Part shown: positions 1-64,000 of the stretch, in pieces
Layout of the letters: the number at the start of each line of letters is the position of its first letter
How positions within the stretch are numbered: the stretch's first letter is position 1
IMG/VR virus record: IMGVR_UViG_3300021379_000425
Coordinates: 1 to 64,000 of that record
Source of the DNA: a virus
Direction: 5' to 3' (one strand)
DNA: 64,000 nucleotides
The notes under the pieces: model-generated
Told to the model about the DNA's origin: nothing
Databases searched by the model: none
Seen by the model: the letters and a program-made list of their open reading frames with translations, nothing else
Made by a program: the position numbers and the translations under genes

Positions 1-1
1 C

Positions 2-3000
2 TTCCCTAATCCAGTCACTACACCACCAACTAAGGTATTCGTATGGAGTAAGGCTGGTGTACACTATTACAACAACTATAATGACAGTACTAGAAAGCAC
101 ATGACACAAGTTCACTTCAATGGACTTGTAGATGCAATTGACCGTACAAGACCAGCAGGCGCAGTAGGATGGGCTGGTGAAAGATACTCATACCTCAACT
201 CCTTGAGAGTAGGTACAGAAGGATATGGTGCTGGTCTAGGTGCATGGTATCCTAAACTTGGATTCAGCCCATACGGTTCTGCTTCTTCTGCTATGAGTAC
301 ATTTGGACACCTACCACACATTGCACCAATGAAATTAACACCCGAATCACTTGGTCCAATTACCAGCGTAGACGGTAATGATACACTCATTACAACACCT
401 TACGATTGGGATTATAACGATACTTCAACACCTAGCGACTGGGATTTGACATACGGTGCTTACAGTGCTACCGGTATAACATACGGTACAAAGCCGATTC
501 ACTTGCGTAGCACAGATAATGTCACACGCTCACTACATCATCCTCAAGGTGTATTCTCTCGTGGATTCGTAGTGGTATCATACGAAGGTGAACTTGCTCT
601 AATAGCAAAGCATGACCGTGATGGTATCAAGGCTACTGGTGATTGGTTGACTGTTGTATCTAAAACAGGTCAAAGCGTGTCTGCTAGTGATGCAATCAAG
701 TTCGCTGGAACAGCAAGATGGGATGAGCGCATACACAACGCATCAAGATTCGTAGCACCAGCAAACGCTGGTCCAAATGTAGAGGCGTTGATTGTAGATG
801 ATACGGCAACGCCTACTGCCGATGAACCATCTGCTTACACTCTACACGGTAGCGTGTCTGCCGATACAGAACTAGTCAATGCAGAACCATGTTTCGCTAA
901 GACTGGTGATATATTCTTTGATTTGGATGAAAGCCCTGCTAGTATATTCCTTACAAATGATGGCGATGTAGAGCGTAATTTAATTACAGATTATGACAAT
1001 AGTGACGATGTATGGCTTGGACATACCAACGCATACAAATTAGGAAAGCGTTCACCAGCAAAGAACTTCTCAGTAGAGCATGTTGTGTGGAAGCGTATGG
1101 ATGGCGGCAACCTATCCCTACCAGCAGTTAACGCTCGTGGTATGGGTAGTGTACCGTTCATAACAAGAGTAGATAGCGGTACAGCATACGAAACAGGAGA
1201 GAAAATATACGGTATAAACAGATTCTCCTTTGAGACAACTAATAGCGCAATGTTCCCTATCATACAGGCGCAGGAATTATCTCACCCGCAAATAGCAGTA
1301 CAACATCCTATTGAATTGAGAAATGTACTTTCTATACCAAATGAGGAAATGCAATTCGCTGAGGTGCAGGTAGAGGATGACACCGGACAAGTGCATGTAG
1401 TCGAAGGAGGTTCACCGTTTGGTACTATTGTAAGAACATTCAACGCTGTATCCGATAGGAGTGCAGAAGGTCTTGCACCAGCAGTTGCTAACAGTGGTGT
1501 AGAACCTAATATGAAGGTACGCCTACCCGACCCCGATACAATACCGGGTAACATCATTGTACGCAGTGGATTCGACAGACTGCAAGCATATCAAAACGAA
1601 ACAATGGGAAGTGGTGGAATGATTAGACCGCTATCCAAAGACAGTCTCAAACATTTGTTTACTGATGAAACAAAGGGTCCGAGGCTAGGTGGTACATTTG
1701 GTGATGTCAACTGGGAGCATATCAGTCAGTCTGCGACAGGTGAAGCATTCCCCGACCCTACATACAAAGGCTGGGAGACTGCTACTGGACATGCACCACT
1801 TGAGTCATCATATGAACTACATGACCGTACACTATTCTTCCATGTAACAAAGTGTGGTAACACTCACTCTCACCGCTATCCTAACTACTATACTCATTCC
1901 GCTGGTATAACCAGTAACGACTTGACTGCTGTATCATATAGCGGTACAACACTAACAGTCAATGCCAATGTAGACGCAAGCCTGTACGATGAGAGTATAC
2001 AAGACGGCAGGAAGTTCTTGCGTCTGTATGACCCAGTAACAGATAGAGGTGGAGTGGCATCATTCACAGGTATTAGTAGTGCTACATTCATTGGTTGTGT
2101 GGGTGACGCTGACTTTGCAGAATTAATTACTGGTGATATATCAACATTCAAGGTTGTACCGTCATACTACATACCTGCTGGAAGCACACGATTCTTCGCA
2201 TCTCGTAGAATGCGTGACCACGCAGAAGTCAGCGGTAACAGCCCCGACATGGCACATACGCAATACTTCGTAGGAGGTTCCACTGAACTCGGTAACGCAG
2301 TGTTCTCAAGACCGAAAATGACACCTATACCATTACCTCGTATGGGTCATCACTTTGTCAATCCAACAATGGCAGTATTACCGGGTCACTTCGCACACCC
2401 AGCATATCAAGGACTGTATAACAAGCACAGGGCAGTGCGCTCGGCTACTGTGCAATCCGATGAATATACAATCATGGAAGAACAATCACTTACCAACTTG
2501 AAGAGTGATATATCTACAACACTTAACAATGAAATAAATCCACTGGATGGAATAGCAGTTATAGGTTCTCTAAATGCGACCCCAAGTGGTCCGAGTGATA
2601 TACACGGTGGGGCATTTTCATTGATGTTTGAAACAAAGGTGAGATACGATGGATATGGAGTTCTAGCATCAGTTGGTACAGGTGGCACAAATAACTCAAA
2701 CGGTAAGCATATACTGAGCCTAGAGGCTAATGCTACTTACACCTTGAACAACCACTTCCCCGACCCTGCTGAGGTTGGTTCTTATCAAATCATTATACAA
2801 CCAAATATACACAAATCTCAGTTTATAGGATTCCATTCTAACGGTCCAGCAGACGACCTACCCGATGGTACAGTAGAAGAACTGACAAGTCAACAAGTAG
2901 GATTAGTTGTAGGAATAGAATATAGTACAGATAGAGTTGACCTAATATTGGCTGAGGCTACGATGGCTGACACGAGAGGTTGTGAGGTATTCATCAATGA

Positions 3001-6000
3001 ATTAATGATAGACCATGACCCCGATTATGGCAGTCAGTTTACTAACATACCACCATTAATGTTGTACAATCCGTTTGGTGTGCAAGGCACAGAATCTCCT
3101 GCATTTGTGAGGCGAAGTCTCCCGTATCAACCTCAAATGTTTATCGACACAACACCGGGTATGACTACCAATATACCGTGGTGGAGTATAGCACATAGAG
3201 TAGGACCGGATGATAGCACTGCGTATGGTTTTAGGCATTTGACACATCATAAATTTGACAATTATTACGAATTCATTAGAGCAAATGCGGGAAGTATCGC
3301 TACACAAATTACACTAGCGGGATACCCAAGTACCCATCCCGATGTATATTCAAGTATTTTAGAAAATGTTAGCGTGAATCCAGTATGTACTGTGGTGTCT
3401 GTGACTAGCACAACAATCACAGTTGACGATGCGAGAGGATTCCCTAAAGTTCCTTACTACGGTAATAAGTTAGTTTACACCGATGCGAATGGTGTAAGAC
3501 GCACTCACACTTACACTGAAAGAAGTGGATTAGATAGTACAAATATGAACAAACCTAAACTATTCACAATTACAGCAAAGAGTAGTTTTACATCCAATTT
3601 GACTGCTGGTACTAAATTAAGATTAACTCGTGCATATGACAGTAGACCTGCTTTCAATATACTCAAAGATTCACAAGCGAGTATGATTACTAGAGTGCTT
3701 CCACAAATGCTTCAAGGTAGTAGAGATACAAACAGTCTACACTTAGCAGACGCTTTCTTATGTCTATGGCATCCTAATTTGGGAAGACCTCATACATTCT
3801 ATTCCGATGCATCTCGTACATGGTTGAACCCACTTACAGACAGGGCAATCAATAAAGAACCATTGAATTCAATGCCGGAACATTTTGAGACTATACACTA
3901 CCACGATGCTACCTACTATGCAAGCACAGGTCCTTTCGGTATGGAAAGAAAAACACCTCACCCTGTCTACAAGAAAGCGGCTGATGTAGCATCAAACGCC
4001 GTACAATATTCTTCACATGTAGTAGCAACAAAGACAATTACAGTAAACAATGCGTTCTCTATTAGTGACGGTGATAATTTCATACTTGATGGTAGAGTAT
4101 ACACCGTTAACGGTGCGGTCAGCGGTGGAACAACAGTAGTTGTTGATGAAGTACTTCCTAATGAAATCACAAGTGGTTCTTACATATTACTTGGTGGTGA
4201 CGGTACTGCCGCTACAACCGCTACAATCATAGGTACATTTACTGGTGGTTTATCTTCTGCTGAATATACATTTCAAGGAAATGTAACTGGTGATGACGCA
4301 GGAACTAGATATACGATGTTGAACATGTTTTGGCCCTGTGGTTCTCGTGGTGGTCCACAAGTTAGTAGATTAGACGGATATGGTTTTGTTTCAACATCGT
4401 GGAGTAAACCTAGAAATTACAATGTAGGTCCTGTATGGCAAAATGATGGCGGTGGTATTGATATTGCAGGATATGACGGCGATGGCGATGCAGATGATAT
4501 AACAACAAGACCATTTGGATATAGATTTGGACTAAGACAACCGTATAATAAACCACAGTGGTCCACATATGGTGTCCGTTCATTTATCGAGAATGCTGTA
4601 ACATCTACTAACATATCATCCGGTTATCCTCATGGTCCACTGGTTCAGCAAGAAACTGAAACATGGACATACGCTGGTGGCTCAAGTATCTCTAATGCTA
4701 CTTATCCTAATACATATGTCGGTATTATGGAAAGGCAAACTAACTTTAGCGGTATGCTAGGTGTTGACAAGTACGAGTGGCAAGTAAGATACAGTGAAGG
4801 TACAAGATTCACAAGACCATTTGGTTGCCCTGTAAGAACTTTGAGAAACTTTTCAACTGTAATTAGAGATTGGTGGGGCGACCACAATGGTAAGAATCTT
4901 GATATGATAGAGGAAGCAATATCGTATTACCTAGTTGACTGGTGGGGTAACACTCGTGGTGAAGATGTACGCCGACACCCTGTAAGAGCGTTTGGTATAC
5001 GCCCGTCATGGGATGCAGGTGATGTTTACGAATACGATAGAGATAACAATAGAACACCGTATGCTAGATTATACAACAACGGTTCTCCTGTTGTTAACTT
5101 GAAGGGTCTAGTAGATTCATCGGGAGATGTTAGTGTATCTAGTGGATACAATGTACCAAGATTCGGCGGTAGACTGAATAATGCTAACAATAACAACACA
5201 GATATTTTGGTTGATGTATACATGCCTACCAACGCTCACCGTGTAGGTGATGATGGTAATGGTAGAGGATTGAGATACCCCACTGCATTTAACGAAGATA
5301 TACTGACCGACTTAGATAAACCCGTACACACTACTGGTGTTGTACTATCTCATCACACCGCAGAACCTATACTCAATGATGGATTCATTAGAGCAAGAAA
5401 CGATGTACTGCAAGCAGATGAAGTGCCTCGTGGTATCAGTGCAAGGCTCAATATAGCGGAAGATGGACTACTCAAGCCGGAGGCAGTAGTCAGTGACCGC
5501 ACAGAAACAATTAGCGGTGAATCGCCTCACAAGGATGCGGTTAGTAGAAGCAGTCCTCGTATCGGTCTTGATACAGAATATGTAGAGGGCGTAGATGAGA
5601 ATATGATTATCATTAACACGGAGGCACACAGCCTACACGCAGATAGAAATGTAGGTCAGCGTGTAATAATGCAGGGTGGATATACCGCAGGCTCACAGAC
5701 GCTAGGTAATTACGATTTGTCGGCTCTCACCTTTGCTGGTAATCCGCAAGGCGGTGCAATGAAGTTGTCACATACATCCAACTTCAACCCGCTCGGCGGT
5801 ACATACATCGCAGAAACCCGTAACTTCGTAGCACCTATCAGCGACAGTGGATGGGGTGCGTTCACCGATGCAACCTGTGATACAAACCACACATCGGGAT
5901 TAACCGATGGTTCATCAACAAGTGTTAGACACATCACAATGGATTCAACTGCAAAATTAGTAGTGGGTATGACAGTAACAGGAACAGGTATCCCTGCAAG

Positions 6001-6718
6001 TGCTACTGTCGCCGCTATCAACAACGCTACATGCTTTACCCTCAGTGCTGATACTACCGCTACCAACAGCAACACCACTCTTGTATTCGGTCCACCGACA
6101 GGAAAAGGAAGTAACCCATATGCTACATCTACATTCGACTCGTCAAGTAGTCAAACAAACATGGTTGACAAGAGCATCAAGTACATGATGCGCCCTGTCC
6201 GTATGTTAGACAAACACCATGTAGAGATGTTTAGACCTAACAACAATCTACACTCTTCTGCGCCTCAATATGGTAGCAACTACTTCTCCGCTACTGGTGG
6301 TGGAAAGTACGGTATGTATCTATACGAAGTGAGCAACGGTAGAGCAACAGGTGGTGGAACATATGTTAGAAGCACCAGCCCTAATGCTAATCCACCATAC
6401 GCCCCAGCGTATGTAATGAGTATCGGTAACAGTGTGACAGTGCCAATAAGCAAAGGTCCTACAATCATCGGTACGGCAGAAAGTAGTTTCGATAACACTG
6501 TGCTAGATAACGAAATCACTCGTGTTATCATGAGCGAAAATACACTACAACATCACAGGTCGGATGCACCTCGTAGGCGTAGTAGCGTACAAGGTGACAA
6601 AAAGCAAGATAGAATGGATTACAGTGTGAAGCCTAGATTCTCTCAAAGTCTACACCAAAAAGGACATAAAGGGGATGTAGACTACAATTCAAATGACCAT
6701 AGCGGTGATGCCTCATGA
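2..6718 (+). CDS. Giant virion structural protein (tail/baseplate/adhesin-like), 5'-truncated by the window edge
   Basis: The frame is open from base 2 to the ATG at 101 with no stop, so the protein is >2238 aa. It is rich in G/S/T/D/N and lies upstream of tail genes. No catalytic motif recognised. Confidence 0.65.
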   Translation, partial: FPNPVTTPPTKVFVWSKAGVHYYNNYNDSTRKHMTQVHFNGLVDAIDRTRPAGAVGWAGERYSYLNSLRVGTEGYGAGLGAWYPKLGFSPYGSASSAMSTFGHLPHIAPMKLTPESLGPITSVDGNDTLITTPYDWDYNDTSTPSDWDLTYGAYSATGITYGTKPIHLRSTDNVTRSLHHPQGVFSRGFVVVSYEGELALIAKHDRDGIKATGDWLTVVSKTGQSVSASDAIKFAGTARWDERIHNASRFVAPANAGPNVEALIVDDTATPTADEPSAYTLHGSVSADTELVNAEPCFAKTGDIFFDLDESPASIFLTNDGDVERNLITDYDNSDDVWLGHTNAYKLGKRSPAKNFSVEHVVWKRMDGGNLSLPAVNARGMGSVPFITRVDSGTAYETGEKIYGINRFSFETTNSAMFPIIQAQELSHPQIAVQHPIELRNVLSIPNEEMQFAEVQVEDDTGQVHVVEGGSPFGTIVRTFNAVSDRSAEGLAPAVANSGVEPNMKVRLPDPDTIPGNIIVRSGFDRLQAYQNETMGSGGMIRPLSKDSLKHLFTDETKGPRLGGTFGDVNWEHISQSATGEAFPDPTYKGWETATGHAPLESSYELHDRTLFFHVTKCGNTHSHRYPNYYTHSAGITSNDLTAVSYSGTTLTVNANVDASLYDESIQDGRKFLRLYDPVTDRGGVASFTGISSATFIGCVGDADFAELITGDISTFKVVPSYYIPAGSTRFFASRRMRDHAEVSGNSPDMAHTQYFVGGSTELGNAVFSRPKMTPIPLPRMGHHFVNPTMAVLPGHFAHPAYQGLYNKHRAVRSATVQSDEYTIMEEQSLTNLKSDISTTLNNEINPLDGIAVIGSLNATPSGPSDIHGGAFSLMFETKVRYDGYGVLASVGTGGTNNSNGKHILSLEANATYTLNNHFPDPAEVGSYQIIIQPNIHKSQFIGFHSNGPADDLPDGTVEELTSQQVGLVVGIEYSTDRVDLILAEATMADTRGCEVFINELMIDHDPDYGSQFTNIPPLMLYNPFGVQGTESPAFVRRSLPYQPQMFIDTTPGMTTNIPWWSIAHRVGPDDSTAYGFRHLTHHKFDNYYEFIRANAGSIATQITLAGYPSTHPDVYSSILENVSVNPVCTVVSVTSTTITVDDARGFPKVPYYGNKLVYTDANGVRRTHTYTERSGLDSTNMNKPKLFTITAKSSFTSNLTAGTKLRLTRAYDSRPAFNILKDSQASMITRVLPQMLQGSRDTNSLHLADAFLCLWHPNLGRPHTFYSDASRTWLNPLTDRAINKEPLNSMPEHFETIHYHDATYYASTGPFGMERKTPHPVYKKAADVASNAVQYSSHVVATKTITVNNAFSISDGDNFILDGRVYTVNGAVSGGTTVVVDEVLPNEITSGSYILLGGDGTAATTATIIGTFTGGLSSAEYTFQGNVTGDDAGTRYTMLNMFWPCGSRGGPQVSRLDGYGFVSTSWSKPRNYNVGPVWQNDGGGIDIAGYDGDGDADDITTRPFGYRFGLRQPYNKPQWSTYGVRSFIENAVTSTNISSGYPHGPLVQQETETWTYAGGSSISNATYPNTYVGIMERQTNFSGMLGVDKYEWQVRYSEGTRFTRPFGCPVRTLRNFSTVIRDWWGDHNGKNLDMIEEAISYYLVDWWGNTRGEDVRRHPVRAFGIRPSWDAGDVYEYDRDNNRTPYARLYNNGSPVVNLKGLVDSSGDVSVSSGYNVPRFGGRLNNANNNNTDILVDVYMPTNAHRVGDDGNGRGLRYPTAFNEDILTDLDKPVHTTGVVLSHHTAEPILNDGFIRARNDVLQADEVPRGISARLNIAEDGLLKPEAVVSDRTETISGESPHKDAVSRSSPRIGLDTEYVEGVDENMIIINTEAHSLHADRNVGQRVIMQGGYTAGSQTLGNYDLSALTFAGNPQGGAMKLSHTSNFNPLGGTYIAETRNFVAPISDSGWGAFTDATCDTNHTSGLTDGSSTSVRHITMDSTAKLVVGMTVTGTGIPASATVAAINNATCFTLSADTTATNSNTTLVFGPPTGKGSNPYATSTFDSSSSQTNMVDKSIKYMMRPVRMLDKHHVEMFRPNNNLHSSAPQYGSNYFSATGGGKYGMYLYEVSNGRATGGGTYVRSTSPNANPPYAPAYVMSIGNSVTVPISKGPTIIGTAESSFDNTVLDNEITRVIMSENTLQHHRSDAPRRRSSVQGDKKQDRMDYSVKPRFSQSLHQKGHKGDVDYNSNDHSGDAS

Positions 6719-7050
6719 TAGAATACGATTTTTGTGACTGTTGTACTCCAATGGAAAATGCTTTTGCTTTGATGAAAGCGAAGAGTAAAAAGCCATTCCA
6801 CGGCTACAATCCTAATAAGCATCACAAAAAAGGTGGACTAAGTGCTAAAGGTCGTGCGGCGGCAAAAAGAAAGACTGGTGCAAATCTAAAACCACCAGTC
6901 ACTACAAAACCAAGTAAACTCAAACCCGGCTCAAAGAAGGCAAAGAGGCGAAAGTCATTCTGCGCTCGTATGAGTGGGGTCAAAGGACCGACTTCAAAGA
7001 AGGGTAAATTAACTCCAAAGGGTGCGGCCTTGAAGCGATGGAATTGCTGA
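6715..7050 (+). CDS. Small very basic protein (marine-phage family with GGLSAKGR...RRKSFCARM...WNC); candidate internal DNA-binding virion protein carrying the PMENAFALMKA tag
   Basis: K/R-rich sequence; ATGA overlap with the upstream gene. Confidence 0.7.
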   Translation: MIEYDFCDCCTPMENAFALMKAKSKKPFHGYNPNKHHKKGGLSAKGRAAAKRKTGANLKPPVTTKPSKLKPGSKKAKRRKSFCARMSGVKGPTSKKGKLTPKGAALKRWNC

Positions 7051-7059
7051 GGCTAGGGT

Positions 7060-8472
7060 ATGTCTGTCATCAAAAACACACGCACAGGGCGATACAGCAC
7101 TGATGCTAATGAAGTGATGACACATGTACGCAAGCCAGTATTTGTAGATAACGCAGTGCATCATGCTAGACTAACACTACAAAAGACCACTAAACCAAAG
7201 GTTGTAATTGAGAACAAAAACTCACGCAATCTACAAGTCATGCCCGAAAGGACATATGAATTAGTTGAGGGAGAGTCTTCTATACAATTGACACACACTG
7301 AAAAGCCGGGTCACACCAGCCTCACCGCCCCTTTCTTTAACGATAATTTAATTTCCAACACTAACAAACCAATGCTAATTTACAATGCTGATGAATCATC
7401 ACAGCGTTTACTACCTCATACAATAGAAAGCAGTTCATTTGGTGTGCTTGCTAACTTGCGTAACTTGAAGGGTAAAACACTCAATGACATTGGATTTACG
7501 GGTAAAAGAGTTAGGCTCGGTCAACCAATTGATGTAGGATTGAGAACAACAGACTTGGCTATGAGATTGGCTGAGTCTATCGAAAGCGGTGCTACTAGCG
7601 TCAATATATCACGCTCACGCAATGTCATCACTGACAAGGCAAGAAAGCATAGTAACCGCTTCGTAGGTACTGACTTCAACAACACCAATTTGATGACCGC
7701 ATTGAGATTCTTGGGTAGACACGACAGTAGAATGTTACTGCTAGATAGATTCGGTAACTTACTGTATGTACCTATCACATTCAGTGAGGCTAACTATGTC
7801 ATAGACAAAGACTTCCGTGTAGGCGGTAAGAGTGAAAACCCAATCGAAAACATTGCTAACAAGGTCACTGTACAAGGTAATCCATTAGCACTCAATGACC
7901 TAGTTATAGTCACTGTCAGTGATGCAGAAGGTCAAACAACGGAAGTAAGAGAGGACTCTTCACCAGTTGTGGATAACACAGTTAGGACCACCAACTCAGC
8001 AAGAAGAGTAGCAAGACAGATACTCAAGGCTAGAGCGTTGACTAAAGGTTCTATCACTAGTGACGGTCACATAGGATTACTAACTTTGAGGCCGGGCATG
8101 TCTGTCAAGTACGATGGTGAGATGAAGGTAGTTACAGAAGTCAAACACATGCCTATGGAGAACCTTAGCAGTTTGACTATGCTAAACCTAGATACGGGCA
8201 TAGAAGGTGTTTTACAGGGCATTACAGAAGGTTCTACAATAGATGCTAACCAAACTAACCCTGCGACATATGTTCAAGTCGTAGAGCAAAATCTCGCACT
8301 ATTTGGAAAAGTTGAATTGCGTATCTCTACTATCATGACCGAGAGGGGAGTACACAACACCGCTTTCCTTATCGGAGGTGTTAAAGGCACTCACGATAGG
8401 GGCAAGATTGGTAAGAGTGGATTACCTATTGGTCTAAACAAGACTGCGGAGGAAGTGACATATGCCGATTAG
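7060..8472 (+). CDS. Putative tail hub/baseplate protein
   Basis: 470-aa ORF in the tail operon; LLLDRFGNLLYVP and LRPGMSVKY-like segments resemble phage hub proteins. Confidence 0.5.
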   Translation: MSVIKNTRTGRYSTDANEVMTHVRKPVFVDNAVHHARLTLQKTTKPKVVIENKNSRNLQVMPERTYELVEGESSIQLTHTEKPGHTSLTAPFFNDNLISNTNKPMLIYNADESSQRLLPHTIESSSFGVLANLRNLKGKTLNDIGFTGKRVRLGQPIDVGLRTTDLAMRLAESIESGATSVNISRSRNVITDKARKHSNRFVGTDFNNTNLMTALRFLGRHDSRMLLLDRFGNLLYVPITFSEANYVIDKDFRVGGKSENPIENIANKVTVQGNPLALNDLVIVTVSDAEGQTTEVREDSSPVVDNTVRTTNSARRVARQILKARALTKGSITSDGHIGLLTLRPGMSVKYDGEMKVVTEVKHMPMENLSSLTMLNLDTGIEGVLQGITEGSTIDANQTNPATYVQVVEQNLALFGKVELRISTIMTERGVHNTAFLIGGVKGTHDRGKIGKSGLPIGLNKTAEEVTYAD

Positions 8473-8806
8473 TGACTACATTAGGCGTTTGCTTATCGAA
8501 ACGATAGCCAACAATATCAACGAAGTCATACTGGGCTTTGATGGTACACCAGCCACTAGTGACGATGGTGCGGCAGGTAGACCAGCGGTGACACTTGTTC
8601 CTACTGTGACAATCGTGGATGATACATCGTTAATAGTCGAGGCAACATTACCCTACGATAATTCTTTTAACGAGAAAATAAAAGAAGTATATATTCAATT
8701 TAGAGATACGGCAGAATTTACACCAGTAGCAAGATATACTGTATCTCCTATAACAAAATCAAACTCCAATGAATTGAAAATTCAAATCGCAATTGAGGTG
8801 GCATAA
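8462..8806 (+). CDS. Putative baseplate/tail-fibre attachment protein
   Basis: 114 aa, coupled to neighbours; C-terminal ARYT..PITK...ELKIQIAIEV pattern resembles tail-collar proteins. Confidence 0.5.
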   Translation: MPISDYIRRLLIETIANNINEVILGFDGTPATSDDGAAGRPAVTLVPTVTIVDDTSLIVEATLPYDNSFNEKIKEVYIQFRDTAEFTPVARYTVSPITKSNSNELKIQIAIEVA

Positions 8807-10380
8807 TGACAGGTAATCCATTATCGGGGCATACGAAGGCAAACGCAGGGTCAATGACTGGCAGTGCAACATTTACAGACGGTCTAACTGACGGTGAACA
8901 CATTGTTAGTCCTACTCTTAGTAACCTGTTAGAAGGGGTTCACGGTAACGGTATCATACTTGAAGAAGATACTGCGAACACTGACAGTGACCGTAACACA
9001 CCGGAAGATTTGCCGGGTGTATGTGAACAAGTCACTAACTCATACACAGTGCGTATAGCAGGTGGACATGTAGTAATTGACGGTGTACTCTACGAGTTTG
9101 CGAATGGACCGGGTTCAAGTGCAGACATAGCGTTAACATCTTCTAGTGCGAACAAAAGAGCATCATATAGCGCACTCTCATCCGGTCAAGAAGTAGCGAT
9201 AGTAATCTATGCTTCTACTGACACAAGCAATGACTGTATCACATGGGAAATGGGTACACCAATCACTACTGCGACCAATGCATACCCTACCACTCCGTCT
9301 GCATTCTTGACCGAACCTAAGAGTTCTTTAGGCGTAAAACAAAGTGTAGTGCTTGCTGTTATGAGAGCAGTATATTCCGCTACTGGTGGAGACTTGAAAC
9401 TCAATTTAAGCGAAAGTAACGACAAGCGTGTGTTTGTTAGACCTGCACCGATGTATCTCACACCAGTAGTAAGCGGTGCGGTAGGTGGCACGACAGGTGT
9501 AACCAACATAGATGCACTACACTCCGGTCAAACTGGAAGTCTTAGCGGTAGTAGATTAGGTGCTATATGGCAATCATACAACGCTGATGGTGGTGCTAAT
9601 TTGTATTACTCAGCAAAAGACAATGGTGGCACAAGACATACTCATCTTCTCGGACCTACATATGTGAATGTATCATCCCCATCCTCTAACCAAACATTCA
9701 CTATGGGTAGTAACAGGATATTTGTTCTCACCCCTTCTACTACAATCAACCTAAACCCAAGCGGTACATTCCCGCAAGGATACATGGTGTTTGTTGATGT
9801 ACCAAGTGGAAGTACAGTAACATTCGATAGCAGTGGTGTCAACACTGCGATAGCATCGGGTACTGGTGCTGTGTTTGCTTATTCGGGTAGCGCATGGAAG
9901 AAGGTATTGTCTAGTGGCGGCGGTGGAGGTATAGCAAGCGTTGTTGCTGATACTACACCTCAATTGGGTGGTGATTTGGATGTCAATGGTAACAAGATAG
10001 TTTCTGCTAGTAGTGGGAATATAGAAATTGAACCGAATGGTACAGGCGATATTATCCTTGATGGTGATGTGAGTATAGACGCAGGACATACATTTAGGGC
10101 TACGACTTTACCAGTAGAGGACATAAACTCCGACCCCAACCCGTTAGTCTTAGACACACACGCTGGTAGGTATTTACTATGTAGTTCAAATATCACGCTT
10201 CCTCCAACTTCAACGCAAGGCGACCAATATTACATTCTAAATGACTCCGGTTCTAGTATTTCCATTCTAAGGAATGGTAACAATATCAACGGGGCGGCAA
10301 GTGATGTAACGCTTACTTCTTACAAAGGTGCTACATGCATCGCCATCGGTTCTAACAACTGGATAGTATTGGGTGTATGA
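8806..10380 (+). CDS. Tail fibre protein
   Basis: G/S/T-rich; DTTPQLGGDLDVNG motif typical of marine phage fibres; ITLPP...GNNINGAA C-terminal domain. Confidence 0.75.
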   Translation: MTGNPLSGHTKANAGSMTGSATFTDGLTDGEHIVSPTLSNLLEGVHGNGIILEEDTANTDSDRNTPEDLPGVCEQVTNSYTVRIAGGHVVIDGVLYEFANGPGSSADIALTSSSANKRASYSALSSGQEVAIVIYASTDTSNDCITWEMGTPITTATNAYPTTPSAFLTEPKSSLGVKQSVVLAVMRAVYSATGGDLKLNLSESNDKRVFVRPAPMYLTPVVSGAVGGTTGVTNIDALHSGQTGSLSGSRLGAIWQSYNADGGANLYYSAKDNGGTRHTHLLGPTYVNVSSPSSNQTFTMGSNRIFVLTPSTTINLNPSGTFPQGYMVFVDVPSGSTVTFDSSGVNTAIASGTGAVFAYSGSAWKKVLSSGGGGGIASVVADTTPQLGGDLDVNGNKIVSASSGNIEIEPNGTGDIILDGDVSIDAGHTFRATTLPVEDINSDPNPLVLDTHAGRYLLCSSNITLPPTSTQGDQYYILNDSGSSISILRNGNNINGAASDVTLTSYKGATCIAIGSNNWIVLGV

Positions 10381-11383
10381 TATGTTCGCTGGTAGTTGCG
10401 CTCAACAAAAAGTACTTTCAAATGCTTACGATTTAAATCACATTAAAACAAAATATGATTCGGGTAGTGAAGTACCGTATGGTAGAAACTTTGACTTCGT
10501 ATCAAATGATTCTGCGTGGATGACTGGTATGAGAGTTCATGGCTCTAACATGTATATTTCTAATAGAGGTAACAACAACCACTTGGATAGTAATAGTGTT
10601 AAGATGTTTAAGTTAGCCATAACTAGTTCTAATGGCGCACCCGACCAAACATTAGATTTAGGAACTTCCACTTTTACTTCTATTGATGGTTTTGATTTGG
10701 CTGATAATGGAACTAATGTTCTAATCGCCGCTTTTCATGGAACAGGTGGAGTTAGAAGCGGAACTTTAGCATCTGCCTTCGATTTTACTTCTACATTTAC
10801 TGCTACTGGTACTCTAAGACAATCGGGTGGTAGTGGTGTAAGAGCATGTTCTTGGAATAATGACGGTACTAAATACTACATGGGTTATGGTGTTGCTACG
10901 AATCAAAGTAAAATAAGACAATTTACCGCTGGTACTACATATCAAACTGCTAGTGGAGATACAGAAGGAACTGAACTTAATTTATCATTTAACAATGTAG
11001 CAGATATTACATTTAATCCCGATGGAACTAAACTGTATGTGGCTGAACACGATGGTTTTTTACATCAGTTCACATTATCATCTGCCTTTGACACTTCAAC
11101 TGCTGGTTCGCAAATAACAGTAGATGTTAGCAGTTTCTTTGGAAATGAAGGAACTAGCCCATCAAGACCTTCTACGGGTACAGGTACTACTATGTGGATT
11201 TGTGGTATGCACTGGAATGACGATGGAACTAAATTATACATTAACTCACTTTGGGGAATGACAAGTACTAGTGCAGTAGTAGGTTCACCCAATCCCTCTT
11301 CTGTTACTGGAAGCGATACGGGAGGAAGCGGTACTACAAGTAGAACAAACACATTCGCAGTTATTGAGTTTTCAGTCAACTGA
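10373..11383 (+). CDS. Beta-propeller protein, probable receptor-binding/adhesin
   Basis: Repeated blades WNNDGTKYY, FNPDGTKLYV, WNDDGTKLYI and TL(A/S)SAFD. Confidence 0.7.
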   Translation: MYDMFAGSCAQQKVLSNAYDLNHIKTKYDSGSEVPYGRNFDFVSNDSAWMTGMRVHGSNMYISNRGNNNHLDSNSVKMFKLAITSSNGAPDQTLDLGTSTFTSIDGFDLADNGTNVLIAAFHGTGGVRSGTLASAFDFTSTFTATGTLRQSGGSGVRACSWNNDGTKYYMGYGVATNQSKIRQFTAGTTYQTASGDTEGTELNLSFNNVADITFNPDGTKLYVAEHDGFLHQFTLSSAFDTSTAGSQITVDVSSFFGNEGTSPSRPSTGTGTTMWICGMHWNDDGTKLYINSLWGMTSTSAVVGSPNPSSVTGSDTGGSGTTSRTNTFAVIEFSVN

Positions 11384-11599
11384 TTTACGATACTTATCGG
11401 GTATGGGTATCTTACCCAATGCACGATAGTTACGCTTTCTAACTGACGGGTCTAACCAAATATGCTCGCAGTGCCTACAATACATCATGTAAATGCGCTC
11501 CTTTCTTTCATCAAGAAACTTACCGGAGAGCCTTCTAGGTAGATGCATGGTGAAACACTTGGGGCATTCCTGCCTCAACTTGTCAATTAGTTTACCCAT
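11372..11599 (-). CDS. Small zinc-ribbon protein
   Basis: CPKC...CRHC motifs; GAGGT RBS upstream. Confidence 0.6.
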   Translation of the reverse strand: MGKLIDKLRQECPKCFTMHLPRRLSGKFLDERKERIYMMYCRHCEHIWLDPSVRKRNYRALGKIPIPDKYRKSVD

Positions 11600-11608
11600 T
11601 AAATAACC

Positions 11609-13126
11609 TCATTGCGCTGGTCTTCTTGCTACAATGTCATCAATTCTTAGGATGGCGTTAGTAACTTCTGCGGCACTCAATACTGCTTGCCTTACCAGTG
11701 ATAGAGGTTCAACTACTCCTTGCTCTAATAGGTCTAATACGCCGCCATCTTTGACATTTGGACCGACATTAGGATTACCTTGTAGAATCTCGTGTCTCAT
11801 GGCTAGAATGGTATCTAGTGGGTCATGTCCAGCATTCTCAGCAACGGTAGCAGGAATCACCTCTAAAGCGTCAGCAAACGCCTCAATAGCCATTTGCGCC
11901 CTACCACCTATCTGTGCCGCATGATTTCGTAGGTGCATAGCCATACGAGCGTATGCGTTACCTCCACCGACTACAATGCTCTTGTTTTTAATTACCAGTG
12001 AAACAACACCCAAAGCGTCATCAAACCCACGCTCGACTTCTTCTAGTGTGTGAGATGTAGCACCACGCAGTACAAGTGTAGCCTCTTGGCTCTCTTCTTC
12101 ACTGCTTACAAATAGATACCAAACATCATTCTTTCTCTCACGCTCAATTGTTACATCAGCGCACCACTCGAAGTCATCCGGTGTTTGTATGATAGGTAGG
12201 TTAGTAGCACGACTCAATGCACGAAGAGAAGACTCCGGTACACGCCTTACTACCATGATGTTGTGCTTCTTCAAGAAAGTGCATACAACATCGTTGACAT
12301 TATCTCTAGCAAAGACTACACCACCGTTAGGCATTGCCTCCACTATTGGTTTACAACTAGCAATCAAGTCAGCCTTTCCTGCTTTCTTGTATGTTTGATA
12401 TGATTCTACATTGACTTGCAGTTGAATGTTTTCTTCACTCTTCTCACTGTCCAGTCCTGCATTGATTAGCACCATCTTTGAGTATGAGTTGTCACCCTCA
12501 AGTACGAAGTCTTTGTTGACTATAACACCATCAAATAGTGTTGAGTCCTCTAGTGAGCCACCGGGGAAGGATACTACCTTCACACTCTCAGCGTCACCTG
12601 CTTTCTTGACCGCATCTACACACAATGCAGATACATACTCAATAGCACTCTCTAGTGTTTTACCAGTGATTGCAGTACGAGCGATTGATGTCAAGTCTTC
12701 ATCAGTGCCACCTTTAATGGCAATCTCATCTTTTAGATAGTTTACAGCCATCTGCGCCGCCTCATGATAACCACGACAAATGACATTCGGGTGTAGACCC
12801 TTTTCAAACAACATTTCACTGTTACCGAGTAGTTGACCCGACAACACGACTGTACTCGTTGTACCGTCATAGCAAAGCGATTCTTGTGTCTTTGCTACTT
12901 CTGCAATCATCTTTCCACCCGGATGTGATACATCTAATTCTCTCAATATGGTAGCACCATCGTTGGTAACAATAACATTGCCACCACCGTCTACCATCAT
13001 CTTGTCCATACCCATAGGACCGAGTGTAGACTTTACTGTGTCTGCTACACCTTTAGCCGCCCTTATGTTATGTATCTGCGCTTTTCCACTTCCTTTCTTC
13101 TCCTGTTCTGCCATAGTATTCACCAT
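11609..13126 (-). CDS. ths: Group II chaperonin (thermosome subunit)
   Basis: TLGPMGMDKM, TNDGATIL, DGTTS, GGG and ILRIDD motifs. Confidence 0.95.
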   Translation of the reverse strand: MVNTMAEQEKKGSGKAQIHNIRAAKGVADTVKSTLGPMGMDKMMVDGGGNVIVTNDGATILRELDVSHPGGKMIAEVAKTQESLCYDGTTSTVVLSGQLLGNSEMLFEKGLHPNVICRGYHEAAQMAVNYLKDEIAIKGGTDEDLTSIARTAITGKTLESAIEYVSALCVDAVKKAGDAESVKVVSFPGGSLEDSTLFDGVIVNKDFVLEGDNSYSKMVLINAGLDSEKSEENIQLQVNVESYQTYKKAGKADLIASCKPIVEAMPNGGVVFARDNVNDVVCTFLKKHNIMVVRRVPESSLRALSRATNLPIIQTPDDFEWCADVTIERERKNDVWYLFVSSEEESQEATLVLRGATSHTLEEVERGFDDALGVVSLVIKNKSIVVGGGNAYARMAMHLRNHAAQIGGRAQMAIEAFADALEVIPATVAENAGHDPLDTILAMRHEILQGNPNVGPNVKDGGVLDLLEQGVVEPLSLVRQAVLSAAEVTNAILRIDDIVARRPAQ

Positions 13127-13725
13127 TTCACTTCTATTTCTATTATGTCTCCTGTTTCTACATTTCGTGACGATATGAAGCCTTCGCTCTTACCAAACTG
13201 ATACAAGTCGTATGTCAGTTTAGCATCGCTTAAACAATATTTCGCCACTCCATCGTAATCACCGGCTCTCCATGCCGTAGGTGCATCCTCACCACTCATC
13301 AACTTATTGTTGTCCAAAGTATGTTTGACAAGCATGGAAAGTGATGTATCGACACTGCCGTATGCAAGTGCCGCTTTTCTAACAAGATGCTTTGTGTCTA
13401 TCACTGCATCTGTTTTACTCATTATATCGCCAGCAGTCCAGCAATCCAGTGCATCTCTAAGCACTGGTAGGTCAAACGATTTTATGTTGTGACCGATTAT
13501 CTGTCCACCTTTTTCGATATGTTCTGCTAAATCTTCTCCTAATGTACGAGGATGCAAAGCCTTCACTGTGTCATCTACATCTAGGGATTTATTGCAGTAA
13601 ATTGTACCGTCTTTACCATTCCATGTAGCCACCACTGATGGCTCAAACATGTGGGTGTTATGCCAACCCCCGATTTCGTGCGAAAAATTTGCCGTTTCTA
13701 TGTCTAATGCTAGTAAGTCGCTCAT
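13120..13725 (-). CDS. DEDD 3'-5' exonuclease (RNase H-like fold)
   Basis: LDIET, GHNIKSFD, YCLSD motifs. Confidence 0.85.
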   Translation of the reverse strand: MSDLLALDIETANFSHEIGGWHNTHMFEPSVVATWNGKDGTIYCNKSLDVDDTVKALHPRTLGEDLAEHIEKGGQIIGHNIKSFDLPVLRDALDCWTAGDIMSKTDAVIDTKHLVRKAALAYGSVDTSLSMLVKHTLDNNKLMSGEDAPTAWRAGDYDGVAKYCLSDAKLTYDLYQFGKSEGFISSRNVETGDIIEIEVKW

Positions 13726-15119
13726 GAATTATCACCTTTCAGTCTTATGTAATTTCTACCGCCGGACTTTCTTCTGTCGAATAATGCACTAGCCATGTCC
13801 TTAAAGTGTCTTCTAGCAGTACTGTTAGATACATGGTTCTTTTGTTCGTATGTACTCATAACCATTTTAGCCAGTCTCCACCCATCGCCGTGAGTATCTA
13901 ACTCGTGCGGTGCAATCATGTTGTAAGCGGCTATCATAGCCTCGTGTATCTTTGCTTCTTTCTGCTTGTTACCACCGACTTCTACGGAATCTTCAAGCCA
14001 TTCGATTAGGTTTTGGAATAGGTCAATCAATATCTCATGAGCCATGTCTACATGCTCGGCAGTAACTACCCAAGATTCGTCTAAGATAGCCATGTGCATA
14101 GCGAATATACCCAAGTAGTTCTCAATCGCTGGTGTGAAAGATGCAACGATTTCGGACATTGAAGGACTCATGTTTCTTAGCAGGTCAAATACATCATCCG
14201 ATGATTGATACAATGCAGTTTCAAAGTCGGGTGATGCAGTAAACATCTTCCACATGTGCCTTTGCACGACTTCTTCTTTGAGTTCATTACTAGCCTCAGC
14301 CCATTCTGTGTATGACATTTCTTCCATGTCGCATAATCTCTTCCTCAGTCTTGCTTCTGTATCATTGAAGTATTTGTACAGGTCATCCTTAGTGTACTCA
14401 TAATCATCCGATGGTTTCATGAAAGTACCTAGTCTTCTATTACTGACATCTTGCCTTTCTTCCATATCCCAATGACGATAGTATAGCAATACACGCTGGA
14501 AGATACCCTTAGTCAATACATATTCTTTGACACCTTTTGGTGGGTATGTAGTAATCCATAGCGATACTAGTGACGGACATTCTACTTTGTTACCCTTCAT
14601 GTGTTTGACTAGTGTGTTATTTCCACTACCCACAGGGTTACATGCGGTTTGTAAATACAATACCGTTTCTTGCCCATGCTTGTTAGGCGTGAGTAGAATA
14701 GAACCTTCGTCAAAGTTGATTGCTTTCTTACCTGCTAGTAATCCATCCACTGTTCTAAACTCACCAGTAGGTTTACCATTTTCGTCTAATACTGCCTCCG
14801 TAGAACCTACGAGTCCAGCATCAGTACCCGATGCAAACAATTCGTAATCAACACCGCATTCTTTCATTATGTCACTAATAAAGTTCCATGCAATAGACTT
14901 ACCAGTACGAGATGGTTGAATCCAAAATACATGCACTCTCAAGTCTAGGTGAGTGTCGCCAGTTGGTAGTCTAACATACGGCAAAGATACTTGTCCTTGT
15001 ATGAAAAAGAATGATAGCAAACCGGGTATCTCATTCTTCATTGATGTCTGTGAAAAGTGGTGAAGGTAGGACTTCAACACTGGAAACTTCTCTAACGCTT
15101 TGTACTTCTTAATGTTCAT
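13722..15119 (-). CDS. MCM-like AAA+ replicative helicase
   Basis: Walker A PSRTGKS, AGLVG, Walker B INFDE, Arg-finger GIFQR, likely C-terminal wHTH. Confidence 0.7.
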   Translation of the reverse strand: MNIKKYKALEKFPVLKSYLHHFSQTSMKNEIPGLLSFFFIQGQVSLPYVRLPTGDTHLDLRVHVFWIQPSRTGKSIAWNFISDIMKECGVDYELFASGTDAGLVGSTEAVLDENGKPTGEFRTVDGLLAGKKAINFDEGSILLTPNKHGQETVLYLQTACNPVGSGNNTLVKHMKGNKVECPSLVSLWITTYPPKGVKEYVLTKGIFQRVLLYYRHWDMEERQDVSNRRLGTFMKPSDDYEYTKDDLYKYFNDTEARLRKRLCDMEEMSYTEWAEASNELKEEVVQRHMWKMFTASPDFETALYQSSDDVFDLLRNMSPSMSEIVASFTPAIENYLGIFAMHMAILDESWVVTAEHVDMAHEILIDLFQNLIEWLEDSVEVGGNKQKEAKIHEAMIAAYNMIAPHELDTHGDGWRLAKMVMSTYEQKNHVSNSTARRHFKDMASALFDRRKSGGRNYIRLKGDNS

Positions 15120-15136
15120 ATTATCATCTCTCTTTC

Positions 15137-15156
15137 CTTTATCAGTTTAAATAGTC
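15137..15156 (-). promoter_or_regulatory. Viral promoter motif copy 1 (GACTATTTAAACTGATAAAG)
   Basis: Exact 20-mer just upstream of the helicase gene. Confidence 0.8.
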
Positions 15157-15854
15157 TAACGGCGAACTTTGCGTTCCTGTTTTACAGGCTCTTCACTAGT
15201 TAGAATGTCTACGACCAACTTTCGCCGTACTTCACCCAGTCCTTTAATTTGACGCAAAGATTCGGGGAAGCACATCTCTTCTATGCTACCGCATTTCTCT
15301 AGCATCTTCTCAGCCGTTTCGTGACCTACACCGGGTATTGTGGATAACAAGTCTACTCTCAAATCATTTGATGCAACCCTGCGTATTGAATGTGCGCCAT
15401 GCTTACTTGCTGGCTTGTGAATCTTATCATGGAGTTTTACAATGAATGATGCGGCTTCACTGACATTGTTACAATAGAATACTTGGCAATCAAAATCAGC
15501 CATAAGCCTAGCAATCGTGCCTATCAATTCATTCTGTACACGAGAATATGTTAATTTTTTACCGTTAATTTGTTTCACTGTACTGATATGTTTCTCCACT
15601 GTACCATGTATAACAATGAAGAATCGCTCATAGTTAGCATCCATGTTATCCAGTTGTCTCCACAAGTGTCCACTGTGGCTAGATTGAAACAAGTCAGTGA
15701 TACTCTTGGCTTCTACGCAAGCACCACCTAGTAAGTAGTCGCCTACAACCAGTGTCTTTCTTGCTACTGACAACCCTACTTTGCTTGCTTTACGCTGTAC
15801 TGATTCACAAAGTAAACCACGCTCGTTACTGTCTATGATTAATTGAGGTTTCAT
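15156..15854 (-). CDS. XPF/ERCC4-family nuclease with HhH motifs
   Basis: IIDSNE, VGDY, VEAKS motifs; IPGVG and IKGLG helix-hairpin-helix motifs. Confidence 0.9.
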   Translation of the reverse strand: MKPQLIIDSNERGLLCESVQRKASKVGLSVARKTLVVGDYLLGGACVEAKSITDLFQSSHSGHLWRQLDNMDANYERFFIVIHGTVEKHISTVKQINGKKLTYSRVQNELIGTIARLMADFDCQVFYCNNVSEAASFIVKLHDKIHKPASKHGAHSIRRVASNDLRVDLLSTIPGVGHETAEKMLEKCGSIEEMCFPESLRQIKGLGEVRRKLVVDILTSEEPVKQERKVRR

Positions 15855-16081
15855 ACAATCAACTCCCTGTGATTTTGACAGTAATCGCTACCTTCGTTGT
15901 GCTTACGCCATGTTTTACATCGCTCACCAGTGGTAGTGGATATACCCTTACAACGATACTCTTCAGGTATGACGGCATTGAATCTACAATGACCGCAGAT
16001 AGGTGTATAGTTTGGATTGTTGATTTTTATTGGCTTTACAGTCATTTTAGCATTACAAAGTACACAAAATGTTGATGGCAT
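15851..16081 (-). CDS. Zinc-finger protein
   Basis: CxxC, CxxC, C-x9-C...CxxH; start chosen at the ATG overlapping the upstream stop. Confidence 0.55.
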   Translation of the reverse strand: MPSTFCVLCNAKMTVKPIKINNPNYTPICGHCRFNAVIPEEYRCKGISTTTGERCKTWRKHNEGSDYCQNHRELIV

Positions 16082-16335
16082 TATTTTAACCCCCATAGTG
16101 CAATATCGTATGTTCCTTTACTAGAAGGAATAGTAGTTGTATCTACTTGTTTGAATCTGCTATCTCTCGCTAGTAACTGTGCTAATTGATTTGCCGATGG
16201 TGTGTTAGAGTACGGCAAACCTTTGTAATTAGTTACATTTTCAATTAGCCCTTCTGTTGTTTCTACCTCGTTTTCTTCTTTCAAATACTTTATACATGCA
16301 TTTACGAATCTTGTATGTTTATGTCTTGAACCCAT
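16081..16335 (-). CDS. Small winged-helix-like protein
   Basis: PSANQLAQLLARDSRF helix followed by a beta hairpin ending in W. Confidence 0.5.
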   Translation of the reverse strand: MGSRHKHTRFVNACIKYLKEENEVETTEGLIENVTNYKGLPYSNTPSANQLAQLLARDSRFKQVDTTTIPSSKGTYDIALWGLK

Positions 16336-17429
16336 TATACCAACCCTGTTTCATCATAATATCTGCACTTCCCTACGCACAGTCCTTCTGTTGCTAAGGT
16401 GAAGCAATTAGCGTGGGTGTGACCCGCCATAACAATGTTACGGACTCGCATTTCCGTATATTCGGGGTCAAAGTCCACCCACTCTTGCTTTGCACATATC
16501 CTCACAATGGAGGGTACATGCGACTCTTTTGTAGCGTCATCAATCTTCCAACCGGGGAAGAACATACGCATTCTGTCTGCGAGATACGATACGAATAGGT
16601 ATCTTGCTCTATCAGTAGGATTGCCCCCACCCATTGCCGCTTGCGCCAAGCAAGGGAGAATGTGTAAGTTATCCTCTTGTACGGTAGGCAAGTCTATTTT
16701 CTTGGCACTACCTTCTTTGATTTTGTTTTTAATTACCTGTAATTTAACTCTCTCACTACCGAGGGCGATATACCCCTTGTGTGGTTCTTGTGCTTTCTCA
16801 ATTAATTGCTGATGATTTAAATTGTTGATGTCGTCACTAGTGAGGGGTACACTCCAACACTCTCTTCTAGCGTTGTAAGAGTTGGGTATGCGTATCATAC
16901 CACTGGTGTCAAACGCTACCGTAGGGTCATTACATCTCAGCGTACCTATGTCTTTCTCCCATTGATTCATTAGTAGCCTGCCCGAATACTTGATTCGAGA
17001 TAACTCATTACCAGTCTTAGGAGACAGTGTTTGAGCGAGTGGTATCCACAAGTGAAAGCCACCGCCACTAAACCATACATAGTGTTCTATTTGTTTACCC
17101 ATGAAATAATTGTGTAGTCGCTTGACTTCTTCATGGGGCTTTTCAAATGGTACATCTGCACCCTTAGCCTTGAAGTCTTTACAATCGAAGTCCATTACAA
17201 AATGGTGTATCAACGGTGTATTGTAGTTGACACGGTGATGCTTTGGGGCTTGAGTCTGTGTGTAGCCGTAAGCAGTGAAGTAGACATTACCACTTCCGTT
17301 CTTACCGCCCCAGTAGGACTCAAGTTCCTCGGCGTTTCTCACCATCCTGCGCCAGCCCTTAGCACCGCTACTCGGTAACTCTAGGACTTCACGAGGGAAG
17401 TCTATCGGTACAAAGCCCAAGTGAATCAC
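16335..17429 (-). CDS. Archaeo-eukaryotic primase, PriS fused to a PriL-like Fe-S C-terminal domain
   Basis: DFD, FSGGGFH, MIRIPNSYN; C-terminal LPC...NC...LC...C cysteines. Confidence 0.9.
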   Translation of the reverse strand: MIHLGFVPIDFPREVLELPSSGAKGWRRMVRNAEELESYWGGKNGSGNVYFTAYGYTQTQAPKHHRVNYNTPLIHHFVMDFDCKDFKAKGADVPFEKPHEEVKRLHNYFMGKQIEHYVWFSGGGFHLWIPLAQTLSPKTGNELSRIKYSGRLLMNQWEKDIGTLRCNDPTVAFDTSGMIRIPNSYNARRECWSVPLTSDDINNLNHQQLIEKAQEPHKGYIALGSERVKLQVIKNKIKEGSAKKIDLPTVQEDNLHILPCLAQAAMGGGNPTDRARYLFVSYLADRMRMFFPGWKIDDATKESHVPSIVRICAKQEWVDFDPEYTEMRVRNIVMAGHTHANCFTLATEGLCVGKCRYYDETGLV

Positions 17430-17767
17430 CTTTGGCTTCTAATGTAATCGTCTAGGTCGTCTAATAGTTCCTCTAACAATATAGCAATGCCCTGCAATGA
17501 TACTGCTCTTGGGTGTACCTCATAGATGATGTGACGAGGATGTACCTTGCTCGGTACAGGCTCTATCACACCAACATCAGTCTCCACTGGTGCAAACTCA
17601 AACAATGTAGTTTGCCTCATGGTAGTACGAGTGAATGACTTTCTGCGTGGGAAGTTACCTCCACTTGCTAAGTTCACTCTTACCTCATACTGTGGGTTGT
17701 CACCCTTTGCGTCATTCATCATCTTTTCTAGCAGTGTTAATACTGTTCTCATTCCTTCTTTGTCCAT
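17426..17767 (-). CDS. Hypothetical protein
   Basis: 113-aa ORF coupled within the replication operon. Confidence 0.6.
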   Translation of the reverse strand: MDKEGMRTVLTLLEKMMNDAKGDNPQYEVRVNLASGGNFPRRKSFTRTTMRQTTLFEFAPVETDVGVIEPVPSKVHPRHIIYEVHPRAVSLQGIAILLEELLDDLDDYIRSQR

Positions 17768-18744
17768 TCTATTCCCTCCAATAAGTCATCTAATTCTTCC
17801 TCAGTTAAGTTCCAAAAGTCACAATGCTCTTGATAATCACACCACTCACACTTCAACTTGGTGCGACCCAAGAATGGTGTAGGTGGGAAATCCATCTCAA
17901 CATGTGCCTTTACTAATTTCTTTAATTTGTTTTCTACCGATTTCATTGTTCTAGGTTTGATTTCCTCGTAGAATATCTTGTTACCTTCTCCACCTTCTAT
18001 GTGTCCACCGGGAAATTCCCAGCCCCAGTGTGTGATAGGTAGGTATTCGTGGTGATTGCTATGCTCAAGCATCATACGATAGAACGCCATTTCTGCTCGC
18101 ATGTTGCTGACTTTGTTATCTTTCCATTTACCAGTCTTCAACTCCATCAGTGCGTAGCCGCCTTCTGTCGTATCGAATATGGTATCAATGAATCCGTTCA
18201 TGTGAATAGGTATACCTATCCCATCAACCTCTACATATCGCATTGCATGTATGTTAGCCTCAACCTTTGCAGGATACCAGCCCTTACCTTTAGTGAGTTT
18301 CAATCTCTCGAATTGCCAGTCTAACCACTGTGCTATTTGGTCTTCTTCACCGTAAGCGTATTTGTCAGTAGGCATCTTCACTGCATCATACAACATTTGT
18401 TTAGCCGTTAATTCATCTCCGTTGTCTATACATTCTAATGCCTCATCCATCTTATTGAATGTATCCCAAAAGTACTCAACCATGTCGTGAACATTCAGTC
18501 CTCTATCGTGGTAGTATCTTTGCTCGCCACGCAAACCCTTGAACTTCTCAAGGTAATATTGCTGTGGACACCAGCCGAATGTACCAAGACTGGACTTAGT
18601 GATTCTCAACTTCTTATCCTCTTCAAGAGGATTCCAAGCATAGGTACTCATCTTGTATGACTCGTACTCTTCTTGATGACCCGTAGCCTCAAGGTATTCC
18701 TCGATGGTAGGTCTGTGGTCTTCGCCTTTTGGATTATATCTCAT
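17749..18744 (-). CDS. Cas4/RecB-like PD-(D/E)XK exonuclease with Fe-S staple
   Basis: CPQQYY, GFID, ELKTG, CEWCDYQEHC. Confidence 0.85.
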   Translation of the reverse strand: MRYNPKGEDHRPTIEEYLEATGHQEEYESYKMSTYAWNPLEEDKKLRITKSSLGTFGWCPQQYYLEKFKGLRGEQRYYHDRGLNVHDMVEYFWDTFNKMDEALECIDNGDELTAKQMLYDAVKMPTDKYAYGEEDQIAQWLDWQFERLKLTKGKGWYPAKVEANIHAMRYVEVDGIGIPIHMNGFIDTIFDTTEGGYALMELKTGKWKDNKVSNMRAEMAFYRMMLEHSNHHEYLPITHWGWEFPGGHIEGGEGNKIFYEEIKPRTMKSVENKLKKLVKAHVEMDFPPTPFLGRTKLKCEWCDYQEHCDFWNLTEEELDDLLEGIEWTKKE

Positions 18745-18923
18745 TCTACCAAACCCAACAACTTTTCAATATATACACTCGCATCCATTAATTCCTGTTG
18801 GAGATGGTTCAACCACTCACGGATAGATAGGACTTCTTCTTCCATAGTAACGCCGTACTTGTTCTTACCAACCTCAGCCCTTTGCTGTATTTTGTCGCAT
18901 ACTGAATCTTCTATCTTGCTCAT
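18741..18923 (-). CDS. Small all-alpha (MazG-like) protein
   Basis: R..VG..KYG...W..HLQQELMDA..Y pattern. Confidence 0.55.
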   Translation of the reverse strand: MSKIEDSVCDKIQQRAEVGKNKYGVTMEEEVLSIREWLNHLQQELMDASVYIEKLLGLVE

Positions 18924-19028
18924 TCCTGTTCCTCCAATATGTCTATTACTAAATCTAATTCACCGTCAATCTCTATTTCGTTATCTCTAAATGCCCTTAA
19001 TACATTTAGAAGAAAATTAAATGCTTTT

Positions 19029-19172
19029 TTACCCATACCTCTTCATCTCCTTTTTGAATTTGTCCATACACTCATCACTGCAAAAGAATATCTTATCTTC
19101 GTAGTTGTGATGAGAGATACCCATTATTTTCCAACATTGCTTGCATCTCATCTTGTACTTTATTCTCTTCAT
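19029..19172 (-). CDS. Small metal-binding TRASH/YHS-like protein (not in ORF track)
   Basis: Hand translation MKRIKYKMRCKQCW...FFCSDECMDKFKKEMKRYG. Confidence 0.55.
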   Translation of the reverse strand: MKRIKYKMRCKQCWKIMGISHHNYEDKIFFCSDECMDKFKKEMKRYG

Positions 19173-19387
19173 CAAATCATCCCCCTGTACTTTCTAGGTG
19201 GACTTTCACGACCAATGCTTTCTGTCATGAAAGGTAGTTTCGTTTGAGATTCGGGAGTCATGTCTGCAAACTCATCTAATTTGGTTTGTCTAGTCTTTAT
19301 TCCCCCGCAATTACAACAGTATTTCACTGGTGCAGGTTTAGTTTCTGTGTTCATCACTTTTTTCCATATCTTCCATTTCTTTACCAT
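19172..19387 (-). CDS. Hypothetical protein
   Basis: 71-aa ORF coupled to neighbours. Confidence 0.5.
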   Translation of the reverse strand: MVKKWKIWKKVMNTETKPAPVKYCCNCGGIKTRQTKLDEFADMTPESQTKLPFMTESIGRESPPRKYRGMI

Positions 19388-19388
19388 A

Positions 19389-19550
19389 TCATTCCTCTTC
19401 CTCTATGTGTACATATTCTACATGAGCGTTACAAGAACTGCAATTGAGTATTGTAACTATACCCTTCTCATATCCTAAATCCTCAGCATCGTAGTCATTT
19501 TGCCAAATCAACTTACCACCGCAATACCAACATACATCTCTTCTTGTCAT
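19389..19550 (-). CDS. Small zinc-ribbon protein (not in ORF track)
   Basis: Hand translation MTRRDVCWYCGGKLIWQND...LNCSSCNAHVEYVHIEEEE. Confidence 0.6.
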   Translation of the reverse strand: MTRRDVCWYCGGKLIWQNDYDAEDLGYEKGIVTILNCSSCNAHVEYVHIEEEE

Positions 19551-19551
19551 T

Positions 19552-21954
19552 TCACCACCACCTCTTAGGTACTCTTCTAGCAGTTAAGGAATTTAAATCC
19601 CACTCCAATGTTTCATACACTCTCTTGAGTTTACTGTGAATCCATTTATCGACTATCGTAGACCAATCTACCCCGTAGCCTTCAAGTTGACTCTCATCAT
19701 CATAGGCAATGACATTACAGTATTCTTGGTCCTCCGGTACATCATCAATGAAAACCCACTTGACACTTTCACCTTTGTTGTATTTAGTACCCAAGTATCT
19801 GTTAGAATATCTCGATGCCTTGATTGCATTAGGCACTACCTTGTCATACTCGTGTAGTTGCTTCTTGATACGACCAAATGATGCCGCATAATCAGCACTC
19901 TTTTCACCACTAAATAATTCTTTGATGCTTGGGCGAAGTGCTTCGTACACCTCGTCTTCGTCAGCCCCGCTACCTATCATGCGGAAGGCTTCGCCAATCA
20001 ACTCTTTAGTTACCGCTGGTGCGGTTGATGCCTTGATAGAGAATCCTGTAACCTTCATGTCACCTGCATCTTCCGGTGGCCATGACTTGATACCAAAGTT
20101 CCTGTTCTTGGTATTAGCAGTGAACCAGTAATCAAAGAATGCCTCCAACTCTACATCCAAATACTTCAAGCCCATCTCTTCTTGAGCAATACGAGTCAAC
20201 TCTTCCGCAACTGGTATTGCCTCATCAAATGGTACTTGTATGTAGCAGGAGTCAGTGTGACCTGCAAGACCACGATAGCCCATCTCTTCGCTTTTGTCTA
20301 CAAGCATAGAGATTGACTCACGCCCTAGATAGGTGATAGACTGTGCGATAGGGTAACTTGTCCAGCCACCCTGTAACTTGCCCATTCCTACCATGCCATA
20401 GATAGCGTTGACCGAAACCTTGACCGCCATCTGTAACATGTTGTAGCCCAGTTTCTCATCAGCGTCAGTAGACTCTTTCATAAGTTTCTTGTAGTGCTTA
20501 CGCAATTGTAGCAACTCTCTTACAACCTTTGGAAGTATACCTTCTTGCTTTTGATTCCAGTGGAATGTTCCACCAGTGCCAGCAATGTGATTACCAGCGT
20601 CATCTAACTTTGGTGGTATAGTGAATGAGATAACATCCTCACCAGCCTCTTCCACCATTGTAGTCCAACAAAGGTTTGCTGATAGGATAATGTTAGGGTA
20701 TAGCGATGCGAAGTCAACCAGTGCAACATTCTCATGTCTACCAGCAACAGGAGGCATAACCCATGCCGCCTGTAACTCCGGTCTTTCTTCTTGCCTTGTA
20801 GTAGGTGCTTTGAGTTTTGTTCTTCTACCTACTAACCCTCTAAAGTAGTTTGATACATTGTGCGTACTAGCGAACTGTACACCAGCAACATTCTGCAATG
20901 CTAGGTGGAAATCTGTGCAGTTCAGTTTCATATCAATGTCACGAAGGAGTGTGGTGTCCACTAAACAATAGTCAACGAAATCATCGTAGTACTCCGCCCA
21001 ACCATTGAACACTGTCATGCCCTCAATCTCGTCTGTTAGTTTATGACCCAACCCAAGCGCAGTAGCGAACCAGTTCAGTTTACGCTGTTGTGCTTGACCA
21101 CGACCACTCTTCTGCCATACCCCCTCGAAGCCACTACCTTCGGTAGCCATAGCCGCAGTATCATAAACAAGACGACCCTTGATGGGTTGTGCAGTGGACT
21201 TGTAACCTTCACCATTTTTCTTAGGTGGTAAGAAAATATTTAATGGTGAAATATCTTTTATTCGCTCGCCCAATCTGTCATGCAACTTAGGCAGGTCAGC
21301 CCATGCCCCAGCGTGTGCAATCAGCATATCGGGGTCACACTCTATCAAGTGTGCAACGAAGTTGGATAACATGTACTCTTCGCTTGCGAATGTACGCAAT
21401 TCATAGCCATCGTATCTGTCTATCCATTCCTTCTTTGTAATGCGATTATCATATGAATCTTGACTCCATGCGAATACTACATTCTTCTCAGCATGTGTAT
21501 CACACACTGCTATGACTGTGATTCTACCTTCACCATCTGTCTCCCACTCCATATCGTAATACCACTTACGAGGATGGAATTCGGGAATGCCGTTAGGATA
21601 ACGCTCAAGCAATACTTGGTCTAGGTAAGGTGTGTCCATCTCACATGTCCACTTACCTTTAGGGTCAATAGCATCTTTCATGTTCCACGAATCAAACGGA
21701 TTGTCGTAAGTGACCTTCCATAGTTTACCACCATCAAGGGCAGTAGCCACGATGTTTGAATGTATTACTGCTTTGAATCTCTTAAGTTTCTTTAGTATGA
21801 ATGAAGGCGCATTCTGTCTAATCCAAAAGAACGGTTTAACAAATGCACTATCATCACTGTAAATATAATTCTCTTTGAGTACCCCATCAGGCCCACGAGT
21901 GCGCTCGTACAAATACAAACCCTCGTAACGGCTTTGTACAAAATCTACAATCAT
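19552..21954 (-). CDS. polB: Family B DNA polymerase
   Basis: Exo YDME, DFASLYP, KVSVNAIYG, HTDS motifs. Confidence 0.97.
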   Translation of the reverse strand: MIVDFVQSRYEGLYLYERTRGPDGVLKENYIYSDDSAFVKPFFWIRQNAPSFILKKLKRFKAVIHSNIVATALDGGKLWKVTYDNPFDSWNMKDAIDPKGKWTCEMDTPYLDQVLLERYPNGIPEFHPRKWYYDMEWETDGEGRITVIAVCDTHAEKNVVFAWSQDSYDNRITKKEWIDRYDGYELRTFASEEYMLSNFVAHLIECDPDMLIAHAGAWADLPKLHDRLGERIKDISPLNIFLPPKKNGEGYKSTAQPIKGRLVYDTAAMATEGSGFEGVWQKSGRGQAQQRKLNWFATALGLGHKLTDEIEGMTVFNGWAEYYDDFVDYCLVDTTLLRDIDMKLNCTDFHLALQNVAGVQFASTHNVSNYFRGLVGRRTKLKAPTTRQEERPELQAAWVMPPVAGRHENVALVDFASLYPNIILSANLCWTTMVEEAGEDVISFTIPPKLDDAGNHIAGTGGTFHWNQKQEGILPKVVRELLQLRKHYKKLMKESTDADEKLGYNMLQMAVKVSVNAIYGMVGMGKLQGGWTSYPIAQSITYLGRESISMLVDKSEEMGYRGLAGHTDSCYIQVPFDEAIPVAEELTRIAQEEMGLKYLDVELEAFFDYWFTANTKNRNFGIKSWPPEDAGDMKVTGFSIKASTAPAVTKELIGEAFRMIGSGADEDEVYEALRPSIKELFSGEKSADYAASFGRIKKQLHEYDKVVPNAIKASRYSNRYLGTKYNKGESVKWVFIDDVPEDQEYCNVIAYDDESQLEGYGVDWSTIVDKWIHSKLKRVYETLEWDLNSLTARRVPKRWW

Positions 21955-21955
21955 C

Positions 21956-22705
21956 TCACTCAGCCTCGTTAGTAATCAATAGCAGTGTGTTGTTCTGTTC
22001 AAAGATGACTAGAGAGTTGTCAGCAAAGTGTAGCCTAGCGGAACCTTCATCCAAATATTGTAGGCATGTAGGGAACCAGTCTCCAAAGTTAGTCTGTACA
22101 GTAGCGTTAGGTCCATCTGTATCAGTAACAGGAAGGACAGTGAATAGTCTACCAGTGACCGCTTTACCAGCCACAATGCCTAACTCTTCTTCGCCGCAAT
22201 GTACACGCAGTTTGAACTGCGAATCCTTCTTGACTAAGTTCTTCATACCCGACAGGGAAATCAAATCCTTTGTCTGTACTGTAACATGGGTATCAATTAT
22301 TTCACCAGCAAAAGACTTCCAGCCGCTATCAGCAGACTTGGCTACAAGTTTTCCTTGTACTACCGTCTTTGATGCGGAGATAATGTCGTCAGTGCTAGGT
22401 AACTGTATCTTGTTACCACCTGCTACAATGTACAGGAACTTACCTGTGCTTTCTTGTCGCAGTACTACTTTGTCGCTCTTGGCTGACTTCAAGAATGCTA
22501 CTGCCTTCTCAAGTTCCATGATGTGAATGAATCCTTCATCCACTACATTGACACCCAGCAGTTGCTTGCGTAGATAGTGTGTACTGTATCCAATCTCAAC
22601 AACCACTCTATTACCAGCGCAGTTCACTCGCAGGTCAGTCACTTGCTTCCCAAACGAGGAAAGGAAGGTGAGCAATTCTTTTCTGTCAACTTCTATTCTA
22701 GTCAT
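21956..22705 (-). CDS. Probable sliding clamp (PCNA-like)
   Basis: 249 aa, two-domain alpha/beta pattern, directly upstream of polB and near RFC; GAGGTGA RBS. Confidence 0.6.
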   Translation of the reverse strand: MTRIEVDRKELLTFLSSFGKQVTDLRVNCAGNRVVVEIGYSTHYLRKQLLGVNVVDEGFIHIMELEKAVAFLKSAKSDKVVLRQESTGKFLYIVAGGNKIQLPSTDDIISASKTVVQGKLVAKSADSGWKSFAGEIIDTHVTVQTKDLISLSGMKNLVKKDSQFKLRVHCGEEELGIVAGKAVTGRLFTVLPVTDTDGPNATVQTNFGDWFPTCLQYLDEGSARLHFADNSLVIFEQNNTLLLITNEAE

Positions 22706-22841
22706 AGTATCACCTCATGAAAGGGGGGAACAGATAGCGGAAAAGCACAGGGAGAAAACCAAAGCCCCAAAAACCGCTACGAAGGAGGTGTTCAGCCCGT
22801 CTGTTCATTACCCTTCAAAACCCCTCTCAAATTAATGAGTA

Positions 22842-23813
22842 TCACAAACTCCCGTCACTCAACTCCGGTAGACCGAACCATTGCGGCTCGCTATCGGGTC
22901 TTGTAACAAACAGTGTTCTTTCTTGGTCTTGCAGTGTAGGATTAGTCTTACACTTGTGAAATTTAGCCTTGTAGACTGTCTTTACCAATTCACCCTCATC
23001 ATCATACTCATCCTCAGTGGATGTGTAGATAATGGTAGGAAGGTAGTTGTTAGTCTTCTTTTCCCATTCGGGTTGCCATACTTGTTCATCATCGTTAGTC
23101 TTACCAAAGGAGAAGGATGTTGCTCTCATGTGTGTCTCCCAAAAGACTCTCACGCCTGCTCTCACTAGGTTACGAGATAGCGCAGTCAGTTGGTGGAATC
23201 TAGTGTTACGAATAGCCCAGTCGGATTGTCTTTCGACTCTCTTCGCTTCCCCAGCCCCACGATTGTCAGCCGCTTCGATACCATCCTTTGCTAGTCCTAA
23301 GTCAATGATACGCATGTTGTTGGTACATACTTCTAACCATGAGTCAAGACCACTGACTAGTACACCCCAAATGTTTGCTTCACCGCTTTCGGCTCTTGTA
23401 AGAATGAATTTCATGATGTCCATCACACGCTGATGTGTACCCGGATAGTCGTAAGCAGTTCTATCTGCAACACCCATTTGCCATGGCCTCCATGACTTGA
23501 TGTTTTCATTAGGGTTGACTGCTGAGTTCAGCATACTAACACCCATGTCAAAGTCGATAGCGTGTAGTTCCGCATCGGGGTTGTCTTTGACATACTCATC
23601 GAATGCGCCTTTGACTATACCCGATTTACATGTTCCGTCAAATCCAGCAATACCTACAAACATGTGAGTCAAGTTGACTGGCTTCATTGCTTGTAGTTCT
23701 GCTTCTAAGTGAGCAAAAGGACTACCACCAAGCGTAGGTGCTTGTTGTGTAGGTGCTTTCACTACTTCTTTCTTCTCTTCTTGTTTCTTTACTGTCTGTC
23801 CAAATCCTGCCAT
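22842..23813 (-). CDS. P-loop ATPase, RecA/Sak4-like recombination protein
   Basis: Walker A GFDGTCKS, AIDFD, VFWETH. Confidence 0.65.
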   Translation of the reverse strand: MAGFGQTVKKQEEKKEVVKAPTQQAPTLGGSPFAHLEAELQAMKPVNLTHMFVGIAGFDGTCKSGIVKGAFDEYVKDNPDAELHAIDFDMGVSMLNSAVNPNENIKSWRPWQMGVADRTAYDYPGTHQRVMDIMKFILTRAESGEANIWGVLVSGLDSWLEVCTNNMRIIDLGLAKDGIEAADNRGAGEAKRVERQSDWAIRNTRFHQLTALSRNLVRAGVRVFWETHMRATSFSFGKTNDDEQVWQPEWEKKTNNYLPTIIYTSTEDEYDDEGELVKTVYKAKFHKCKTNPTLQDQERTLFVTRPDSEPQWFGLPELSDGSL

Positions 23814-23822
23814 TTAATCACC

Positions 23823-25166
23823 TCACTCGAATTGCTTTACCCCTGTGTCTCCACCAGTTGCTCTTTGTCTGCATCTTCTCCAATCCCCAAAGATACCGTG
23901 TGCAGTAATCTTGGGTGTGCTTAGTCCGTCAACGGTTCTCATACCAATTCTACCGAATACATACACTGTACTCTTCTCACCGTATGGGAATTCCTTTCCT
24001 CCACCAGTTGTGAATGGGTCAGTCATCATACCGACTGCACCGCTTATCCAGCAAGAGATGTCACCAGCAATAGGACTAGTCAATGTCATGACATAGTTGT
24101 GTCCTTCTTGGTCGTAATCGGAATCTCTTGGTGATGTGTTCATGTTGACAATAGTTGCCTTAGTAATCACGAGTGGTCCACCCACACGCTTTTCACCGTT
24201 GATTGTGAATGTCTGCTTTCTTTGCTCGTATGCTTCCTCTAAGGAATCAATGCTTACGAACATGTCATGGAACTCCGGTGAAGTCCAGTACTTGGCAGGA
24301 TGCAATAGTGAGCGCATGTCTTCACTAACGAATGTGTTTGTGTACTCTATCTCAAAGTTAGAGTAAATACCTAGTACATCCTTGAATGCTTCAAGTCCAC
24401 CTTCTTTCGGTGGAGTTACAGGAATCTTACATGCCTCACCAATCTTGAGGTCCTTGTATACATGGTCGCCAGTTAGGTCAACTCTCCATAGTTGGATGTC
24501 ACCGTCATTCACGAACTTGCTCTCTTCATTACCCAAGAAGTATGCATATCTACCAAATTTTTCATAGTGTGTTGGCTGTCCGTTGTATGAAGTCAAACAC
24601 AGTTTCTCTTTGCCAGTGTAAGGTATCACATATGGTGGTTGTTCTGTTACAGGGTATTCTGTTGTGATTGTGTTGTCCTTAGTTTCAACCTCCCAAAACT
24701 CCTTGCCCTTTGAGTATACACCGACTCTACCCGATGATACTGCGTGGTTCGGGTCTTCTTTGAATAGTTTCAAGTTAGCCCTTACGATGTTCTTCTGTCT
24801 GTCAGCCTTCTTGTCAGCGACACCTAAGAAGCACCCTACCCATGTAGATAGGTTACTGTTGCCACTGCCTGTCTGTCTTCTTGTTTCTACAACGAATCCT
24901 TCACACCAATCAAGCACTAAGTCTTCATCGGGTTCAGTCGTAACATCTTCACCAAAGTTTTTCTTAACATCTTCTGCAAATGCCTTTATCGCATCGGGCA
25001 GTTTCATGTTGGTGCGTTCAGCATACTTAGTCAGCAAATCTATTACTGACTGTGGTAAACCACCTGTGTCGTTTGTTTTTGCTACACTACCAAACCCATT
25101 ACCTTTAGATTCTTCTGCCGGCTCTAAGTGGTCGTATTCATCTTCTATATCCCATTGTTCTGTCAT
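23823..25166 (-). CDS. Putative ssDNA-binding protein (OB-fold/RPA-like)
   Basis: Start MTEQW overlaps the RFC stop (ATGA); C-terminal OB-like strands; located in the replication module. Confidence 0.45.
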   Translation of the reverse strand: MTEQWDIEDEYDHLEPAEESKGNGFGSVAKTNDTGGLPQSVIDLLTKYAERTNMKLPDAIKAFAEDVKKNFGEDVTTEPDEDLVLDWCEGFVVETRRQTGSGNSNLSTWVGCFLGVADKKADRQKNIVRANLKLFKEDPNHAVSSGRVGVYSKGKEFWEVETKDNTITTEYPVTEQPPYVIPYTGKEKLCLTSYNGQPTHYEKFGRYAYFLGNEESKFVNDGDIQLWRVDLTGDHVYKDLKIGEACKIPVTPPKEGGLEAFKDVLGIYSNFEIEYTNTFVSEDMRSLLHPAKYWTSPEFHDMFVSIDSLEEAYEQRKQTFTINGEKRVGGPLVITKATIVNMNTSPRDSDYDQEGHNYVMTLTSPIAGDISCWISGAVGMMTDPFTTGGGKEFPYGEKSTVYVFGRIGMRTVDGLSTPKITAHGIFGDWRRCRQRATGGDTGVKQFE

Positions 25167-26113
25167 TCTATCTTCTCCATTTCTTTCTTTAGTTTCGCTA
25201 CCAATACTTCCACGAATGCCTCGGCTGAACCGCCCCATTCATAGATTCTTCCCATCATGTCTCCCCATACCACCATGATAGCAAAGGTCGTATCGGGAGA
25301 GTTGTCGAAATGCTTTCTAATCGAGCGTTGGAATCTGTTCATGAATTCCTGTATACCACTGCAATCGTGAAGCATTGTGAGTAATGTCTTTCTCAATTCA
25401 TTGTACTTGTGTTCAACCGTGAAATCCCACCAGTCATCATCATCATTTACTTTAGCCGTAAATTGTTTTATGGCATCGGCATTCTTTGGGATGCGCTCTA
25501 GGGAGTTGACCGCCGCCCTCAAATCACCATCATGCCACTCTACAACATCGCCGTAGAACGGTTGCCAGTCAATAGGCGCACCGCATGATTCTGTTAGTCT
25601 GTGAAGGTGTTTTGCACCCTCGGTAGGACTTACACGATTGAATGTATATGTTGTACACCTGCTCTTGATAGCAGGTCTAATCTTGTCACCGTAATTAGCG
25701 GTAAGAATGAAGAGTACCTTGTCAGCATACTCTTCCATGATGCCTCTCAGTGCATCTTGAGCAGACGGAGTTAGACCGTCAGCCTCATCAAAGAAAATTA
25801 CTTTGCGCTTCGCACCGTAACCTTTGATACGAGCGAAACGCTTTACTTCATCACGAATGAATCCAATGCCTCTATCGTCACTTGCATTGCCCTTCATCAT
25901 GTTCAATTCATTATATGCTTCGCCAAGCATGGTTTTTCCAACTGCAAGTGCCGCACTTGTTTTACCTGTACCCGGTCCTCCTAAGAACAGGAGAGCAGAC
26001 GGGTATACACCAGTTTTTTCCCACTCCCCAGCATCCTCTACGAATTGTTGATTACCAACAATCTGTGTAGGGTGGCTGGGTCGTACCATCTCATTCCAAG
26101 TCATAATATTCAT
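25163..26113 (-). CDS. rfcS: Replication factor C small subunit (clamp loader)
   Basis: GGPGTGKT, NASDDRG, FFDEAD, SRC motifs. Confidence 0.93.
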   Translation of the reverse strand: MNIMTWNEMVRPSHPTQIVGNQQFVEDAGEWEKTGVYPSALLFLGGPGTGKTSAALAVGKTMLGEAYNELNMMKGNASDDRGIGFIRDEVKRFARIKGYGAKRKVIFFDEADGLTPSAQDALRGIMEEYADKVLFILTANYGDKIRPAIKSRCTTYTFNRVSPTEGAKHLHRLTESCGAPIDWQPFYGDVVEWHDGDLRAAVNSLERIPKNADAIKQFTAKVNDDDDWWDFTVEHKYNELRKTLLTMLHDCSGIQEFMNRFQRSIRKHFDNSPDTTFAIMVVWGDMMGRIYEWGGSAEAFVEVLVAKLKKEMEKIE

Positions 26114-26122
26114 CTCCCTTCT

Positions 26123-26142
26123 CTTTATCAGTTTAAATAGTC
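26123..26142 (-). promoter_or_regulatory. Viral promoter motif copy 2
   Basis: Exact 20-mer; ATG of rfcS at 26113. Confidence 0.8.
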
Positions 26143-26553
26143 CGACTCCAATTTTTCCTTGTTAGCATCAAAGTCGTCTACCCATTGTCTAAACTTGGGC
26201 CAGTTACGAACCTGTGACTTTGGTATTCTTGGGTAGGGGTTGTCTAGTATCCACTTCATCTGCCAGTAGTTCACACGGTCTTTCGCTTTCATTAGAAACT
26301 CAAACGGCTCAAGTATGTCCATCCACTTGCGTACTAACTCTTCACGCTGAATCGTTTTGAATCCGTACACTGTCAAGTCATGTGTGTTAGCCCATACCTC
26401 AATGCACTTCTTTTGGTCGTCAGTGACATTCTCCTTTAGGCTGATACATCTGCGTACCTTGAAGCCATATCCTGTATCAATGCGCTCGAATGATATGTAG
26501 AACGACAATGACTTGAGAGCCAGCCCCAGCCCGATGTATTCAGTAGGGTTCAC
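26128..26553 (-). CDS. Degenerate LAGLIDADG-like protein
   Basis: YIGLGLALKSLSFYISF...GYGFKV resembles a LAGLIDADG fold lacking the catalytic acidic residue. Confidence 0.4.
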   Translation of the reverse strand: MNPTEYIGLGLALKSLSFYISFERIDTGYGFKVRRCISLKENVTDDQKKCIEVWANTHDLTVYGFKTIQREELVRKWMDILEPFEFLMKAKDRVNYWQMKWILDNPYPRIPKSQVRNWPKFRQWVDDFDANKEKLESDYLN

Positions 26554-26891
26554 TCTTCCTCATCTCCTATGTAATAACAATAACGAGCATACTTGGAAAA
26601 TAATTTACCGTTAATCTTCACCCATTCTTCACCGTTCTTAATTTTCCACTTTGATTCTTCGAGTACTGATTTGATTATGTACGGCTTTTGCTTCAAGTCT
26701 TTACTGTACCTGCTACTACCTGCGGCGTTACCTCTTGCTTTCTTTCTTTTAGCATGAATCGCTTTGGTGTAATTCAAAGCAAATTGAGGATACAAGTCGT
26801 CTACCCTATGCTTCTCGGATTTATCTAACGAATTGAATATGTCTAGTTGTATCTGTTTCATCAATTGGAAGTCTATCTTTGGGCGTGTCAT
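26550..26891 (-). CDS. Hypothetical basic protein
   Basis: 113-aa ORF with ATGA overlaps. Confidence 0.6.
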   Translation of the reverse strand: MTRPKIDFQLMKQIQLDIFNSLDKSEKHRVDDLYPQFALNYTKAIHAKRKKARGNAAGSSRYSKDLKQKPYIIKSVLEESKWKIKNGEEWVKINGKLFSKYARYCYYIGDEEE

Positions 26892-28081
26892 GCTACCACC
26901 GTATAGTAATCGTTGATGTCGTCAATGTCATCTATGCCCATGTCATCTTCTACACTGTCTAACTTGAGATGCCAGTCATGGGTAGGACTCCAAGTGTAAT
27001 TTACTTTCACGACTAAACAATCTTCGACCTCGTGGTTCACGAACTTGACTCTAGGAGAAACACCCCTCCGCTTCAATGCCGACTCCAACTCGAAAGTTAG
27101 GTTGTCAAGCACTATCATATCCTCGGCGACTGCTTCATCCCCATCCATGAAGGCTAAAGACAACTCAAATTTATCATCAGCATTTTTCCGTATCATGGAA
27201 AGTTGAGCGTACAAAACGGAACTTCCATTGGAAAGCAAGGTATAATTTCCTTCATGATAAATCAAAAATCCACCTCTTGCGTATGAGTCTAAAATCACCT
27301 GCGACTCATGCCATTCATGAAACATCGGTTCTTGATAGGTTGAGAAAGGCAGTACTGTGTCCTTACTGTGCCTGCGCCCAGTGCCAGTTGGATTACTCCA
27401 ACACCAACAATTTACCTCTTCTTCAACTAACGGAGTTAATTCACCGTTAATTTTTCCACTCCTTTCTTTAACTACCCTATCACCTATATACAATAAAGTT
27501 CCACAGTCGGGGATGAACCACCAACTGTCGGGAACATCACCAGTCCACTTCGACAGTTTTGTAAACGATGAACTTACCTTGTCTACGCTTAGGCCATCGA
27601 AGATGACCGCCATCTGTGTGTCCACGCCATGAGTACTATCGACACCACTAGCCTTTGAGAACCACGCTCTCATTCTATTTCGTATCGCTTTCCAGTAGTA
27701 ATCTAATGCCCATCTCCATATTAGTTCAGCCTCTTCTTCGCTGAGTGTGCGGCAGAAGTCTAGTATCCATACATCATCGTTACGAGCATTGCGTATTACT
27801 TCAACGACTTGCTTTAGTGTCAACTCATGTTCAGTTGTTTCGGGTGACTCTAGCATTAGTATTCTAGCAAGAGCCAGCCCCTCAGTGACCTCTTCTAATC
27901 TCTCCATGAATACCCCGCACTCTTTGGCGAGGTTCACCTTGAGCATGTGCTGAGTGATATTCAGTTTGTTACTGGTAGTCATGAAAGACCACAGTTCAGT
28001 AGCCTCTCTCTTGGTGATGTCACTAGGGTTCAACTTGTGTGGCATTCTTGCTACTAACTCAGTTGCCCTCGATAACTTCAT
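26888..28081 (-). CDS. Possible inactive derivative of ATP-dependent DNA ligase
   Basis: LTLKQV...EEAELIWRW resembles the ligase DNA-binding domain; C-terminal OB-like CLVVKVNY; no KxDG. Confidence 0.4.
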   Translation of the reverse strand: MKLSRATELVARMPHKLNPSDITKREATELWSFMTTSNKLNITQHMLKVNLAKECGVFMERLEEVTEGLALARILMLESPETTEHELTLKQVVEVIRNARNDDVWILDFCRTLSEEEAELIWRWALDYYWKAIRNRMRAWFSKASGVDSTHGVDTQMAVIFDGLSVDKVSSSFTKLSKWTGDVPDSWWFIPDCGTLLYIGDRVVKERSGKINGELTPLVEEEVNCWCWSNPTGTGRRHSKDTVLPFSTYQEPMFHEWHESQVILDSYARGGFLIYHEGNYTLLSNGSSVLYAQLSMIRKNADDKFELSLAFMDGDEAVAEDMIVLDNLTFELESALKRRGVSPRVKFVNHEVEDCLVVKVNYTWSPTHDWHLKLDSVEDDMGIDDIDDINDYYTVVA

Positions 28082-28809
28082 TCCTCTTCGCCACCGTGAT
28101 GTACAATCTTAACGGTTGTACCCCACATCCACGGAGGAACTTTTTCACCTTTGTAGGTCTTACCAAGCAGTGTAATGAATGGTGGTACTGATTCATCAAA
28201 ACAACCAGCATCAGCCAAATCAACAATGTTGTTTCTCGTAAGAGCCGCCAAAGTTTCTTCACCGTTATTCCATTTCATGAATGCCTCATCGCCAGCCAAC
28301 AACAAGAAGTCATCGGGGTCAACTGAAAGGTCATAGCCACATGAGTTACAGGGCATTATGTATCTCCACAACTCTAAAGGAGCAGTAGTACCGTCATTCA
28401 ATTCAGCATCAATCGTTTCTACGAATTCCAAGATGTGATTGTCGAAGTCATTGTTAGCAAGAGGGTATCCACATTCGGGGCATTTCCAGCCCTGTGCTAC
28501 CTTCTGCTTGTGTTCGTGTTCCATCTGCATTTGCATCTGTGGATTCAATGGTGGGGTTTGTACCTCAACATCATCGGGTTCAATTACATTGTACCCGCAC
28601 TCTTTCAATAGTAGACACAACTTCTCGTAATGCTCTCTAGCAGTTGGATGGTTGTACATGAATACGAGTTGGAAGGTATCTTCCGCCGTCTTCATGAACT
28701 GTACACCACTATCTTGTGGTGTCCACATTGCGTCTACACTGAGAGCCTTGAAATGCTCGTTGCCCCATTTAATCAAATCTTCATTCGGTTTCCAATCCAT
28801 TGTCCTCAC
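28078..28809 (-). CDS. Zinc-ribbon-containing hypothetical protein
   Basis: CPECG...CNSCG. Confidence 0.6.
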   Translation of the reverse strand: MRTMDWKPNEDLIKWGNEHFKALSVDAMWTPQDSGVQFMKTAEDTFQLVFMYNHPTAREHYEKLCLLLKECGYNVIEPDDVEVQTPPLNPQMQMQMEHEHKQKVAQGWKCPECGYPLANNDFDNHILEFVETIDAELNDGTTAPLELWRYIMPCNSCGYDLSVDPDDFLLLAGDEAFMKWNNGEETLAALTRNNIVDLADAGCFDESVPPFITLLGKTYKGEKVPPWMWGTTVKIVHHGGEEE

Positions 28810-29056
28810 CTGTGTCCTTACCTGTTACCTCGCAGACAGCGAACTCCCCACAACACTTTGCTATGTAAAGGTACTCGCCAGTATCCAGTAGAAATCCTCT
28901 ATTCCCTTCGCATGGTGGAGAAGCGCAAACAGGACAGTCGAAGTTGAGCATTGACTTCTCAATCTCCATTACTATCCTTACCTCGTTGCCATCCAGTAGA
29001 AGTACATCATTGATGAACTGCTCATCAACATCCTCTATGGTAATTGTTTCATTCAT
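28781..29056 (-). CDS. Cys-rich hypothetical protein
   Basis: CPVC, CC motifs; coupled to neighbours. Confidence 0.55.
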   Translation of the reverse strand: MNETITIEDVDEQFINDVLLLDGNEVRIVMEIEKSMLNFDCPVCASPPCEGNRGFLLDTGEYLYIAKCCGEFAVCEVTGKDTGEDNGLETE

Positions 29057-29382
29057 ACATCTTCCTCTTTGTCTAATCCAATTTCAATTCGTATTTCTTG
29101 CCACAAGTCATAGTGGTGTTCCATCATGTAGTTGTCTATGTCTAAGAACCAACCATACACCTTGTTGTATTCTCTCCTTACACGAGTAAAATCATTCCAA
29201 AGTTTAGGTGCGTCTGCTATCAGTTGTGCATCAGCCTCACTCATTAGTTGCCCTTTGTTGTTTTCGTCTACACGAAGAATCCAATCATCATCACCAGTAA
29301 TGACCGCCCACCCAGTAGGAAGTTCCTTTGATGCTAACCACGGTCCGGGCGTATGTCCTTCGTATTTGTCTATGTCAATCAT
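29053..29382 (-). CDS. HTPGPW/LIAxAP family phage protein, paralog 1
   Basis: MIDIDKYEGHTPGPW...ADAQLIADAPKL. Confidence 0.7.
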   Translation of the reverse strand: MIDIDKYEGHTPGPWLASKELPTGWAVITGDDDWILRVDENNKGQLMSEADAQLIADAPKLWNDFTRVRREYNKVYGWFLDIDNYMMEHHYDLWQEIRIEIGLDKEEDV

Positions 29383-29627
29383 TCTTCTTCACCCCATATT
29401 TTCAATTGTTCTTTAGTGTAGCCACCTGTTCTTTTCTTTTCTTCAAAGCACTTAACGCAAATCTCGTCTTGAAAAGTGATGTGCTTTTGTGCATTCAATG
29501 AATTGAAATGTGTCATAGGGAAGAAGCCCAAACAATAATCGCACCTACCCATAGGTATGCCTTTTGTTTCCCAAACCTTCAACGCTTCGTCATGTGTGAG
29601 TCCTTCGTATTTGCTCGTATCAATCAT
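29379..29627 (-). CDS. Zinc-finger protein with MIDTSKYEG N-terminus
   Basis: CDYC...CVKC; shares its N-terminus with the paralogs. Confidence 0.6.
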   Translation of the reverse strand: MIDTSKYEGLTHDEALKVWETKGIPMGRCDYCLGFFPMTHFNSLNAQKHITFQDEICVKCFEEKKRTGGYTKEQLKIWGEEE

Positions 29628-29881
29628 TCAATCAACTCCACTAACTCTTCATCTCCATACTCCTGCACAAGTTTCTTCCCTTCGTGTTCTAAACCGAGCC
29701 AACAAATAAACTCAAGATAACGATTGTTCTCTTTCTGTAACCGTTTGACTTCTGCTAGGAGAAGTGGAGCGTCTTCTACCAATGCTTGAGACGCTGGTGA
29801 GAGTTTCTTCCATTCTTCATTTGAAATGCTATGGACTAAAGAGCCATGTGGTCGTCCATCGTACTTACTCGTATCAATCAT
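29624..29881 (-). CDS. MIDTSKY family paralog
   Basis: MIDTSKYDG...ALVEDAPLLLAEVKRL. Confidence 0.6.
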   Translation of the reverse strand: MIDTSKYDGRPHGSLVHSISNEEWKKLSPASQALVEDAPLLLAEVKRLQKENNRYLEFICWLGLEHEGKKLVQEYGDEELVELIE

Positions 29882-30885
29882 TGAGCCATCTCCATAAGTT
29901 TGTTCCATGCCTTCTGCTTCTTGCGTGAGTATGGTCCGAATAGTGCAGACTCCATTCTCTTCTTGCTTTCAGTACCATCTTTCAGTTTGGTGAAGTGGTG
30001 GTCGATGACACCAGTAATGGTGTTGTAAGCAGACCACGCAGTACCACTCATACCGAATACATGGTTGGAGTCATCCTTTGAGTACTCTCTAATCTCATTG
30101 AGTATGTTCATTGAACGGGTAGTCAAGTCACCCTCTTTGTTGAATTGTAAGTCCATGACATCAATGTAGTATTCATCCATCTCATCAGCAGTCATCTTGA
30201 TGTTGACGAGTTCTTGTGCCTGCTCACCCCATGCGATGAAGTCCTTGTTGACAAAGCCTAGAACCTTCTTGGCTTCCTCAACCTTACTGTGCATCTTGCT
30301 GGTGTGTCTAATGTTGTATCCACCTTGCCTGCCTTGTAGAGCCATTGTCAAAGTGTTGGCACATACCACACGGATAGGTGTCAAGAATACCTTGACTGAA
30401 CCTTTACCATCGTGGTTGTTGACAATCAGTATGTACTGGTCTACTACATCTGCGCCATTGATAACAATACTGTGTGGTAGTTTGGCTAGAATCCAAACTC
30501 TCTCACCGTTACCCAATGCACCTGCTACCTCAATCTTGGCTTCGTGGTTATCAGTCAACTCATCCAAGAATGCGAATGCATCTACATTCTGCATTGCTTT
30601 CCATACCTTACCGACTGCGTTGCTACGAGTCAGTGCAATATAGTCATCATCTTCTTTTCTAAACACACCAAAGGTATTAGGTACAACTTCGATTGTACCG
30701 TCATCCAGTTGGTTGAACAGTGGTCGCTTGACAACTTCCCAGTCAAGGTTGGCTAGTGCCAACGCTTCTGCTGATGTCATCAGTCCTTCTGCTTGCGTTC
30801 CCAGCCTGTGCCACGGTGTATTACCTGCCCATGCCGTCATATATCTTCCGTTCTTTACTTGTGCTATTCCATGCATTTTTTTCAT
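29878..30885 (-). CDS. DUF932-family phage/plasmid protein
   Basis: PWHRLG, LDWEV, HDGKGS, TPIRVVCANTL, IRHT, GTAWSAYN motifs. Confidence 0.9.
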   Translation of the reverse strand: MKKMHGIAQVKNGRYMTAWAGNTPWHRLGTQAEGLMTSAEALALANLDWEVVKRPLFNQLDDGTIEVVPNTFGVFRKEDDDYIALTRSNAVGKVWKAMQNVDAFAFLDELTDNHEAKIEVAGALGNGERVWILAKLPHSIVINGADVVDQYILIVNNHDGKGSVKVFLTPIRVVCANTLTMALQGRQGGYNIRHTSKMHSKVEEAKKVLGFVNKDFIAWGEQAQELVNIKMTADEMDEYYIDVMDLQFNKEGDLTTRSMNILNEIREYSKDDSNHVFGMSGTAWSAYNTITGVIDHHFTKLKDGTESKKRMESALFGPYSRKKQKAWNKLMEMAQ

Positions 30886-30908
30886 CTCCTTGTTTTCATC
30901 TCTCTTTT

Positions 30909-30928
30909 CTTTATCAGTTTAAATAGTC
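30909..30928 (-). promoter_or_regulatory. Viral promoter motif copy 3
   Basis: Exact 20-mer. Confidence 0.8.
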
Positions 30929-31372
30929 ATTATTTAATTCTTGGAGGATTTCGTTGTAGAACTCCTGCCTCTCGTCTAGTATCGTAAACCACTCTTCTTT
31001 CATCGCAGGTCGCATGTAATGTGTCATAAGTAGACATGTTTCTTCATGGCTCCATGAGGGAAACATTGTTTTGAGTACAACATAGGCAACTCCGCCTGTC
31101 CTATCCCTACCGTGTACGCAATGTAGTAGTACATCCTTACCACCTCTCATTAGGTCTACAACCAATCGAACTGCATGACTCCATATCGCAGGGTCAGTAT
31201 TATGCGCTCGGAAGTAATAGTGGTGTCGCTCATTGCTATCTGTCGAAGTCCACTTAGGTTTGTATCTACACAAGGTAACAACAGTATGTTCCTTCTTGAG
31301 TGTATCACGGAAATCATCCACACCGCATAAGGTTAATGAACCCCTTCCTGCTAATTCCACTCTTCTATTCAT
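30914..31372 (-). CDS. Dual-specificity/tyrosine phosphatase (CX5R)
   Basis: VLLHCVHGRDRTG. Confidence 0.85.
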   Translation of the reverse strand: MNRRVELAGRGSLTLCGVDDFRDTLKKEHTVVTLCRYKPKWTSTDSNERHHYYFRAHNTDPAIWSHAVRLVVDLMRGGKDVLLHCVHGRDRTGGVAYVVLKTMFPSWSHEETCLLMTHYMRPAMKEEWFTILDERQEFYNEILQELNNDYLN

Positions 31373-31808
31373 AGAATCTCTCCGAAAATTCAATCTTACA
31401 ATCCCTGCATGTCCTGTGGTCGTCAGCATCGTAGTCTTCTCCTACGCATGACGGGCAACAGCCGCACTGCCTACCATCTTCAAAGAGGTAGAAGCCATCG
31501 CATTTGTCACAGAACTCTACAAGTTCACATTCCTTGATGAAAGTAACCAAGTCGTTTAGGTATGCCCTTGTAGCAACTAATTGTCCTGCTAGGCTCTTAC
31601 ACTTCGCTAGAAGTTTTGGTGCGTCTGCTATCAGTTGTGCATCTGCCTCAGCGTATTTGTTTTCAACTTCAACTTCCGCTAACACTTCGTTAGTGTGTGT
31701 AGTCAAAGGGGATTCAATTACTATTGCGCTTATTTCCTCACCGACTTTGTGAACATCAACAGTCCACGGTGCAGGTGTGTGTCCTTCGTATTTCTTTGCA
31801 TTAATCAC
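31365..31808 (-). CDS. HTPGPW/LIAxAP family paralog with C-terminal Zn finger
   Basis: MINAKKYEGHTPAPW...ADAQLIADAPKL; Cys-rich tail. Confidence 0.7.
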   Translation of the reverse strand: MINAKKYEGHTPAPWTVDVHKVGEEISAIVIESPLTTHTNEVLAEVEVENKYAEADAQLIADAPKLLAKCKSLAGQLVATRAYLNDLVTFIKECELVEFCDKCDGFYLFEDGRQCGCCPSCVGEDYDADDHRTCRDCKIEFSERFYE

Positions 31809-31909
31809 TCTTGTTCAACTCCTTCAATTCTTTCTGTATCTCGTGCAGTGACATAGCAAACCAGCCCACCCATGCACCAAAATATGCTAACAGAAATATT
31901 ACTGTGTAA

Positions 31910-32233
31910 TCACTCATTCTTCTTCACCCCCCAGTATTTGTCATGGCATTTCTGTGAACAGAAATGTGTATCTTCAAAATCCTCGTCTGTAATCCAACCA
32001 TCTAAACTGTCAGTTGTAGTTTGGCACTGGTCGCAAGTGTACGATACCTCTTGCTCACCATCTATTACTAAGGTATAGTACTCATTAATATCCCAAGAGT
32101 AGTCTGTTCTTCTTTCTTCACCGCATCTGTCACATGTCGCTTCTACCTGTACATGTACAATACCATCGCTATCACTAGGTCTGTACGGTATACTGTAACT
32201 CCACATGTGGTCGCATTCTATTTGTTCTTTCAT
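31910..32233 (-). CDS. Double zinc-finger protein
   Basis: CDH...CDRC; CDQC...FCSQKC. Confidence 0.6.
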   Translation of the reverse strand: MKEQIECDHMWSYSIPYRPSDSDGIVHVQVEATCDRCGEERRTDYSWDINEYYTLVIDGEQEVSYTCDQCQTTTDSLDGWITDEDFEDTHFCSQKCHDKYWGVKKNE

Positions 32234-32520
32234 TCTTCTTCCTCTCCATATTGTTCTTTTACCCATTCTTTTGCCATATCTTGATACTCTTTTGCTATTT
32301 CAAAATAATTACCTTCTAAAGTAAGATAACCAAGTTCTACGCAGGGGTATCTTAATTCCTTGTGCCACGGTGAGCCACGACTACATGCCTCCATCCATGA
32401 ACCTACAACTGCTTTCTCTAGTCTTCTTAGTCGCTCTAATTCATCTGCAATCTTCCATGCTAGTTCAATAAGATGTTTGTGACCATCAAACATCTGTGCC
32501 ATTTCGTCTTTCTCAGTCAT
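32230..32520 (-). CDS. Hypothetical protein
   Basis: Coupled ORF ending GEEEE. Confidence 0.55.
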   Translation of the reverse strand: MTEKDEMAQMFDGHKHLIELAWKIADELERLRRLEKAVVGSWMEACSRGSPWHKELRYPCVELGYLTLEGNYFEIAKEYQDMAKEWVKEQYGEEEE

Positions 32521-32813
32521 TCTTCTTCACTTCCTGTATCTCTAAATTCTGTCCATGAATCGTACACTTGCTCTTCCGCTATGTCGAACTTGACATGCGC
32601 TTCCAGCCCGCATACTCTACAAACAAACGGTACACGGAATCCATTCTTGTCATATCTAGGTGAATGTATACCCGATGGAATCCACTCGTGGGTGACGGGG
32701 CATACTACACTACTGTATCCAGTAGCCTCCCACTCCCCCAGCCTAGCCATTCTCTCTTGCAGTGCAAGCATTTCATTTCTCAATTGAGTCTTGTAATCGT
32801 CTGTCTTTGTCAT
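32517..32813 (-). CDS. Zinc-binding hypothetical protein
   Basis: CPVTH...CRVC. Confidence 0.55.
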   Translation of the reverse strand: MTKTDDYKTQLRNEMLALQERMARLGEWEATGYSSVVCPVTHEWIPSGIHSPRYDKNGFRVPFVCRVCGLEAHVKFDIAEEQVYDSWTEFRDTGSEEE

Positions 32814-33226
32814 TCTTCTTCACCTCTCACAGTAAATTCAATTGGTTCGCTTGATACCTTAGTTTCGTCATCCCATTTGTATGAGTATGGAATAAATGTG
32901 GAAATTGAACCACCATCGGGGGCAGTAAAAACACCATGCTGATTCAAGAATTGATAATCTAAATCATGCTTGGACATGAAGTTCATGGCACAATGAACAA
33001 AGCGATTCAGCCGCTTGACTTCTGCTAGTAAATCGGGTGCGGCGGCTATCAGTTTAGCGTTCCTTGCTTGTACATCTTTGTATAGAGGGTGATAATCTAA
33101 ATAGCAAACATGCTCATCTGCGATTTCATTATTACCTTTTACTCTCACTTCATCTTTACGGACACTTTCATGGTGTACCACAAACCAACTGCTATCATGT
33201 CCTTCGTACTTGCTCGTATCAATCAT
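32810..33226 (-). CDS. MIDTSKYEG/LIAAAP family paralog
   Basis: MIDTSKYEGH...NAKLIAAAPDLLAEVKRL. Confidence 0.65.
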   Translation of the reverse strand: MIDTSKYEGHDSSWFVVHHESVRKDEVRVKGNNEIADEHVCYLDYHPLYKDVQARNAKLIAAAPDLLAEVKRLNRFVHCAMNFMSKHDLDYQFLNQHGVFTAPDGGSISTFIPYSYKWDDETKVSSEPIEFTVRGEEE

Positions 33227-33231
33227 TCTTC

Positions 33232-33552
33232 TCATTTGTAAACACCTCTTTGTAGTCCAAACATGACATGCCAAACATCCATGCAAGCATTAGCATATTC
33301 AATGTCGCTGATTGTGTTCTTGAAGTTGTCATACTGCATGTCATTGAATCTCTTCGATACAACCTCAATCACTTTGTCTCTCGGTATCTCAGCCCTGTAC
33401 AAGTAATCGGCAGTCGGGTCAGTGAACATGACACCCTTGCCAAAGATACGAGGTATGGTTCTCTCCTGCCTTGCCCTTACCAGTAGCATGTCGGGATTAC
33501 TACGGTGAGCAACAATGCTCAACCATCCTTCTGTAAACGCCAGCCACATCAC
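33232..33552 (-). CDS. Conserved phage hypothetical protein
   Basis: W....G.LSIV...LLVRAR...DYLYRA...YDNFK pattern. Confidence 0.65.
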   Translation of the reverse strand: MMWLAFTEGWLSIVAHRSNPDMLLVRARQERTIPRIFGKGVMFTDPTADYLYRAEIPRDKVIEVVSKRFNDMQYDNFKNTISDIEYANACMDVWHVMFGLQRGVYK

Positions 33553-33717
33553 TCAGCACTCTCCAATTCTTTTAACACACTTTTCAAACAGTCATGAAAT
33601 CTTTTTGCATCAATAACAAATTTCTTCTTGGTGTATTCTCTTGATTCTACTTGCCAATATTTTTCGGGGTACATTCTCAGTAGTTCTTTTATCATCTCTA
33701 TTGCTTTTTCTTCCATC

Positions 33718-34185
33718 TCAATTCCTCCTGTAAATGTAGTAGTCTATGTCATCAATCTGCACATGATTTTCTTCATGGTCATAAGACGCAAGGAAATGTC
33801 CTCGCCCATCACAACGCACTGCATCTTCAACAAAGTAATCGAAGTCTTTTATCATCGCCTTGAGTGGTTCATTAGCACCCTCACATTCTTTTTGGATTAT
33901 CTCAATTGCGTCAGCGTCAACTCCTGTGTGTGCTTGTAAGAATGATGGTGTGAATGCCCATACTAATTCTTCAATCTCTTCTCTTACCCATTCGTCTGCT
34001 TGCTCATCAGTTAGCACTAAGGTATCTTCCATGTCAATTTCATGTTGTGCATCTTCTAACTCACTTGCAGTGAGTTTTCCCCTGTGCAATGCTAAAGCGA
34101 CTGCCTCAGTAGAAGCATTTGTATCATCCAATGTGTTCCTCCATAGGTCTTCTTTCAATTTATCATATTCGTATTTCATATTCAT
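33718..34185 (-). CDS. Acidic hypothetical protein
   Basis: DGRGHFLASYD...YIYR ending; very acidic. Confidence 0.6.
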   Translation of the reverse strand: MNMKYEYDKLKEDLWRNTLDDTNASTEAVALALHRGKLTASELEDAQHEIDMEDTLVLTDEQADEWVREEIEELVWAFTPSFLQAHTGVDADAIEIIQKECEGANEPLKAMIKDFDYFVEDAVRCDGRGHFLASYDHEENHVQIDDIDYYIYRRN

Positions 34186-34391
34186 TCCTCCTTATCCTTT
34201 TTTATCAATCTCATAATTCTCTTGAATTCTTTTTCCTCAAACACCTTTTCGATTATGTCTCTCAAGTCACCGTGAAGACTACACATTTCGTCATACTCCA
34301 AATCGTAAGCATGACAAAATGCATTTGTCTCATGTTCTAAGTAAGTCCATGTGGTTAGTATGTAGTCTGCCAAATAGTACATCATGTTCAT
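34182..34391 (-). CDS. Hypothetical protein
   Basis: 69-aa coupled ORF. Confidence 0.5.
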   Translation of the reverse strand: MNMMYYLADYILTTWTYLEHETNAFCHAYDLEYDEMCSLHGDLRDIIEKVFEEKEFKRIMRLIKKDKEE

Positions 34392-34633
34392 TCATATTCC
34401 TCCTGCTCTACATGTACCCACTCTTCGGTTACATTGACTGGTACATTGATGTCAAATTGTTGACCGCACTCATTACCTTCTTCGTCTTCTTGTTCGCAGT
34501 ACATTACAAAATCAAAGACAATTCCATTGTCTCCCATGTCCACCATGTCAGGATTGAGATAATCTAAATCCCACACTATGTCTACTATCGTTGTCTTGCC
34601 ACATTTGTTACATGTTATCTTCATTGCTTTCAC
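34388..34633 (-). CDS. Acidic zinc-ribbon protein
   Basis: CNKC...C..C; first gene after a promoter copy. Confidence 0.55.
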   Translation of the reverse strand: MKAMKITCNKCGKTTIVDIVWDLDYLNPDMVDMGDNGIVFDFVMYCEQEDEEGNECGQQFDINVPVNVTEEWVHVEQEEYE

Positions 34634-34672
34634 TCATCCTTTTGGTTTGGTTGGTATTTCCAACCTTATTCT

Positions 34673-34692
34673 CTTTATCAGTTTAAATAGTC
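34673..34692 (-). promoter_or_regulatory. Viral promoter motif copy 4
   Basis: Exact 20-mer. Confidence 0.8.
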
Positions 34693-34703
34693 AGTAATTA
34701 AAA

Positions 34704-35354
34704 CTAGGCTACTCGCCTCGCCAAATCCTGCACTCGCTGTTGCATTATGTTACGAGTTTGATTATCTCGTAAGTGTTGAAGCGCATCTTCCATTGCTGAT
34801 TGCCCTCCGTGAATATCGTAAGACCTTCCTATGTCTTGTTCTGTTATACCTGCTAATGCAGGATTCTTTTCTCGTAGTGTATCTAGTTCACCTACGCTTG
34901 TAGCAAACGCACCACCTTTCGGTGCGCCCATTGCCCTGTACTTCCCAGCCCCGCCTACATCAACATAGGAGAGTGTACCATCGGGTCTTCGTATTGCATT
35001 GTCGCCCTCCATCCCTAGTACATCCCAGTTCGCTACAAGGGCGTGGGGTACAAAGTCTGTCGTCAGTTGGCGTATGTCTTGTTGTGTAGGATTGTATCCT
35101 ACTGGTTGTCCTGCCTCCATTTCTGTGAGCATAGTATCACCTTGTAGTCCTGCTCGTGGTACTGCCACTCCCAACGCATTGAGATATTGATTCATGTCAA
35201 ATTCATTTTGTATATGGTCGGGGTGTGCGCCACGCTTCTCTACAAATCTACCCATTGGTAGGTCGTGTCCTCTTGCGCCAGTCGAGCCACCCATGAACCT
35301 ACCCTGTGGTTGGTTCTGCCTTAGATAGTCAAAGGCTTCATCGAATGCGCTCAT
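34704..35354 (-). CDS. Atypical kinase-fold protein (HipA/PI3-4-kinase-like) with N-terminal AFDEAFDYLR tag
   Basis: Gly loop GGSTG, FVEK, NE, catalytic-loop-like ANWDVLG..GDN, VDVGG. Confidence 0.6.
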   Translation of the reverse strand: MSAFDEAFDYLRQNQPQGRFMGGSTGARGHDLPMGRFVEKRGAHPDHIQNEFDMNQYLNALGVAVPRAGLQGDTMLTEMEAGQPVGYNPTQQDIRQLTTDFVPHALVANWDVLGMEGDNAIRRPDGTLSYVDVGGAGKYRAMGAPKGGAFATSVGELDTLREKNPALAGITEQDIGRSYDIHGGQSAMEDALQHLRDNQTRNIMQQRVQDLARRVA

Positions 35355-35379
35355 GACTATCGCAAGGATTCACCATTAA

Positions 35380-35595
35380 TTATTCTTCTTCGCAAGCGGA
35401 AGGCATCCTGTATGATGGAACTAACATTCTCTCGTCACGGAATGCCTGCCAGCCAGTAGGAGTCTTTACCATTAAATCTCCAACATATATCTGTGGCATA
35501 CTATTTACTTCAATTACCTGTGAAATAAATTTCGATATTTGTTCGCACCTTATCCATGCATGTCTTCCTTGCTTTATCTTAAACTTCCTTGTCAT
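35380..35595 (-). CDS. Hypothetical protein
   Basis: 71-aa coupled ORF. Confidence 0.5.
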   Translation of the reverse strand: MTRKFKIKQGRHAWIRCEQISKFISQVIEVNSMPQIYVGDLMVKTPTGWQAFRDERMLVPSYRMPSACEEE

Positions 35596-36371
35596 TCTTT
35601 CACCTCTCTTTTACTTACTATCAAAATCTCATTTGACTCTTTACTACTGTTCATTCCGTACTTCCATTCAAGCGGAATAATTTCAAAGTCACTATACCAC
35701 TTCTCGATTTGTTCATTACCATTGTAGGACATGACTATTTTCCAGCCCAGCGCATCCAGTCCTTTGACAACTTTGACTAATGCTTTGTGGTCGAAGTCTT
35801 TGTGCATGTCACCTTTGTTACCGTACAAATTATTCTCTATCATGTAAGGCGGGTCAAGGTAAATCACTTTGCCCGATGGTTCTTCTCCCATCAACATTCG
35901 TAGGAAAGTGAATGCATCATTGTGACCTACCTGCACATTCGGTGCTTCAAAATATCTCAGCCTGTCAATGGATGCTTGATTGAATCTTGGATGGTCGGGT
36001 GACATACCTCCCGAATTAGTTGAACCCGAAAAGGATGCCCTGTTTAGAACATAGAACATAGAAGCAATGTCAAGAGGCTTCCATGTCTTAGGTAACTTTT
36101 CTTGTAAGGATTTGAATTCATCCTTTGACAATGGGTGATACTCTTCCACCTTGTCTGCTAAACTGATTGGGTCTTTGAGTACCTGTTGCCAAAACATTGC
36201 GACTGGTTTGTACAAGTCACAACCGATGACCTTACCTTTCTCGGAGAAAGCAAACTCGATTGAGCCTCCCCCAAAGAAGGGAGAGTACAATGTGTCTGCG
36301 CCCTCAAGGTAAGGTAGGATGTGCTTGACTGCCCTACTCTTACCACCGACATATCTTAGAATACTCTTCAC
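35592..36371 (-). CDS. D12-class (Dam-like) N6-adenine DNA methyltransferase
   Basis: YVGGKS, PFFGGGS, YLDPPY, SYN motifs. Confidence 0.92.
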   Translation of the reverse strand: MKSILRYVGGKSRAVKHILPYLEGADTLYSPFFGGGSIEFAFSEKGKVIGCDLYKPVAMFWQQVLKDPISLADKVEEYHPLSKDEFKSLQEKLPKTWKPLDIASMFYVLNRASFSGSTNSGGMSPDHPRFNQASIDRLRYFEAPNVQVGHNDAFTFLRMLMGEEPSGKVIYLDPPYMIENNLYGNKGDMHKDFDHKALVKVVKGLDALGWKIVMSYNGNEQIEKWYSDFEIIPLEWKYGMNSSKESNEILIVSKREVKE

Positions 36372-36661
36372 GCCGTCACCTCCACGCCTTCTTCATCTCC
36401 TAACACAGACCAATCAAACTCACCGTCTGCTTTCCATCGAATGACCCAACTTTTAGGAACATACTTGATATGCTCTTTGTGTAGTTTGACTCTTTGGTGA
36501 AGTCGGTTTGAATCACCATGAGCAGGGCATAAGCCCCACTCCATGTCTCCTTCATGTTTATCCCACTTCGGAGTTCGCTCGATGAAGTATGGCTCTTGTT
36601 CATCACCACACTCCATACAATACCAACTCATCTTGAGTGAATGGTACTGTCTTTTACTCAC
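36368..36661 (-). CDS. Zinc-binding hypothetical protein
   Basis: GTG start inside the junction repeat; CMEC...CPAH. Confidence 0.55.
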   Translation of the reverse strand: MSKRQYHSLKMSWYCMECGDEQEPYFIERTPKWDKHEGDMEWGLCPAHGDSNRLHQRVKLHKEHIKYVPKSWVIRWKADGEFDWSVLGDEEGVEVTA

Positions 36662-36831
36662 GCCGTCACCTCCACGCCTTTTTCTTTCAACCATTTGATA
36701 ATATCATTCACATCTCGTTCAGCCAAATCCCACTGTTCATCGGCTCTATAATTATCACGCTCTTGAATGAACCTTTGATAACTGATACCTCTTTCAACAA
36801 GTTGCCACAACATAGTTTCTGTAATTTTCAC
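36658..36831 (-). CDS. Small hypothetical protein
   Basis: GTG start inside the junction repeat; ends GVEVTA. Confidence 0.5.
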   Translation of the reverse strand: MKITETMLWQLVERGISYQRFIQERDNYRADEQWDLAERDVNDIIKWLKEKGVEVTA

Positions 36832-37373
36832 GCCGTCACCTCCACGCCTCGCCACCAGTCGGGAGCAGGTGTACCCTTCTCCCACTTGGCGAACTGCTTG
36901 GAATGGTAGTATCTTCTGTATGCATTGACCGCTACCTGCCCCTCCGCATGATACAAGTCTTGCCAGTTGTTGTCAACTGGTCTGTACTCATCGGGCATTG
37001 CTAGAGCAAATGGTGTTTTGTCACCACTGGGTAGCATACTTGTCATGGCAGACATTTGGTAGATTGCATTGTGGCATGTGTGTACCTTACCGAACCTGTT
37101 GTAGTATTCGTCAAGCAGTGCCTCCCCATGCCATGCAAGCCACTGGAAGTTACCTACTGAGTCACCAGCCCATACTGTGCAAGGGTGATGGGCATAGCCA
37201 CCCTTGTAGGGTGTACCACTCTTGGTAAGTGGCATCTGCTCATCAGTCGCACCGTGTCTTCTCAATGCACTAGCCATCATCTGCGCTGTCTCAACAACCA
37301 TCTTTGGTATGTGCTTGTCGCACATCATGTTTGCCGATGTGAATGCGTTCTCGTGTAATACAAATATGTTCAT
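36828..37373 (-). CDS. Pyrimidine-dimer DNA glycosylase-like (DenV-related) protein
   Basis: MNIFVL, DKHIPKM..ETAQM, HPCTVW, EYYNRFGKVH, AYRRYY motifs. Confidence 0.85.
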   Translation of the reverse strand: MNIFVLHENAFTSANMMCDKHIPKMVVETAQMMASALRRHGATDEQMPLTKSGTPYKGGYAHHPCTVWAGDSVGNFQWLAWHGEALLDEYYNRFGKVHTCHNAIYQMSAMTSMLPSGDKTPFALAMPDEYRPVDNNWQDLYHAEGQVAVNAYRRYYHSKQFAKWEKGTPAPDWWRGVEVTA

Positions 37374-39703
37374 TCTATCAATTCCTTCAATAAACTATTT
37401 GAAAGAGAAACCTTCTTTTGATAATCGGAATAAGCCCCTTCGTATTTGCTTTCCCCGTTAGTAAGAGAAAGCACTTCTTTCATCTTTTTCAATCTCTTTA
37501 TGTTGCTTTCAATGCTATTTAACGCTCCAATCATGTCAGCAATTAACATGAATTCATCTTGTGCGAAATATGTTTTCTCTTCATCAGTTTGAATATGCTC
37601 ATCCCAATTGTGAATAGGTTTTACTAAAACAACTGTACCTTGTTTTTTTCTCTCCCACAAATGATGCACTCTATTCATTCTGTGATATACTGTTACTTTT
37701 CCTGTATCGGACAAGGAAATCATGTTTCTAAATTCCGCCCATCCTGTCTCATCTTTGGCTTTGTCATACAAAGCAACCAATATATTCATCACTTCTTTAT
37801 CATCGTTTATTCTCATTTTTATTCTCTCCCTAGTACTTTGTTTAGGCTGATTTGTGGGTCGCCTAACACCCATCTAAGTGAGTAGCAGACTCCCTGCAAC
37901 CCCTTGTAGTCTCTCATGTGTTTCGCTTTCTCCTTCATTGAAGTATTTTTATCGTGAATTAATTTTTTGTGCTTCGCCCTTTCAGCCTCAGCGAACTCTA
38001 ACAACTGGTAGATTTCAGCCCACTCTTTATCGTAAGTGAATCTACTGTCGTCAATCATTTTCATTCACCTCTCTTTCATAGCAGTAAAGACATTCGTAGT
38101 TACCGTCTTCATCTTTACCTAGTGTCTTACCACGCCAATATTCATAACAACCGTGACCGTCATCGGGTCTTTGACATACAGGACACCATCCTGCATGGAC
38201 AACCATGTGTTGATAATACTGCCATTCAAGAAGACCGTAGCCATCAATCAAGTGTTTAACTATTACATCCTTCCAGTCGGACATGTACCTATGGTAATCT
38301 TCTTCTTTGGTGCATTCAGCCCATTCAGGTTTGTCAATCATCTTAATTCCTCAGCAATTGTTTCGTCTATTCCATCCATGAATACAGGTGCATCAATAGC
38401 CTCTAAATATCGGTTCAAGTCATGCTCGAAATGTTCTATGTGGTCATCATATACCTTCTGTGCTAACTCAACACATTCTTTCATTCTCTTTATCGCATAA
38501 TTGAAATCGTGGTACACCTCTTCATAATCATCCATGTTACAATCACCAGTATCTCTCACTGTTTCCCTAACTTGTGAAGAAGACTCCTTCACTTTACTGA
38601 ATGCTTCGTCAATCAATTGTTGGTATCTCACTAAGCGACTCTCTAAGAATCGCAATTTGTTAGTCAAGAAATCATTCATGCCCATTCCTCAGCGAAAGCA
38701 CTATCATCAAACAGGTCAGCCTCATCATGCTTACGCAAGGGCAGTAGTAGCGAAGGCTTCATGTTCTTGATTTTCTTTACTGCATCCTCAAACCCATCGG
38801 GTAACTCGAATAGATATTCCTCGTCTTCGTCAATCAGCCCTGCATCCTTACCATCAAGGAAAGCAATGTACGGTAGTATCATTGACTTACCCTCATCATC
38901 TACAAAGATGTCTTTGTCAATCTTGTACTCGGACTGTATCTCTACACGGAAGTTATTGTTAACGCCATCAACAACTGTATGAGGTATCAACATCACCCAC
39001 GACATAGGTACATCGTGGAAGTTAGCAATGTGTTGTAATGTATGAACTAACTTGAACTTGACAGTCATGTTATCTTCCAGTGCCTCCAAAACAAATGTTT
39101 GTGTGGGATGAAAGGGATGCTTACTCGAATTACTTTTGAGTAGTGCTTTGTTGTGAAACTTCATTTCATCAAGCAAAGTATTCATCCACTTAGGCATACC
39201 ATAAGATGAATCCATGTCATCATACAGTTGTTTTATTTTCTCGGTAAAAGTCATTCCTCTTCATCCTCCATTACAAATCTGTTCTCATCCAATTCAGTGA
39301 CGAGTCCTTCCTCAGTAGCGAAGTTAATCAGTGCGTTAGCACCCATATCCTTCTCATTCAAATCGAATTGCCATGCGTTGTCTTTGTTACCATTGTTGTC
39401 TGCAATATCCAAATACAATTGATAGCCGTCATTGTATTTGTACACAATCATGTGTCCACGCAAGTAGTCTTTCGCATTGGTAGCAAGAGACTCAACAGCG
39501 TATTCAAGGTAAGAGTTGTAGTCAATAGTAACACCCTGTGGTAGAGTGAGGTTGACTGCGAACCCGTACTCTCTATTGTATTCTGTTTCAGCATAACCTT
39601 GTATGTGAAGTGCTGATACACCGTTCACCATCTTCAATTGTAGTATTGCTTCGCCTTTCGTTAGTTCTTTTTGTTTATACCATTCGTCATTCATTTTATT
39701 CAC
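37370..39703 (-). other. Run of six coupled hypothetical early genes (37370-37816, 37819-38064, 38051-38341, 38338-38685, 38676-39254, 39251-39703)
   Basis: Contiguous - strand ORFs with short overlaps; no recognisable motifs other than Cys pairs in 38051-38341. Confidence 0.55.
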
Positions 39704-40827
39704 TCTCCTTGTTGTGTTACTCCTTTAAACCAATTATTAATGCTGATACTGTCAATTGAATTTTGGTACACTTTGTACTTACCTCTCAATATGTCTTGAT
39801 GCATTTGTGAAGGTGTAGGTAAGGTTTCAACCTCAGCCTCACCTTTCAACTCTATTTTATTAGTACGCTCAAGAACTTCACTGTATTCTATTGTACTTGC
39901 GAATGAATCTGCATCTGCTTTGTCAATAAATGATTTAACAGTAATGTTCTTAGTCGAATTATTATGATGAGTGATGTTGTTCTTGGCGTAGTAACTGTAT
40001 GTAGAGAACTCCATGTAACCTCTTGAAACGCTCATTTGCACATCGTATTGTGATATGGTATTCTCATTACCCAGTGGCTTCCAGCCGTGAACAGGTGTTT
40101 GTAATCCGTAGTGGGTGTTGTATCTTAGCGGAGTGTACACCCAGCCGTTAACTACATCACCCTCTTTTCTCACTTTACCAGTAGCAGAAATATGCTTAGT
40201 TCTTATCTCATTGAGCCAGCCCCAAGAGTTCCATTTGAATTTACGACCCCTGCCTTGAGTAACTTGTGTGACTGAGCCACCTCTTTTCATTCTGTTGAGA
40301 GAGTTGTTGATTTTCTTGAGTACATCTTTTTCATCAACTGAGTTGATGAGTGTACGCATGACTGGTTGAGCAAGGTCAAGGTCTACATCAATATTCATTG
40401 AAGTCCAATAGTAACTACCTTTGTAAGCAAGTCTAACTCGGTTGTTAGAATAATCATGTGGTGAGATGTGTAACCTACTACTCCATCTTGATGTAGGATG
40501 GTTTCTGTGAATCATCTGTCCACCCTTGTCGTATACCCATGTGAGTACACCTTCAATCTTAGTAGTAGCAATCAGCCCAGCCTCAACCAAGTATGCAATC
40601 TTAGTGTGCCTGTTAATTAGTTCACTAGCAGTTGGTTCTGCTTCCATGCCCAATGTAATCATGCTGTATCTAACTGCTGAATCCATTGCACAATGGTCGC
40701 CATACTTACCAGTCAGCATACCAATAGCAAGAGTATTGATTGCTTCGTCAGTAGTGAAGCCTACGCTATCACCAATCACTCCAAGTTCTTTCCATGTTTG
40801 TCCGTTTTCATATCCACTGTAATACAT
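39700..40827 (-). CDS. Hypothetical protein (375 aa)
   Basis: Long ORF directly after a promoter copy. Confidence 0.65.
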   Translation of the reverse strand: MYYSGYENGQTWKELGVIGDSVGFTTDEAINTLAIGMLTGKYGDHCAMDSAVRYSMITLGMEAEPTASELINRHTKIAYLVEAGLIATTKIEGVLTWVYDKGGQMIHRNHPTSRWSSRLHISPHDYSNNRVRLAYKGSYYWTSMNIDVDLDLAQPVMRTLINSVDEKDVLKKINNSLNRMKRGGSVTQVTQGRGRKFKWNSWGWLNEIRTKHISATGKVRKEGDVVNGWVYTPLRYNTHYGLQTPVHGWKPLGNENTISQYDVQMSVSRGYMEFSTYSYYAKNNITHHNNSTKNITVKSFIDKADADSFASTIEYSEVLERTNKIELKGEAEVETLPTPSQMHQDILRGKYKVYQNSIDSISINNWFKGVTQQGE

Positions 40828-40859
40828 TCTTTCACTTCCTTTTGTTTCATCTCTCTTTT

Positions 40860-40879
40860 CTTTATCAGTTTAAATAGTC
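40860..40879 (-). promoter_or_regulatory. Viral promoter motif copy 5
   Basis: Exact 20-mer. Confidence 0.8.
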
Positions 40880-40890
40880 AGTAATTAATT

Positions 40891-41187
40891 TCATTCAATC
40901 ATCTCCATTTCGTCAAAGTCAAAGTTATCCCAAAGAGTATGACCTGCCCAGCATACTCCCATTTCACTTATCATGTTATTATCGAGAAGTAGTTCTTTGT
41001 TCTCACACAATAAGGCATACATCTCTTCAACATTATCCATGATGTTTGAAAAGAACCCGTAATTATCAAGGTGTTCTATTGCGAATAAGTCCGCAAGTGT
41101 CCATGCTTCATCATTGACTTCAATGGGTGCTTCGTCTTCGTCTTTGAAGTTGCTTCGTAGTATTGATATTAGTTCTTCTTTGTTCAT
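40891..41187 (-). CDS. Acidic hypothetical protein, duplicate A
   Basis: Close paralog of 44599-44895. Confidence 0.7.
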   Translation of the reverse strand: MNKEELISILRSNFKDEDEAPIEVNDEAWTLADLFAIEHLDNYGFFSNIMDNVEEMYALLCENKELLLDNNMISEMGVCWAGHTLWDNFDFDEMEMIE

Positions 41188-41191
41188 TCTT

Positions 41192-42041
41192 TCATCTCCT
41201 AGTTAGATACCTTTCATCAATCCCTGTGAGGAATGACCTTATCTCCGCCTTAGTCATTTTTTCGGCTATCGACCATCCACCGACATACGAGCCATCATTA
41301 GGAATCCGACTCTTTACTGCATCCCATACGCATTCAGCCCAGTTCATACCGTAGGGTTCATCACGCCACTTGCCGTATGCGAAACCGTGGGCTACATCAT
41401 AAGGGTTTAATCTCCATTCTTGGTCTTCCCACAAACTATCCGTCCATCCATTCACATAATCCCTAATCTCGGAATAAGGAAGATGCCATGTCAAAGTAAC
41501 AAGGTGTTCTTCTTCCTCGCCTTCTGCTATTATGTGGTCTTTTCCATCTTCAAATATGAAATACATACTCTCTTTTTTGTTAGTCATTCTTAATCCTCCA
41601 ATGGGATAACTTCTGTAATGTTACCACACATGGGGCAAAAGATACGGTCTGCTCCGTCACCGTATATGTCATCCCAAATGTATAACAGTTCTTTCAATAG
41701 TTCTTTCATTCCACCATTGCTTCCGCAATTGTTACATTTTATTTCATCTACATCATCTGTTCTCATTCTTCTTCCTCCTTTCTTATCCATCCATCTTCTT
41801 CTGTGTATGTGTACAATTCTTTGAGAAGTATGTAACCATCCTGTTCAACATACTCATCGGGTAATGGTTCGTACAAATCAATCAGCCGATAGTCGTCAAG
41901 ACACACATTGTAATTTTCAACACCATCCCAAAGAGCATTGCCACTTAGAACCATTTCTATCAATTGTTCTTTGCTGTATTTTCGATACTCTTTTTTCCTT
42001 TTCTCGATGTATTCTAATTTCTTTCTTGTTTCTTCCTTCAT
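41192..42041 (-). other. Three small hypothetical genes (41192-41587, 41590-41766 Zn ribbon, 41763-42041)
   Basis: Coupled ORFs; CNNC...CPMC in the middle one. Confidence 0.55.
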
Positions 42042-44602
42042 GCTTTCACCTTCTTTATCTTTCCAAAGTCAGCAGGTAAGTCACCTGCATCAATCATTGA
42101 TTCAATCAATGCTTTGGCAATACCTTCTCTTTGTCCGATGTCGCCTCCATCTAGTACTGCCTTGACGACCCTTCTTTTCTGCTCTACAACATAGTCAAAC
42201 TTCTCGTCAATGGTCTTAGCCACTGAGAGATAGACTGCGTGTACTGATTGTGATTCTTGACCGATACGGTTGACTCTATCTTCTGCTTGCTCTTCCCATG
42301 CAGGAGTCCATTCTCTCTCAACGAAGAGAACTGTATCGGCTGATGTGAGTGTGATACCTTCCTTAGCGGCTACCGTAGCGCATACGATAACATCTAACTT
42401 GTTTGCTTGGAATGCCTCAACCATTTGCTGACGCTTCTCGGCTGATTGCTCCCCAACGATTACACCAACTCTCAAGTTGGTTTCTTTCAGTTGAAGTGTG
42501 ATGCCCTTGAGTACATCTCGATGATGTGCAAAGACAACGATGGGCTTACTAGTGATGTTGTTGTACTCCTTGATGTAGTCAACTGCTGAATCAACTTTGA
42601 TGAGTCCACATTCATGCCTCAACGCTGTAAGCATGTTCAACACGAATCCCTTTGGAATGCTACCTTCTCTTGCATACATCTCGTAGTCTTCAAGCCATGC
42701 TCGATGAAGGTCATTGTATCTCTTGAGGTTGGTCTTGCTTGGTTGCACTGTATTGATTGTCCTTACCTTGTCGGGTAGTTCATCCAGTACCTCTTTCTTG
42801 AGCCTACGAATACAGAAGTCTCTTGTTCTATGATGCAACTCTTCTGTGTTGCTTGCACCGTTGAAATCCCAGCCAAAGCCAGTCTGTTGTCCGTCACAGT
42901 ATGTGATACCGTAGTTGAAGAATGAAGGGAATTCATTCGGTCTAAGTAAGTTGAGTGTAGTGAAGAACTCGTTTGGTCTGTTGGTTATCGCAGTACCACT
43001 CAAGCAAAGGATGTGTTCCGATGCTTGAGCAATCTCAAGGGTTGCCTGTGTTCTTTGTGCCTTACTGTTCTTGAGATAGTGCGACTCGTCACAGACTACA
43101 ATGTTGAATCCATAGTCAAGCAATTGTTCCATTCTACCCTTGATGATGTCGTAGTTACATACAATGATGTCAGCCTGTGGCATTGCACCTTTACGCCCTT
43201 CCAGTACCTCAGCAGTGAGGCTAGGCATCCATGCTTGACACTCCTTCTTCCAGTTGTACTTGACAGAAGCAGGTGCGACAATGAGGGCAGGTAACTTGTC
43301 AGTGTTGAGTGCGATGTGTGCAATGGCTTGGATAGTCTTTCCAACTCCCATGTCATCACCAATCAAACATCTTCCACCAGCCAATTCAGCAAAGCGAACA
43401 CCGACATACTGGAACGGGTATAACTGACGGTCATCGGGGAATACCTTCGACAGTTTGGCATCCATTTGAGCAATCAGTTCTTCATCAGCCAGTGCCGATG
43501 CACCACTGATAGCGATTCGCTGACCTCTCTCTTCCATGTATGTACCGATTTGCGGAATGTCCTCAAGCATCTCGTACAAGTCATAGAGAACAGTGTTAGT
43601 GTTGTCGTTAGTGTACGCTTGCTCAAGTCTATCCATGAAAGCACCAGCCTCGCCAATTGAGATAGACCATGTTTTCTTGTTTGGATTGTATTTCCGCCCT
43701 TGCGTATCTTTGATTAGAGCAATAAGTCTCTCGTTGTATGGGAAAGCCATCTCTAGTGATGTACCCTTGAGTTCAACTGCCATGACAACCTCTTCCTTCT
43801 TTGGCTTCGCAGTACCACTTTCAGTAGTTTGTTGCACACTGGCTAGAGTGGTAGGACATGCCCAGTATTTTGTTCCCGAATAAATCAACTCCACAGCCCT
43901 CGCCAGTACACTATCATCATTCTGTAATGTCCACAGTTTGCGTGTGCCATCATACTTACACGCAGGGAATCCCAGTCTACTCTTGAGCAAGTTGTTCACC
44001 TGCGGGTCATACGGATAGTGTAGTGCAATTCTTTTACTGGTGAATTCTTTTCCGTACCTGTTAGTCCATACATCATCCACGCATGAGAATCTAATCAGCA
44101 TACTGCTCGGTGGTTTCCACTCGGCTACCTTCTGTTCCATCAATGCTCTCGCCTCATCAACCTCGATGTCGAATGCTTCTGCAACTCTAAGCAAGTTCTT
44201 CTCATCGTATCTTACTTCCAACTTTTTGTTCAGTCTTCTTTCTGTGGCGTGCCATAGTACATGTTGTCTTTTCTTCTCAGCCTCTTGCTTGGCGTGAAGG
44301 ATTGCTTGCTGTTGCTCATACACACGCTTGGCTTCTTCGCCTTCTTTCTTTAGTCGTGAAATAAATTCAAGGGCATCGTCATCCAGTCCTGCATCCTGCA
44401 AGAGTGTAGGCAGTTGTGTGTTACGATACTTGTAGAATCTCTCGCTTGCTTCAACCATGTCTTTCATATCAAGAGTGTCTTGATGCGCCAGCCTGTTGAA
44501 GAAAGGATAGTCAGGTTTGTTTGCACCAGTATCATCCTTGTGGTCGGGCGCACCATATCCTACAAAGGTGCGAATCATCTTGTGTAGTTTTAGTTCATTC
44601 AT
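42038..44602 (-). CDS. SNF2-family helicase with two HARP-like domains (SMARCAL1-like)
   Basis: DDMGVGKT, DESH, LSGT, QAEDRVNRIGQ; two PY(D/N)...Y(D/N)...W repeats upstream. Confidence 0.9.
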   Translation of the reverse strand: MNELKLHKMIRTFVGYGAPDHKDDTGANKPDYPFFNRLAHQDTLDMKDMVEASERFYKYRNTQLPTLLQDAGLDDDALEFISRLKKEGEEAKRVYEQQQAILHAKQEAEKKRQHVLWHATERRLNKKLEVRYDEKNLLRVAEAFDIEVDEARALMEQKVAEWKPPSSMLIRFSCVDDVWTNRYGKEFTSKRIALHYPYDPQVNNLLKSRLGFPACKYDGTRKLWTLQNDDSVLARAVELIYSGTKYWACPTTLASVQQTTESGTAKPKKEEVVMAVELKGTSLEMAFPYNERLIALIKDTQGRKYNPNKKTWSISIGEAGAFMDRLEQAYTNDNTNTVLYDLYEMLEDIPQIGTYMEERGQRIAISGASALADEELIAQMDAKLSKVFPDDRQLYPFQYVGVRFAELAGGRCLIGDDMGVGKTIQAIAHIALNTDKLPALIVAPASVKYNWKKECQAWMPSLTAEVLEGRKGAMPQADIIVCNYDIIKGRMEQLLDYGFNIVVCDESHYLKNSKAQRTQATLEIAQASEHILCLSGTAITNRPNEFFTTLNLLRPNEFPSFFNYGITYCDGQQTGFGWDFNGASNTEELHHRTRDFCIRRLKKEVLDELPDKVRTINTVQPSKTNLKRYNDLHRAWLEDYEMYAREGSIPKGFVLNMLTALRHECGLIKVDSAVDYIKEYNNITSKPIVVFAHHRDVLKGITLQLKETNLRVGVIVGEQSAEKRQQMVEAFQANKLDVIVCATVAAKEGITLTSADTVLFVEREWTPAWEEQAEDRVNRIGQESQSVHAVYLSVAKTIDEKFDYVVEQKRRVVKAVLDGGDIGQREGIAKALIESMIDAGDLPADFGKIKKVKA

Positions 44603-44895
44603 TCAATCAACTCCATTTTGTAGTATAAGTCAAAGTCAAAGTTATCCCAAAGAGGATAGCCCGAATTGTTTCTTGCCGATTCACTTATCATGTTGTTGTC
44701 GAGAAGTAGTTCTTTGTTCTCGCACAACAAAACATACATCGCTTTAACATCTGTCATGTAAAATCCATCACAGGCATTGTTTAGGTACTGTCGTGCGAAC
44801 AAGTCAGCGAGTGTCCACTGTTCATCATTCACCTCAATAGGTGCTTCATCATCATAGTTGCTTTGTAATGTTTTTATTAGTTCTTCTTTGTTCAT
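44599..44895 (-). CDS. Acidic hypothetical protein, duplicate B
   Basis: Close paralog of 40891-41187. Confidence 0.7.
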   Translation of the reverse strand: MNKEELIKTLQSNYDDEAPIEVNDEQWTLADLFARQYLNNACDGFYMTDVKAMYVLLCENKELLLDNNMISESARNNSGYPLWDNFDFDLYYKMELIE

Positions 44896-45264
44896 TCAAT
44901 CATCTCCCTGTGTTGTTCATGGAAGTCGGGTACAAGTGAATGCTTGATATTGCTAAGGCACTCCATCGCTTTCATCACATCTGTATCGTAACCATGTAAT
45001 CCATCATCAAGCATCCTAGTAGATACACCAAATATCTTCCAAAGGATGTCATTGATTTCTATTGCATGTTTCATTTCATTCATATGTATCACCGTGTTGG
45101 AACTCACTCTCCTTCTGTCTGTCTCTAGCATCCACAAGTGTTCTGTTGTAGTTGCCTATTGAATCCATTATCTCTCTTAGGTTAGTCATGCTCAGGTCAT
45201 TCCTGTCCAGCCACCTAAGCACATATATTGCTAGTTGTTGTGTATCATCATTCATTGTTATCAC
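44892..45264 (-). other. Two small hypothetical genes (about 44892-45083 and 45076-45264)
   Basis: Coupled ORFs following promoter copy 6. Confidence 0.5.
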
Positions 45265-45273
45265 TTCTCAATT

Positions 45274-45293
45274 CTTTATCAGTTTAAATAGTC
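45274..45293 (-). promoter_or_regulatory. Viral promoter motif copy 6
   Basis: Exact 20-mer. Confidence 0.8.
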
Positions 45294-45294
45294 T

Positions 45295-45498
45295 TCATTC
45301 TTCTTCATCGTTTTTGGTAGGATTGACATGCCAGTACTCTTCACTGTCTTGTAAGTCATCTTCATTCACTTCCTCAATGTAATGTGCTTCACGCCATTCT
45401 TCATCGTGTGAATCATAGTGTGCCTTTGCTTCTTTGTAGGTAGCAAACGGGCCATCGGACTCTCCACTCTTGATGTGTGTTACCATGTACTCAATCAC
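45295..45498 (-). CDS. Small acidic hypothetical protein
   Basis: GPFATYKEA motif; coupled to the phosphatase gene. Confidence 0.55.
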   Translation of the reverse strand: MIEYMVTHIKSGESDGPFATYKEAKAHYDSHDEEWREAHYIEEVNEDDLQDSEEYWHVNPTKNDEEE

Positions 45499-46652
45499 TG
45501 TTCTTCCTCCTTGATGTTCTTGTCACCGTATGCACACTCACCGCAGATGAATTCCTTCTCGGTCTTATCCCACATAGTAATCTCAATGTTGTCTTTCATC
45601 TGCTTGCACTCGGAACATTGCACAGTTGTGTAGTCGAACTTGATTTTGTTCTGTGATGCAACACACTGTATGCAAGTACCCGACTGATAGATACCATCAA
45701 TGATGTTGATTGTTTCGGGAGTCATGTCATCTCGGTAGTCCTTCTCGTCACCGCATGTGTCACAGTAGGTTGTACCACTAGGCAACTCGAAGTAGTCACA
45801 GGCTGAACAGTGAGTCTTGTCAGCCATAGGAGATTTACAACAAGGGCATTTACCATAGTTGTCAAACAGTATGTCCATACCATCATCGTAATACTCTTCT
45901 TCAAATTCAAGGTAATCGTCAAAGGTATAAACAAAATCATCTATACCAGTGGTGGCTTTGGGAAAATTTGTATCACCGCCCCACTTAGAACCGATAGTCA
46001 TGTCACCGACAGGCAACTGACACACATCAGCAATGTACTGCAACTGTGCTTGAGTCTCAACTGCATGATGACAATAGACATCACGAACCCAACGCACGAT
46101 GTCACTGGCTGAGTTGTAGTCGCCACGCTTGTCATCGCATAGAAGGTAGCGAAGGATAGACAACTGAACACCAGTACGACCATGACCGCCAGCACACTGA
46201 GTAGAGATAGTCTTGATACCATGAACACGGATGTCACGAGTAAGTGCATACCAAAACTCAGCACCACTAGCAGGGATACCAAAGTCGGGGAAGTCAAGGT
46301 GTATGAACAGTGGGTCTTTGGGTGGCTGAACAATAGCGTCAGCGCAAGACCAACCATCGGGTACAGTAGTCTCGTCAGCGATAGCAGTTTTGGACTTGCC
46401 CCATGCAGTCATAGTTTCACTAGCACCAATGGAGAGGTCGGGCAGTGGAGTCATAGTCCACCAGCCACCTTGTCTGTTACGACCACCGCCATGTACAGTG
46501 ATGCCGTCATGTGTAGTGAACACGACTGGCATACCAGTGTGGCATTGTGGTTTAGGTTCGTATGGTTTCTTCATATTGTTCACCTTAGTTTTCTTGTTAG
46601 TCCATTTGTGTAGTTTCGTTTGTTGTTTCTTTATCTTGTTCTTCTTTCCCAT
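45495..46652 (-). CDS. Protein tyrosine/dual-specificity phosphatase with C-terminal Zn fingers
   Basis: FPDFGIP acid loop, QCAGGHGRTG, VET..Q loop; six CxxC pairs. Confidence 0.85.
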   Translation of the reverse strand: MGKKNKIKKQQTKLHKWTNKKTKVNNMKKPYEPKPQCHTGMPVVFTTHDGITVHGGGRNRQGGWWTMTPLPDLSIGASETMTAWGKSKTAIADETTVPDGWSCADAIVQPPKDPLFIHLDFPDFGIPASGAEFWYALTRDIRVHGIKTISTQCAGGHGRTGVQLSILRYLLCDDKRGDYNSASDIVRWVRDVYCHHAVETQAQLQYIADVCQLPVGDMTIGSKWGGDTNFPKATTGIDDFVYTFDDYLEFEEEYYDDGMDILFDNYGKCPCCKSPMADKTHCSACDYFELPSGTTYCDTCGDEKDYRDDMTPETINIIDGIYQSGTCIQCVASQNKIKFDYTTVQCSECKQMKDNIEITMWDKTEKEFICGECAYGDKNIKEEEQ

Positions 46653-46654
46653 GT

Positions 46655-48952
46655 TTATTCCTCCATCACTGACGAGACTATTTTGCTTTGTATGTACTTA
46701 GCGAACTCAGTGAAGAGTTGCCAAAGTGTAAGGCTAGTTTCTTCAATACCACTAAGGTATTCTTTAGCGTGTTTTGTTAGTTTGTTGTAGAGTAGTAAAT
46801 CCTTTTGAGTCATGTTGACAATACCTGTGCTGATGTATGTAGCATTGCTAGTTGTCAACCACTGCGGGTTGTGCATACAATACTCATTAGCAAAGGCAAG
46901 GAAGTATGGATTAGGTTCACCGTATGCTTCCCTAAACTTAACGACCTTCTCTTCCGACTCAGGCTTAGGTAGAGTGAGACTTGTATCTTCGTGGTACGCA
47001 GTAGCCATGTGAGATGGTGATGCTTCAACTTGCTTCTTCTTCTCCGTATGACAGATAGGACAGTTCTCGACACCACACATGATGTGCTTCTGCCCTACCG
47101 TCTGTGGTGGATGTCGGAAGCCTTGAGTAAGTACATCCCTGTATGTAGCAAGGAATGGTGTAACCTCACCAGTCTTGGTGAACTTCTTCACGCTGTCAAA
47201 GATAGGTTGAATGGAATGGAGAGCAGGCAATGGTTCGTTGCCAATGTGTTGCTCGTAGACATCCATAGCAACTGCGTATATCTTGAAGAACATGTTAGGC
47301 TCTACTTGTATATTGTTCGGGTCAGTACCCCAGTCAATTGCTTTCTTATCCATGAACTTGTTGAAGAAGAAACCATTGTTGTGTACTGCATGTTCAAGTG
47401 CGTTGGCTTTGTCAATGAGTGTCATGAGATTGTCACGGCTACCATCAGCCCAGTAGTCCTTGAGTGCATCAATCGCTTCGATGCCCATGCGAACAGTCTT
47501 GGAGTATGCCTTACCACCGTAGCCACTAGACCATTGTAAGTTGAACACTTGGTCTAGCATCTGCATCATGAAGTCCATTGACTCGCAATCAAGTGGCTTG
47601 CCCTCGATGTTGAGATAGTATGATTGTCTCTCATGCATAGAGCGAGAGTGTATCTCACTCCACTCAGTATCGTAAGCATAACGAGCGAGTGCATATGGTA
47701 TGAAGTTAGAGCCAGTAGTCCTTGACTTAGCGTGGCGTAACTCACCGAGAGATACTGCGTAAGTCGCTTGGATAATCCAGCCAACGAATGCACCACCGAG
47801 CAGTGCAATGGTTTGTGGTTCAGCAGTAGGTCCACCTGCATACTGATGGAATGGATTGGATAGGTAGCCATGTTGTCTAGCGAATCTTCGATAGCCAATC
47901 TGCAAGCCAGCATCGAACTGTTCCTTGAAGTCATAAGGGTCGTAAGGTTGTGGCTCGTATGTACCATCATTGTCAAGGACAACCCAGCCAGCCGCCGCCT
48001 GTGTCCACTGCTGACCGACCTCGACATCAAGTGATGCAATGTATGGAACATTGTACTTGAGACACTGTGTTGCATGATGGGATAGGTGAGTGCCGTTGTT
48101 GTGACACACCACTGAACCATCGGGCATACCATTACGAAGTGCCTCTTCCATCTTGTCTAGTTGTTCTTCACTTGAGTCCTCGACTAAGTGAATATGTTTG
48201 ACTGTGATTCTGTCAACACCATGAAATGTACCACTGATTGTCACACCCGCAGGAGCAGGAACAATAGGTTGTACACCATCACAACCACGCAGTTGCACGA
48301 GGTAGGACAGTGGCTCAACGAGTGATGACCTTCTAGTATTCTTGTCGCTTATAGAAGCAACGAACTCCAACTGAATGTTTTCGGGTGTGAGATTCATTTG
48401 CTCGAAGTCATGGTTGATGTTGGTATCCTTGCCTTGTGCAAGTGGGATAGCAAACTTGAGTCCATCCTTACCAGCAGTGATACCATTGTTGTCACGCCCC
48501 ATGTAGATGTAGTTGTTAGGTGCAACTACGGCTGATGCGAATGCATCAATGTAAGGCATAGCAATGATACAACCATTGGGGTCAGTGAACCCATGCTCGT
48601 ACTCCTTGACTGCTGACTGGTCTTCGCCTAGCATACACTCGGCAATGTTGAGGACAGCATCCTTGTACTCCTGTTCATTGTGTACTGCAACAGACTCAAG
48701 CACACCCGCACGAGGGTTGAGTGGACAAGCACGAATGAACTGTGGGAAGTTGACCCACTCGAAAACCATATCATGTAGTGTGTATGCCAGTGCTGTGTAC
48801 GCATCTTGACAAGTCTGTTCTGTGACCTCACCCACTACGAGGTCGAACCTCTTAGTCTCAGGTACATTCCAGTTAGTCCAACTGTTGTAGTCGCTCTTCA
48901 ATGCGTTGTATGTTTCTAATGCTTTTGCTTTTTGACTCATCATTGTTATCAT
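46655..48952 (-). CDS. PEP-synthase/PPDK-like phosphotransferase (ATP-grasp-like domain, phospho-His swivel domain, novel C-terminal domain)
   Basis: FIRACP...GVLES, EF, YLVQLRG; NGTHLSHHA...YNVPY resembles the GG.TSH.A...GIP motif. Confidence 0.65.
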   Translation of the reverse strand: MITMMSQKAKALETYNALKSDYNSWTNWNVPETKRFDLVVGEVTEQTCQDAYTALAYTLHDMVFEWVNFPQFIRACPLNPRAGVLESVAVHNEQEYKDAVLNIAECMLGEDQSAVKEYEHGFTDPNGCIIAMPYIDAFASAVVAPNNYIYMGRDNNGITAGKDGLKFAIPLAQGKDTNINHDFEQMNLTPENIQLEFVASISDKNTRRSSLVEPLSYLVQLRGCDGVQPIVPAPAGVTISGTFHGVDRITVKHIHLVEDSSEEQLDKMEEALRNGMPDGSVVCHNNGTHLSHHATQCLKYNVPYIASLDVEVGQQWTQAAAGWVVLDNDGTYEPQPYDPYDFKEQFDAGLQIGYRRFARQHGYLSNPFHQYAGGPTAEPQTIALLGGAFVGWIIQATYAVSLGELRHAKSRTTGSNFIPYALARYAYDTEWSEIHSRSMHERQSYYLNIEGKPLDCESMDFMMQMLDQVFNLQWSSGYGGKAYSKTVRMGIEAIDALKDYWADGSRDNLMTLIDKANALEHAVHNNGFFFNKFMDKKAIDWGTDPNNIQVEPNMFFKIYAVAMDVYEQHIGNEPLPALHSIQPIFDSVKKFTKTGEVTPFLATYRDVLTQGFRHPPQTVGQKHIMCGVENCPICHTEKKKQVEASPSHMATAYHEDTSLTLPKPESEEKVVKFREAYGEPNPYFLAFANEYCMHNPQWLTTSNATYISTGIVNMTQKDLLLYNKLTKHAKEYLSGIEETSLTLWQLFTEFAKYIQSKIVSSVMEE

Positions 48953-48961
48953 CTCTCAATT

Positions 48962-48981
48962 CTTTAGTAGTTTAAATAGTC
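48962..48981 (-). promoter_or_regulatory. Viral promoter motif copy 7 (2 mismatches)
   Basis: GACTATTTAAACTACTAAAG; ATG at 48952. Confidence 0.8.
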
Positions 48982-48982
48982 C

Positions 48983-50280
48983 TCAATTCTCAAAGGCTTT
49001 CTCTCTCATGTATGCTTCGTGGTTCTGTGATAGGAAATCCTTGATGGCTTCTTCCCTGCTGTAACCAATGTAGAACTTGTCTGTATAGAAGCCCTCGATT
49101 ATATCACTCACTAGGTATGCCCCATGTTTTTCTTTTACCGTTATTCTATCTCTTGCGTATGTCATTCTTCATCATCTCCCCAGTATTGTAGTCTCTTTCT
49201 TCCAGCAGGTAGGCTTGTTATTTTCTTCACTAATTCTTCTCTATTTACTTTATAGGATTGTAAATACCACATGCAATTAACAATGTAATCTATTTCATCC
49301 TGTGATATTATTATCCAATCTGCGTCAGTCATTCTTCATCCCTCCATATCTTAGGGTATCTGTCGTGTCCTACACAAACACAACATAGTGAAACAGATTT
49401 CATATCGTAGTTGTTTAGATAGTCTTCTTTGTCATCGTTACCATTGGGTACACAGACCTCGACTTCAATGAGTTCGCCTAGACTTTGCTTACAATAATCG
49501 CAGTTCATTCTTCATCACTCCTGCCTGTTCCAGTATTCATCTTTCTTATCCCATTTCCAGTACCAGCCACCGACTTCAAGGATGACTGAGTGGTAATGTA
49601 CTAGGCTGTAAAAAGCACTGTCAATATTTACCGAGTGTCCTTCTTCTTGTAGGTCTTGAAGCAAGTCAATGCAAGCCTTCAATGCGTTCTCTATTTGTTC
49701 TTGTTTGTTATTCATTCTTCTTCCTCCGTGTTCAACCATGCGTCAATCAATTCATTGAGCAGTCCACTTCCAACACCCCATGTCCTGTCTGCATAATCGA
49801 ATGCCCAAAGGATAGTCTCTTTGCAGTACACATCGGGTGTCTCTTCTATCAAAGCAATCAAGTCTCGCATTGCGTCTTGACTGTAAGTACCACCACCACC
49901 GTACCCCGTAAGGTGCATCATTGTTTCAGGGTCAAGCATGTATTCCATACCGTTTCTTATCTCTTCCATTGTCGTAAATCCGTGTCTCATTCTTCTTCAC
50001 CTTCCTCTTCGTAAAACTCAATTTTGTAGTGCGTGTCTTTTGGTAAGTCAACCACATTGACTTTCCATTTACCTGTTACTATGTTCAGCAACTCACGACC
50101 TGTTAGGTAGGGCATCAGTACTGCTTGTTGCCATAAGCGAACAGCCATGTCACGAGATTCTTTATTGTAATTAGTTGCCCGCCAGTTCATGTTGTATTCT
50201 ATTAGGCTAGGTTGTATTATTGAATCCTTATTCCATCGTAGTGTCTTTGTTACTTTCATTGTTACTTTCATCTTAATCAT
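48983..50280 (-). other. Cluster of very small early genes (48983-49165, 49515-49715, 49712-49990, 49987-50280 and probably <60-aa ORFs between them)
   Basis: ATGA-coupled ORFs, several ending in EEE/DEE. Confidence 0.5.
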
Positions 50281-50289
50281 CTCTCAATT

Positions 50290-50309
50290 CTTTATCAGTT
50301 TAAATAGTC
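50290..50309 (-). promoter_or_regulatory. Viral promoter motif copy 8
   Basis: Exact 20-mer; ATG at 50280. Confidence 0.8.
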
Positions 50310-51589
50310 AGCCTTCCATCTTCCTTTGCATGTTGAATGAACCAATCACTTAGCAACTCATTCTCATACAACCACTGGTACAGACGAGGGGGTAAGTCTG
50401 CTACGCCATCGTAGTCACTCAGTTTGTTATCGTCAAACCAAAGCCCACCTTCCGCATAGAACCTGTTGCCTCCTGTTTCTATGTCGTACCATTCAAGTCC
50501 ACCTCTTTGTCTCTCAAGGTCAACCCAGCATGTTAGTTTCATCGTAGCAGGTTGTGGCTTAGTAGCACCCCAACTTCCTTCGTGAAACACTTGTTCTTCT
50601 TGTTCGCTATCGTAATCGTATCTCATGTTTATTCCTCCTGTGTGCATAAGTGGTCGTAGTCCTCGTCAGTTACTCTCATGTCCTTGAGATGAATCATCTC
50701 GCAGTCAAGTGTGATGTAATCGAAGTGCATCGGATAATACTTCTCCGTTGTTTCGGGGTCATCATCATAAGCCCAAAACATCTCATCATCATGTGGTAGT
50801 CTTTCTAATGTAGCAATCCAATTCCCATCCAAGTACAGGTTAATGAAGTTGTATGAGTAACCGTTATCACCGTAGTCTGTGTATGATAACCTGTCCTTAC
50901 TCCAATCAACTAGCATACGGAAGTCAAGCGTTTCTTTGTCAACGCATTCCATTACATCCCCGTCATATGAAGAGCGACCTCTACCCTCACAGAAGTATAT
51001 TTGATTCTTTACCATGCTCATGCAATCACCTCTTGTGCGTCAGCGTAGCCACCGTTGTTGTCTCGCACATCCTCAATGCACCACGCCTTGAACTCATCAT
51101 GCGAGCCAAACAATTCCCAGTCACCAGCCATGATGTGATAGGTGTAGCGTACGCCATCGTGATTGATGCTCACCGACTTGGTACTGAAACACACCGATGT
51201 TTGGAATAGGTTCTCGTATGCTTGTGGTCCTATCATGCAATCACCGCCGTAAGTGTGTCCTCATCATCAGCAAGCACGAACCTATTGACTACGAAGCCAT
51301 TGGTGTCAGCCCAAATGGTAAGCCTGCCATATGATGCAAGCGAGGTAGTGTCCTCTTCGATGAGCCTTGCCTTGTCCATGACTGTGTGATGGTCGGCGTA
51401 AAGTATGGTAGATACATATGCAAGTGTGGTGTGACCAGTCTCAATAAGATACATGTATCTGTTCCAGCCCATGCCCTGCGTGTACTTCTTAGTGAACCCA
51501 GTATCCATACGAGATGCTGATGGTGGTACGAAACCTAATGGGTTGGTACTGTTGTGGTATGTTGTGTCGATTATCTTGTAGTTCATCAA
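50300..51589 (-). other. Four small early genes (50300-50626, 50629-51021, 51018-51236, 51233-51589)
   Basis: Coupled ORFs; 13-bp junction repeat TCATGCAATCACC at 51018 and 51233. Confidence 0.55.
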
Positions 51590-51598
51590 CCTTGAATT

Positions 51599-51618
51599 CT
51601 TTAGCAGTTTAAATAGTC
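51599..51618 (-). promoter_or_regulatory. Viral promoter motif copy 9 (1 mismatch)
   Basis: GACTATTTAAACTGCTAAAG; TTG at 51589. Confidence 0.8.
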
Positions 51619-51644
51619 AAGGCTTCAGTCCATCGGTTTTTGCT

Positions 51645-51935
51645 TTGCTCACTATGTTTAGAATGTTCACAATGTTCATCAGTATGTTCATCAATTTTGA
51701 GCATGTTCATTATGTCATTACACCCCTACAATAATATGTGATTCTCCCCCTACGAATGTTCATTATTACTATATCCTATACTCATATATATTATAGAGAG
51801 TAGGAGTACTATGAAAATGAGCAAAGCCTGTGAGATTTTCCCTATGTAATTGAAGCAAGGTATTGAGCATGAACAATGTTCATTTTTAGTGAACATGGTG
51901 GTGAACAAAGTGAACAAAGTGGGCATCTTGAACAT
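51645..51935. repeat. Origin-like element 1: TGTTCA iterons / AT-rich core / TGAACA iterons
   Basis: Non-coding; inverted arrays of TG(T/C)TCA around an AT-rich centre. Confidence 0.7.
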
Positions 51936-52049
51936 GTGATATTAATTGCTTTTCAGTAGGTGAATATTAATTGCTTCTCGATAGGCGTTTGATGTGGGGA
52001 AATGAAAGCCTCCCCTTCCCATGTGAAGTGAATACCATCAGCCTCATAA

Positions 52050-52210
52050 GCGGGGGTACAGGAAATGCGCTTCTCTCGCACTCGAAAAAGGCTGAGAAAA
52101 ATACAGGCGGGGTTGTAGGAGAGGCATACTCTTCCCAACCCATATGGGTGCGATGCAATTACTCGCAAGGCTGTCAGTTAGACAGGCGCAAGCGAGGCAT
52201 CGTTACCCCT
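52050..52210. ncRNA. Candidate structured RNA
   Basis: Nested complementary segments found by eye (see findings); no family recognised. Confidence 0.3.
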
Positions 52211-52240
52211 TGCGAATTGCGCTATGCGAATTTTTGCGAT

Positions 52241-52279
52241 AAAAAAAGCCCCCCGCACCCCCACAGGGGTACGAGGGGC
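52241..52279 (-). terminator. GC-rich hairpin plus T-tract terminator
   Basis: - strand GCCCCTCGTACCCC-TGT-GGGGGTGCGGGGGGC-TTTTTTT downstream of the 52326 gene. Confidence 0.75.
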
Positions 52280-52325
52280 GAACTCGGCTAACCGCCGTAC
52301 TACTTCACTCGGCTACGAGTTATGC

Positions 52326-53219
52326 TCAAGAGAGCATGTCAGGTGTGAGTTTGCTGATGTTCTCAGTGATGTACTGCAATGCTTTGGCTTTGGTCTTGGA
52401 CTCAGCCTCGGATGCACCCATGTCTCTAGCGACTCTCTTGATTGTGGAGTGGTGCTTGCCCTCGATTACTGCAAGTGCATGTTGACCTGCTTCTTGATGA
52501 CCTTCGTTGCCCAGTGATGTACCTTGCTCGTACACAAACTTGCTTGCTTCCTCAAGTCTGTCTTGCTTCTTAACAGCCCACCAGTCTTGCCCGTACTTGT
52601 TTCTTGCCCACGCTTTCTTAGCCTTAGCCTTAGATGGGTATGGGATTGCTTGTCCTTGCTTGTCACCTTTTGCGTATACAACACCTTGAGCGAAGAATGC
52701 TTCACCAGCCTTGAGTGTGTCTGCAAGTTTGTTCGCTTTACCCAGCCTCTTGAGTGTCCTGCGGTAGTTGCCTAGAATGTGGAAAGCACCGTTTCTCTCA
52801 ATGCCTGCATTGTTACCCTTGCTAGGTGTGTAAGGGAGTGAGAAGAGTTTAGCCATGTGCGCTCTTGTGTTCCAAAATGCAGGTATTTTGTTCCTCATTG
52901 CAACAGGTGTGCAAGGGTCTTCTCTCAAGTCCATGAGCATCATGCCCAAGTTAACCAGTTGTTCAGCAGTGAACTCGTTGTGTGTGTACACAACTGTCTT
53001 GTCTGCGCCTTTGCCGACTTGCTTGCTGTCGAACTCAGGTGTGCCTGCTTGTACGCTTGCTTGTGTAAGTGGTAGTACGCAAGTCTTGGACTTGCTCGCT
53101 AGGAATGCTCCTATGCGTTCACCCACCCCCGTCATTTGGTTAGCGTATGCTACGGTTCGGTCTATGTTATCTGTGCTTATGGGTATCATGTATTTGTTTG
53201 CCATGTTCTTAACCTCCAC
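52326..53219 (-). CDS. Basic hypothetical protein, first gene of the leftward early arm
   Basis: K/A-rich ORF with its own promoter copy and terminator; start GTG 53219 or ATG 53204. Confidence 0.7.
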   Translation of the reverse strand: MEVKNMANKYMIPISTDNIDRTVAYANQMTGVGERIGAFLASKSKTCVLPLTQASVQAGTPEFDSKQVGKGADKTVVYTHNEFTAEQLVNLGMMLMDLREDPCTPVAMRNKIPAFWNTRAHMAKLFSLPYTPSKGNNAGIERNGAFHILGNYRRTLKRLGKANKLADTLKAGEAFFAQGVVYAKGDKQGQAIPYPSKAKAKKAWARNKYGQDWWAVKKQDRLEEASKFVYEQGTSLGNEGHQEAGQHALAVIEGKHHSTIKRVARDMGASEAESKTKAKALQYITENISKLTPDMLS

Positions 53220-53228
53220 CCTTCGATT

Positions 53229-53248
53229 CTTTAGCAGTTTATATACTA
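53229..53248 (-). promoter_or_regulatory. Viral promoter motif copy 10 (divergent: TAGTATATAAACTGCTAAAG)
   Basis: Same 3' half and the same spacing to a GTG as the other copies. Confidence 0.7.
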
Positions 53249-53274
53249 AAGACGCTTTTTGCACTTGTTAGAGA

Positions 53275-53540
53275 ACCATAGCGCATAGCGTATAGCAGGT
53301 CATAAGCATGGGTGTACTACCCATATGGGTTGGGGTTAAGGTGTCGCTATTTATGGGGGCTTACGCCCTTACGGGCGCAGGATTAGGGGCGAGGTTGGTG
53401 GGAGAGGGCATCTCACCCGCCCGCCCATAGGCAGGTACAGGGGCGCAAGGGGGTCATAGCACGACCCCATAGCACGGTTTTCCCCACCCCATAGCACGCC
53501 CTTAGAAGGAGGCATAGCCATAGCACACCCCATAGCCCTT
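53275..53540. repeat. GC-rich non-coding strand-switch region with CATAGC / CCCCATAGCAC repeats
   Basis: About nine CATAG(C) units between divergently transcribed arms. Confidence 0.65.
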
Positions 53541-53619
53541 CTTTTAACCGCATACACCTCTCGGAGAAAAAAATTACAAAATGAAAAATTTTTAATAAAC
53601 ACCCCTCATACGAGTATCA

Positions 53620-53973
53620 ATGTCTCCTTTCCAAGACGCATGGAATATTTTGAAATCAAATGTCTATAATGCCGCTAGGCGTTCCACTTTACCAGCATAT
53701 CACCCTGCGATTATGGGTATGATGGAAAGAAGATACTTGACAGGTGAAGCAGGACCATTTGAAGGATTTGAGCCTAGCGATGTCCACCCTAACGAGCAAT
53801 CACCATTTAGAGTAAACAACATAGCAAATATGAGGGCTGATGAACTAAGAGGTAGAATACAACGCCAAAGTGTACCTAAAGTGATGCCGTATACAGATTC
53901 TCCTAGCGATGAAAACATAGACAGGGAATCTCGTGAGCAACTTCTTAGAGAAAGTAGACCGCAATTTAGATGA
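53620..53973 (+). CDS. Tagged hypothetical protein (MSPFQDAWNILKS)
   Basis: N-terminal tag; TATA-like TTTTTAATAA about 25-30 nt upstream. Confidence 0.65.
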   Translation: MSPFQDAWNILKSNVYNAARRSTLPAYHPAIMGMMERRYLTGEAGPFEGFEPSDVHPNEQSPFRVNNIANMRADELRGRIQRQSVPKVMPYTDSPSDENIDRESREQLLRESRPQFR

Positions 53974-54038
53974 TAATGGTCATTCCAGTGGTCAACCAGT
54001 AAGTTTAACTTCTACACCGCTATCGTCTGTAAGATAGC

Positions 54039-54872
54039 ATGGAAGTCACAGTGTACGAAGTCGGTCCTAGAGATGGTTTGCAGTACCTTGATGACATCGT
54101 GCCGACTAGAGAGAAAGTCAAACTAATCGAGATGCTGTACGACAGTGGGCTTACCAAAATCGAGGAAGTCAGTTTCGCTCACCCCAAACTGCTACCGCAG
54201 ATGGCTGACGCTGAGGCTGTTTTCACAGGGAGTGGGTCTGTGCTGGTGATGAACCAGCGTGGGTTCGAGCGAGCCAATTCGTGCGGTGTCGTGCTAATCA
54301 ATGTGGTTATCAGTCCTTGCGAAGTCTTCAATGTCAAGAATACCGGCAAAACACGGTCCGAGTTGATGACGATGTACAAAACAATGCTGGCGAATCACCC
54401 TAAGCAGTTCGTGAGGGTGTACATCAGCATGGCGTTTGGTAGTCCGTATAGTGGGCAGTTTAGTGCAAGAGAGATTCGTAACTGCGTGAGGGATGCAAGG
54501 ATGCTTGGCGGTACAGTGGTCTTTGCTGATACCGTAGGGGCTGGTACGCCCGATGAAGTAAAGATGATGGCTGACATAGCCAAAGATGAAGGTGTGCGCC
54601 CGGCTTTGCATCTGCATCATAAGGGCGAAGACGAGAAAGCGATTCGTTTGGTGCAGGCGGGGCTGATGGCTGGTATAACTGAGTTTGATAGCAGTATAGC
54701 CGGGCTTGGTGGGTGTCCGTTTGCTGAGGGTAGTGGTGCTAACCTGTCTACCTCGACACTGGTGCGTCATTTACATGCATGGGGCTTTGAGACAGGCGTT
54801 GACGAGAAAAAGTTAATTGCCGCTGAAAAATTCGTTAATTATTTTAGTCGTGACTCCATCCCAGCCCCATGA
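54039..54872 (+). CDS. Hydroxymethylglutaryl-CoA lyase (DRE-TIM family)
   Basis: EVGPRDGLQ, ADTVG, HLH, GLGGCPFA, NLST motifs. Confidence 0.9.
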   Translation: MEVTVYEVGPRDGLQYLDDIVPTREKVKLIEMLYDSGLTKIEEVSFAHPKLLPQMADAEAVFTGSGSVLVMNQRGFERANSCGVVLINVVISPCEVFNVKNTGKTRSELMTMYKTMLANHPKQFVRVYISMAFGSPYSGQFSAREIRNCVRDARMLGGTVVFADTVGAGTPDEVKMMADIAKDEGVRPALHLHHKGEDEKAIRLVQAGLMAGITEFDSSIAGLGGCPFAEGSGANLSTSTLVRHLHAWGFETGVDEKKLIAAEKFVNYFSRDSIPAP

Positions 54873-55099
54873 GCGCATTTGACAAGGCGTGGAGTTTACT
54901 CAAGCAACAGCCAATGATAGGCGACCCGGAAGGACCTTTGGCACAAGCACTGGCTAGAGCAAGGCAACAACCAAAGCCAAAACCTTTGCAGATAACCAAT
55001 CTACCGCCTAAAGAGCCTCAAATGGTGCAGACTCAACTGCCAGCCGAACTAACTCAAGGCGCACATGAGACACCTTTCAAGATATTCGGTCAGCAGTGA
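54869..55099 (+). CDS. Tagged small P/Q-rich protein (MSAFDKAWSLLKQ)
   Basis: N-terminal tag; ATGA overlap. Confidence 0.65.
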   Translation: MSAFDKAWSLLKQQPMIGDPEGPLAQALARARQQPKPKPLQITNLPPKEPQMVQTQLPAELTQGAHETPFKIFGQQ

Positions 55100-55103
55100 T
55101 AGC

Positions 55104-55856
55104 ATGACACCGATGGAGAAGGCTTGGCAATTGCTCAAGGCGACCTATCGCATTGAGGCACAGCGACCAATGTATGCACATTCAGGTAGAAGGGAGTATA
55201 GGCTCTTAGACCAAGACGACAATGTTTTATCAACACTATCAGGTGATTTGTCAAGAAATAACAGTCTTAGTGATATTCACGGACATACTCGTGGAAAATA
55301 CCGTAGACAAGGAAATTATAAAAAATTGATAAATGCTCTATTACAACAAGGTATAGGTATAACTAGTAGTGAAAGAAACGATAAATCTCACCCATTTCAT
55401 GAAAAGTTCATGTCTAATTTACCTAAGAATGTAGATTATGCTGATACATTTAATGATTTTCACCACCTTACACCAATACACTATTCAAAAAAGAAAACCG
55501 CAAGATTCCCAAATAGCGATTTGAATATTCGTGACTACGGCTCTATTCCTATACATCATCTAGGATATGAAAATCCTACTGAAAATAGTAGATTCCACGG
55601 CACAATGGATAATAGAAGATTAACTGAATTTGCTGGTCATTCAATGTTCCCCGGTAGAGTAGCAAATCCTTTAGATTTCGCTAGAGACTGGGCATGGGAA
55701 GATTATGATAAAACTCGAAATGAAAAAGAGAAATTAAATCGTTTACAAGTGGATAACCAACCTGAGACTTTCCAAGCCGGACTCGCTAATTATGACAGGA
55801 ATTTTCTTAAACCGCCTGAATTACAGCAGTTCCTAGATGATATTAACCAAAGATAA
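55104..55856 (+). CDS. Tagged protein with GNAT-like acetyltransferase domain
   Basis: Start MTPMEKAWQLLKA; KYRRQGNYKKLINALL resembles GNAT motif A. Confidence 0.6.
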   Translation: MTPMEKAWQLLKATYRIEAQRPMYAHSGRREYRLLDQDDNVLSTLSGDLSRNNSLSDIHGHTRGKYRRQGNYKKLINALLQQGIGITSSERNDKSHPFHEKFMSNLPKNVDYADTFNDFHHLTPIHYSKKKTARFPNSDLNIRDYGSIPIHHLGYENPTENSRFHGTMDNRRLTEFAGHSMFPGRVANPLDFARDWAWEDYDKTRNEKEKLNRLQVDNQPETFQAGLANYDRNFLKPPELQQFLDDINQR

Positions 55857-55965
55857 TCATGATTAAGTCCTCTATTAGAGGCTTGATAATCTTCTCATAC
55901 AACCATGCAAACGGCATTAAAATAATCGCTAAACAAACTTTTGCTACTCCTTTCAACAGTGACAT
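55843..55965 (-). CDS. 40-aa hydrophobic peptide (not in ORF track)
   Basis: Hand translation MSLLKGVAKVCLAIILMPFAWLYEKIIKPLIEDLIMIIFG. Confidence 0.4.
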   Translation of the reverse strand: MSLLKGVAKVCLAIILMPFAWLYEKIIKPLIEDLIMIIFG

Positions 55966-55977
55966 CCCAAATCCCCA

Positions 55978-57486
55978 TCAGTAGTAGAATTGGGGTGGAG
56001 TATATGTTGGTTTTGCTATATCATCAACATCTTCCTGCATTCCGGTGAGTAATTTGACGACATGTTCCATGTCCGGGTGGATATTTCCTACCATAGTGCC
56101 GTCACTTGTCTCTTCAAATGTGTGATTGCGGTCTAGCACTGCAAGGTCACGGCGCATATCTTCACTGATTTCGTTAGGAAGTTGTAGTTCACCCTTGAGC
56201 ATACGCCATGCTAAGTCCATTGGTTCACTTTTTAGTACTAATTTTTCATTTCCATATTCATCAGTTTCTATTACATAAGCCCCCGATGATAGCATCATCT
56301 GTACTTGTGGGTCATTGCGGTCAACTTTAGTTGGTTCTGCTTGGACATTCAGTGGATTGACAGTATCGTTTTTTGCCCTAATGTTAAGCAAGTTTTGTTG
56401 TAGCGGGTGCTGTGCTTGAAGATATGTAGACCTCGGTGCGCCAGTTTCGGGGTCAATATCCATTCTACCGGCAAAGTTTTGCATCATTCTATCAGCACCT
56501 TGCCTGTAAATGTTTCTTGGATTGAATATATTAGTTAAATTTGCAGAAGATGAAACATCATCTCTACTGATTCTACCGCCCTCAGCGACTCTTTCTACTG
56601 CTCTTTGGTTTATTTCTTGGGCAGATGGTCCTTTTGATTCCATAAATTTAGGTGCAGAAACGAATTCATACTCGGAATCTCTTATTGGATGCCATTCTTT
56701 TGTCTGTCGATGACCAGTATGATGTTCTGCGCCTACTGTTATTAAACCGATACCGCTTCCTCCATCTTCTGCTCTTGATGTTTTATGTCCGATTACATAG
56801 TGTGGTCTATCAATGCCCTCTTTAGGTTCATCAGTGGAGAGTCCGGGTACTTTCAAAACAGGATATTCATTGTATGTTTCATTACCCAGCCTTGTTTCTA
56901 TTTTAGTGTTAAGATACTCTTTCAGTTCGGGATTTTTCTCTAATAAAATATCTGCAACTGCAAGTGCTACATCTTCATGAGAATAACCCTCAAGACCTTT
57001 TGGCATTTCTTGATTCGGTTCTATTCTCTTATCAGCGTTTTTAGAATAATGATTTTTATCTGCTAAACCGACAGTGTGTTTTTTCCCTCTTTTCATTTGT
57101 GCTTTAATATTGTCTATTTGACTGTCATTCCACATGGCATCCCATTTCCATGCTTTCATCAAATTCCAAAGGATGTCCATCGGCTCACCTGTGCGTATTT
57201 CGCTACCGGCTTTTGCCGCTTGAGCCATCTGTTGATTTTGATTCATCATGTTTTGCTGTTGCATTTGTTGGCGGTTTGCCTGTTGCTCACCTACATTTGA
57301 AGCGATTTGTCCAGCAGTTAGAGCCTGTCCAGCCTTCGTGTTGCCAGCCTGTACTGCGACCTTACCTACTTTCTTGGCGGCCTGTTTAGCACCCTGTACT
57401 GCCGCCTGCCTTCCAGCCTGTGTAGCCACTGCACCAGCAACCGCCTTTGCACCGGCGATAAGTGCAGGAGGTATGAACGCCGGCAT
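55978..57486 (-). CDS. Multi-segment protein with A/G/Q-rich N-terminus and two internal tags
   Basis: EPMDILWNLMKA and EPMDLAWRMLKG. Confidence 0.7.
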   Translation of the reverse strand: MPAFIPPALIAGAKAVAGAVATQAGRQAAVQGAKQAAKKVGKVAVQAGNTKAGQALTAGQIASNVGEQQANRQQMQQQNMMNQNQQMAQAAKAGSEIRTGEPMDILWNLMKAWKWDAMWNDSQIDNIKAQMKRGKKHTVGLADKNHYSKNADKRIEPNQEMPKGLEGYSHEDVALAVADILLEKNPELKEYLNTKIETRLGNETYNEYPVLKVPGLSTDEPKEGIDRPHYVIGHKTSRAEDGGSGIGLITVGAEHHTGHRQTKEWHPIRDSEYEFVSAPKFMESKGPSAQEINQRAVERVAEGGRISRDDVSSSANLTNIFNPRNIYRQGADRMMQNFAGRMDIDPETGAPRSTYLQAQHPLQQNLLNIRAKNDTVNPLNVQAEPTKVDRNDPQVQMMLSSGAYVIETDEYGNEKLVLKSEPMDLAWRMLKGELQLPNEISEDMRRDLAVLDRNHTFEETSDGTMVGNIHPDMEHVVKLLTGMQEDVDDIAKPTYTPPQFYY

Positions 57487-57502
57487 GGAATTACCATAGA
57501 GC

Positions 57503-57521
57503 GATAATTCTTTAAATTATC
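57503..57521. promoter_or_regulatory. Probable bidirectional TATA promoter
   Basis: GATAATT-CTTTA-AATTATC quasi-palindrome with TTTAAA about 26-27 nt from both divergent ATGs (57486, 57539). Confidence 0.55.
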
Positions 57522-57538
57522 CGTAATTAAAACATTTC

Positions 57539-60250
57539 ATGCGTAGGGGCGAAGACATCGAGAAAGCCCCTTCCAAACCTAAATCTTTCAAAGAATATTT
57601 AGAAACAATGCTGTCCGAAACTCCACCGTGGGCTTTGTACGAGGAAGGTGGAGAAACGGCACTTGATTATTCACCTTACGACCACCCTAAACTGAAAAAT
57701 GTTGAAGATAAAAAGAAAGAAGATAAATTAAGAGAGTTGCTATTACATGATGAACCTAGATACCGACCTAGACTTCTTGACCCCGAAAATGCTGTGTTTG
57801 TACCTAAATTAGATGATAGATTAGATTCTGTTATAGATGACCCTTTGATAAACTATGGTAAAAAATTCGCAAAGCCTTTTGAAAATGTAATAAGACAGGG
57901 TAAAAGATTAGTTGACCCTAAATTAATACGACCAAAATCGAGTGTACAAACTACATTACCGCAACATTTTCCTAGACTAACAACCGAAAATCCTTACGAT
58001 GAAGAGGGTAGAATAAAACCCGGTGCTATTGCGCCGATAACTGCTTTTAAACAAATGGGTAGAGATGCTTTCAATAATCTTCTTTCTTACGGTTTGATAC
58101 CCGGATTAACAGTTGATTCCTTAGATTGGGAAGATAGGTCTAATTTACGAGATATGACTCCTGTTCCTGTAAAATCGGGGGCATCATTTGTAGCCCCAGT
58201 AGGTACTTTAGATGCCATAAGGGGTACAATGAATCAATCGGGAGGTCGAGGAAAACCGATTTATGTAGGCATTAGAGGATTTGCACAACCGGAAGATAAA
58301 GCATTCTTGAGAACAGACAGTAGAGAACCAATAGAGGCGGCGGCTTTGGGTCGTATTCCACCGGAAAGATTGGTTTTACCTTTCAATGTAGCACAATCGG
58401 GAAAGGAATTTGGAAGCCCACTTTCTTTTGAAGAATGGCGAAATGCTTCAAAAGGACCTACAACATTTGAAGATTATGTGGCACAAATGAAAGGTCCGAG
58501 GTATCTTCAACATTTACAAGATGCTGGATATACGGAAGAAATAGATGATTACAGGCAACTTTGGAATAGTAGACAAGATATGCAAAGATTAGATTATGAA
58601 AAGTATTTACAAACAATGAAAAATTCTAGTATAAGAACAAATTTATTGAATCAAAGACTGGCTGAATTAGGAGAAGATTTTCCACCCTTAACGGCTGAAA
58701 ATTACCCAATGGAAGGGGGGCAAAGAAATCCTTACCAAACATTATACTACGAACATCTTTACGAAGATAAATTTCCAAAAACTGCCGCTGATACAAAAAA
58801 TACAAGGGTAAAACAGGCTTTAGGTGCTGTGCCGAAAGAATGGAGTCAAAACACTAAATTTAATTTGATGAACCCTGCTTTAAGCGATGCTGAAAGGGAA
58901 GCAATAAGACAAGAATTTCAAGCGAATGCTGACCACGAAATACATATGAATAGTAGACATGATGGCACTGTTCACCCTGCTCAATTCAATAGAATTACAA
59001 GAGGTTTGATGAGCGCAATATATGGTCCACAAGCATCTAATATGATTGATTTCCGAGACAATGTAGGAGATTCTTATTCCGAAAGAGGTGAAAAAATAGG
59101 ATTAGAAATGAATAACCCAGCGGCGGCATCGTTAGGATTACCTAATACATGGAACGCACCTCAATTATTCAATCCTAATTTCAATCCTAATCAATCAGTG
59201 ATAAAAGCACCAAGAATCACTGCATACAGTCCTAGAGAAATAAGAGACATAGCACCCGACCTGCAAGGAATTAGGTATATACCGAAAGAATACTTAGAAT
59301 CCGCTGGTAAGCCAATTAGAGTTCATAGTGGTGGGAAAAGAGGTGTAGGGCAATCCTATGATTGGGAGCAGGATTTACAGCGATTAAAATACGATATACC
59401 GCAAAGTAGTTTTTATTCATGGATGATAAATAAACCAAAACCGCTTACAGGTTTGTTTAGTGAAGAATTTAGAATGATACCCGAATACAATATTGCAGGA
59501 AGAGAGTTAGAATTATCTCCGGTTGAAAGTGGAAATATTGTCGCTGGACAGTTTATGCACCCACCAGTAAAAGAAGCATTAAGAGAACCCGATTATACTG
59601 CACATCTTCACAGACCGATGGCTCTCACTGGAATATTGGAACAGCCTCAATTCATGAGAGAAGGAACTGAGGGGTCTAAAGGATTAGGTGAAGGATTCCA
59701 CTATGGAGAACTAGAGCCGGATTCTGTCGTACAATTAGAACTACCACATAATATACAGCCTATGGAAATGGCTAGTGTTGCTAGGAAAAGAGAGTATGAT
59801 AGACCTAGAAATCAAAGAGAGAAAGACGCAATGAATTGGTTAAGCCACATACCAAGTATGGGTGTGCCTACATCTACTGAATGGTGGAAGCAACAGGGTG
59901 CAACGGAAATGACCGCACCTCAACTTGAACAGGCTGGATTATTCCAAGCCGGTGAACCAATGGACATCGCTATGCAGTTGCTAAAGCGGGAGATGAGTCC
60001 GGAAGCGAAACAACATAAACTCGAATATGACAAGAAGTATGAGTCCACGCCGGAGAGAGTCAAGTATCGTGAAGAGTTGAACCGTGAGCGCAGAAAGCGT
60101 GGTATCTACGGTAGCGGCGACCATATGGATGTCAGTCACACCGAGGGTGGTAAGTTAACTCTCGAAGGTGAACATGAGAATAGAGCGAGACATTTCAAAG
60201 AGCGTGGTACGCTTAGACCTAGCAAAATCGCTGTACGCAAAGACAATTGA
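57539..60250 (+). CDS. Multidomain protein: two possible ADP-ribosyltransferase-like domains and a tagged C-terminal HNH-like domain
   Basis: PITAFK...GLIPG...YVGIR...E....IPPERL; IRVH...GE....LEPDSV; EPMDIAMQLLKR then DVSH...ENRARH. Confidence 0.5.
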   Translation: MRRGEDIEKAPSKPKSFKEYLETMLSETPPWALYEEGGETALDYSPYDHPKLKNVEDKKKEDKLRELLLHDEPRYRPRLLDPENAVFVPKLDDRLDSVIDDPLINYGKKFAKPFENVIRQGKRLVDPKLIRPKSSVQTTLPQHFPRLTTENPYDEEGRIKPGAIAPITAFKQMGRDAFNNLLSYGLIPGLTVDSLDWEDRSNLRDMTPVPVKSGASFVAPVGTLDAIRGTMNQSGGRGKPIYVGIRGFAQPEDKAFLRTDSREPIEAAALGRIPPERLVLPFNVAQSGKEFGSPLSFEEWRNASKGPTTFEDYVAQMKGPRYLQHLQDAGYTEEIDDYRQLWNSRQDMQRLDYEKYLQTMKNSSIRTNLLNQRLAELGEDFPPLTAENYPMEGGQRNPYQTLYYEHLYEDKFPKTAADTKNTRVKQALGAVPKEWSQNTKFNLMNPALSDAEREAIRQEFQANADHEIHMNSRHDGTVHPAQFNRITRGLMSAIYGPQASNMIDFRDNVGDSYSERGEKIGLEMNNPAAASLGLPNTWNAPQLFNPNFNPNQSVIKAPRITAYSPREIRDIAPDLQGIRYIPKEYLESAGKPIRVHSGGKRGVGQSYDWEQDLQRLKYDIPQSSFYSWMINKPKPLTGLFSEEFRMIPEYNIAGRELELSPVESGNIVAGQFMHPPVKEALREPDYTAHLHRPMALTGILEQPQFMREGTEGSKGLGEGFHYGELEPDSVVQLELPHNIQPMEMASVARKREYDRPRNQREKDAMNWLSHIPSMGVPTSTEWWKQQGATEMTAPQLEQAGLFQAGEPMDIAMQLLKREMSPEAKQHKLEYDKKYESTPERVKYREELNRERRKRGIYGSGDHMDVSHTEGGKLTLEGEHENRARHFKERGTLRPSKIAVRKDN

Positions 60251-60252
60251 TA

Positions 60253-60459
60253 CTGTTCACTATGTTCACTATGTTCACTTTGCTCATCAAAGTGTTCACT
60301 AAAAATGACCATTTCGATTGCCTAATGTTCAATATATCCCTTATTATAATAATATAATATTAAGAGTAGTAGTACTATGAAAAAATGAACATTCTCATTC
60401 TGCTCATTTTGAATGAACAAAGTGGTGAACATTTTGAACAAAGCGAACATTTTGAACAC
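60253..60459. repeat. Origin-like element 2: TGTTCA iterons / AT-rich core / TGAACA iterons
   Basis: 9-bp-period iterons; shares a 21-bp core with element 1. Confidence 0.7.
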
Positions 60460-60491
60460 AATCTTTATGATGACCTCTCGGTTGACCATAA

Positions 60492-61067
60492 ATGAGGACA
60501 ATGGATGAAATCAATCACTCGGAAGCAGAAATAAGACTACTGGGGCTGATACTTACTCAGTCTGCATTGGTTGGATTAGCAATCGGAGTATTCGACTCGG
60601 ACATATGGTTGAATAACGATGATGCGTTGGTAAACGGCTTTACATATGCAATGGCCGCTTTCTTTATACAAGGAATAGCATATTATTTCTTTAAGATGTT
60701 CTTTGAACAGAACATGCAAGAAAGAGTCAAGATGCAGAATATTGAGAGACAAAGACAAAGCAGATTCAAGAATATGCAAAGCACATTTGATAATCGTAGA
60801 GCAGAAATGGAGTTAAGAATGCAAGAAGCACAACTAGAGGCTGAATTGCGCTGGATGGAGTCCAACCCCGGTAAAATGCCTCCTTCATGGGGTGTACAAG
60901 GTGGTTCACCTTCACTGATAAATCAGTATGAAAATAAATTAATTACAAATCCTCCTACACATCAAGCAGAAATAAAACAGCCAATTAATCTAGGAATAAA
61001 AGATGAAGAGGAAGAAGTACCTCTAAAGAAGGATGGAACACCGGATAAGAGATACAAAACCGAGTGA
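60492..61067 (+). CDS. Membrane protein: two TM helices plus coiled coil
   Basis: Two hydrophobic stretches, then an E/Q/R/M-rich helix; C-terminal KKDGTPDKRYK. Confidence 0.7.
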   Translation: MRTMDEINHSEAEIRLLGLILTQSALVGLAIGVFDSDIWLNNDDALVNGFTYAMAAFFIQGIAYYFFKMFFEQNMQERVKMQNIERQRQSRFKNMQSTFDNRRAEMELRMQEAQLEAELRWMESNPGKMPPSWGVQGGSPSLINQYENKLITNPPTHQAEIKQPINLGIKDEEEEVPLKKDGTPDKRYKTE

Positions 61068-61072
61068 TGTAA

Positions 61073-61333
61073 ATGGGTCGCATATTCAAAACCCCTTCCG
61101 ATGACTCTACGGAGGCAACGCTTAGGGCTATGCATACCCAAAATACTCTTGACACATATTACGAAAAAAGTTTAGGATGGATTAGAACCGTAATAATAGG
61201 GTTTATCGCAGTATTGATAACAAGTTTTTATGAATTACAAACAGGAAATTCCGTATGGGAGGGTACAGTAGAATGGTTTTACGGCAAGGTGGAAAATTTA
61301 GCGAATTTCTTATTCGGGTGGTTGTATGGTTGA
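61073..61333 (+). CDS. Small membrane protein
   Basis: TVIIGFIAVLITSFY TM segment plus amphipathic C-terminal helix. Confidence 0.65.
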   Translation: MGRIFKTPSDDSTEATLRAMHTQNTLDTYYEKSLGWIRTVIIGFIAVLITSFYELQTGNSVWEGTVEWFYGKVENLANFLFGWLYG

Positions 61334-62042
61334 ACCAGCAGGTACGGCACTTGTTGGTGCGATGGTTTGGGGAAAAGCGGTCTTCAATTCATACAGGCCA
61401 CGCAAGGTCGGCATTTACGGCGCAGGACTAGTTGGTAAAACTACACTTGACCGCTTTATGACAACTCCGGGTGAAATGGAAGAGATTGATGAAGAAGATA
61501 GAACAACACACCTAAAATTACTGGGTAAATTTCTCTTACCTAAACCGACAAGAAAAAGAGTAGCATGGAAAGGAGAAAAGAGAGTAGTCTTTTCATCCGA
61601 TATAGGTGGACAAGAGAGATTTTGGAATCTATGGATAGATGATATGGTATCAAGACAAGTAGAGGCTGTTGTCTATGTATTTGATGATAGAGCAGTAAAA
61701 GGCGGTGATGATGCATTACAACAGATTGCTGGGTTCAAATATCTAGTAGACGCAATAGTGTACAAGCAGTATCGTTATCGTAGTTTGAAAAGTAAAATTA
61801 AAGGAAAAAGATATTCTCCAAAACTGATTATGTTAGTTGCTAACAAAGCGGATAGGTTCTTTGACGAGACTGCCGCAATGCTTTGGGGGCAAGACAGAAT
61901 AGGAGAACACAAGATATTCGACCCGTTTAGAGATGATTTGATTAGGCTACAAAAGAACGGTATACCTACAAGAAAATCTTTCATGGCTACAAGAATAGGG
62001 TGGAATGTTGAAAATACAATGGTAAGTCTTTTGACAACATAG
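61326..62042 (+). CDS. Arf/Ras-like small GTPase
   Basis: G1 GAGLVGKT, G2 RTT, G3 DIGGQ, G4 NKAD, G5 MAT; hydrophobic N-terminal helix. Confidence 0.9.
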   Translation: MVEPAGTALVGAMVWGKAVFNSYRPRKVGIYGAGLVGKTTLDRFMTTPGEMEEIDEEDRTTHLKLLGKFLLPKPTRKRVAWKGEKRVVFSSDIGGQERFWNLWIDDMVSRQVEAVVYVFDDRAVKGGDDALQQIAGFKYLVDAIVYKQYRYRSLKSKIKGKRYSPKLIMLVANKADRFFDETAAMLWGQDRIGEHKIFDPFRDDLIRLQKNGIPTRKSFMATRIGWNVENTMVSLLTT

Positions 62043-62051
62043 GTGAGATAT

Positions 62052-62219
62052 ATGGATAAAACGAAAATAGTATCAGTTGGTAAGGCAAGCAATAGCGTAA
62101 GAACTGTCATACCGATGTGGGTTGCTAAAATGTTAGAGATAGAAGTAGGCGATAAGGTAACTTGGCAGATAGTAAAAACTGACAATGGCTATGCGGCAAG
62201 AATAGAGGTGGTAGAATGA
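62052..62219 (+). CDS. AbrB/MazE/SpoVT-type DNA-binding protein (not in ORF track)
   Basis: Hand translation MDKTKIVSVGKASNSVRTVIPMWVAKMLEIEVGDKVTW...; AGGTGA RBS. Confidence 0.75.
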   Translation: MDKTKIVSVGKASNSVRTVIPMWVAKMLEIEVGDKVTWQIVKTDNGYAARIEVVE

Positions 62220-63139
62220 ATCAAGGATATAATTTAGCAGAAGTAAACACAGCGCATTTGTACGCTTTGAGTCAACAGGGTAACAATATGCTTTCTCATC
62301 AAGCCCTTAGTGACCAAGCATTAGCGCAAACAGCAATGCAAGAAATAGGTACTGAACAGAATTTACAAGTTCCTAAAGTAAATTTCTACCCAAGTAGACA
62401 TCCCGACCCTCATAAGGCTAGAAGAAAAGACATCAAACAGGCTTACAAACTTCTTATGCCTTCAAAACGAAACTTTTTCAATCCGGCAAGAATGTTCTTA
62501 GGTCGTAAACATAGATACAACAAGCAAACAAATGTTTGTGTTGTTGATGGATGCGATTGTGCTACTTTAATCAAATATGATAACTTGTATGATAAAATTA
62601 AAGATGAAGAAACTGGAAAATCTCTTTGGGAATTATACTGGCAAAATCCAGTAACAGGTGAAGATGAAGCGTTTATTGCGAAAGAAAAAGTCACAAATGG
62701 TAGAAAAATGAGAGGTACATATTGCCCCGAACATTTACATCTCTATCATTTGCTATGTAAGTGGGAAGCAGAAGAAGAGAAAATTCGTGAAGCAAACCCA
62801 AGAAGATTGCGTGACCATGTGAGAAAAGGAGTTAGTGTTGTTACTGTACCAGTATCGACTATCAAAAGAAAAGACCCCACTCCTAAATTCTTAGAAAAGT
62901 ACGAAGGATTCTTTGCTGAACTAGAAAAAGACTCTAAGAGGACAAAAGGTATCAACATTCTGCATTATCAAAACCCTCAAAATGGAATGAATGATGTCAC
63001 TATGATTGTTTTTGACCTTAGAATATTCCAGCAAGAACTAGCAATGATGAACCAACCGACCCCTGCATTTCAACAAATGATGAATGGGCAAGTTAATATC
63101 CAAGCCCCTGCTGAGGAAGTACCACTGATGGGTGAGTAA
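62216..63139 (+). CDS. Hypothetical protein with probable Zn site
   Basis: CVVDGC...YCPEH. Confidence 0.65.
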   Translation: MNQGYNLAEVNTAHLYALSQQGNNMLSHQALSDQALAQTAMQEIGTEQNLQVPKVNFYPSRHPDPHKARRKDIKQAYKLLMPSKRNFFNPARMFLGRKHRYNKQTNVCVVDGCDCATLIKYDNLYDKIKDEETGKSLWELYWQNPVTGEDEAFIAKEKVTNGRKMRGTYCPEHLHLYHLLCKWEAEEEKIREANPRRLRDHVRKGVSVVTVPVSTIKRKDPTPKFLEKYEGFFAELEKDSKRTKGINILHYQNPQNGMNDVTMIVFDLRIFQQELAMMNQPTPAFQQMMNGQVNIQAPAEEVPLMGE

Positions 63140-63728
63140 CATGCTCGGACTCGGAAATAATAATCAACAACCAATGAATAACGGTATGCTTAATTTAGGT
63201 GTACAAACACAAACACAACCTGTACCGGGTCAATTCCCCGGTATGGTGCAACAACAACAGTTTGGACAACAAATGTATCAACAACCAGCACCTCCTAGTG
63301 AAATGGAAATGCAGATTCTTTTGTTGAGAGGTATAGTTCCTGTTGACAGGTTTATCGCAAGTAATCAAATGGCTACACTAGTACAACTAATCAACAATGT
63401 GGTTAGTCTAAGTGTTCTTGAGGTTATGAAGAACGCAGTATTCATTGAAGACGAAGAGGCTGGCGGATTAAAACTAGATATTACTAAACTACCAAGTCAT
63501 CTTCAAACAATGAGTGCTGAGAACATCAAGGCTGAGTTTGCTACAATGCAAGGCACTGCACAAGGTAACATTCAACAGGCTGAGATGACACAGCAACAAA
63601 TAGCGCAAATGGCTCAACAATCTGCAATGAGTGGTGCAATGCAACGCTTGATGCAAGATGAAAGTCTAATGGATAAGGCTGGTGAAACCGCTGGCAAGTT
63701 CATGGGCAACTTCTTAGGCACGAGATGA
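63132..63728 (+). CDS. Q/N/M-rich protein with helical C-terminus
   Basis: Low-complexity N-terminus, coiled-coil-like and amphipathic C-terminus. Confidence 0.65.
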   Translation: MSNMLGLGNNNQQPMNNGMLNLGVQTQTQPVPGQFPGMVQQQQFGQQMYQQPAPPSEMEMQILLLRGIVPVDRFIASNQMATLVQLINNVVSLSVLEVMKNAVFIEDEEAGGLKLDITKLPSHLQTMSAENIKAEFATMQGTAQGNIQQAEMTQQQIAQMAQQSAMSGAMQRLMQDESLMDKAGETAGKFMGNFLGTR

Positions 63729-63732
63729 TAAT

Positions 63733-63975
63733 ATGGATGAAAGGAGATACATGCCAAGTGGAGTGGCGGCTTCAACGCTAGATGTTTTGAACCCTACAAG
63801 AAGCGTTACTGTTGATATGATAATGGTACAGTTCTTGTCTGCCATACTTACAATTCTTGTAATCATATTATTCAAAGGTCAAACTTTAGGTTCTTCTACT
63901 GCATCTTACTTGATGCTCGCTATGATAGCATCAATTATTATGCTCTCAACAGTATATGCTAGAATAACCAAATAG
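63733..63975 (+). CDS. Small two-TM membrane protein (holin-like topology)
   Basis: Two hydrophobic helices in 80 aa. Confidence 0.6.
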   Translation: MDERRYMPSGVAASTLDVLNPTRSVTVDMIMVQFLSAILTILVIILFKGQTLGSSTASYLMLAMIASIIMLSTVYARITK

Positions 63976-64000
63976 TCACCATTTGTTTAACGGGCAATTA

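What the first reader, a model, noticed from the sequence alone, without database searches (positions are those of the whole stretch)
6745..59989. Shared 'P-M-D/E-x-A-W-x-L-L-K' tag on unrelated proteins: candidate virion-packaging and processing system for effector cargo
Seen: eight copies of a ~11-aa amphipathic motif in seven otherwise unrelated ORFs. They are PMENAFALMKA (6715 gene), SAFDEAFDYLRQ (35354), PFQDAWNILKS (53620), AFDKAWSLLKQ (54869), PMEKAWQLLKA (55104), EPMDILWNLMKA (~57150-57189) and EPMDLAWRMLKG (~56191-56229) in one protein, and EPMDIAMQLLKR (59951-59989). The motif sits at or near an N-terminus or, apparently, at a domain boundary. What follows it differs each time: basic DNA binder, kinase fold, GNAT, HNH-like, disordered peptide. 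Established: T4 internal proteins and Alt are loaded into proheads and processed by the prohead protease, and the IPs use a short N-terminal capsid-targeting sequence. Inference: this is an analogous modular address label, possibly with cleavage after the conserved K, that lets an archaeal virus package and inject interchangeable host-modifying enzymes. Internal copies would make polyproteins.
Basis: partly seen in the sequence, partly recalled or inferred. Interest (0 to 1): 0.88.

Follow-up and report, generated by a model that had tools for sequence, protein, structure and literature searches.

The report
Shared address tag on magrovirus proteins
An abundant ocean archaeal virus puts the same ten-residue helix at the start, middle or end of many unrelated proteins encoded next to its head genes, most likely to load them into the capsid, although neither loading nor cutting has been measured.

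Summary
All 8 claimed copies are the 8 best sites in the window under a scoring matrix built only from other viral contigs (14-36 bits; shuffled proteomes give 0.06 hits at 12 bits or more). The genome is a group-A-like magrovirus, 85 kb. It holds 3-4 more copies outside the window.

A back-translated strict pattern hits 98 IMG/VR stretches, against 1 for a reversed-order control. It hits only 13 stretches in 596 Gb of cellular genomes, most of them chance. Those loci hold 392 copies in 307 ORFs: 186 N-terminal, 180 internal, 26 C-terminal. The copies sit on at least 106 unrelated clusters. Conservation is at the peptide level, not the DNA level. Thirty-one internal copies lie exactly where a free-standing, N-terminally tagged homologue begins.

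In two complete relatives every copy lies in one block just upstream of terminase, co-oriented with the head genes.

Best reading (about 0.5): a portable docking helix that loads variable cargo into the procapsid, perhaps clipped after Lys by the S78 prohead protease. Packaging, receptor and cleavage are all untested. Earlier agents of this scan reached the same reading on other magrovirus genomes. My searches of the held paper library found no mention of it.

The parts
6748..6777 (+). Tag copy PMENAFALMK, near the N-terminus (residues 12-21) of gene 6715-7050. The cargo is the basic DUF6321 domain.
   Evidence: Regex. Scores 17.6 bits. DUF6321 E 1.2e-16. Homologues with CC(S/T)PM(D/E)xAFAL(M/I)K in other loci.
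35319..35351 (-). Weak N-terminal tag copy SAFDEAFDYLR of gene 34704-35354. This is the only copy inside the replication-gene block.
   Evidence: Regex. Scores 14.0 bits, equal to the null maximum. No Pfam or PDB match for the protein.
53626..53655 (+). N-terminal tag copy PFQDAWNILK of gene 53620-53973, the first gene of the rightward tagged array.
   Evidence: Scores 23.8 bits. No homologue in the 98 loci.
54875..54904 (+). N-terminal tag copy AFDKAWSLLK of gene 54869-55099 (76 aa, no recognised domain).
   Evidence: Scores 32.1 bits.
55110..55139 (+). N-terminal tag copy PMEKAWQLLK of gene 55104-55856. The ORF is listed from 55065, but the likely start is 55104.
   Evidence: Scores 36.3 bits. 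The M-T-P-M-E start fits the N-terminal class logo.
57154..57183 (-). Internal tag copy PMDILWNLMK (residues ~102-111) of gene 55978-57486.
   Evidence: Scores 22.8 bits.
56194..56223 (-). Internal tag copy PMDLAWRMLK (residues ~422-431) of gene 55978-57486.
   Evidence: Scores 35.9 bits.
59957..59986 (+). Internal tag copy PMDIAMQLLK of gene 57539-60250, placed directly in front of the C-terminal phrog_6437 cassette.
   Evidence: Scores 35.6 bits. The alignment with free-standing and fused homologues starts at the tag.
59999..60202 (+). phrog_6437 cargo domain (residues 821-888 of the 903-aa protein), the commonest cargo behind the tag in relatives.
   Evidence: phrog_6437 E 1.3e-17. Found in 10 of 147 tagged representatives. 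Untagged homologues in cyanophages.
53620..60250 (.). The part of the tagged-gene array that lies in the window. In the genome the array runs on to 69033, just upstream of terminase at 69880. Its gene content varies between relatives, while its flanking genes are conserved.
   Evidence: Gene map. Homologue counts per gene. Same placement in two complete relatives.

Best explanation
The motif is a portable, position-independent docking peptide. The internal and C-terminal form is [TKA]-[GS]-E-P-M-D-[IL]-A-W-[RQ]-L-L-K. The N-terminal form is M-[TNS]-[PA]-[FM]-[DE]-x-A-W-x-[LVI]-L-K. It is a short amphipathic helix whose hydrophobic residues at i, i+4 and i+7, together with an invariant small Ala, would fit into a groove of one common receptor.

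Magroviruses attach it to a large, fast-changing set of unrelated protein cassettes encoded in one array next to the head-assembly genes. The most likely role is to recruit these proteins into the assembling procapsid as internal or ejected cargo. [quoted passage not shown] The HK97-type (S78) prohead protease may then clip after the conserved Lys.

Shown here:
- the tag exists and is under peptide-level selection
- it is lineage-wide and modular
- it sits at cassette joints
- it clusters beside the head genes

Inferred, not shown:
- the receptor (scaffold, capsid interior or portal)
- presence of the cargo in virions
- any cleavage
For: 1. The motif is non-random and virus-specific. It gives 98 IMG/VR stretches against 1 for the reversed-order control. 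It gives 13 stretches in 596 Gb of cellular genomes. Seven of these have a stop beside the match and none is titled Poseidoniales. Of 1.84 billion cluster representatives, 494 match the 30-column profile at E <= 0.001, with up to 7 stretches per protein.

2. Selection acts on the peptide. Synonymous codons vary freely (Pro CCA 44, CCT 24, CCG 17; Leu uses six codons; mean third-position identity 0.47).

3. The tag is an autonomous unit. Copies are 186 N-terminal, 180 internal and 26 C-terminal, the last with 0-11 residues after Lys. Spacing within one ORF has a median of 160 aa.

4. The tag is an add-on to cassettes. At 31 of 180 internal sites the downstream part equals a free-standing N-tagged protein, and at 6 sites the upstream part equals a protein ending in a C-terminal tag. 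DUF6321 and phrog_6437 homologues in bacteriophages lack the tag.

5. Genomic context. In this genome 10 of 12 copies lie at 53.6-69.0 kb, directly upstream of TerL. In complete relatives, 20 of 20 copies (G002) and 11 of 11 (G004) lie in the same pre-terminase block; 30 of these 31 are on the head-gene strand (one G002 copy is on the opposite strand), and none lies in the replication block. Of 295 orientable tagged ORFs, 288 share the strand of the structural genes. A further 31 copies sit in proteins 1.7-3 kb downstream of the capsid gene in MCP-anchored loci.

6. The array is hypervariable, like the T-even internal-protein loci. The tagged genes at 53620, 54869 and 34704 have 0 homologues in the 98 loci, whereas the flanking genes have 18-24. 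For T4, the review says the internal proteins are diverse with only a conserved CTS (PMC3012670, passages read).

7. Hint for clipping. An S78 protease is present. The sites (E/D)(L/I)LK-AD in the capsid protein and ILK-ED just after the protease domain are invariant. The residues after the tag's Lys are likewise enriched: A/E at +1 in 99 of 307 contexts and D/E at +2 in 93 of 307, against 13% and 11% expected.
Against: - No datum places any tagged protein in a virion, and no receptor is identified.
- The pre-terminase array could equally hold early or accessory genes that merely share the strand of the head genes. Expression timing is unknown.
- A chaperonin gene is present in 9 of 10 tag-bearing records, including 5 of 5 complete ones. 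A chaperonin-client reading is therefore not excluded.
- One copy lies in the replication block (35319-35351). Two lie in a gene on the opposite strand (55978-57486).
- The scaffold's C-terminal tail, which earlier notes on other magroviruses said the tag imitates, does not resemble the tag here (-21.5 bits, index 127 of 417 Trp sites).
- The LLK resemblance to the capsid and protease sites rests on three residues. The genome's called proteins hold 58 [LIVM][LI]K sites.
- Halovirus HVTV-1, the nearest cultured relative by capsid protein (about 36% identity), shows no tag in 50 kb around its head genes. No experimental system therefore carries over.
- The predicted tag helix has low confidence (pLDDT about 55-67).
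Confidence: 0.5

Rival explanations
1. The tag is a hub-binding short linear motif on non-packaged accessory or early proteins. It would dock them onto one common partner inside the infected cell. The partner could be the virus's own group II chaperonin (a client tag) or a host protein.
For: - The tagged array is the first, hypervariable part of the rightward gene block. That position is typical of host-takeover genes.
- A Cpn60/TCP1 chaperonin is encoded in 9 of 10 tag-bearing records, including 5 of 5 complete ones, and in this genome at 11609-13126.
- Cargo includes enzyme types that act in cytoplasm, among 147 representatives: HD_4 in 2, GNAT in 1, a SLOG domain in 1.
Against: - The chaperonin lies in the replication block and is universal in this clade, so the co-occurrence does not discriminate.
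- The strict motif is essentially absent from cellular genomes, including the host order, so it does not copy a host motif.
- Copies also occur in proteins inside the structural module downstream of the capsid gene, and on DUF6321, which in a pelagiphage sits between the scaffold and capsid genes.
Confidence: 0.2
2. The tag is only a processing signal. It would be the recognition helix and cut site at which a protease, either the S78 prohead protease or a host enzyme, separates polyprotein cassettes. It would have no targeting role.
For: - Tags sit at cassette joints: 31 of 180 internal sites, with median spacing of 160 aa.
- Lys is near-invariant at the end of the tag, and A/E then D/E are enriched after it.
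- Invariant LLK-AD in the capsid protein and ILK-ED just after the protease domain look similar. The K-A-D is shared with the HVTV-1 capsid protein.
Against: - 186 of 392 copies are at the extreme N-terminus and 26 at the extreme C-terminus, the latter with 0-11 residues after Lys. Cutting there separates nothing.
- Ten conserved residues with an invariant Ala-Trp are more than most protease sites need.
- No cleavage has been observed.
Confidence: 0.15
3. The tag is a functionally neutral linker helix. It would have spread only because cassettes duplicate and recombine together with their leading helix.
For: Cassettes move as tag-plus-domain units. One large single-linkage cluster of 141 ORFs shows extensive domain sharing.
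Against: - The cargo has diverged beyond recognition into at least 106 clusters, while ten tag residues stay fixed with free synonymous change. That is strong purifying selection on the peptide itself.
- Domain families shared with bacteriophages carry the tag only in magroviruses.
Confidence: 0.07
4. The conserved element is a DNA-level box, for recombination or regulation. The peptide would be a by-product.
For: Module swapping happens at the tag.
Against: Among 87 strict copies there are 81 distinct 30-mers. Third positions are only 47% identical, and Leu, Pro, Arg and Lys use several codons each. All copies are in frame within long ORFs.
Confidence: 0.02

Closest known systems
Capsid targeting sequence (CTS) of the phage T4 / T-even internal proteins IPI-III and Alt
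   Same: - A short peptide is the only thing shared by a diverse, fast-changing set of proteins.
- A prohead protease is encoded in the same genome.
- The cargo genes form a hyperplastic locus.
In the review's words, T-even internal proteins are a highly diverse set with only a conserved CTS to encapsidate them into the scaffolding core (PMC3012670, passages read).
   Different: - The T4 signal is strictly N-terminal and is removed by the T4-type protease. This tag also works, or at least occurs, internally and at C-termini, up to 8 times per protein.
- The protease here is HK97-type S78.
- The host is archaeal.
- Sequence likeness to the T4 CTS was not tested here.
- Packaging and cleavage are demonstrated for T4 and not here.
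Phage P1 Dar system (DarA, DarB, Hdf, Ddr, Ulx), internal anti-restriction proteins loaded into the head
   Same: Several unrelated internal proteins are packaged with the DNA. One of them, DarA, is N-terminally processed and binds the inner capsid surface (PMC12810830, passages read).
   Different: In the passages I read, loading in P1 depends on an ordered protein hierarchy and folded binding domains. They describe no shared short peptide. I did not search for homology to the Dar proteins.
Ejection-protein propeptides of giant phages (SPN3US / phiKZ group), cut by the prohead protease
   Same: Many head-internal proteins are processed by one protease at a short consensus (PMC7411985, abstract only seen).
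   Different: That consensus is a three-residue cut site, as I recall it and not from any call. It is not a ten-residue helix. No portable address peptide has been defined there.
Polyvalent proteins and MuF-fused polymorphic toxins of phage head modules (recalled from the literature, not read here)
   Same: Variable effector domains are strung together and delivered through the virion. The related halovirus HVTV-1 has large proteins annotated 'head assembly' and 'zeta toxin' between its portal and protease genes. This genome has a 1898-aa protein with a ligase domain in the same place.
   Different: Those systems use a folded N-terminal anchor domain, not a repeated short peptide. No Pfam family other than DUF6321 was found in the window's tagged proteins at E <= 0.01.
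Dockerin-cohesin logic of cellulosomes (works-like comparison only, recalled)
   Same: One small docking module on many unrelated enzymes would recruit them to a common scaffold.
   Different: Dockerins are folded domains of about 70 aa that bind repeated cohesins. No repeated receptor domain was found in the giant proteins here (no self-hits).

Membership tests
T4-type capsid-targeting-sequence system | One short conserved peptide shared by otherwise unrelated proteins of one virus | tested here: met
   There are 8 copies in the window and 3-4 more in the genome. No BLASTP hit links the nine tagged proteins once the tags are masked.
T4-type capsid-targeting-sequence system | The signal sits at the extreme N-terminus of the precursor | tested here: not met
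   Only 186 of 392 copies are N-terminal; 180 are internal and 26 C-terminal.
T4-type capsid-targeting-sequence system | Tagged proteins are found inside proheads and virions | not testable with these tools
   No proteomic data and no cultured host. Only the genomic context speaks for it.
T4-type capsid-targeting-sequence system | The signal is removed by the T4-type (gp21-like) prohead protease | tested here: not met
   The genome's prohead protease matches Peptidase_S78 / S78_2, the HK97 type (E 1.1e-9 and 5.7e-8). Whether it cuts the tag cannot be tested here.
T4-type capsid-targeting-sequence system | The cargo locus is hypervariable between related viruses | tested here: met
   The tagged genes at 53620, 54869 and 34704 have 0 homologues in the 98 loci, and 55978 has 2. 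Untagged neighbours have 18-24.
Magrovirus (group A-like, virus of Marine Group II archaea) | Head-tail structural module (TerL, portal, prohead protease, HK97-fold capsid protein related to haloviruses), plus archaeal-type replication genes; a thermosome and SNF2 helicase in group A; a LAGLIDADG nuclease and a ligase inside the structural module | tested here: met
   Pfam and PHROG hits. The capsid protein is about 34-36% identical to those of haloviruses. The features are as described in PMC5434244 (passages read).
DUF6321 (PF19846), for the 6715-7050 protein | Match above Pfam's gathering score | tested here: met
   61.5 bits against a cut-off of 28.5, E 1.2e-16, residues 36-109. The tag lies outside the domain, and pelagiphage homologues lack it.
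MuF-anchored polymorphic toxin / polyvalent protein | A folded MuF-like or other recognised anchor domain at the N-terminus of the tagged proteins | tested here: not met
   The window's tagged proteins have no Pfam family at E <= 0.01 other than DUF6321. Among 147 tagged representatives only 9 Pfam families appear, none of them an anchor.

The most novel reading that the evidence does not exclude
Magroviruses use a position-independent ten-residue helix as a universal loading code. Any protein cassette that carries it, at either end or at an internal joint, is drawn into the capsid, and multi-tag polyproteins are cut into separate effectors there. If so, the injected arsenal of an uncultivated, globally abundant archaeal virus group could be read straight from sequence. 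That arsenal would span at least 494 protein clusters at 50% identity. The tag would also be the first cargo-loading signal known in archaeal viruses and a ready tool for loading foreign proteins into HK97-type capsids.
Probability: 0.4. Interest if true: 0.85.

Novelty: new variant of a known kind. Interest (0 to 1): 0.72.

Why it matters
Magroviruses are among the most abundant archaeal viruses of the surface ocean, and most of their genes are unannotated.

A single peptide marks hundreds of otherwise dark protein families and concentrates them beside the head genes. That gives the dark genes a common handle. If the tag is a capsid-loading signal, it defines the set of proteins delivered into Marine Group II archaea at infection. 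It would extend the T4 internal-protein principle to archaeal viruses in a more flexible form that works at either end or internally and in several copies.

It also offers a simple, testable reagent: fuse the tag to a reporter and rebuild procapsids. If instead the tag binds the viral chaperonin or a host hub, that would be a new kind of virus-encoded client code. Either way the observation turns an unknown into a direct experiment.

Tried and rejected
1. Co-fold of the capsid protein (A3), the protease-scaffold (A4) and the tag-plus-phrog_6437 piece (A2). The verdict was 'no answer', score 0.00, and controls were not run. This is not evidence either way.

2. AlphaFold2 of the tag-plus-phrog_6437 cassette. 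Mean pLDDT was 55.5. The tag is modelled as a helix (residues 10-20), but the model is too poor for a fold search.

3. AlphaFold2 of the capsid protein, meant to place the LLK-AD site. Mean pLDDT was 30, so the model is unusable.

4. ESM Atlas search with the 502-aa two-tag protein gave no usable hit.

5. tblastn of the 502-aa protein against GenBank phages gave no match.

6. PDB sequence searches for the 34704 and 55104 proteins gave nothing meaningful.

7. A repeated receptor, on the cohesin model, in the giant proteins: no internal repeats by self-BLAST.

8. The lead from earlier notes that the tag copies the scaffold tail: not seen in this genome.

9. A DNA-level box: rejected on codon diversity.

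10. Mimicry of a host motif: the strict pattern is essentially absent from 185,579 species genomes. Degenerate forms were not searched there.

11. Tag in haloviruses: none at 6 bits or more in 50 kb of HVTV-1. Only that one region of one halovirus was scanned.

12. The paper with HVTV-1 virion protein data (PMC3592136) is not held. I could not check whether the mature capsid protein starts after the conserved Lys.

13. A plain HMMER profile of the 13-mer was too strict for the divergent copies. I replaced it with an ungapped scoring matrix.

Full report
WHAT THE WINDOW IS

The window is the first 64 kb of an 85,252-bp single-contig virus record.

The minus-strand block at 11.6-53.3 kb holds archaeal-type replication genes:
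- a group II chaperonin (Cpn60_TCP1, 11609-13126)
- a PD-(D/E)XK nuclease
- a family B DNA polymerase (19552-21954)
- an RFC-like AAA ATPase
- DUF932
- an SNF2 helicase (42038-44602)

The plus-strand genes run from 53620 to the contig end and continue at 1-11383. Outside the window they include the following:
- terminase large subunit (69880-71367)
- a LAGLIDADG-like gene
- portal (73512-75248)
- a 1898-aa protein with a ligase domain
- an HK97-type S78 prohead protease fused to a scaffold-like tail (82307-83683)
- an HK97-fold capsid protein (83680-84789)

These are the features that Philosof et al. describe for group A magroviruses, viruses of Marine Group II archaea (PMC5434244, passages read). 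The nearest cultured relatives by capsid protein are haloviruses, at about 34-36% identity.

The contig is probably incomplete. It has no terminal repeat. Complete relatives are 100-110 kb. The giant ORF at 2-6718 is open at the window's start.

THE OBSERVATION

To avoid circularity I built the scoring matrix from other sequences. A back-translated strict pattern (P-M-D-x-A-W-x-L-L-K) matched 98 stretches of IMG/VR, with 112 matches in all. The same codons in reversed order matched 1 stretch.

A matrix from those 63 unique copies scores six of the eight window copies at 10 bits or more. Shuffled six-frame proteomes give 0.04 such hits.

After four rounds of iteration on the IMG/VR loci only, the eight claimed copies are the eight best sites in the window (14.0-36.3 bits). 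Nothing else reaches even 4 bits. The null gives 0.06 hits at 12 bits or more, with a maximum of 14.0 over 50 shuffles. The copy at 35319-35351 is therefore borderline.

None of the window's copies matches the strict pattern itself, so the family is much larger than the 112 strict hits.

With tags masked, the nine tagged proteins of the genome share no BLASTP hit.

The genome holds further copies outside the window:
- two in the 685-aa protein at 64952-67009; these are a variant with one extra residue after Trp
- one six residues from the C-terminus of the 675-aa protein at 67006-69033
- a weak one at 75613-76002

ANATOMY ACROSS RELATIVES

In the 98 loci the matrix finds 392 copies at 15.6 bits or more, in 307 ORFs. 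Of these, 186 are N-terminal, 180 internal and 26 C-terminal. The C-terminal copies have 0-11 residues after Lys. One ORF carries up to 8 copies.

Two flavours appear:
- N-terminal: M-[TNS]-[PA]-[FM]-[DE]-x-A-W-x-[LVI]-L-K
- internal and C-terminal: [TKA]-[GS]-E-P-M-D-[IL]-A-W-[RQ]-L-L-K, often preceded by two hydrophobic residues

Spacing between copies in one ORF has a median of 160 aa (IQR 114-204), which is the size of a domain.

Synonymous positions vary freely. Selection therefore acts on the peptide, not on a DNA box.

The tagged ORFs fall into 106 single-linkage clusters. Of 206 representatives I scanned 147, namely those of 60 aa or more after dropping the three longest to fit the size limit. 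Only 9 Pfam families appeared: DUF5872 in 3, DUF6321 in 2, HD_4 in 2, DnaJ zinc finger in 2, and single hits to GNAT, a SLOG domain and others. The commonest PHROG was phrog_6437, in 10 of 147.

A 30-column profile of internal copies finds 494 proteins at E <= 0.001 among 1.84 billion cluster representatives. Of these, 213 are at 1e-10 or better, and one protein has up to 7 matched stretches. This is a lower bound, because a single copy scores near the threshold.

THE TAG IS AN ADD-ON AND A JOINT

At 31 of 180 internal copies, the sequence just after the tag is homologous to a free-standing protein that starts with an N-terminal tag. In both proteins the alignment begins at the tag. One example is a 598-aa protein whose last 167 residues are 91% identical to a 167-aa tagged protein. 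At six internal copies the upstream part matches a protein that ends in a C-terminal tag.

In loci anchored on the capsid gene, proteins of roughly 180-340 aa lying 1.7-3 kb downstream of it keep one N-terminal part, then the tag. After the tag come quite different C-terminal modules, or nothing.

Two cargo domains also occur in marine bacteriophages, without the tag:
- DUF6321 in pelagiphage HTVC119P gp28, which lies between the scaffold and capsid genes
- phrog_6437 in Syn5 gp50 and S-CBS2 gp045

WHERE THE TAG OCCURS

Of the 98 loci, 96 share at least one untagged gene with this genome. Where a capsid gene is present it is 67-78% identical (13 loci). The strict tag therefore marks one magrovirus clade. 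That clade is common: at least 597 IMG/VR stretches encode a relative of its capsid protein.

In 596 Gb of cellular genomes from 185,579 species the pattern matched 13 stretches, about what chance predicts. Seven of them have a stop codon beside the match. One (L109) carries a typical magrovirus context and is probably a mis-binned viral contig. None is titled as the host order.

HVTV-1 has no copy at 6 bits or more in the 50 kb around its head genes.

GENOMIC CONTEXT

In this genome 10 of 12 copies lie at 53.6-69.0 kb, the stretch that ends at terminase.

I scanned two complete relatives whole:
- G002 (108,650 bp) has 20 copies, all between 106,999 and the contig end or between 31 and 20,403. 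Terminase is at 18,770.
- G004 (107,203 bp) has 11 copies, all between 90,861 and 105,643, on the strand of, and upstream of, terminase at 85,063-86,574.

Neither genome has a copy in the replication block or in the tail and giant-gene region. Shuffles give 0.1 and 0.0 hits.

Across loci, 288 of 295 orientable tagged ORFs share the strand of the structural genes. Seven do not, and 12 could not be oriented. These loci were picked around tags, so this count is not independent of the clustering.

The array's content is fluid. The tagged genes at 53620, 54869 and 34704 have no homologue in the 98 loci, and 55978 has two. The untagged neighbours (54039, and 60492 to 64260) have 18-24.

HOW IT MOST LIKELY WORKS

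A ten-residue unit that is conserved at the peptide level is best read as a short helical docking motif for one common receptor. Three features point that way:
- It works at either end of a protein or between domains.
- It has an invariant small residue next to an invariant Trp.
- It has hydrophobic residues spaced i, i+4, i+7.

The N- and C-terminal copies argue against a pure cut site, because cutting there would separate nothing.

Its confinement to an array abutting and co-oriented with the head genes fits procapsid loading. So do the copies inside the structural module, the hypervariable cargo and the presence of a prohead protease. The closest known system is the T4 capsid-targeting sequence, of which a review says the internal proteins are highly diverse with only a conserved CTS to encapsidate them into the scaffolding core (PMC3012670, passages read).

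A clipping step after Lys is possible:
- The capsid protein has an invariant (E/D)(L/I)LK-AD at residues 34-39.
- The protease has an invariant ILK-ED at 166-170, just after its catalytic domain.
- The K-A-D is shared with the HVTV-1 capsid protein.
- The two residues after the tag's Lys are enriched for A/E and then D/E (99 and 93 of 307 contexts, against 13% and 11% expected).

This is only a hint. The likeness rests on three residues, and the genome's proteins hold 58 [LIVM][LI]K sites.

WHAT SPEAKS AGAINST THIS READING, AND THE RIVALS

Nothing places a tagged protein in a virion, and the receptor is unknown.

The array could hold early or accessory genes that merely share a strand with the head genes.

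Every complete tag-bearing genome I checked encodes a chaperonin (5 of 5; 9 of 10 records overall, the tenth being a 61%-complete fragment). A chaperonin-client tag or another intracellular hub is therefore not excluded.

Earlier notes of this scan on other magrovirus genomes say the tag imitates the scaffold's tail. In this genome the conserved Trp site of the scaffold tail scores -21.5 bits and is unremarkable among 417 Trp sites.

NOVELTY

Earlier agents of this scan found the same kind of tag on at least twelve other windows and read it the same way. Their notes are AI leads, not independent evidence. I formed my reading before I opened them.

In the held literature:
- The strings PMDLAW, PMDIAW, AWRLLK and AWQLLK occur in no paper of the library.
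- 'DUF6321' occurs in none.
- The three magrovirus papers I searched with 'find' do not mention such a motif (PMC5434244; PMC11706807; PMC10160649).
- Supplements were closed and could hold annotation tables I did not see.

I class it as a new variant of a known kind: a capsid-targeting-type label, here position-independent and in archaeal viruses. The function is unproven.

Noticed in passing
window 2-6718 (+): The giant ORF is open at the window and contig start (2238 aa seen). In two complete relatives the homologous stop-to-stop frame is 5,529 aa (G002 44404-60990) and 5,979 aa (G004 42933-60869). This is one of the longest frames I have seen in an archaeal virus. It has no Pfam or PHROG match and carries no tag.
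   Followed up: partly
window 54039-54872 (+): An HMGL-like gene (pyruvate carboxyltransferase / HMG-CoA-lyase family, E 3e-22) sits inside the tagged array. It is untagged and conserved in 18 of the 98 loci. Its stop overlaps the start of the tagged gene at 54869. The first magrovirus paper reported that no auxiliary metabolic genes were observed in magroviruses.
   Followed up: no
window 60492-64000 (+), continuing to 64952 in the genome: A conserved block of about seven small genes splits the tagged array and is present in 22-24 of the 98 loci. It includes a P-loop GTPase-like protein (61326-62042) and Cys-rich proteins (62216-63139 and 64260-64952). None has a Pfam match. The block could encode partners of the tag.
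   Followed up: partly
genome 83680-84789 and 82307-83683 (outside the window; loci L102, alignments A3 and A4): Invariant (E/D)(L/I)LK-AD at residues 34-39 of the capsid protein, and invariant NPEAxFxILK-ED right after the S78 protease domain. These are candidate maturation sites. The K-A-D is shared with the halovirus HVTV-1 capsid protein.
   Followed up: partly
window 6715-7050 and 59999-60202; loci L100, L197, L198: Two small, very basic domains (DUF6321 and phrog_6437) are shared between this archaeal virus and marine bacteriophages of cyanobacteria, SAR11 and Flavobacterium. This suggests gene flow across host domains in the surface ocean.
   Followed up: partly
L109 (Parvibaculum MAG contig); L110, L111, L114 (Nitrospinota MAG contigs): L109 carries a tag in a context identical to that of magrovirus proteins and is probably a viral contig binned into a bacterial MAG. 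The three Nitrospinota contigs share an in-frame tag-like site of unknown origin.
   Followed up: no
genome 73512-75248 and 64952-69033 (outside the window): The portal has a zinc-ribbon insert and a long Pro/Met/Gln-rich tail. The two large tagged proteins upstream of terminase carry similar Pro/Met/Gln-rich stretches.
   Followed up: no
genome 64952-67009; G002 14412 and 14865; G004 91461: The conserved pre-terminase protein carries a tag variant with one extra residue between Trp and Leu-Leu (A-W-S-x-L-L-K). This variant resembles the W-x-x-[IL]-[LIV]-K tags that earlier notes report from other magrovirus groups.
   Followed up: partly

Follow-up and report, generated by a model that had tools for sequence, protein, structure and literature searches.

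According to the report on GerdArfR1, an Asgard ArfR (PDB 8OUN and 8OUM; bioRxiv 10.1101/2024.02.28.582541), what defines small GTPases of the Arf family is the interswitch toggle, in which GTP binding frees an N-terminal amphipathic helix. In Haloferax volcanii, the ArvA-ArvB-ArvC operon encodes a small Arf-like GTPase with an amphipathic helix together with a Zn-type protein and acts on the membrane, and ArvA is described there as driving vesicle formation (PMC10927574). A viral Ras-superfamily small GTPase is exemplified by the mimivirus Rab (PDB 5XC5), encoded by a giant virus of eukaryotes. For tailed archaeal viruses, the machinery of egress has been called "completely uncharacterized" in an account that presents their exit from peptidoglycan-free cells as an open question (PMC10791045), for which the gene cassette described here is a concrete, testable candidate.

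The window that we analyzed, 64,000 nucleotides in length, corresponds to positions 1-64,000 of IMGVR_UViG_3300021379_000425, an 85-kb IMG/VR virus record. Its thermosome, PolB, SNF2, TerL, and portal fit the group A magroviruses as they are described in PMC5434244, so we refer to the record as a group A-like magrovirus; that source ranks magroviruses about third in abundance among the virus groups of surface oceans. Seven + strand genes (g1 to g7) occupy positions 60492-63975 and, as the preliminary description had stated, they are tightly coupled: g2 and g3 overlap by 8 nt, g3 and g4 abut, g4 and g5 overlap by 4 nt, g5 and g6 overlap by 8 nt, and the remaining gaps are 4 to 5 nt. The block is flanked on one side by a gene for a 903-aa protein and on the other by unknown genes leading to TerL and portal, which lie on the same strand ∼6 to 10 kb further on. 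It is bounded at its end by the 3' end of a convergent Cys-rich ORF of 79 aa on the - strand (63976-64000 in the window, 63976-64215 in the genome, past the window end), which tblastn detects in 49 of 98 loci, again on the opposite strand, and which stands directly after g7 where checked.

We evaluated the conservation of the block by tblastn in 80 related IMG/VR loci. The genes g3, g5, g6, and g7 were present in all 80, g1 and g2 in 79, and g4 in 57, and the gene order was constant throughout. Since the block is conserved and colinear in these loci, it represents more than a chance arrangement. It was also found in 31/31 loci that had at least 9.3 kb upstream and were selected by TerL, a choice independent of the GTPase; the region is thus viral, and the possibility of host DNA or of a chimeric join, raised when the block was first described, did not hold. 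In 17 distant loci, whose GTPases are 32 to 40% identical, g5 directly followed g3 in every case and g6 was found in 13, whereas blastp recovered g1 in 4, g2 in 2, and g7 in none. ORF maps of two of these distant loci (L087 and L095) nevertheless displayed the same order of a 2TM protein, a 1TM protein, the GTPase, g5, a Q/N-rich protein, and a 2TM protein. The gene neighborhood is therefore conserved across the related viruses. The best-conserved gene was g3, with a median identity of 70% (63 to 83% across the 80 loci) versus 41 to 61% for the other six.

The g3 gene (61326-62042, + strand) encodes a 238-aa protein that motifs, profile, and predicted structure identify as a divergent Arf-like small GTPase. 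It comprises an N-terminal helix (residues 4-23), a P-loop (32-39), DIGG (92-95), and NKAD (173-176), and both switch I and the surroundings of helices 3 and 4 carry inserts specific to the family. The G1-G5 boxes had been reported as complete; G1 (GAGLVGKT), G3 (DIGG), G4 (NKAD), and a G5-like MAT are indeed present, but the G2 threonine is ambiguous: of 99 distinct family sequences, 95 keep T60 and 77 keep T75, with Ser in another 16. Across these 99 sequences, G32, G37, K38, D92, G95, N173, and K174 are invariant, T/S39 is always kept, and D176 and W103 are each kept in 98. Switch II of the window protein reads DIGGQERFWNLW and has the pattern DIGGQxRFxxxW in common with Arl8. However, the DxGGQ motif is not a hallmark of the family, since the Gln position is occupied by Q in only 46 of the 99 sequences, by E in 30, D in 15, H in 6, and A and F in 1 each. 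This substitution pattern may bear on the hydrolysis mechanism, and we count it against a role in egress.

Profile searches with g3 reached no Pfam cut-off of any family. The window protein scored 10.6 bits against Arf (PF00025), versus a gathering cut-off of 22.3 bits, and 10.2 bits in a six-frame search. PF00025 matched 5 of 19 family members at E ≤0.1 (best, 0.0048), none at the gathering score, and the weak Pfam matches of these 19 proteins were scattered over Roc (10), MMR_HSR1 (7), GTP_EFTU (5), and Arf (5), which speaks against the assignment, as does the Foldseek E-value ranking of the AF2 model, in which Rab and Ras come first. In contrast, when the model (pLDDT 87) was compared with PDB chains, 11 of the best 12 rows were Arf, Arl, or ArfR chains (Z 17.7 to 15.4), among them Arf6 (Z 17.7, rmsd 2.3, 159 residues aligned), Arl8b (17.4), and GerdArfR1 (16.7), whereas Rab and Ras chains had a Z of at most 15.3 and the mimivirus Rab one of 14.9. 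A wide structure search gave Arf6, Sar1 (16.9), and SRbeta (16.2) as its best rows, with Z from 17.4 to 16.2. The g3 family profile matched GerdArfR1 (8oun) with an E value of 1.6e-7, both N-terminal helix and P-loop being aligned, and Arl8 with 1e-5. Structure and profile thus agree with the earlier claim of an Arf-type GTPase, and the modeled g3 appears nearest to the Arf family.

The G-domain fold is common to g3 and to Arf6, Arf1, Arl8, Arl3, Arl2, GerdArfR1, Sar1, and SRbeta, and in g3 too a helix is predicted to precede the P-loop. Unlike these proteins, g3 has inserts and is ∼60 residues longer, falls below every Pfam cut-off, retains the catalytic Gln in fewer than half of its family, and comes from a tailed virus of prokaryotes. 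AF2 places this helix at residues 4-23, before the G domain, and on superposition it matches the N-terminal helix of full-length Arf1, Arl2, and Arl3 (model ranges from residues 7-8). It corresponds to the N-terminal hydrophobic helix noted previously, but has only moderate amphipathicity (hydrophobic moment, 0.28; mean hydrophobicity, 0.28) and a pLDDT of 54 to 71, both of which count against the membrane role proposed below. The family was not found in 50,697 GenBank phage records or in PHROGs, in line with the view that Arf/Sar-type GTPases are unusual in the genomes of tailed viruses. In a phmmer search over 1.84 billion representatives, a library that carries no names or taxa, only 76 proteins matched g3 at E ≤0.001, and no paper in the library searched contained both "magrovirus" and "GTPase."

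The constant downstream neighbor of the GTPase is g5 (62216-63139, + strand), a Cys/His protein of 307 aa that is next to g3, or separated from it only by g4, in 80/80 close loci, one of which (L034) also has an insert of ∼830 bp between them. C108, C170, and P171 are invariant, and H173, H175, and H178 are nearly so. These conserved residues agree with its designation as a Zn protein, but the second Cys shifts position and a distant homologue (in L101) is without the histidines. The protein also carries Q/N-rich low-complexity parts. Its AF2 model (pLDDT 74), in which we looked for a GAP or coat fold of the ArfGAP or Sec23/24 type, resembled no known fold: the best VIA Z was 5.6, to helical membrane proteins, and Foldseek returned nothing at E ≤0.001. 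Complex prediction among the products bore on the g3-g5 pair only, which scored 0.54, compared with 0.02 for the best of three controls. Of 80 solved complexes, 58 attain the mark applied to such scores, as do 2 of 110 mismatched pairs; only 7 of these solved complexes do so with scores of 0.60 or less, a range that also contains both passing mismatches. At least 48% of contacts agreed between runs and the partner pLDDT was at least 61, but the tool grades this score range as more often wrong than right unless the pair is likely beforehand, which weighs against the prediction. The model thus weakly supports binding of g3 to g5, and we regard g5 as a candidate partner of the GTPase, either effector or regulator.

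Three of the remaining products are small membrane proteins. The first gene, g1 (60492-61067, + strand), encodes 191 aa with a strong TM segment at residues 16-34, a weaker aromatic hydrophobic segment at ∼51-71, and a charged, Q/R/E-rich C-terminal half. Of the two TM segments attributed to it, the first is clear but the second does not reach the hydropathy threshold in the window protein, nor does it in 65 of 80 orthologues, and two segments are seen in 14. The single TM segment proposed for g2 (61073-61333, + strand; 86 aa, aromatic C terminus), whose stop overlaps the GTPase start, was found in 77/80 orthologues, and L087 and L095 have in its position a 74-aa protein that likewise has one TM segment. 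Likewise, the two segments of g7 (63733-63975, + strand; 80 aa, TM 29-47 and 60-78) were found in 80/81 orthologues, with positional 2TM analogues of 81 to 88 aa in the same two distant loci. The sole match of g7 was phrog_24899, of unknown function, at an E value of 0.031, and only the size and topology of g7 resemble those of a holin. The g6 protein (63132-63728, + strand; 198 aa) has a Q/N/G/M-rich low-complexity N terminus, a conserved central domain with invariant P55, E130, and N131, and a Gly-rich tail; the Q/N-rich part of its first description as a Q/N-rich helical protein is borne out, alongside a conserved core. Searches of Pfam, PHROGs, and NCBIfam returned nothing above cut-off for g1, g2, g5, g6, or g7.

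The small g4 gene (62043-62219, + strand) encodes a SpoVT/AbrB-MazE-like protein of 58 aa. Its AbrB type is supported by PF04014 (MazE/SpoVT-AbrB) matches in 14 of 16 orthologues (best E, 2.4e-6), but the window protein itself stays below the cut-off (22.5 versus 24.7 bits; E, 1.1e-4) and among PDB structures the g4 profile retrieved neither an AbrB nor a MazE at E ≤1. Present in 58 of 81 close loci, g4 is absent from the other 23, which have no room for the gene, and was undetected in all 17 distant loci. It is therefore an accessory member of the block, a lineage-specific add-on that is possibly a DNA-binding regulator, and not the integral autoregulator envisaged earlier. The noncoding region upstream of g1 (60251-60491, + strand) holds five copies of TGTTCA (60254-60331) and five of TGAACA (60386-60458) on either side of an AT-rich core, and the suggestion that g4 autoregulates the operon through these repeats is in our judgment improbable. 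Of 53 distinct loci that bear g4, 34 have inverted hexamer arrays (score ≥2) upstream of g1, compared with 0 of 20 g4-less ones, and the half-sites differ by lineage (TGTTCA, TATTCA, TGGTCA, TAGTCA). This contrast is confounded by descent, however, because the g4-less loci form one related group; moreover, 19 of the 53 g4-bearing loci have no array, and the presence of a comparable TGTTCA/TGAACA array well away from the block, at 51.65-51.93 kb, indicates that the repeats are not operon specific.

We tentatively propose, at somewhat less than even confidence, that the block is a self-contained late unit of a group A-like magrovirus built around a membrane-directed GTP switch whose purpose is most likely virion release. 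As a virus-specific Arf-like switch, g3 would use its N-terminal helix to attach to the cytoplasmic membrane of the host in dependence on the bound nucleotide, the orphan neighbor g5 would act as its effector or regulator, and g1, g2, g7, and the Q/N-rich g6 would be partners of the switch. As infection ends, they might together time or execute the disruption or remodeling of the host membrane, a late timing to which gene order is our sole guide. ArvA of Haloferax offers a cellular precedent. From the preliminary interpretation, this proposal keeps the Arf-like GTPase and the conserved viral neighborhood and drops the DxGGQ hallmark and the integral AbrB autoregulator. Phage holin-based lysis cassettes similarly have small membrane proteins near late or structural genes, and g7 packs two TM segments into 80 aa, but no holin, endolysin, or spanin family match was obtained for the block in Pfam or PHROGs, and specifically no holin family match for g1, g2, or g7. 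To our knowledge, a GTPase is not part of any known lysis cassette. The presumed host is devoid of peptidoglycan. Two further observations count against egress: no block protein showed homology to a lysis, holin, pyramid (VAP), or coat protein, and in L098-L101 the block adjoins a thermosome gene and is not near a recognized packaging gene. A more specific version, in which the block is a virus-owned minimal Arf/Sar-type membrane machine serving as the egress system of tailed archaeal viruses, with g3 as switch, g5 as effector or GAP, g1, g2, and g7 as receptors, and g6 as scaffold, we consider doubtful.

Alternatively, the cassette may remodel the membrane without lysis, in the manner of ArvA or COPII. 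In such a system for vesiculation or compartment formation, g5 would be the regulator of the GTPase and the TM proteins the receptors, and what is built at the host membrane would be vesicles, a platform for assembly, or a compartment for replication or assembly. The Arf/Sar-like fold of g3 favors this explanation, as does the precedent of ArvA, whose N-terminal amphipathic helix and Zn-ribbon neighbor ArvC are described in PMC10927574, and g5 and g6 both have Q/N-rich parts of low complexity that could suit scaffolding. The likeness to ArvA (HVO_3014) is nevertheless drawn from its description, and a Pfam scan at E ≤1 found neither ArvB (DUF2073) nor ArvC (DUF2072, Zn ribbon) in g4 or g5. Whereas ArvABC pairs its GTPase with such a ribbon, g5 is a 307-aa protein without a known fold, TM proteins belong to the viral block, and no coat-like protein was recognized. 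Magroviruses are tailed viruses for which we know of no lipid component, and we judge this alternative unlikely.

It is distinctly unlikely that g3 and g5 act in virion morphogenesis, genome packaging, or late-expression control while the membrane proteins serve separate ends such as holin-like lysis or exclusion. The position of the block between the 903-aa protein and the genes leading to TerL and portal would suit such a function, and the strictly constant pair is g3-g5 rather than g3 and the TM proteins, which thin out in the distant loci. However, positional TM analogues flank the GTPase in both distant loci inspected, g2 overlaps the start of g3, and the Arf-family structural neighbors of g3 are membrane switches. 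Very unlikely is a role at the membrane in excluding superinfecting viruses or taking over the host, for example by blocking the entry of other viruses or host division, an option listed in the preliminary description: small viral membrane proteins often serve exclusion, but exclusion genes are usually variable accessory genes, whereas this block is fixed in all TerL-selected loci, has a GTPase well conserved across the 80 close loci, and lies on the strand of the structural genes.

The fixed, virus-specific g3 extends Arf-type switches to prokaryotic tailed viruses. It differs from the giant-virus Rab in being Arf-like, in belonging to a head-tailed virus assigned to archaea, and in being fixed in a cassette with membrane proteins. 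If the block does prove to be a membrane machine, an egress system would have been found in a virus group that ranks among the most abundant of the surface ocean, and membrane scission or rupture driven by a small GTPase would exist beyond eukaryotes and their Asgard relatives. Being small, the block proteins lend themselves to expression in Haloferax or to liposome assays.

Finally, a TATA-like CTTTAT at 60463-60468 lies ∼26 to 35 nt before two candidate start codons of g1. The stretch GAGGACAATG is common to the g1 of the window and that of L003, which suggests the second ATG as the start (possibly 60501). A T-rich TATA-like box (CTTTAT, TTTTAT, or CTTATA) occurs at a similar distance in five related loci (L003, L013, L031, L047, and L071), and the box of the window is part of a putative promoter.

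The preliminary description placed seven plus-strand genes (g1 to g7) at 60492-63975 of the window, and we found seven ORFs on that strand at these coordinates; neighboring ORFs overlap or are separated by just a few bases. Besides the small transmembrane (TM) proteins g1, g2, and g7, they encode an Arf-like GTPase (g3), a 58-aa AbrB-like protein (g4), a 307-aa Cys/His protein (g5), and a 198-aa Q/N-rich protein (g6). Hydropathy analysis indicated one TM segment in g2 (residues 34 to 52) and two in g7 (29 to 47 and 60 to 78). As for g1, also described as having two TM segments, the first is strong (16 to 34), and the second hydrophobic stretch did not reach threshold, either in the window or in 65 of 80 orthologs. 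The block is directly preceded by a 241-bp noncoding stretch and followed, directly after g7, by a convergent minus-strand ORF (genome positions 63976-64215, of which 63976-64000 lie in the window); because of these borders, it looks like a discrete unit. The convergent ORF encodes a 79-aa Cys-rich protein with CxxC...CxxC-like spacing and had opposite-strand tblastn matches in 49 of 98 related loci, directly after g7 where the position was checked. Upstream of the block lies the gene of a 903-aa protein (57539-60250 of the window), whose C-terminus matched phrog_6437 (function unknown; E = 1.3e-17), the only match of this protein in PHROGs. The downstream gene at 64260-64952 of the genome encodes a 230-aa protein whose sole family signal was weak, to the GerE HTH (E = 0.0089). 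Its orthologs in two distant loci, L087 and L095, start with a CxxC motif. The 230-aa gene is co-conserved with the cassette in 80/80 close loci, and its product could, speculatively, be a small terminase.

Synteny across related viruses had been proposed as a check, and the block proved colinear. Among 80 close IMG/VR loci (the best 80 of 156 relatives found through g3), tblastn detected g3, g5, g6, g7, and two downstream genes in all 80 and g1 and g2 in 79, the one absence falling at a contig end. The upstream 903-aa gene was detected in 65 and g4 in 57, with identical gene order throughout. In a set of 80 loci selected instead through the large terminase (TerL), the block was present in all 31 that have at least 9.3 kb upstream. 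In 23 of 81 close loci, the AbrB-like gene was missing and would not have fit; g4 is thus an accessory gene. One relative (L034) carries an insert of ∼830 bp (5717-6550) between the GTPase and AbrB-like genes.

The 17 distant loci comprise the groups of P0128 and P0126, two database proteins related to g3. There, g5 lies directly 3' of g3 in 17/17 loci. Thirteen of these loci contain g6, and 12 contain the downstream 230-aa gene; blastp recovered g1 in 4 loci and g2 in 2 but neither g4 nor g7 in any. ORF maps of two of these loci, L087 and L095, give a 2TM protein, a 1TM protein, the GTPase, g5, a Q/N-rich protein, and a 2TM protein in that order, and those of L098 and L101 give a TM protein, a small ORF, the GTPase, g5, and a Q/G-rich protein beside a thermosome gene. 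In this most distant lineage (L098-L101), the cassette directly follows the thermosome gene and is succeeded by the gene of an 808-aa protein whose C-terminus carries a TM segment; no packaging gene was recognized near the cassette there. Among the flanking genes of the distant loci, PHROGs identified only DNA methyltransferases, upstream. Since the pair persists in all distant loci and the other members were found less often, g3-g5 is the constant core, in most cases with small membrane proteins and g6 on its flanks. A small ORF that is ribbon-helix-helix-like by eye lies 5' of the cassette in L087 (5165-5311) and L095 (5053-5310), both of the P0128 group; it may be a stand-in for the missing AbrB-like gene in that lineage.

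The complete record measures 85,252 bp and is classed in IMG/VR as linear and, by estimate, 79% complete. It encodes on the minus strand a thermosome subunit (11609-13126), a family B DNA polymerase (19552-21954), and an SNF2 helicase (42038-44602) and, on the plus strand past the window end, TerL (genome 69880-71367), a LAGLIDADG/HNH-type nuclease, and the portal (genome 73512-75248). Philosof et al. 2017 (PMC5434244) list a thermosome and SNF2 among the traits of group A magroviruses and place a LAGLIDADG nuclease in the magrovirus structural module. Because the thermosome, SNF2, and LAGLIDADG nuclease match these traits, we infer a group A-like magrovirus, by gene content rather than phylogeny. 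The g3 family had no match in 50,697 GenBank phage records or in PHROGs.

Host DNA or a chimeric join would have been an alternative source of the region. The g3 family was absent from 185,579 prokaryote species (one genome each) except for one short contig, L084 (NZMJ01000140.1, 8.8 kb), filed in a Maricaulis metagenome-assembled genome; the region is viral, neither host DNA nor a chimeric join. L084 carries the complete cassette, with a GTPase 72% identical to g3, and since the whole cassette is present on an 8.8-kb contig, L084 is most likely a piece of a magrovirus genome that was misbinned.

All Pfam matches of g3 were below threshold (Roc, E = 0.0064; Gtr1_RagA, 0.093; Arf, 0.39). No Pfam family reached its cutoff in 19 family members, among which matches at E ≤0.1 were to Roc (10), MMR_HSR1 (7), GTP_EFTU (5), and Arf (5). 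A word-indexed search gave 481 proteins at E ≤0.001 among 914 candidates, some with the JGI name "GTPase SAR1 family protein," and the family is large and coherent despite its subthreshold Pfam scores. Only 76 relatives were found at E ≤0.001 by phmmer among 1.84 billion cluster representatives; many were fragments, and full-length members were as low as 29% identical. Named GTPases were out of single-sequence search reach of the family, so that phylogeny would place it among them only weakly. The nearest ESM Atlas clusters were viral, followed by bacterial clusters with PF00025 in 17 to 67% of members, which we regard as leads only. The database protein P0131 had no IMG/VR match. Another database protein, P0133 (2180 aa), matched g3 in 23 separate stretches, which could be an assembly or gene-calling artifact or a tandem array.

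Across 99 distinct g3 sequences, invariant positions include the Gly and Lys residues of the P-loop, the Asp and Gly of DxxG (D92 and G95), N173, and K174. D120 and R122 were likewise kept in 99/99, and D176, W103, R110, and H195 were each kept in 98. Two residues are candidates for the G2 threonine, T60 (RTxH; 95 of 99) and T75 (T in 77, S in 16). The G3 motif DxGGQ had been taken as an Arf/Sar-type signature; the position after DxGG is occupied by Q (46 sequences), E (30), D (15), H (6), A (1), or F (1). As Gln is kept in only 46/99, the DIGGQ of the window is no family hallmark. GTP hydrolysis may rely on a partner or a different residue.

The AF2 model of g3, built on a 19-sequence alignment (mean pLDDT, 87; pTM, 0.85), shows a helix at residues 4 to 23 preceding strand 1 and extra helices at 127 to 162 and 181 to 210. 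Foldseek gave its top ranks to Rab, Ras, and Rho chains (E of about 5e-9). VIA-align against 48,161 representatives was topped by Arf6 (Z = 17.4 and 17.2), Sar1 (Z = 16.9; rmsd, 2.7; 159 aligned residues), and SRbeta (16.2). When the 1000 best Foldseek chains were aligned with VIA-align, Arf6 (17.7), Arl8b (17.4), Arl8 (17.1), GerdArfR1 (16.7), Arl3 (16.6), and HodArfR1 (16.4) were obtained, with Rab chains at 15.3 or below; the GerdArfR1 chain, 8oun_A, was identified through part of the text of bioRxiv 10.1101/2024.02.28.582541. By its predicted fold, g3 is an Arf-like small GTPase with family-specific inserts that lies below the curated family threshold.

In g5, C108, C170, and P171 are invariant, H173, H175, and H178 are nearly so, and an invariant A68-R69 lies within a basic helix. 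Its model (pLDDT, 74; pTM, 0.55) matched no solved fold (best Z, 5.6; nothing in Foldseek at E ≤0.001), and the ESM Atlas gave nothing usable. Of the complex predictions proposed among the products, that of g3 with g5 residues 50 to 295, GTP and Mg included, scored 0.54, graded "weak support," against 0.02 for the best of three controls. The runs share at least 48% of contacts, with a partner pLDDT of at least 61. Of 80 solved complexes, 58 attain the mark for this score, as do 2 of 110 mismatches; passing scores at or below 0.60 came from only 7 of those 80 complexes and from both passing mismatches. Together with the strict g3-g5 adjacency, this weak score would make binding of g5 to the GTPase modestly more likely, which is no proof. 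As for the other partners, g6 combines a Q/N/G/M-rich low-complexity N-terminus with a conserved core (P55, E130, and N131 invariant), and 14 of 16 g4 orthologs are SpoVT/AbrB-MazE-like.

Our literature search found no paper that joins "magrovirus" and "GTPase," and in three magrovirus papers (PMC5434244, PMC10160649, and PMC11706807) the latter word occurs 0 times in the main text; their supplementary tables, outside the search, may list the gene. The Arf-like switch, its constant orphan partner, and the flanking small membrane proteins on the structural-gene strand suggest that the cassette may act on the host membrane under nucleotide control at a late stage of infection. Parts of a review (PMC10791045) describe the egress players of tailed archaeal viruses as uncharacterized, and portions of PMC10927574 report that in Haloferax the Arf-like GTPase ArvA, with a Zn-ribbon neighbor, drives vesicle formation. 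On the basis of these sources and the membrane-switch observations, we rank a role in egress first, as a tentative reading. Nonlytic remodeling or an assembly platform comes second and appears unlikely. Morphogenesis or packaging, in third place, seems somewhat less likely again. Exclusion or host takeover ranks fourth and is improbable.

Directly 5' of the cassette (60251-60460), five TGTTCA copies on the left and five TGAACA copies on the right surround an AT-rich core. Within the 85-kb genome, dense arrays of these hexamers occur at just two sites, and because the second, also with an AT-rich core, lies at 51645-51935, the repeats are not specific to the cassette. Possible roles are those of origin-like elements or of operator sites shared by both. 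Inverted hexamer arrays, with half-sites that differ between lineages, precede g1 in 34 of 53 distinct g4-bearing loci versus 0 of 20 g4-less loci, a contrast that gives only a hint of an association with g4, since the g4-less loci form one related group. A 2016 "viral metagenome" metatranscriptome, whose library may contain DNA, holds contigs of 209 to 374 nt over parts of g3, g4/g5, g5, and g6; these show neither strand, ends, nor level, and uncovered parts prove nothing. Scans for sigma-70 promoters (23 sites versus a mean of 19.5) and terminators (5 versus 5.0), which are unsuited to an archaeal virus, did not exceed shuffles. A TATA-like CTTTAT at 60463-60468, ∼26 to 35 nt 5' of two candidate g1 starts, is a putative promoter element, and a T-rich TATA-like box (CTTTAT, TTTTAT, or CTTATA) is similarly spaced in the five related loci compared.
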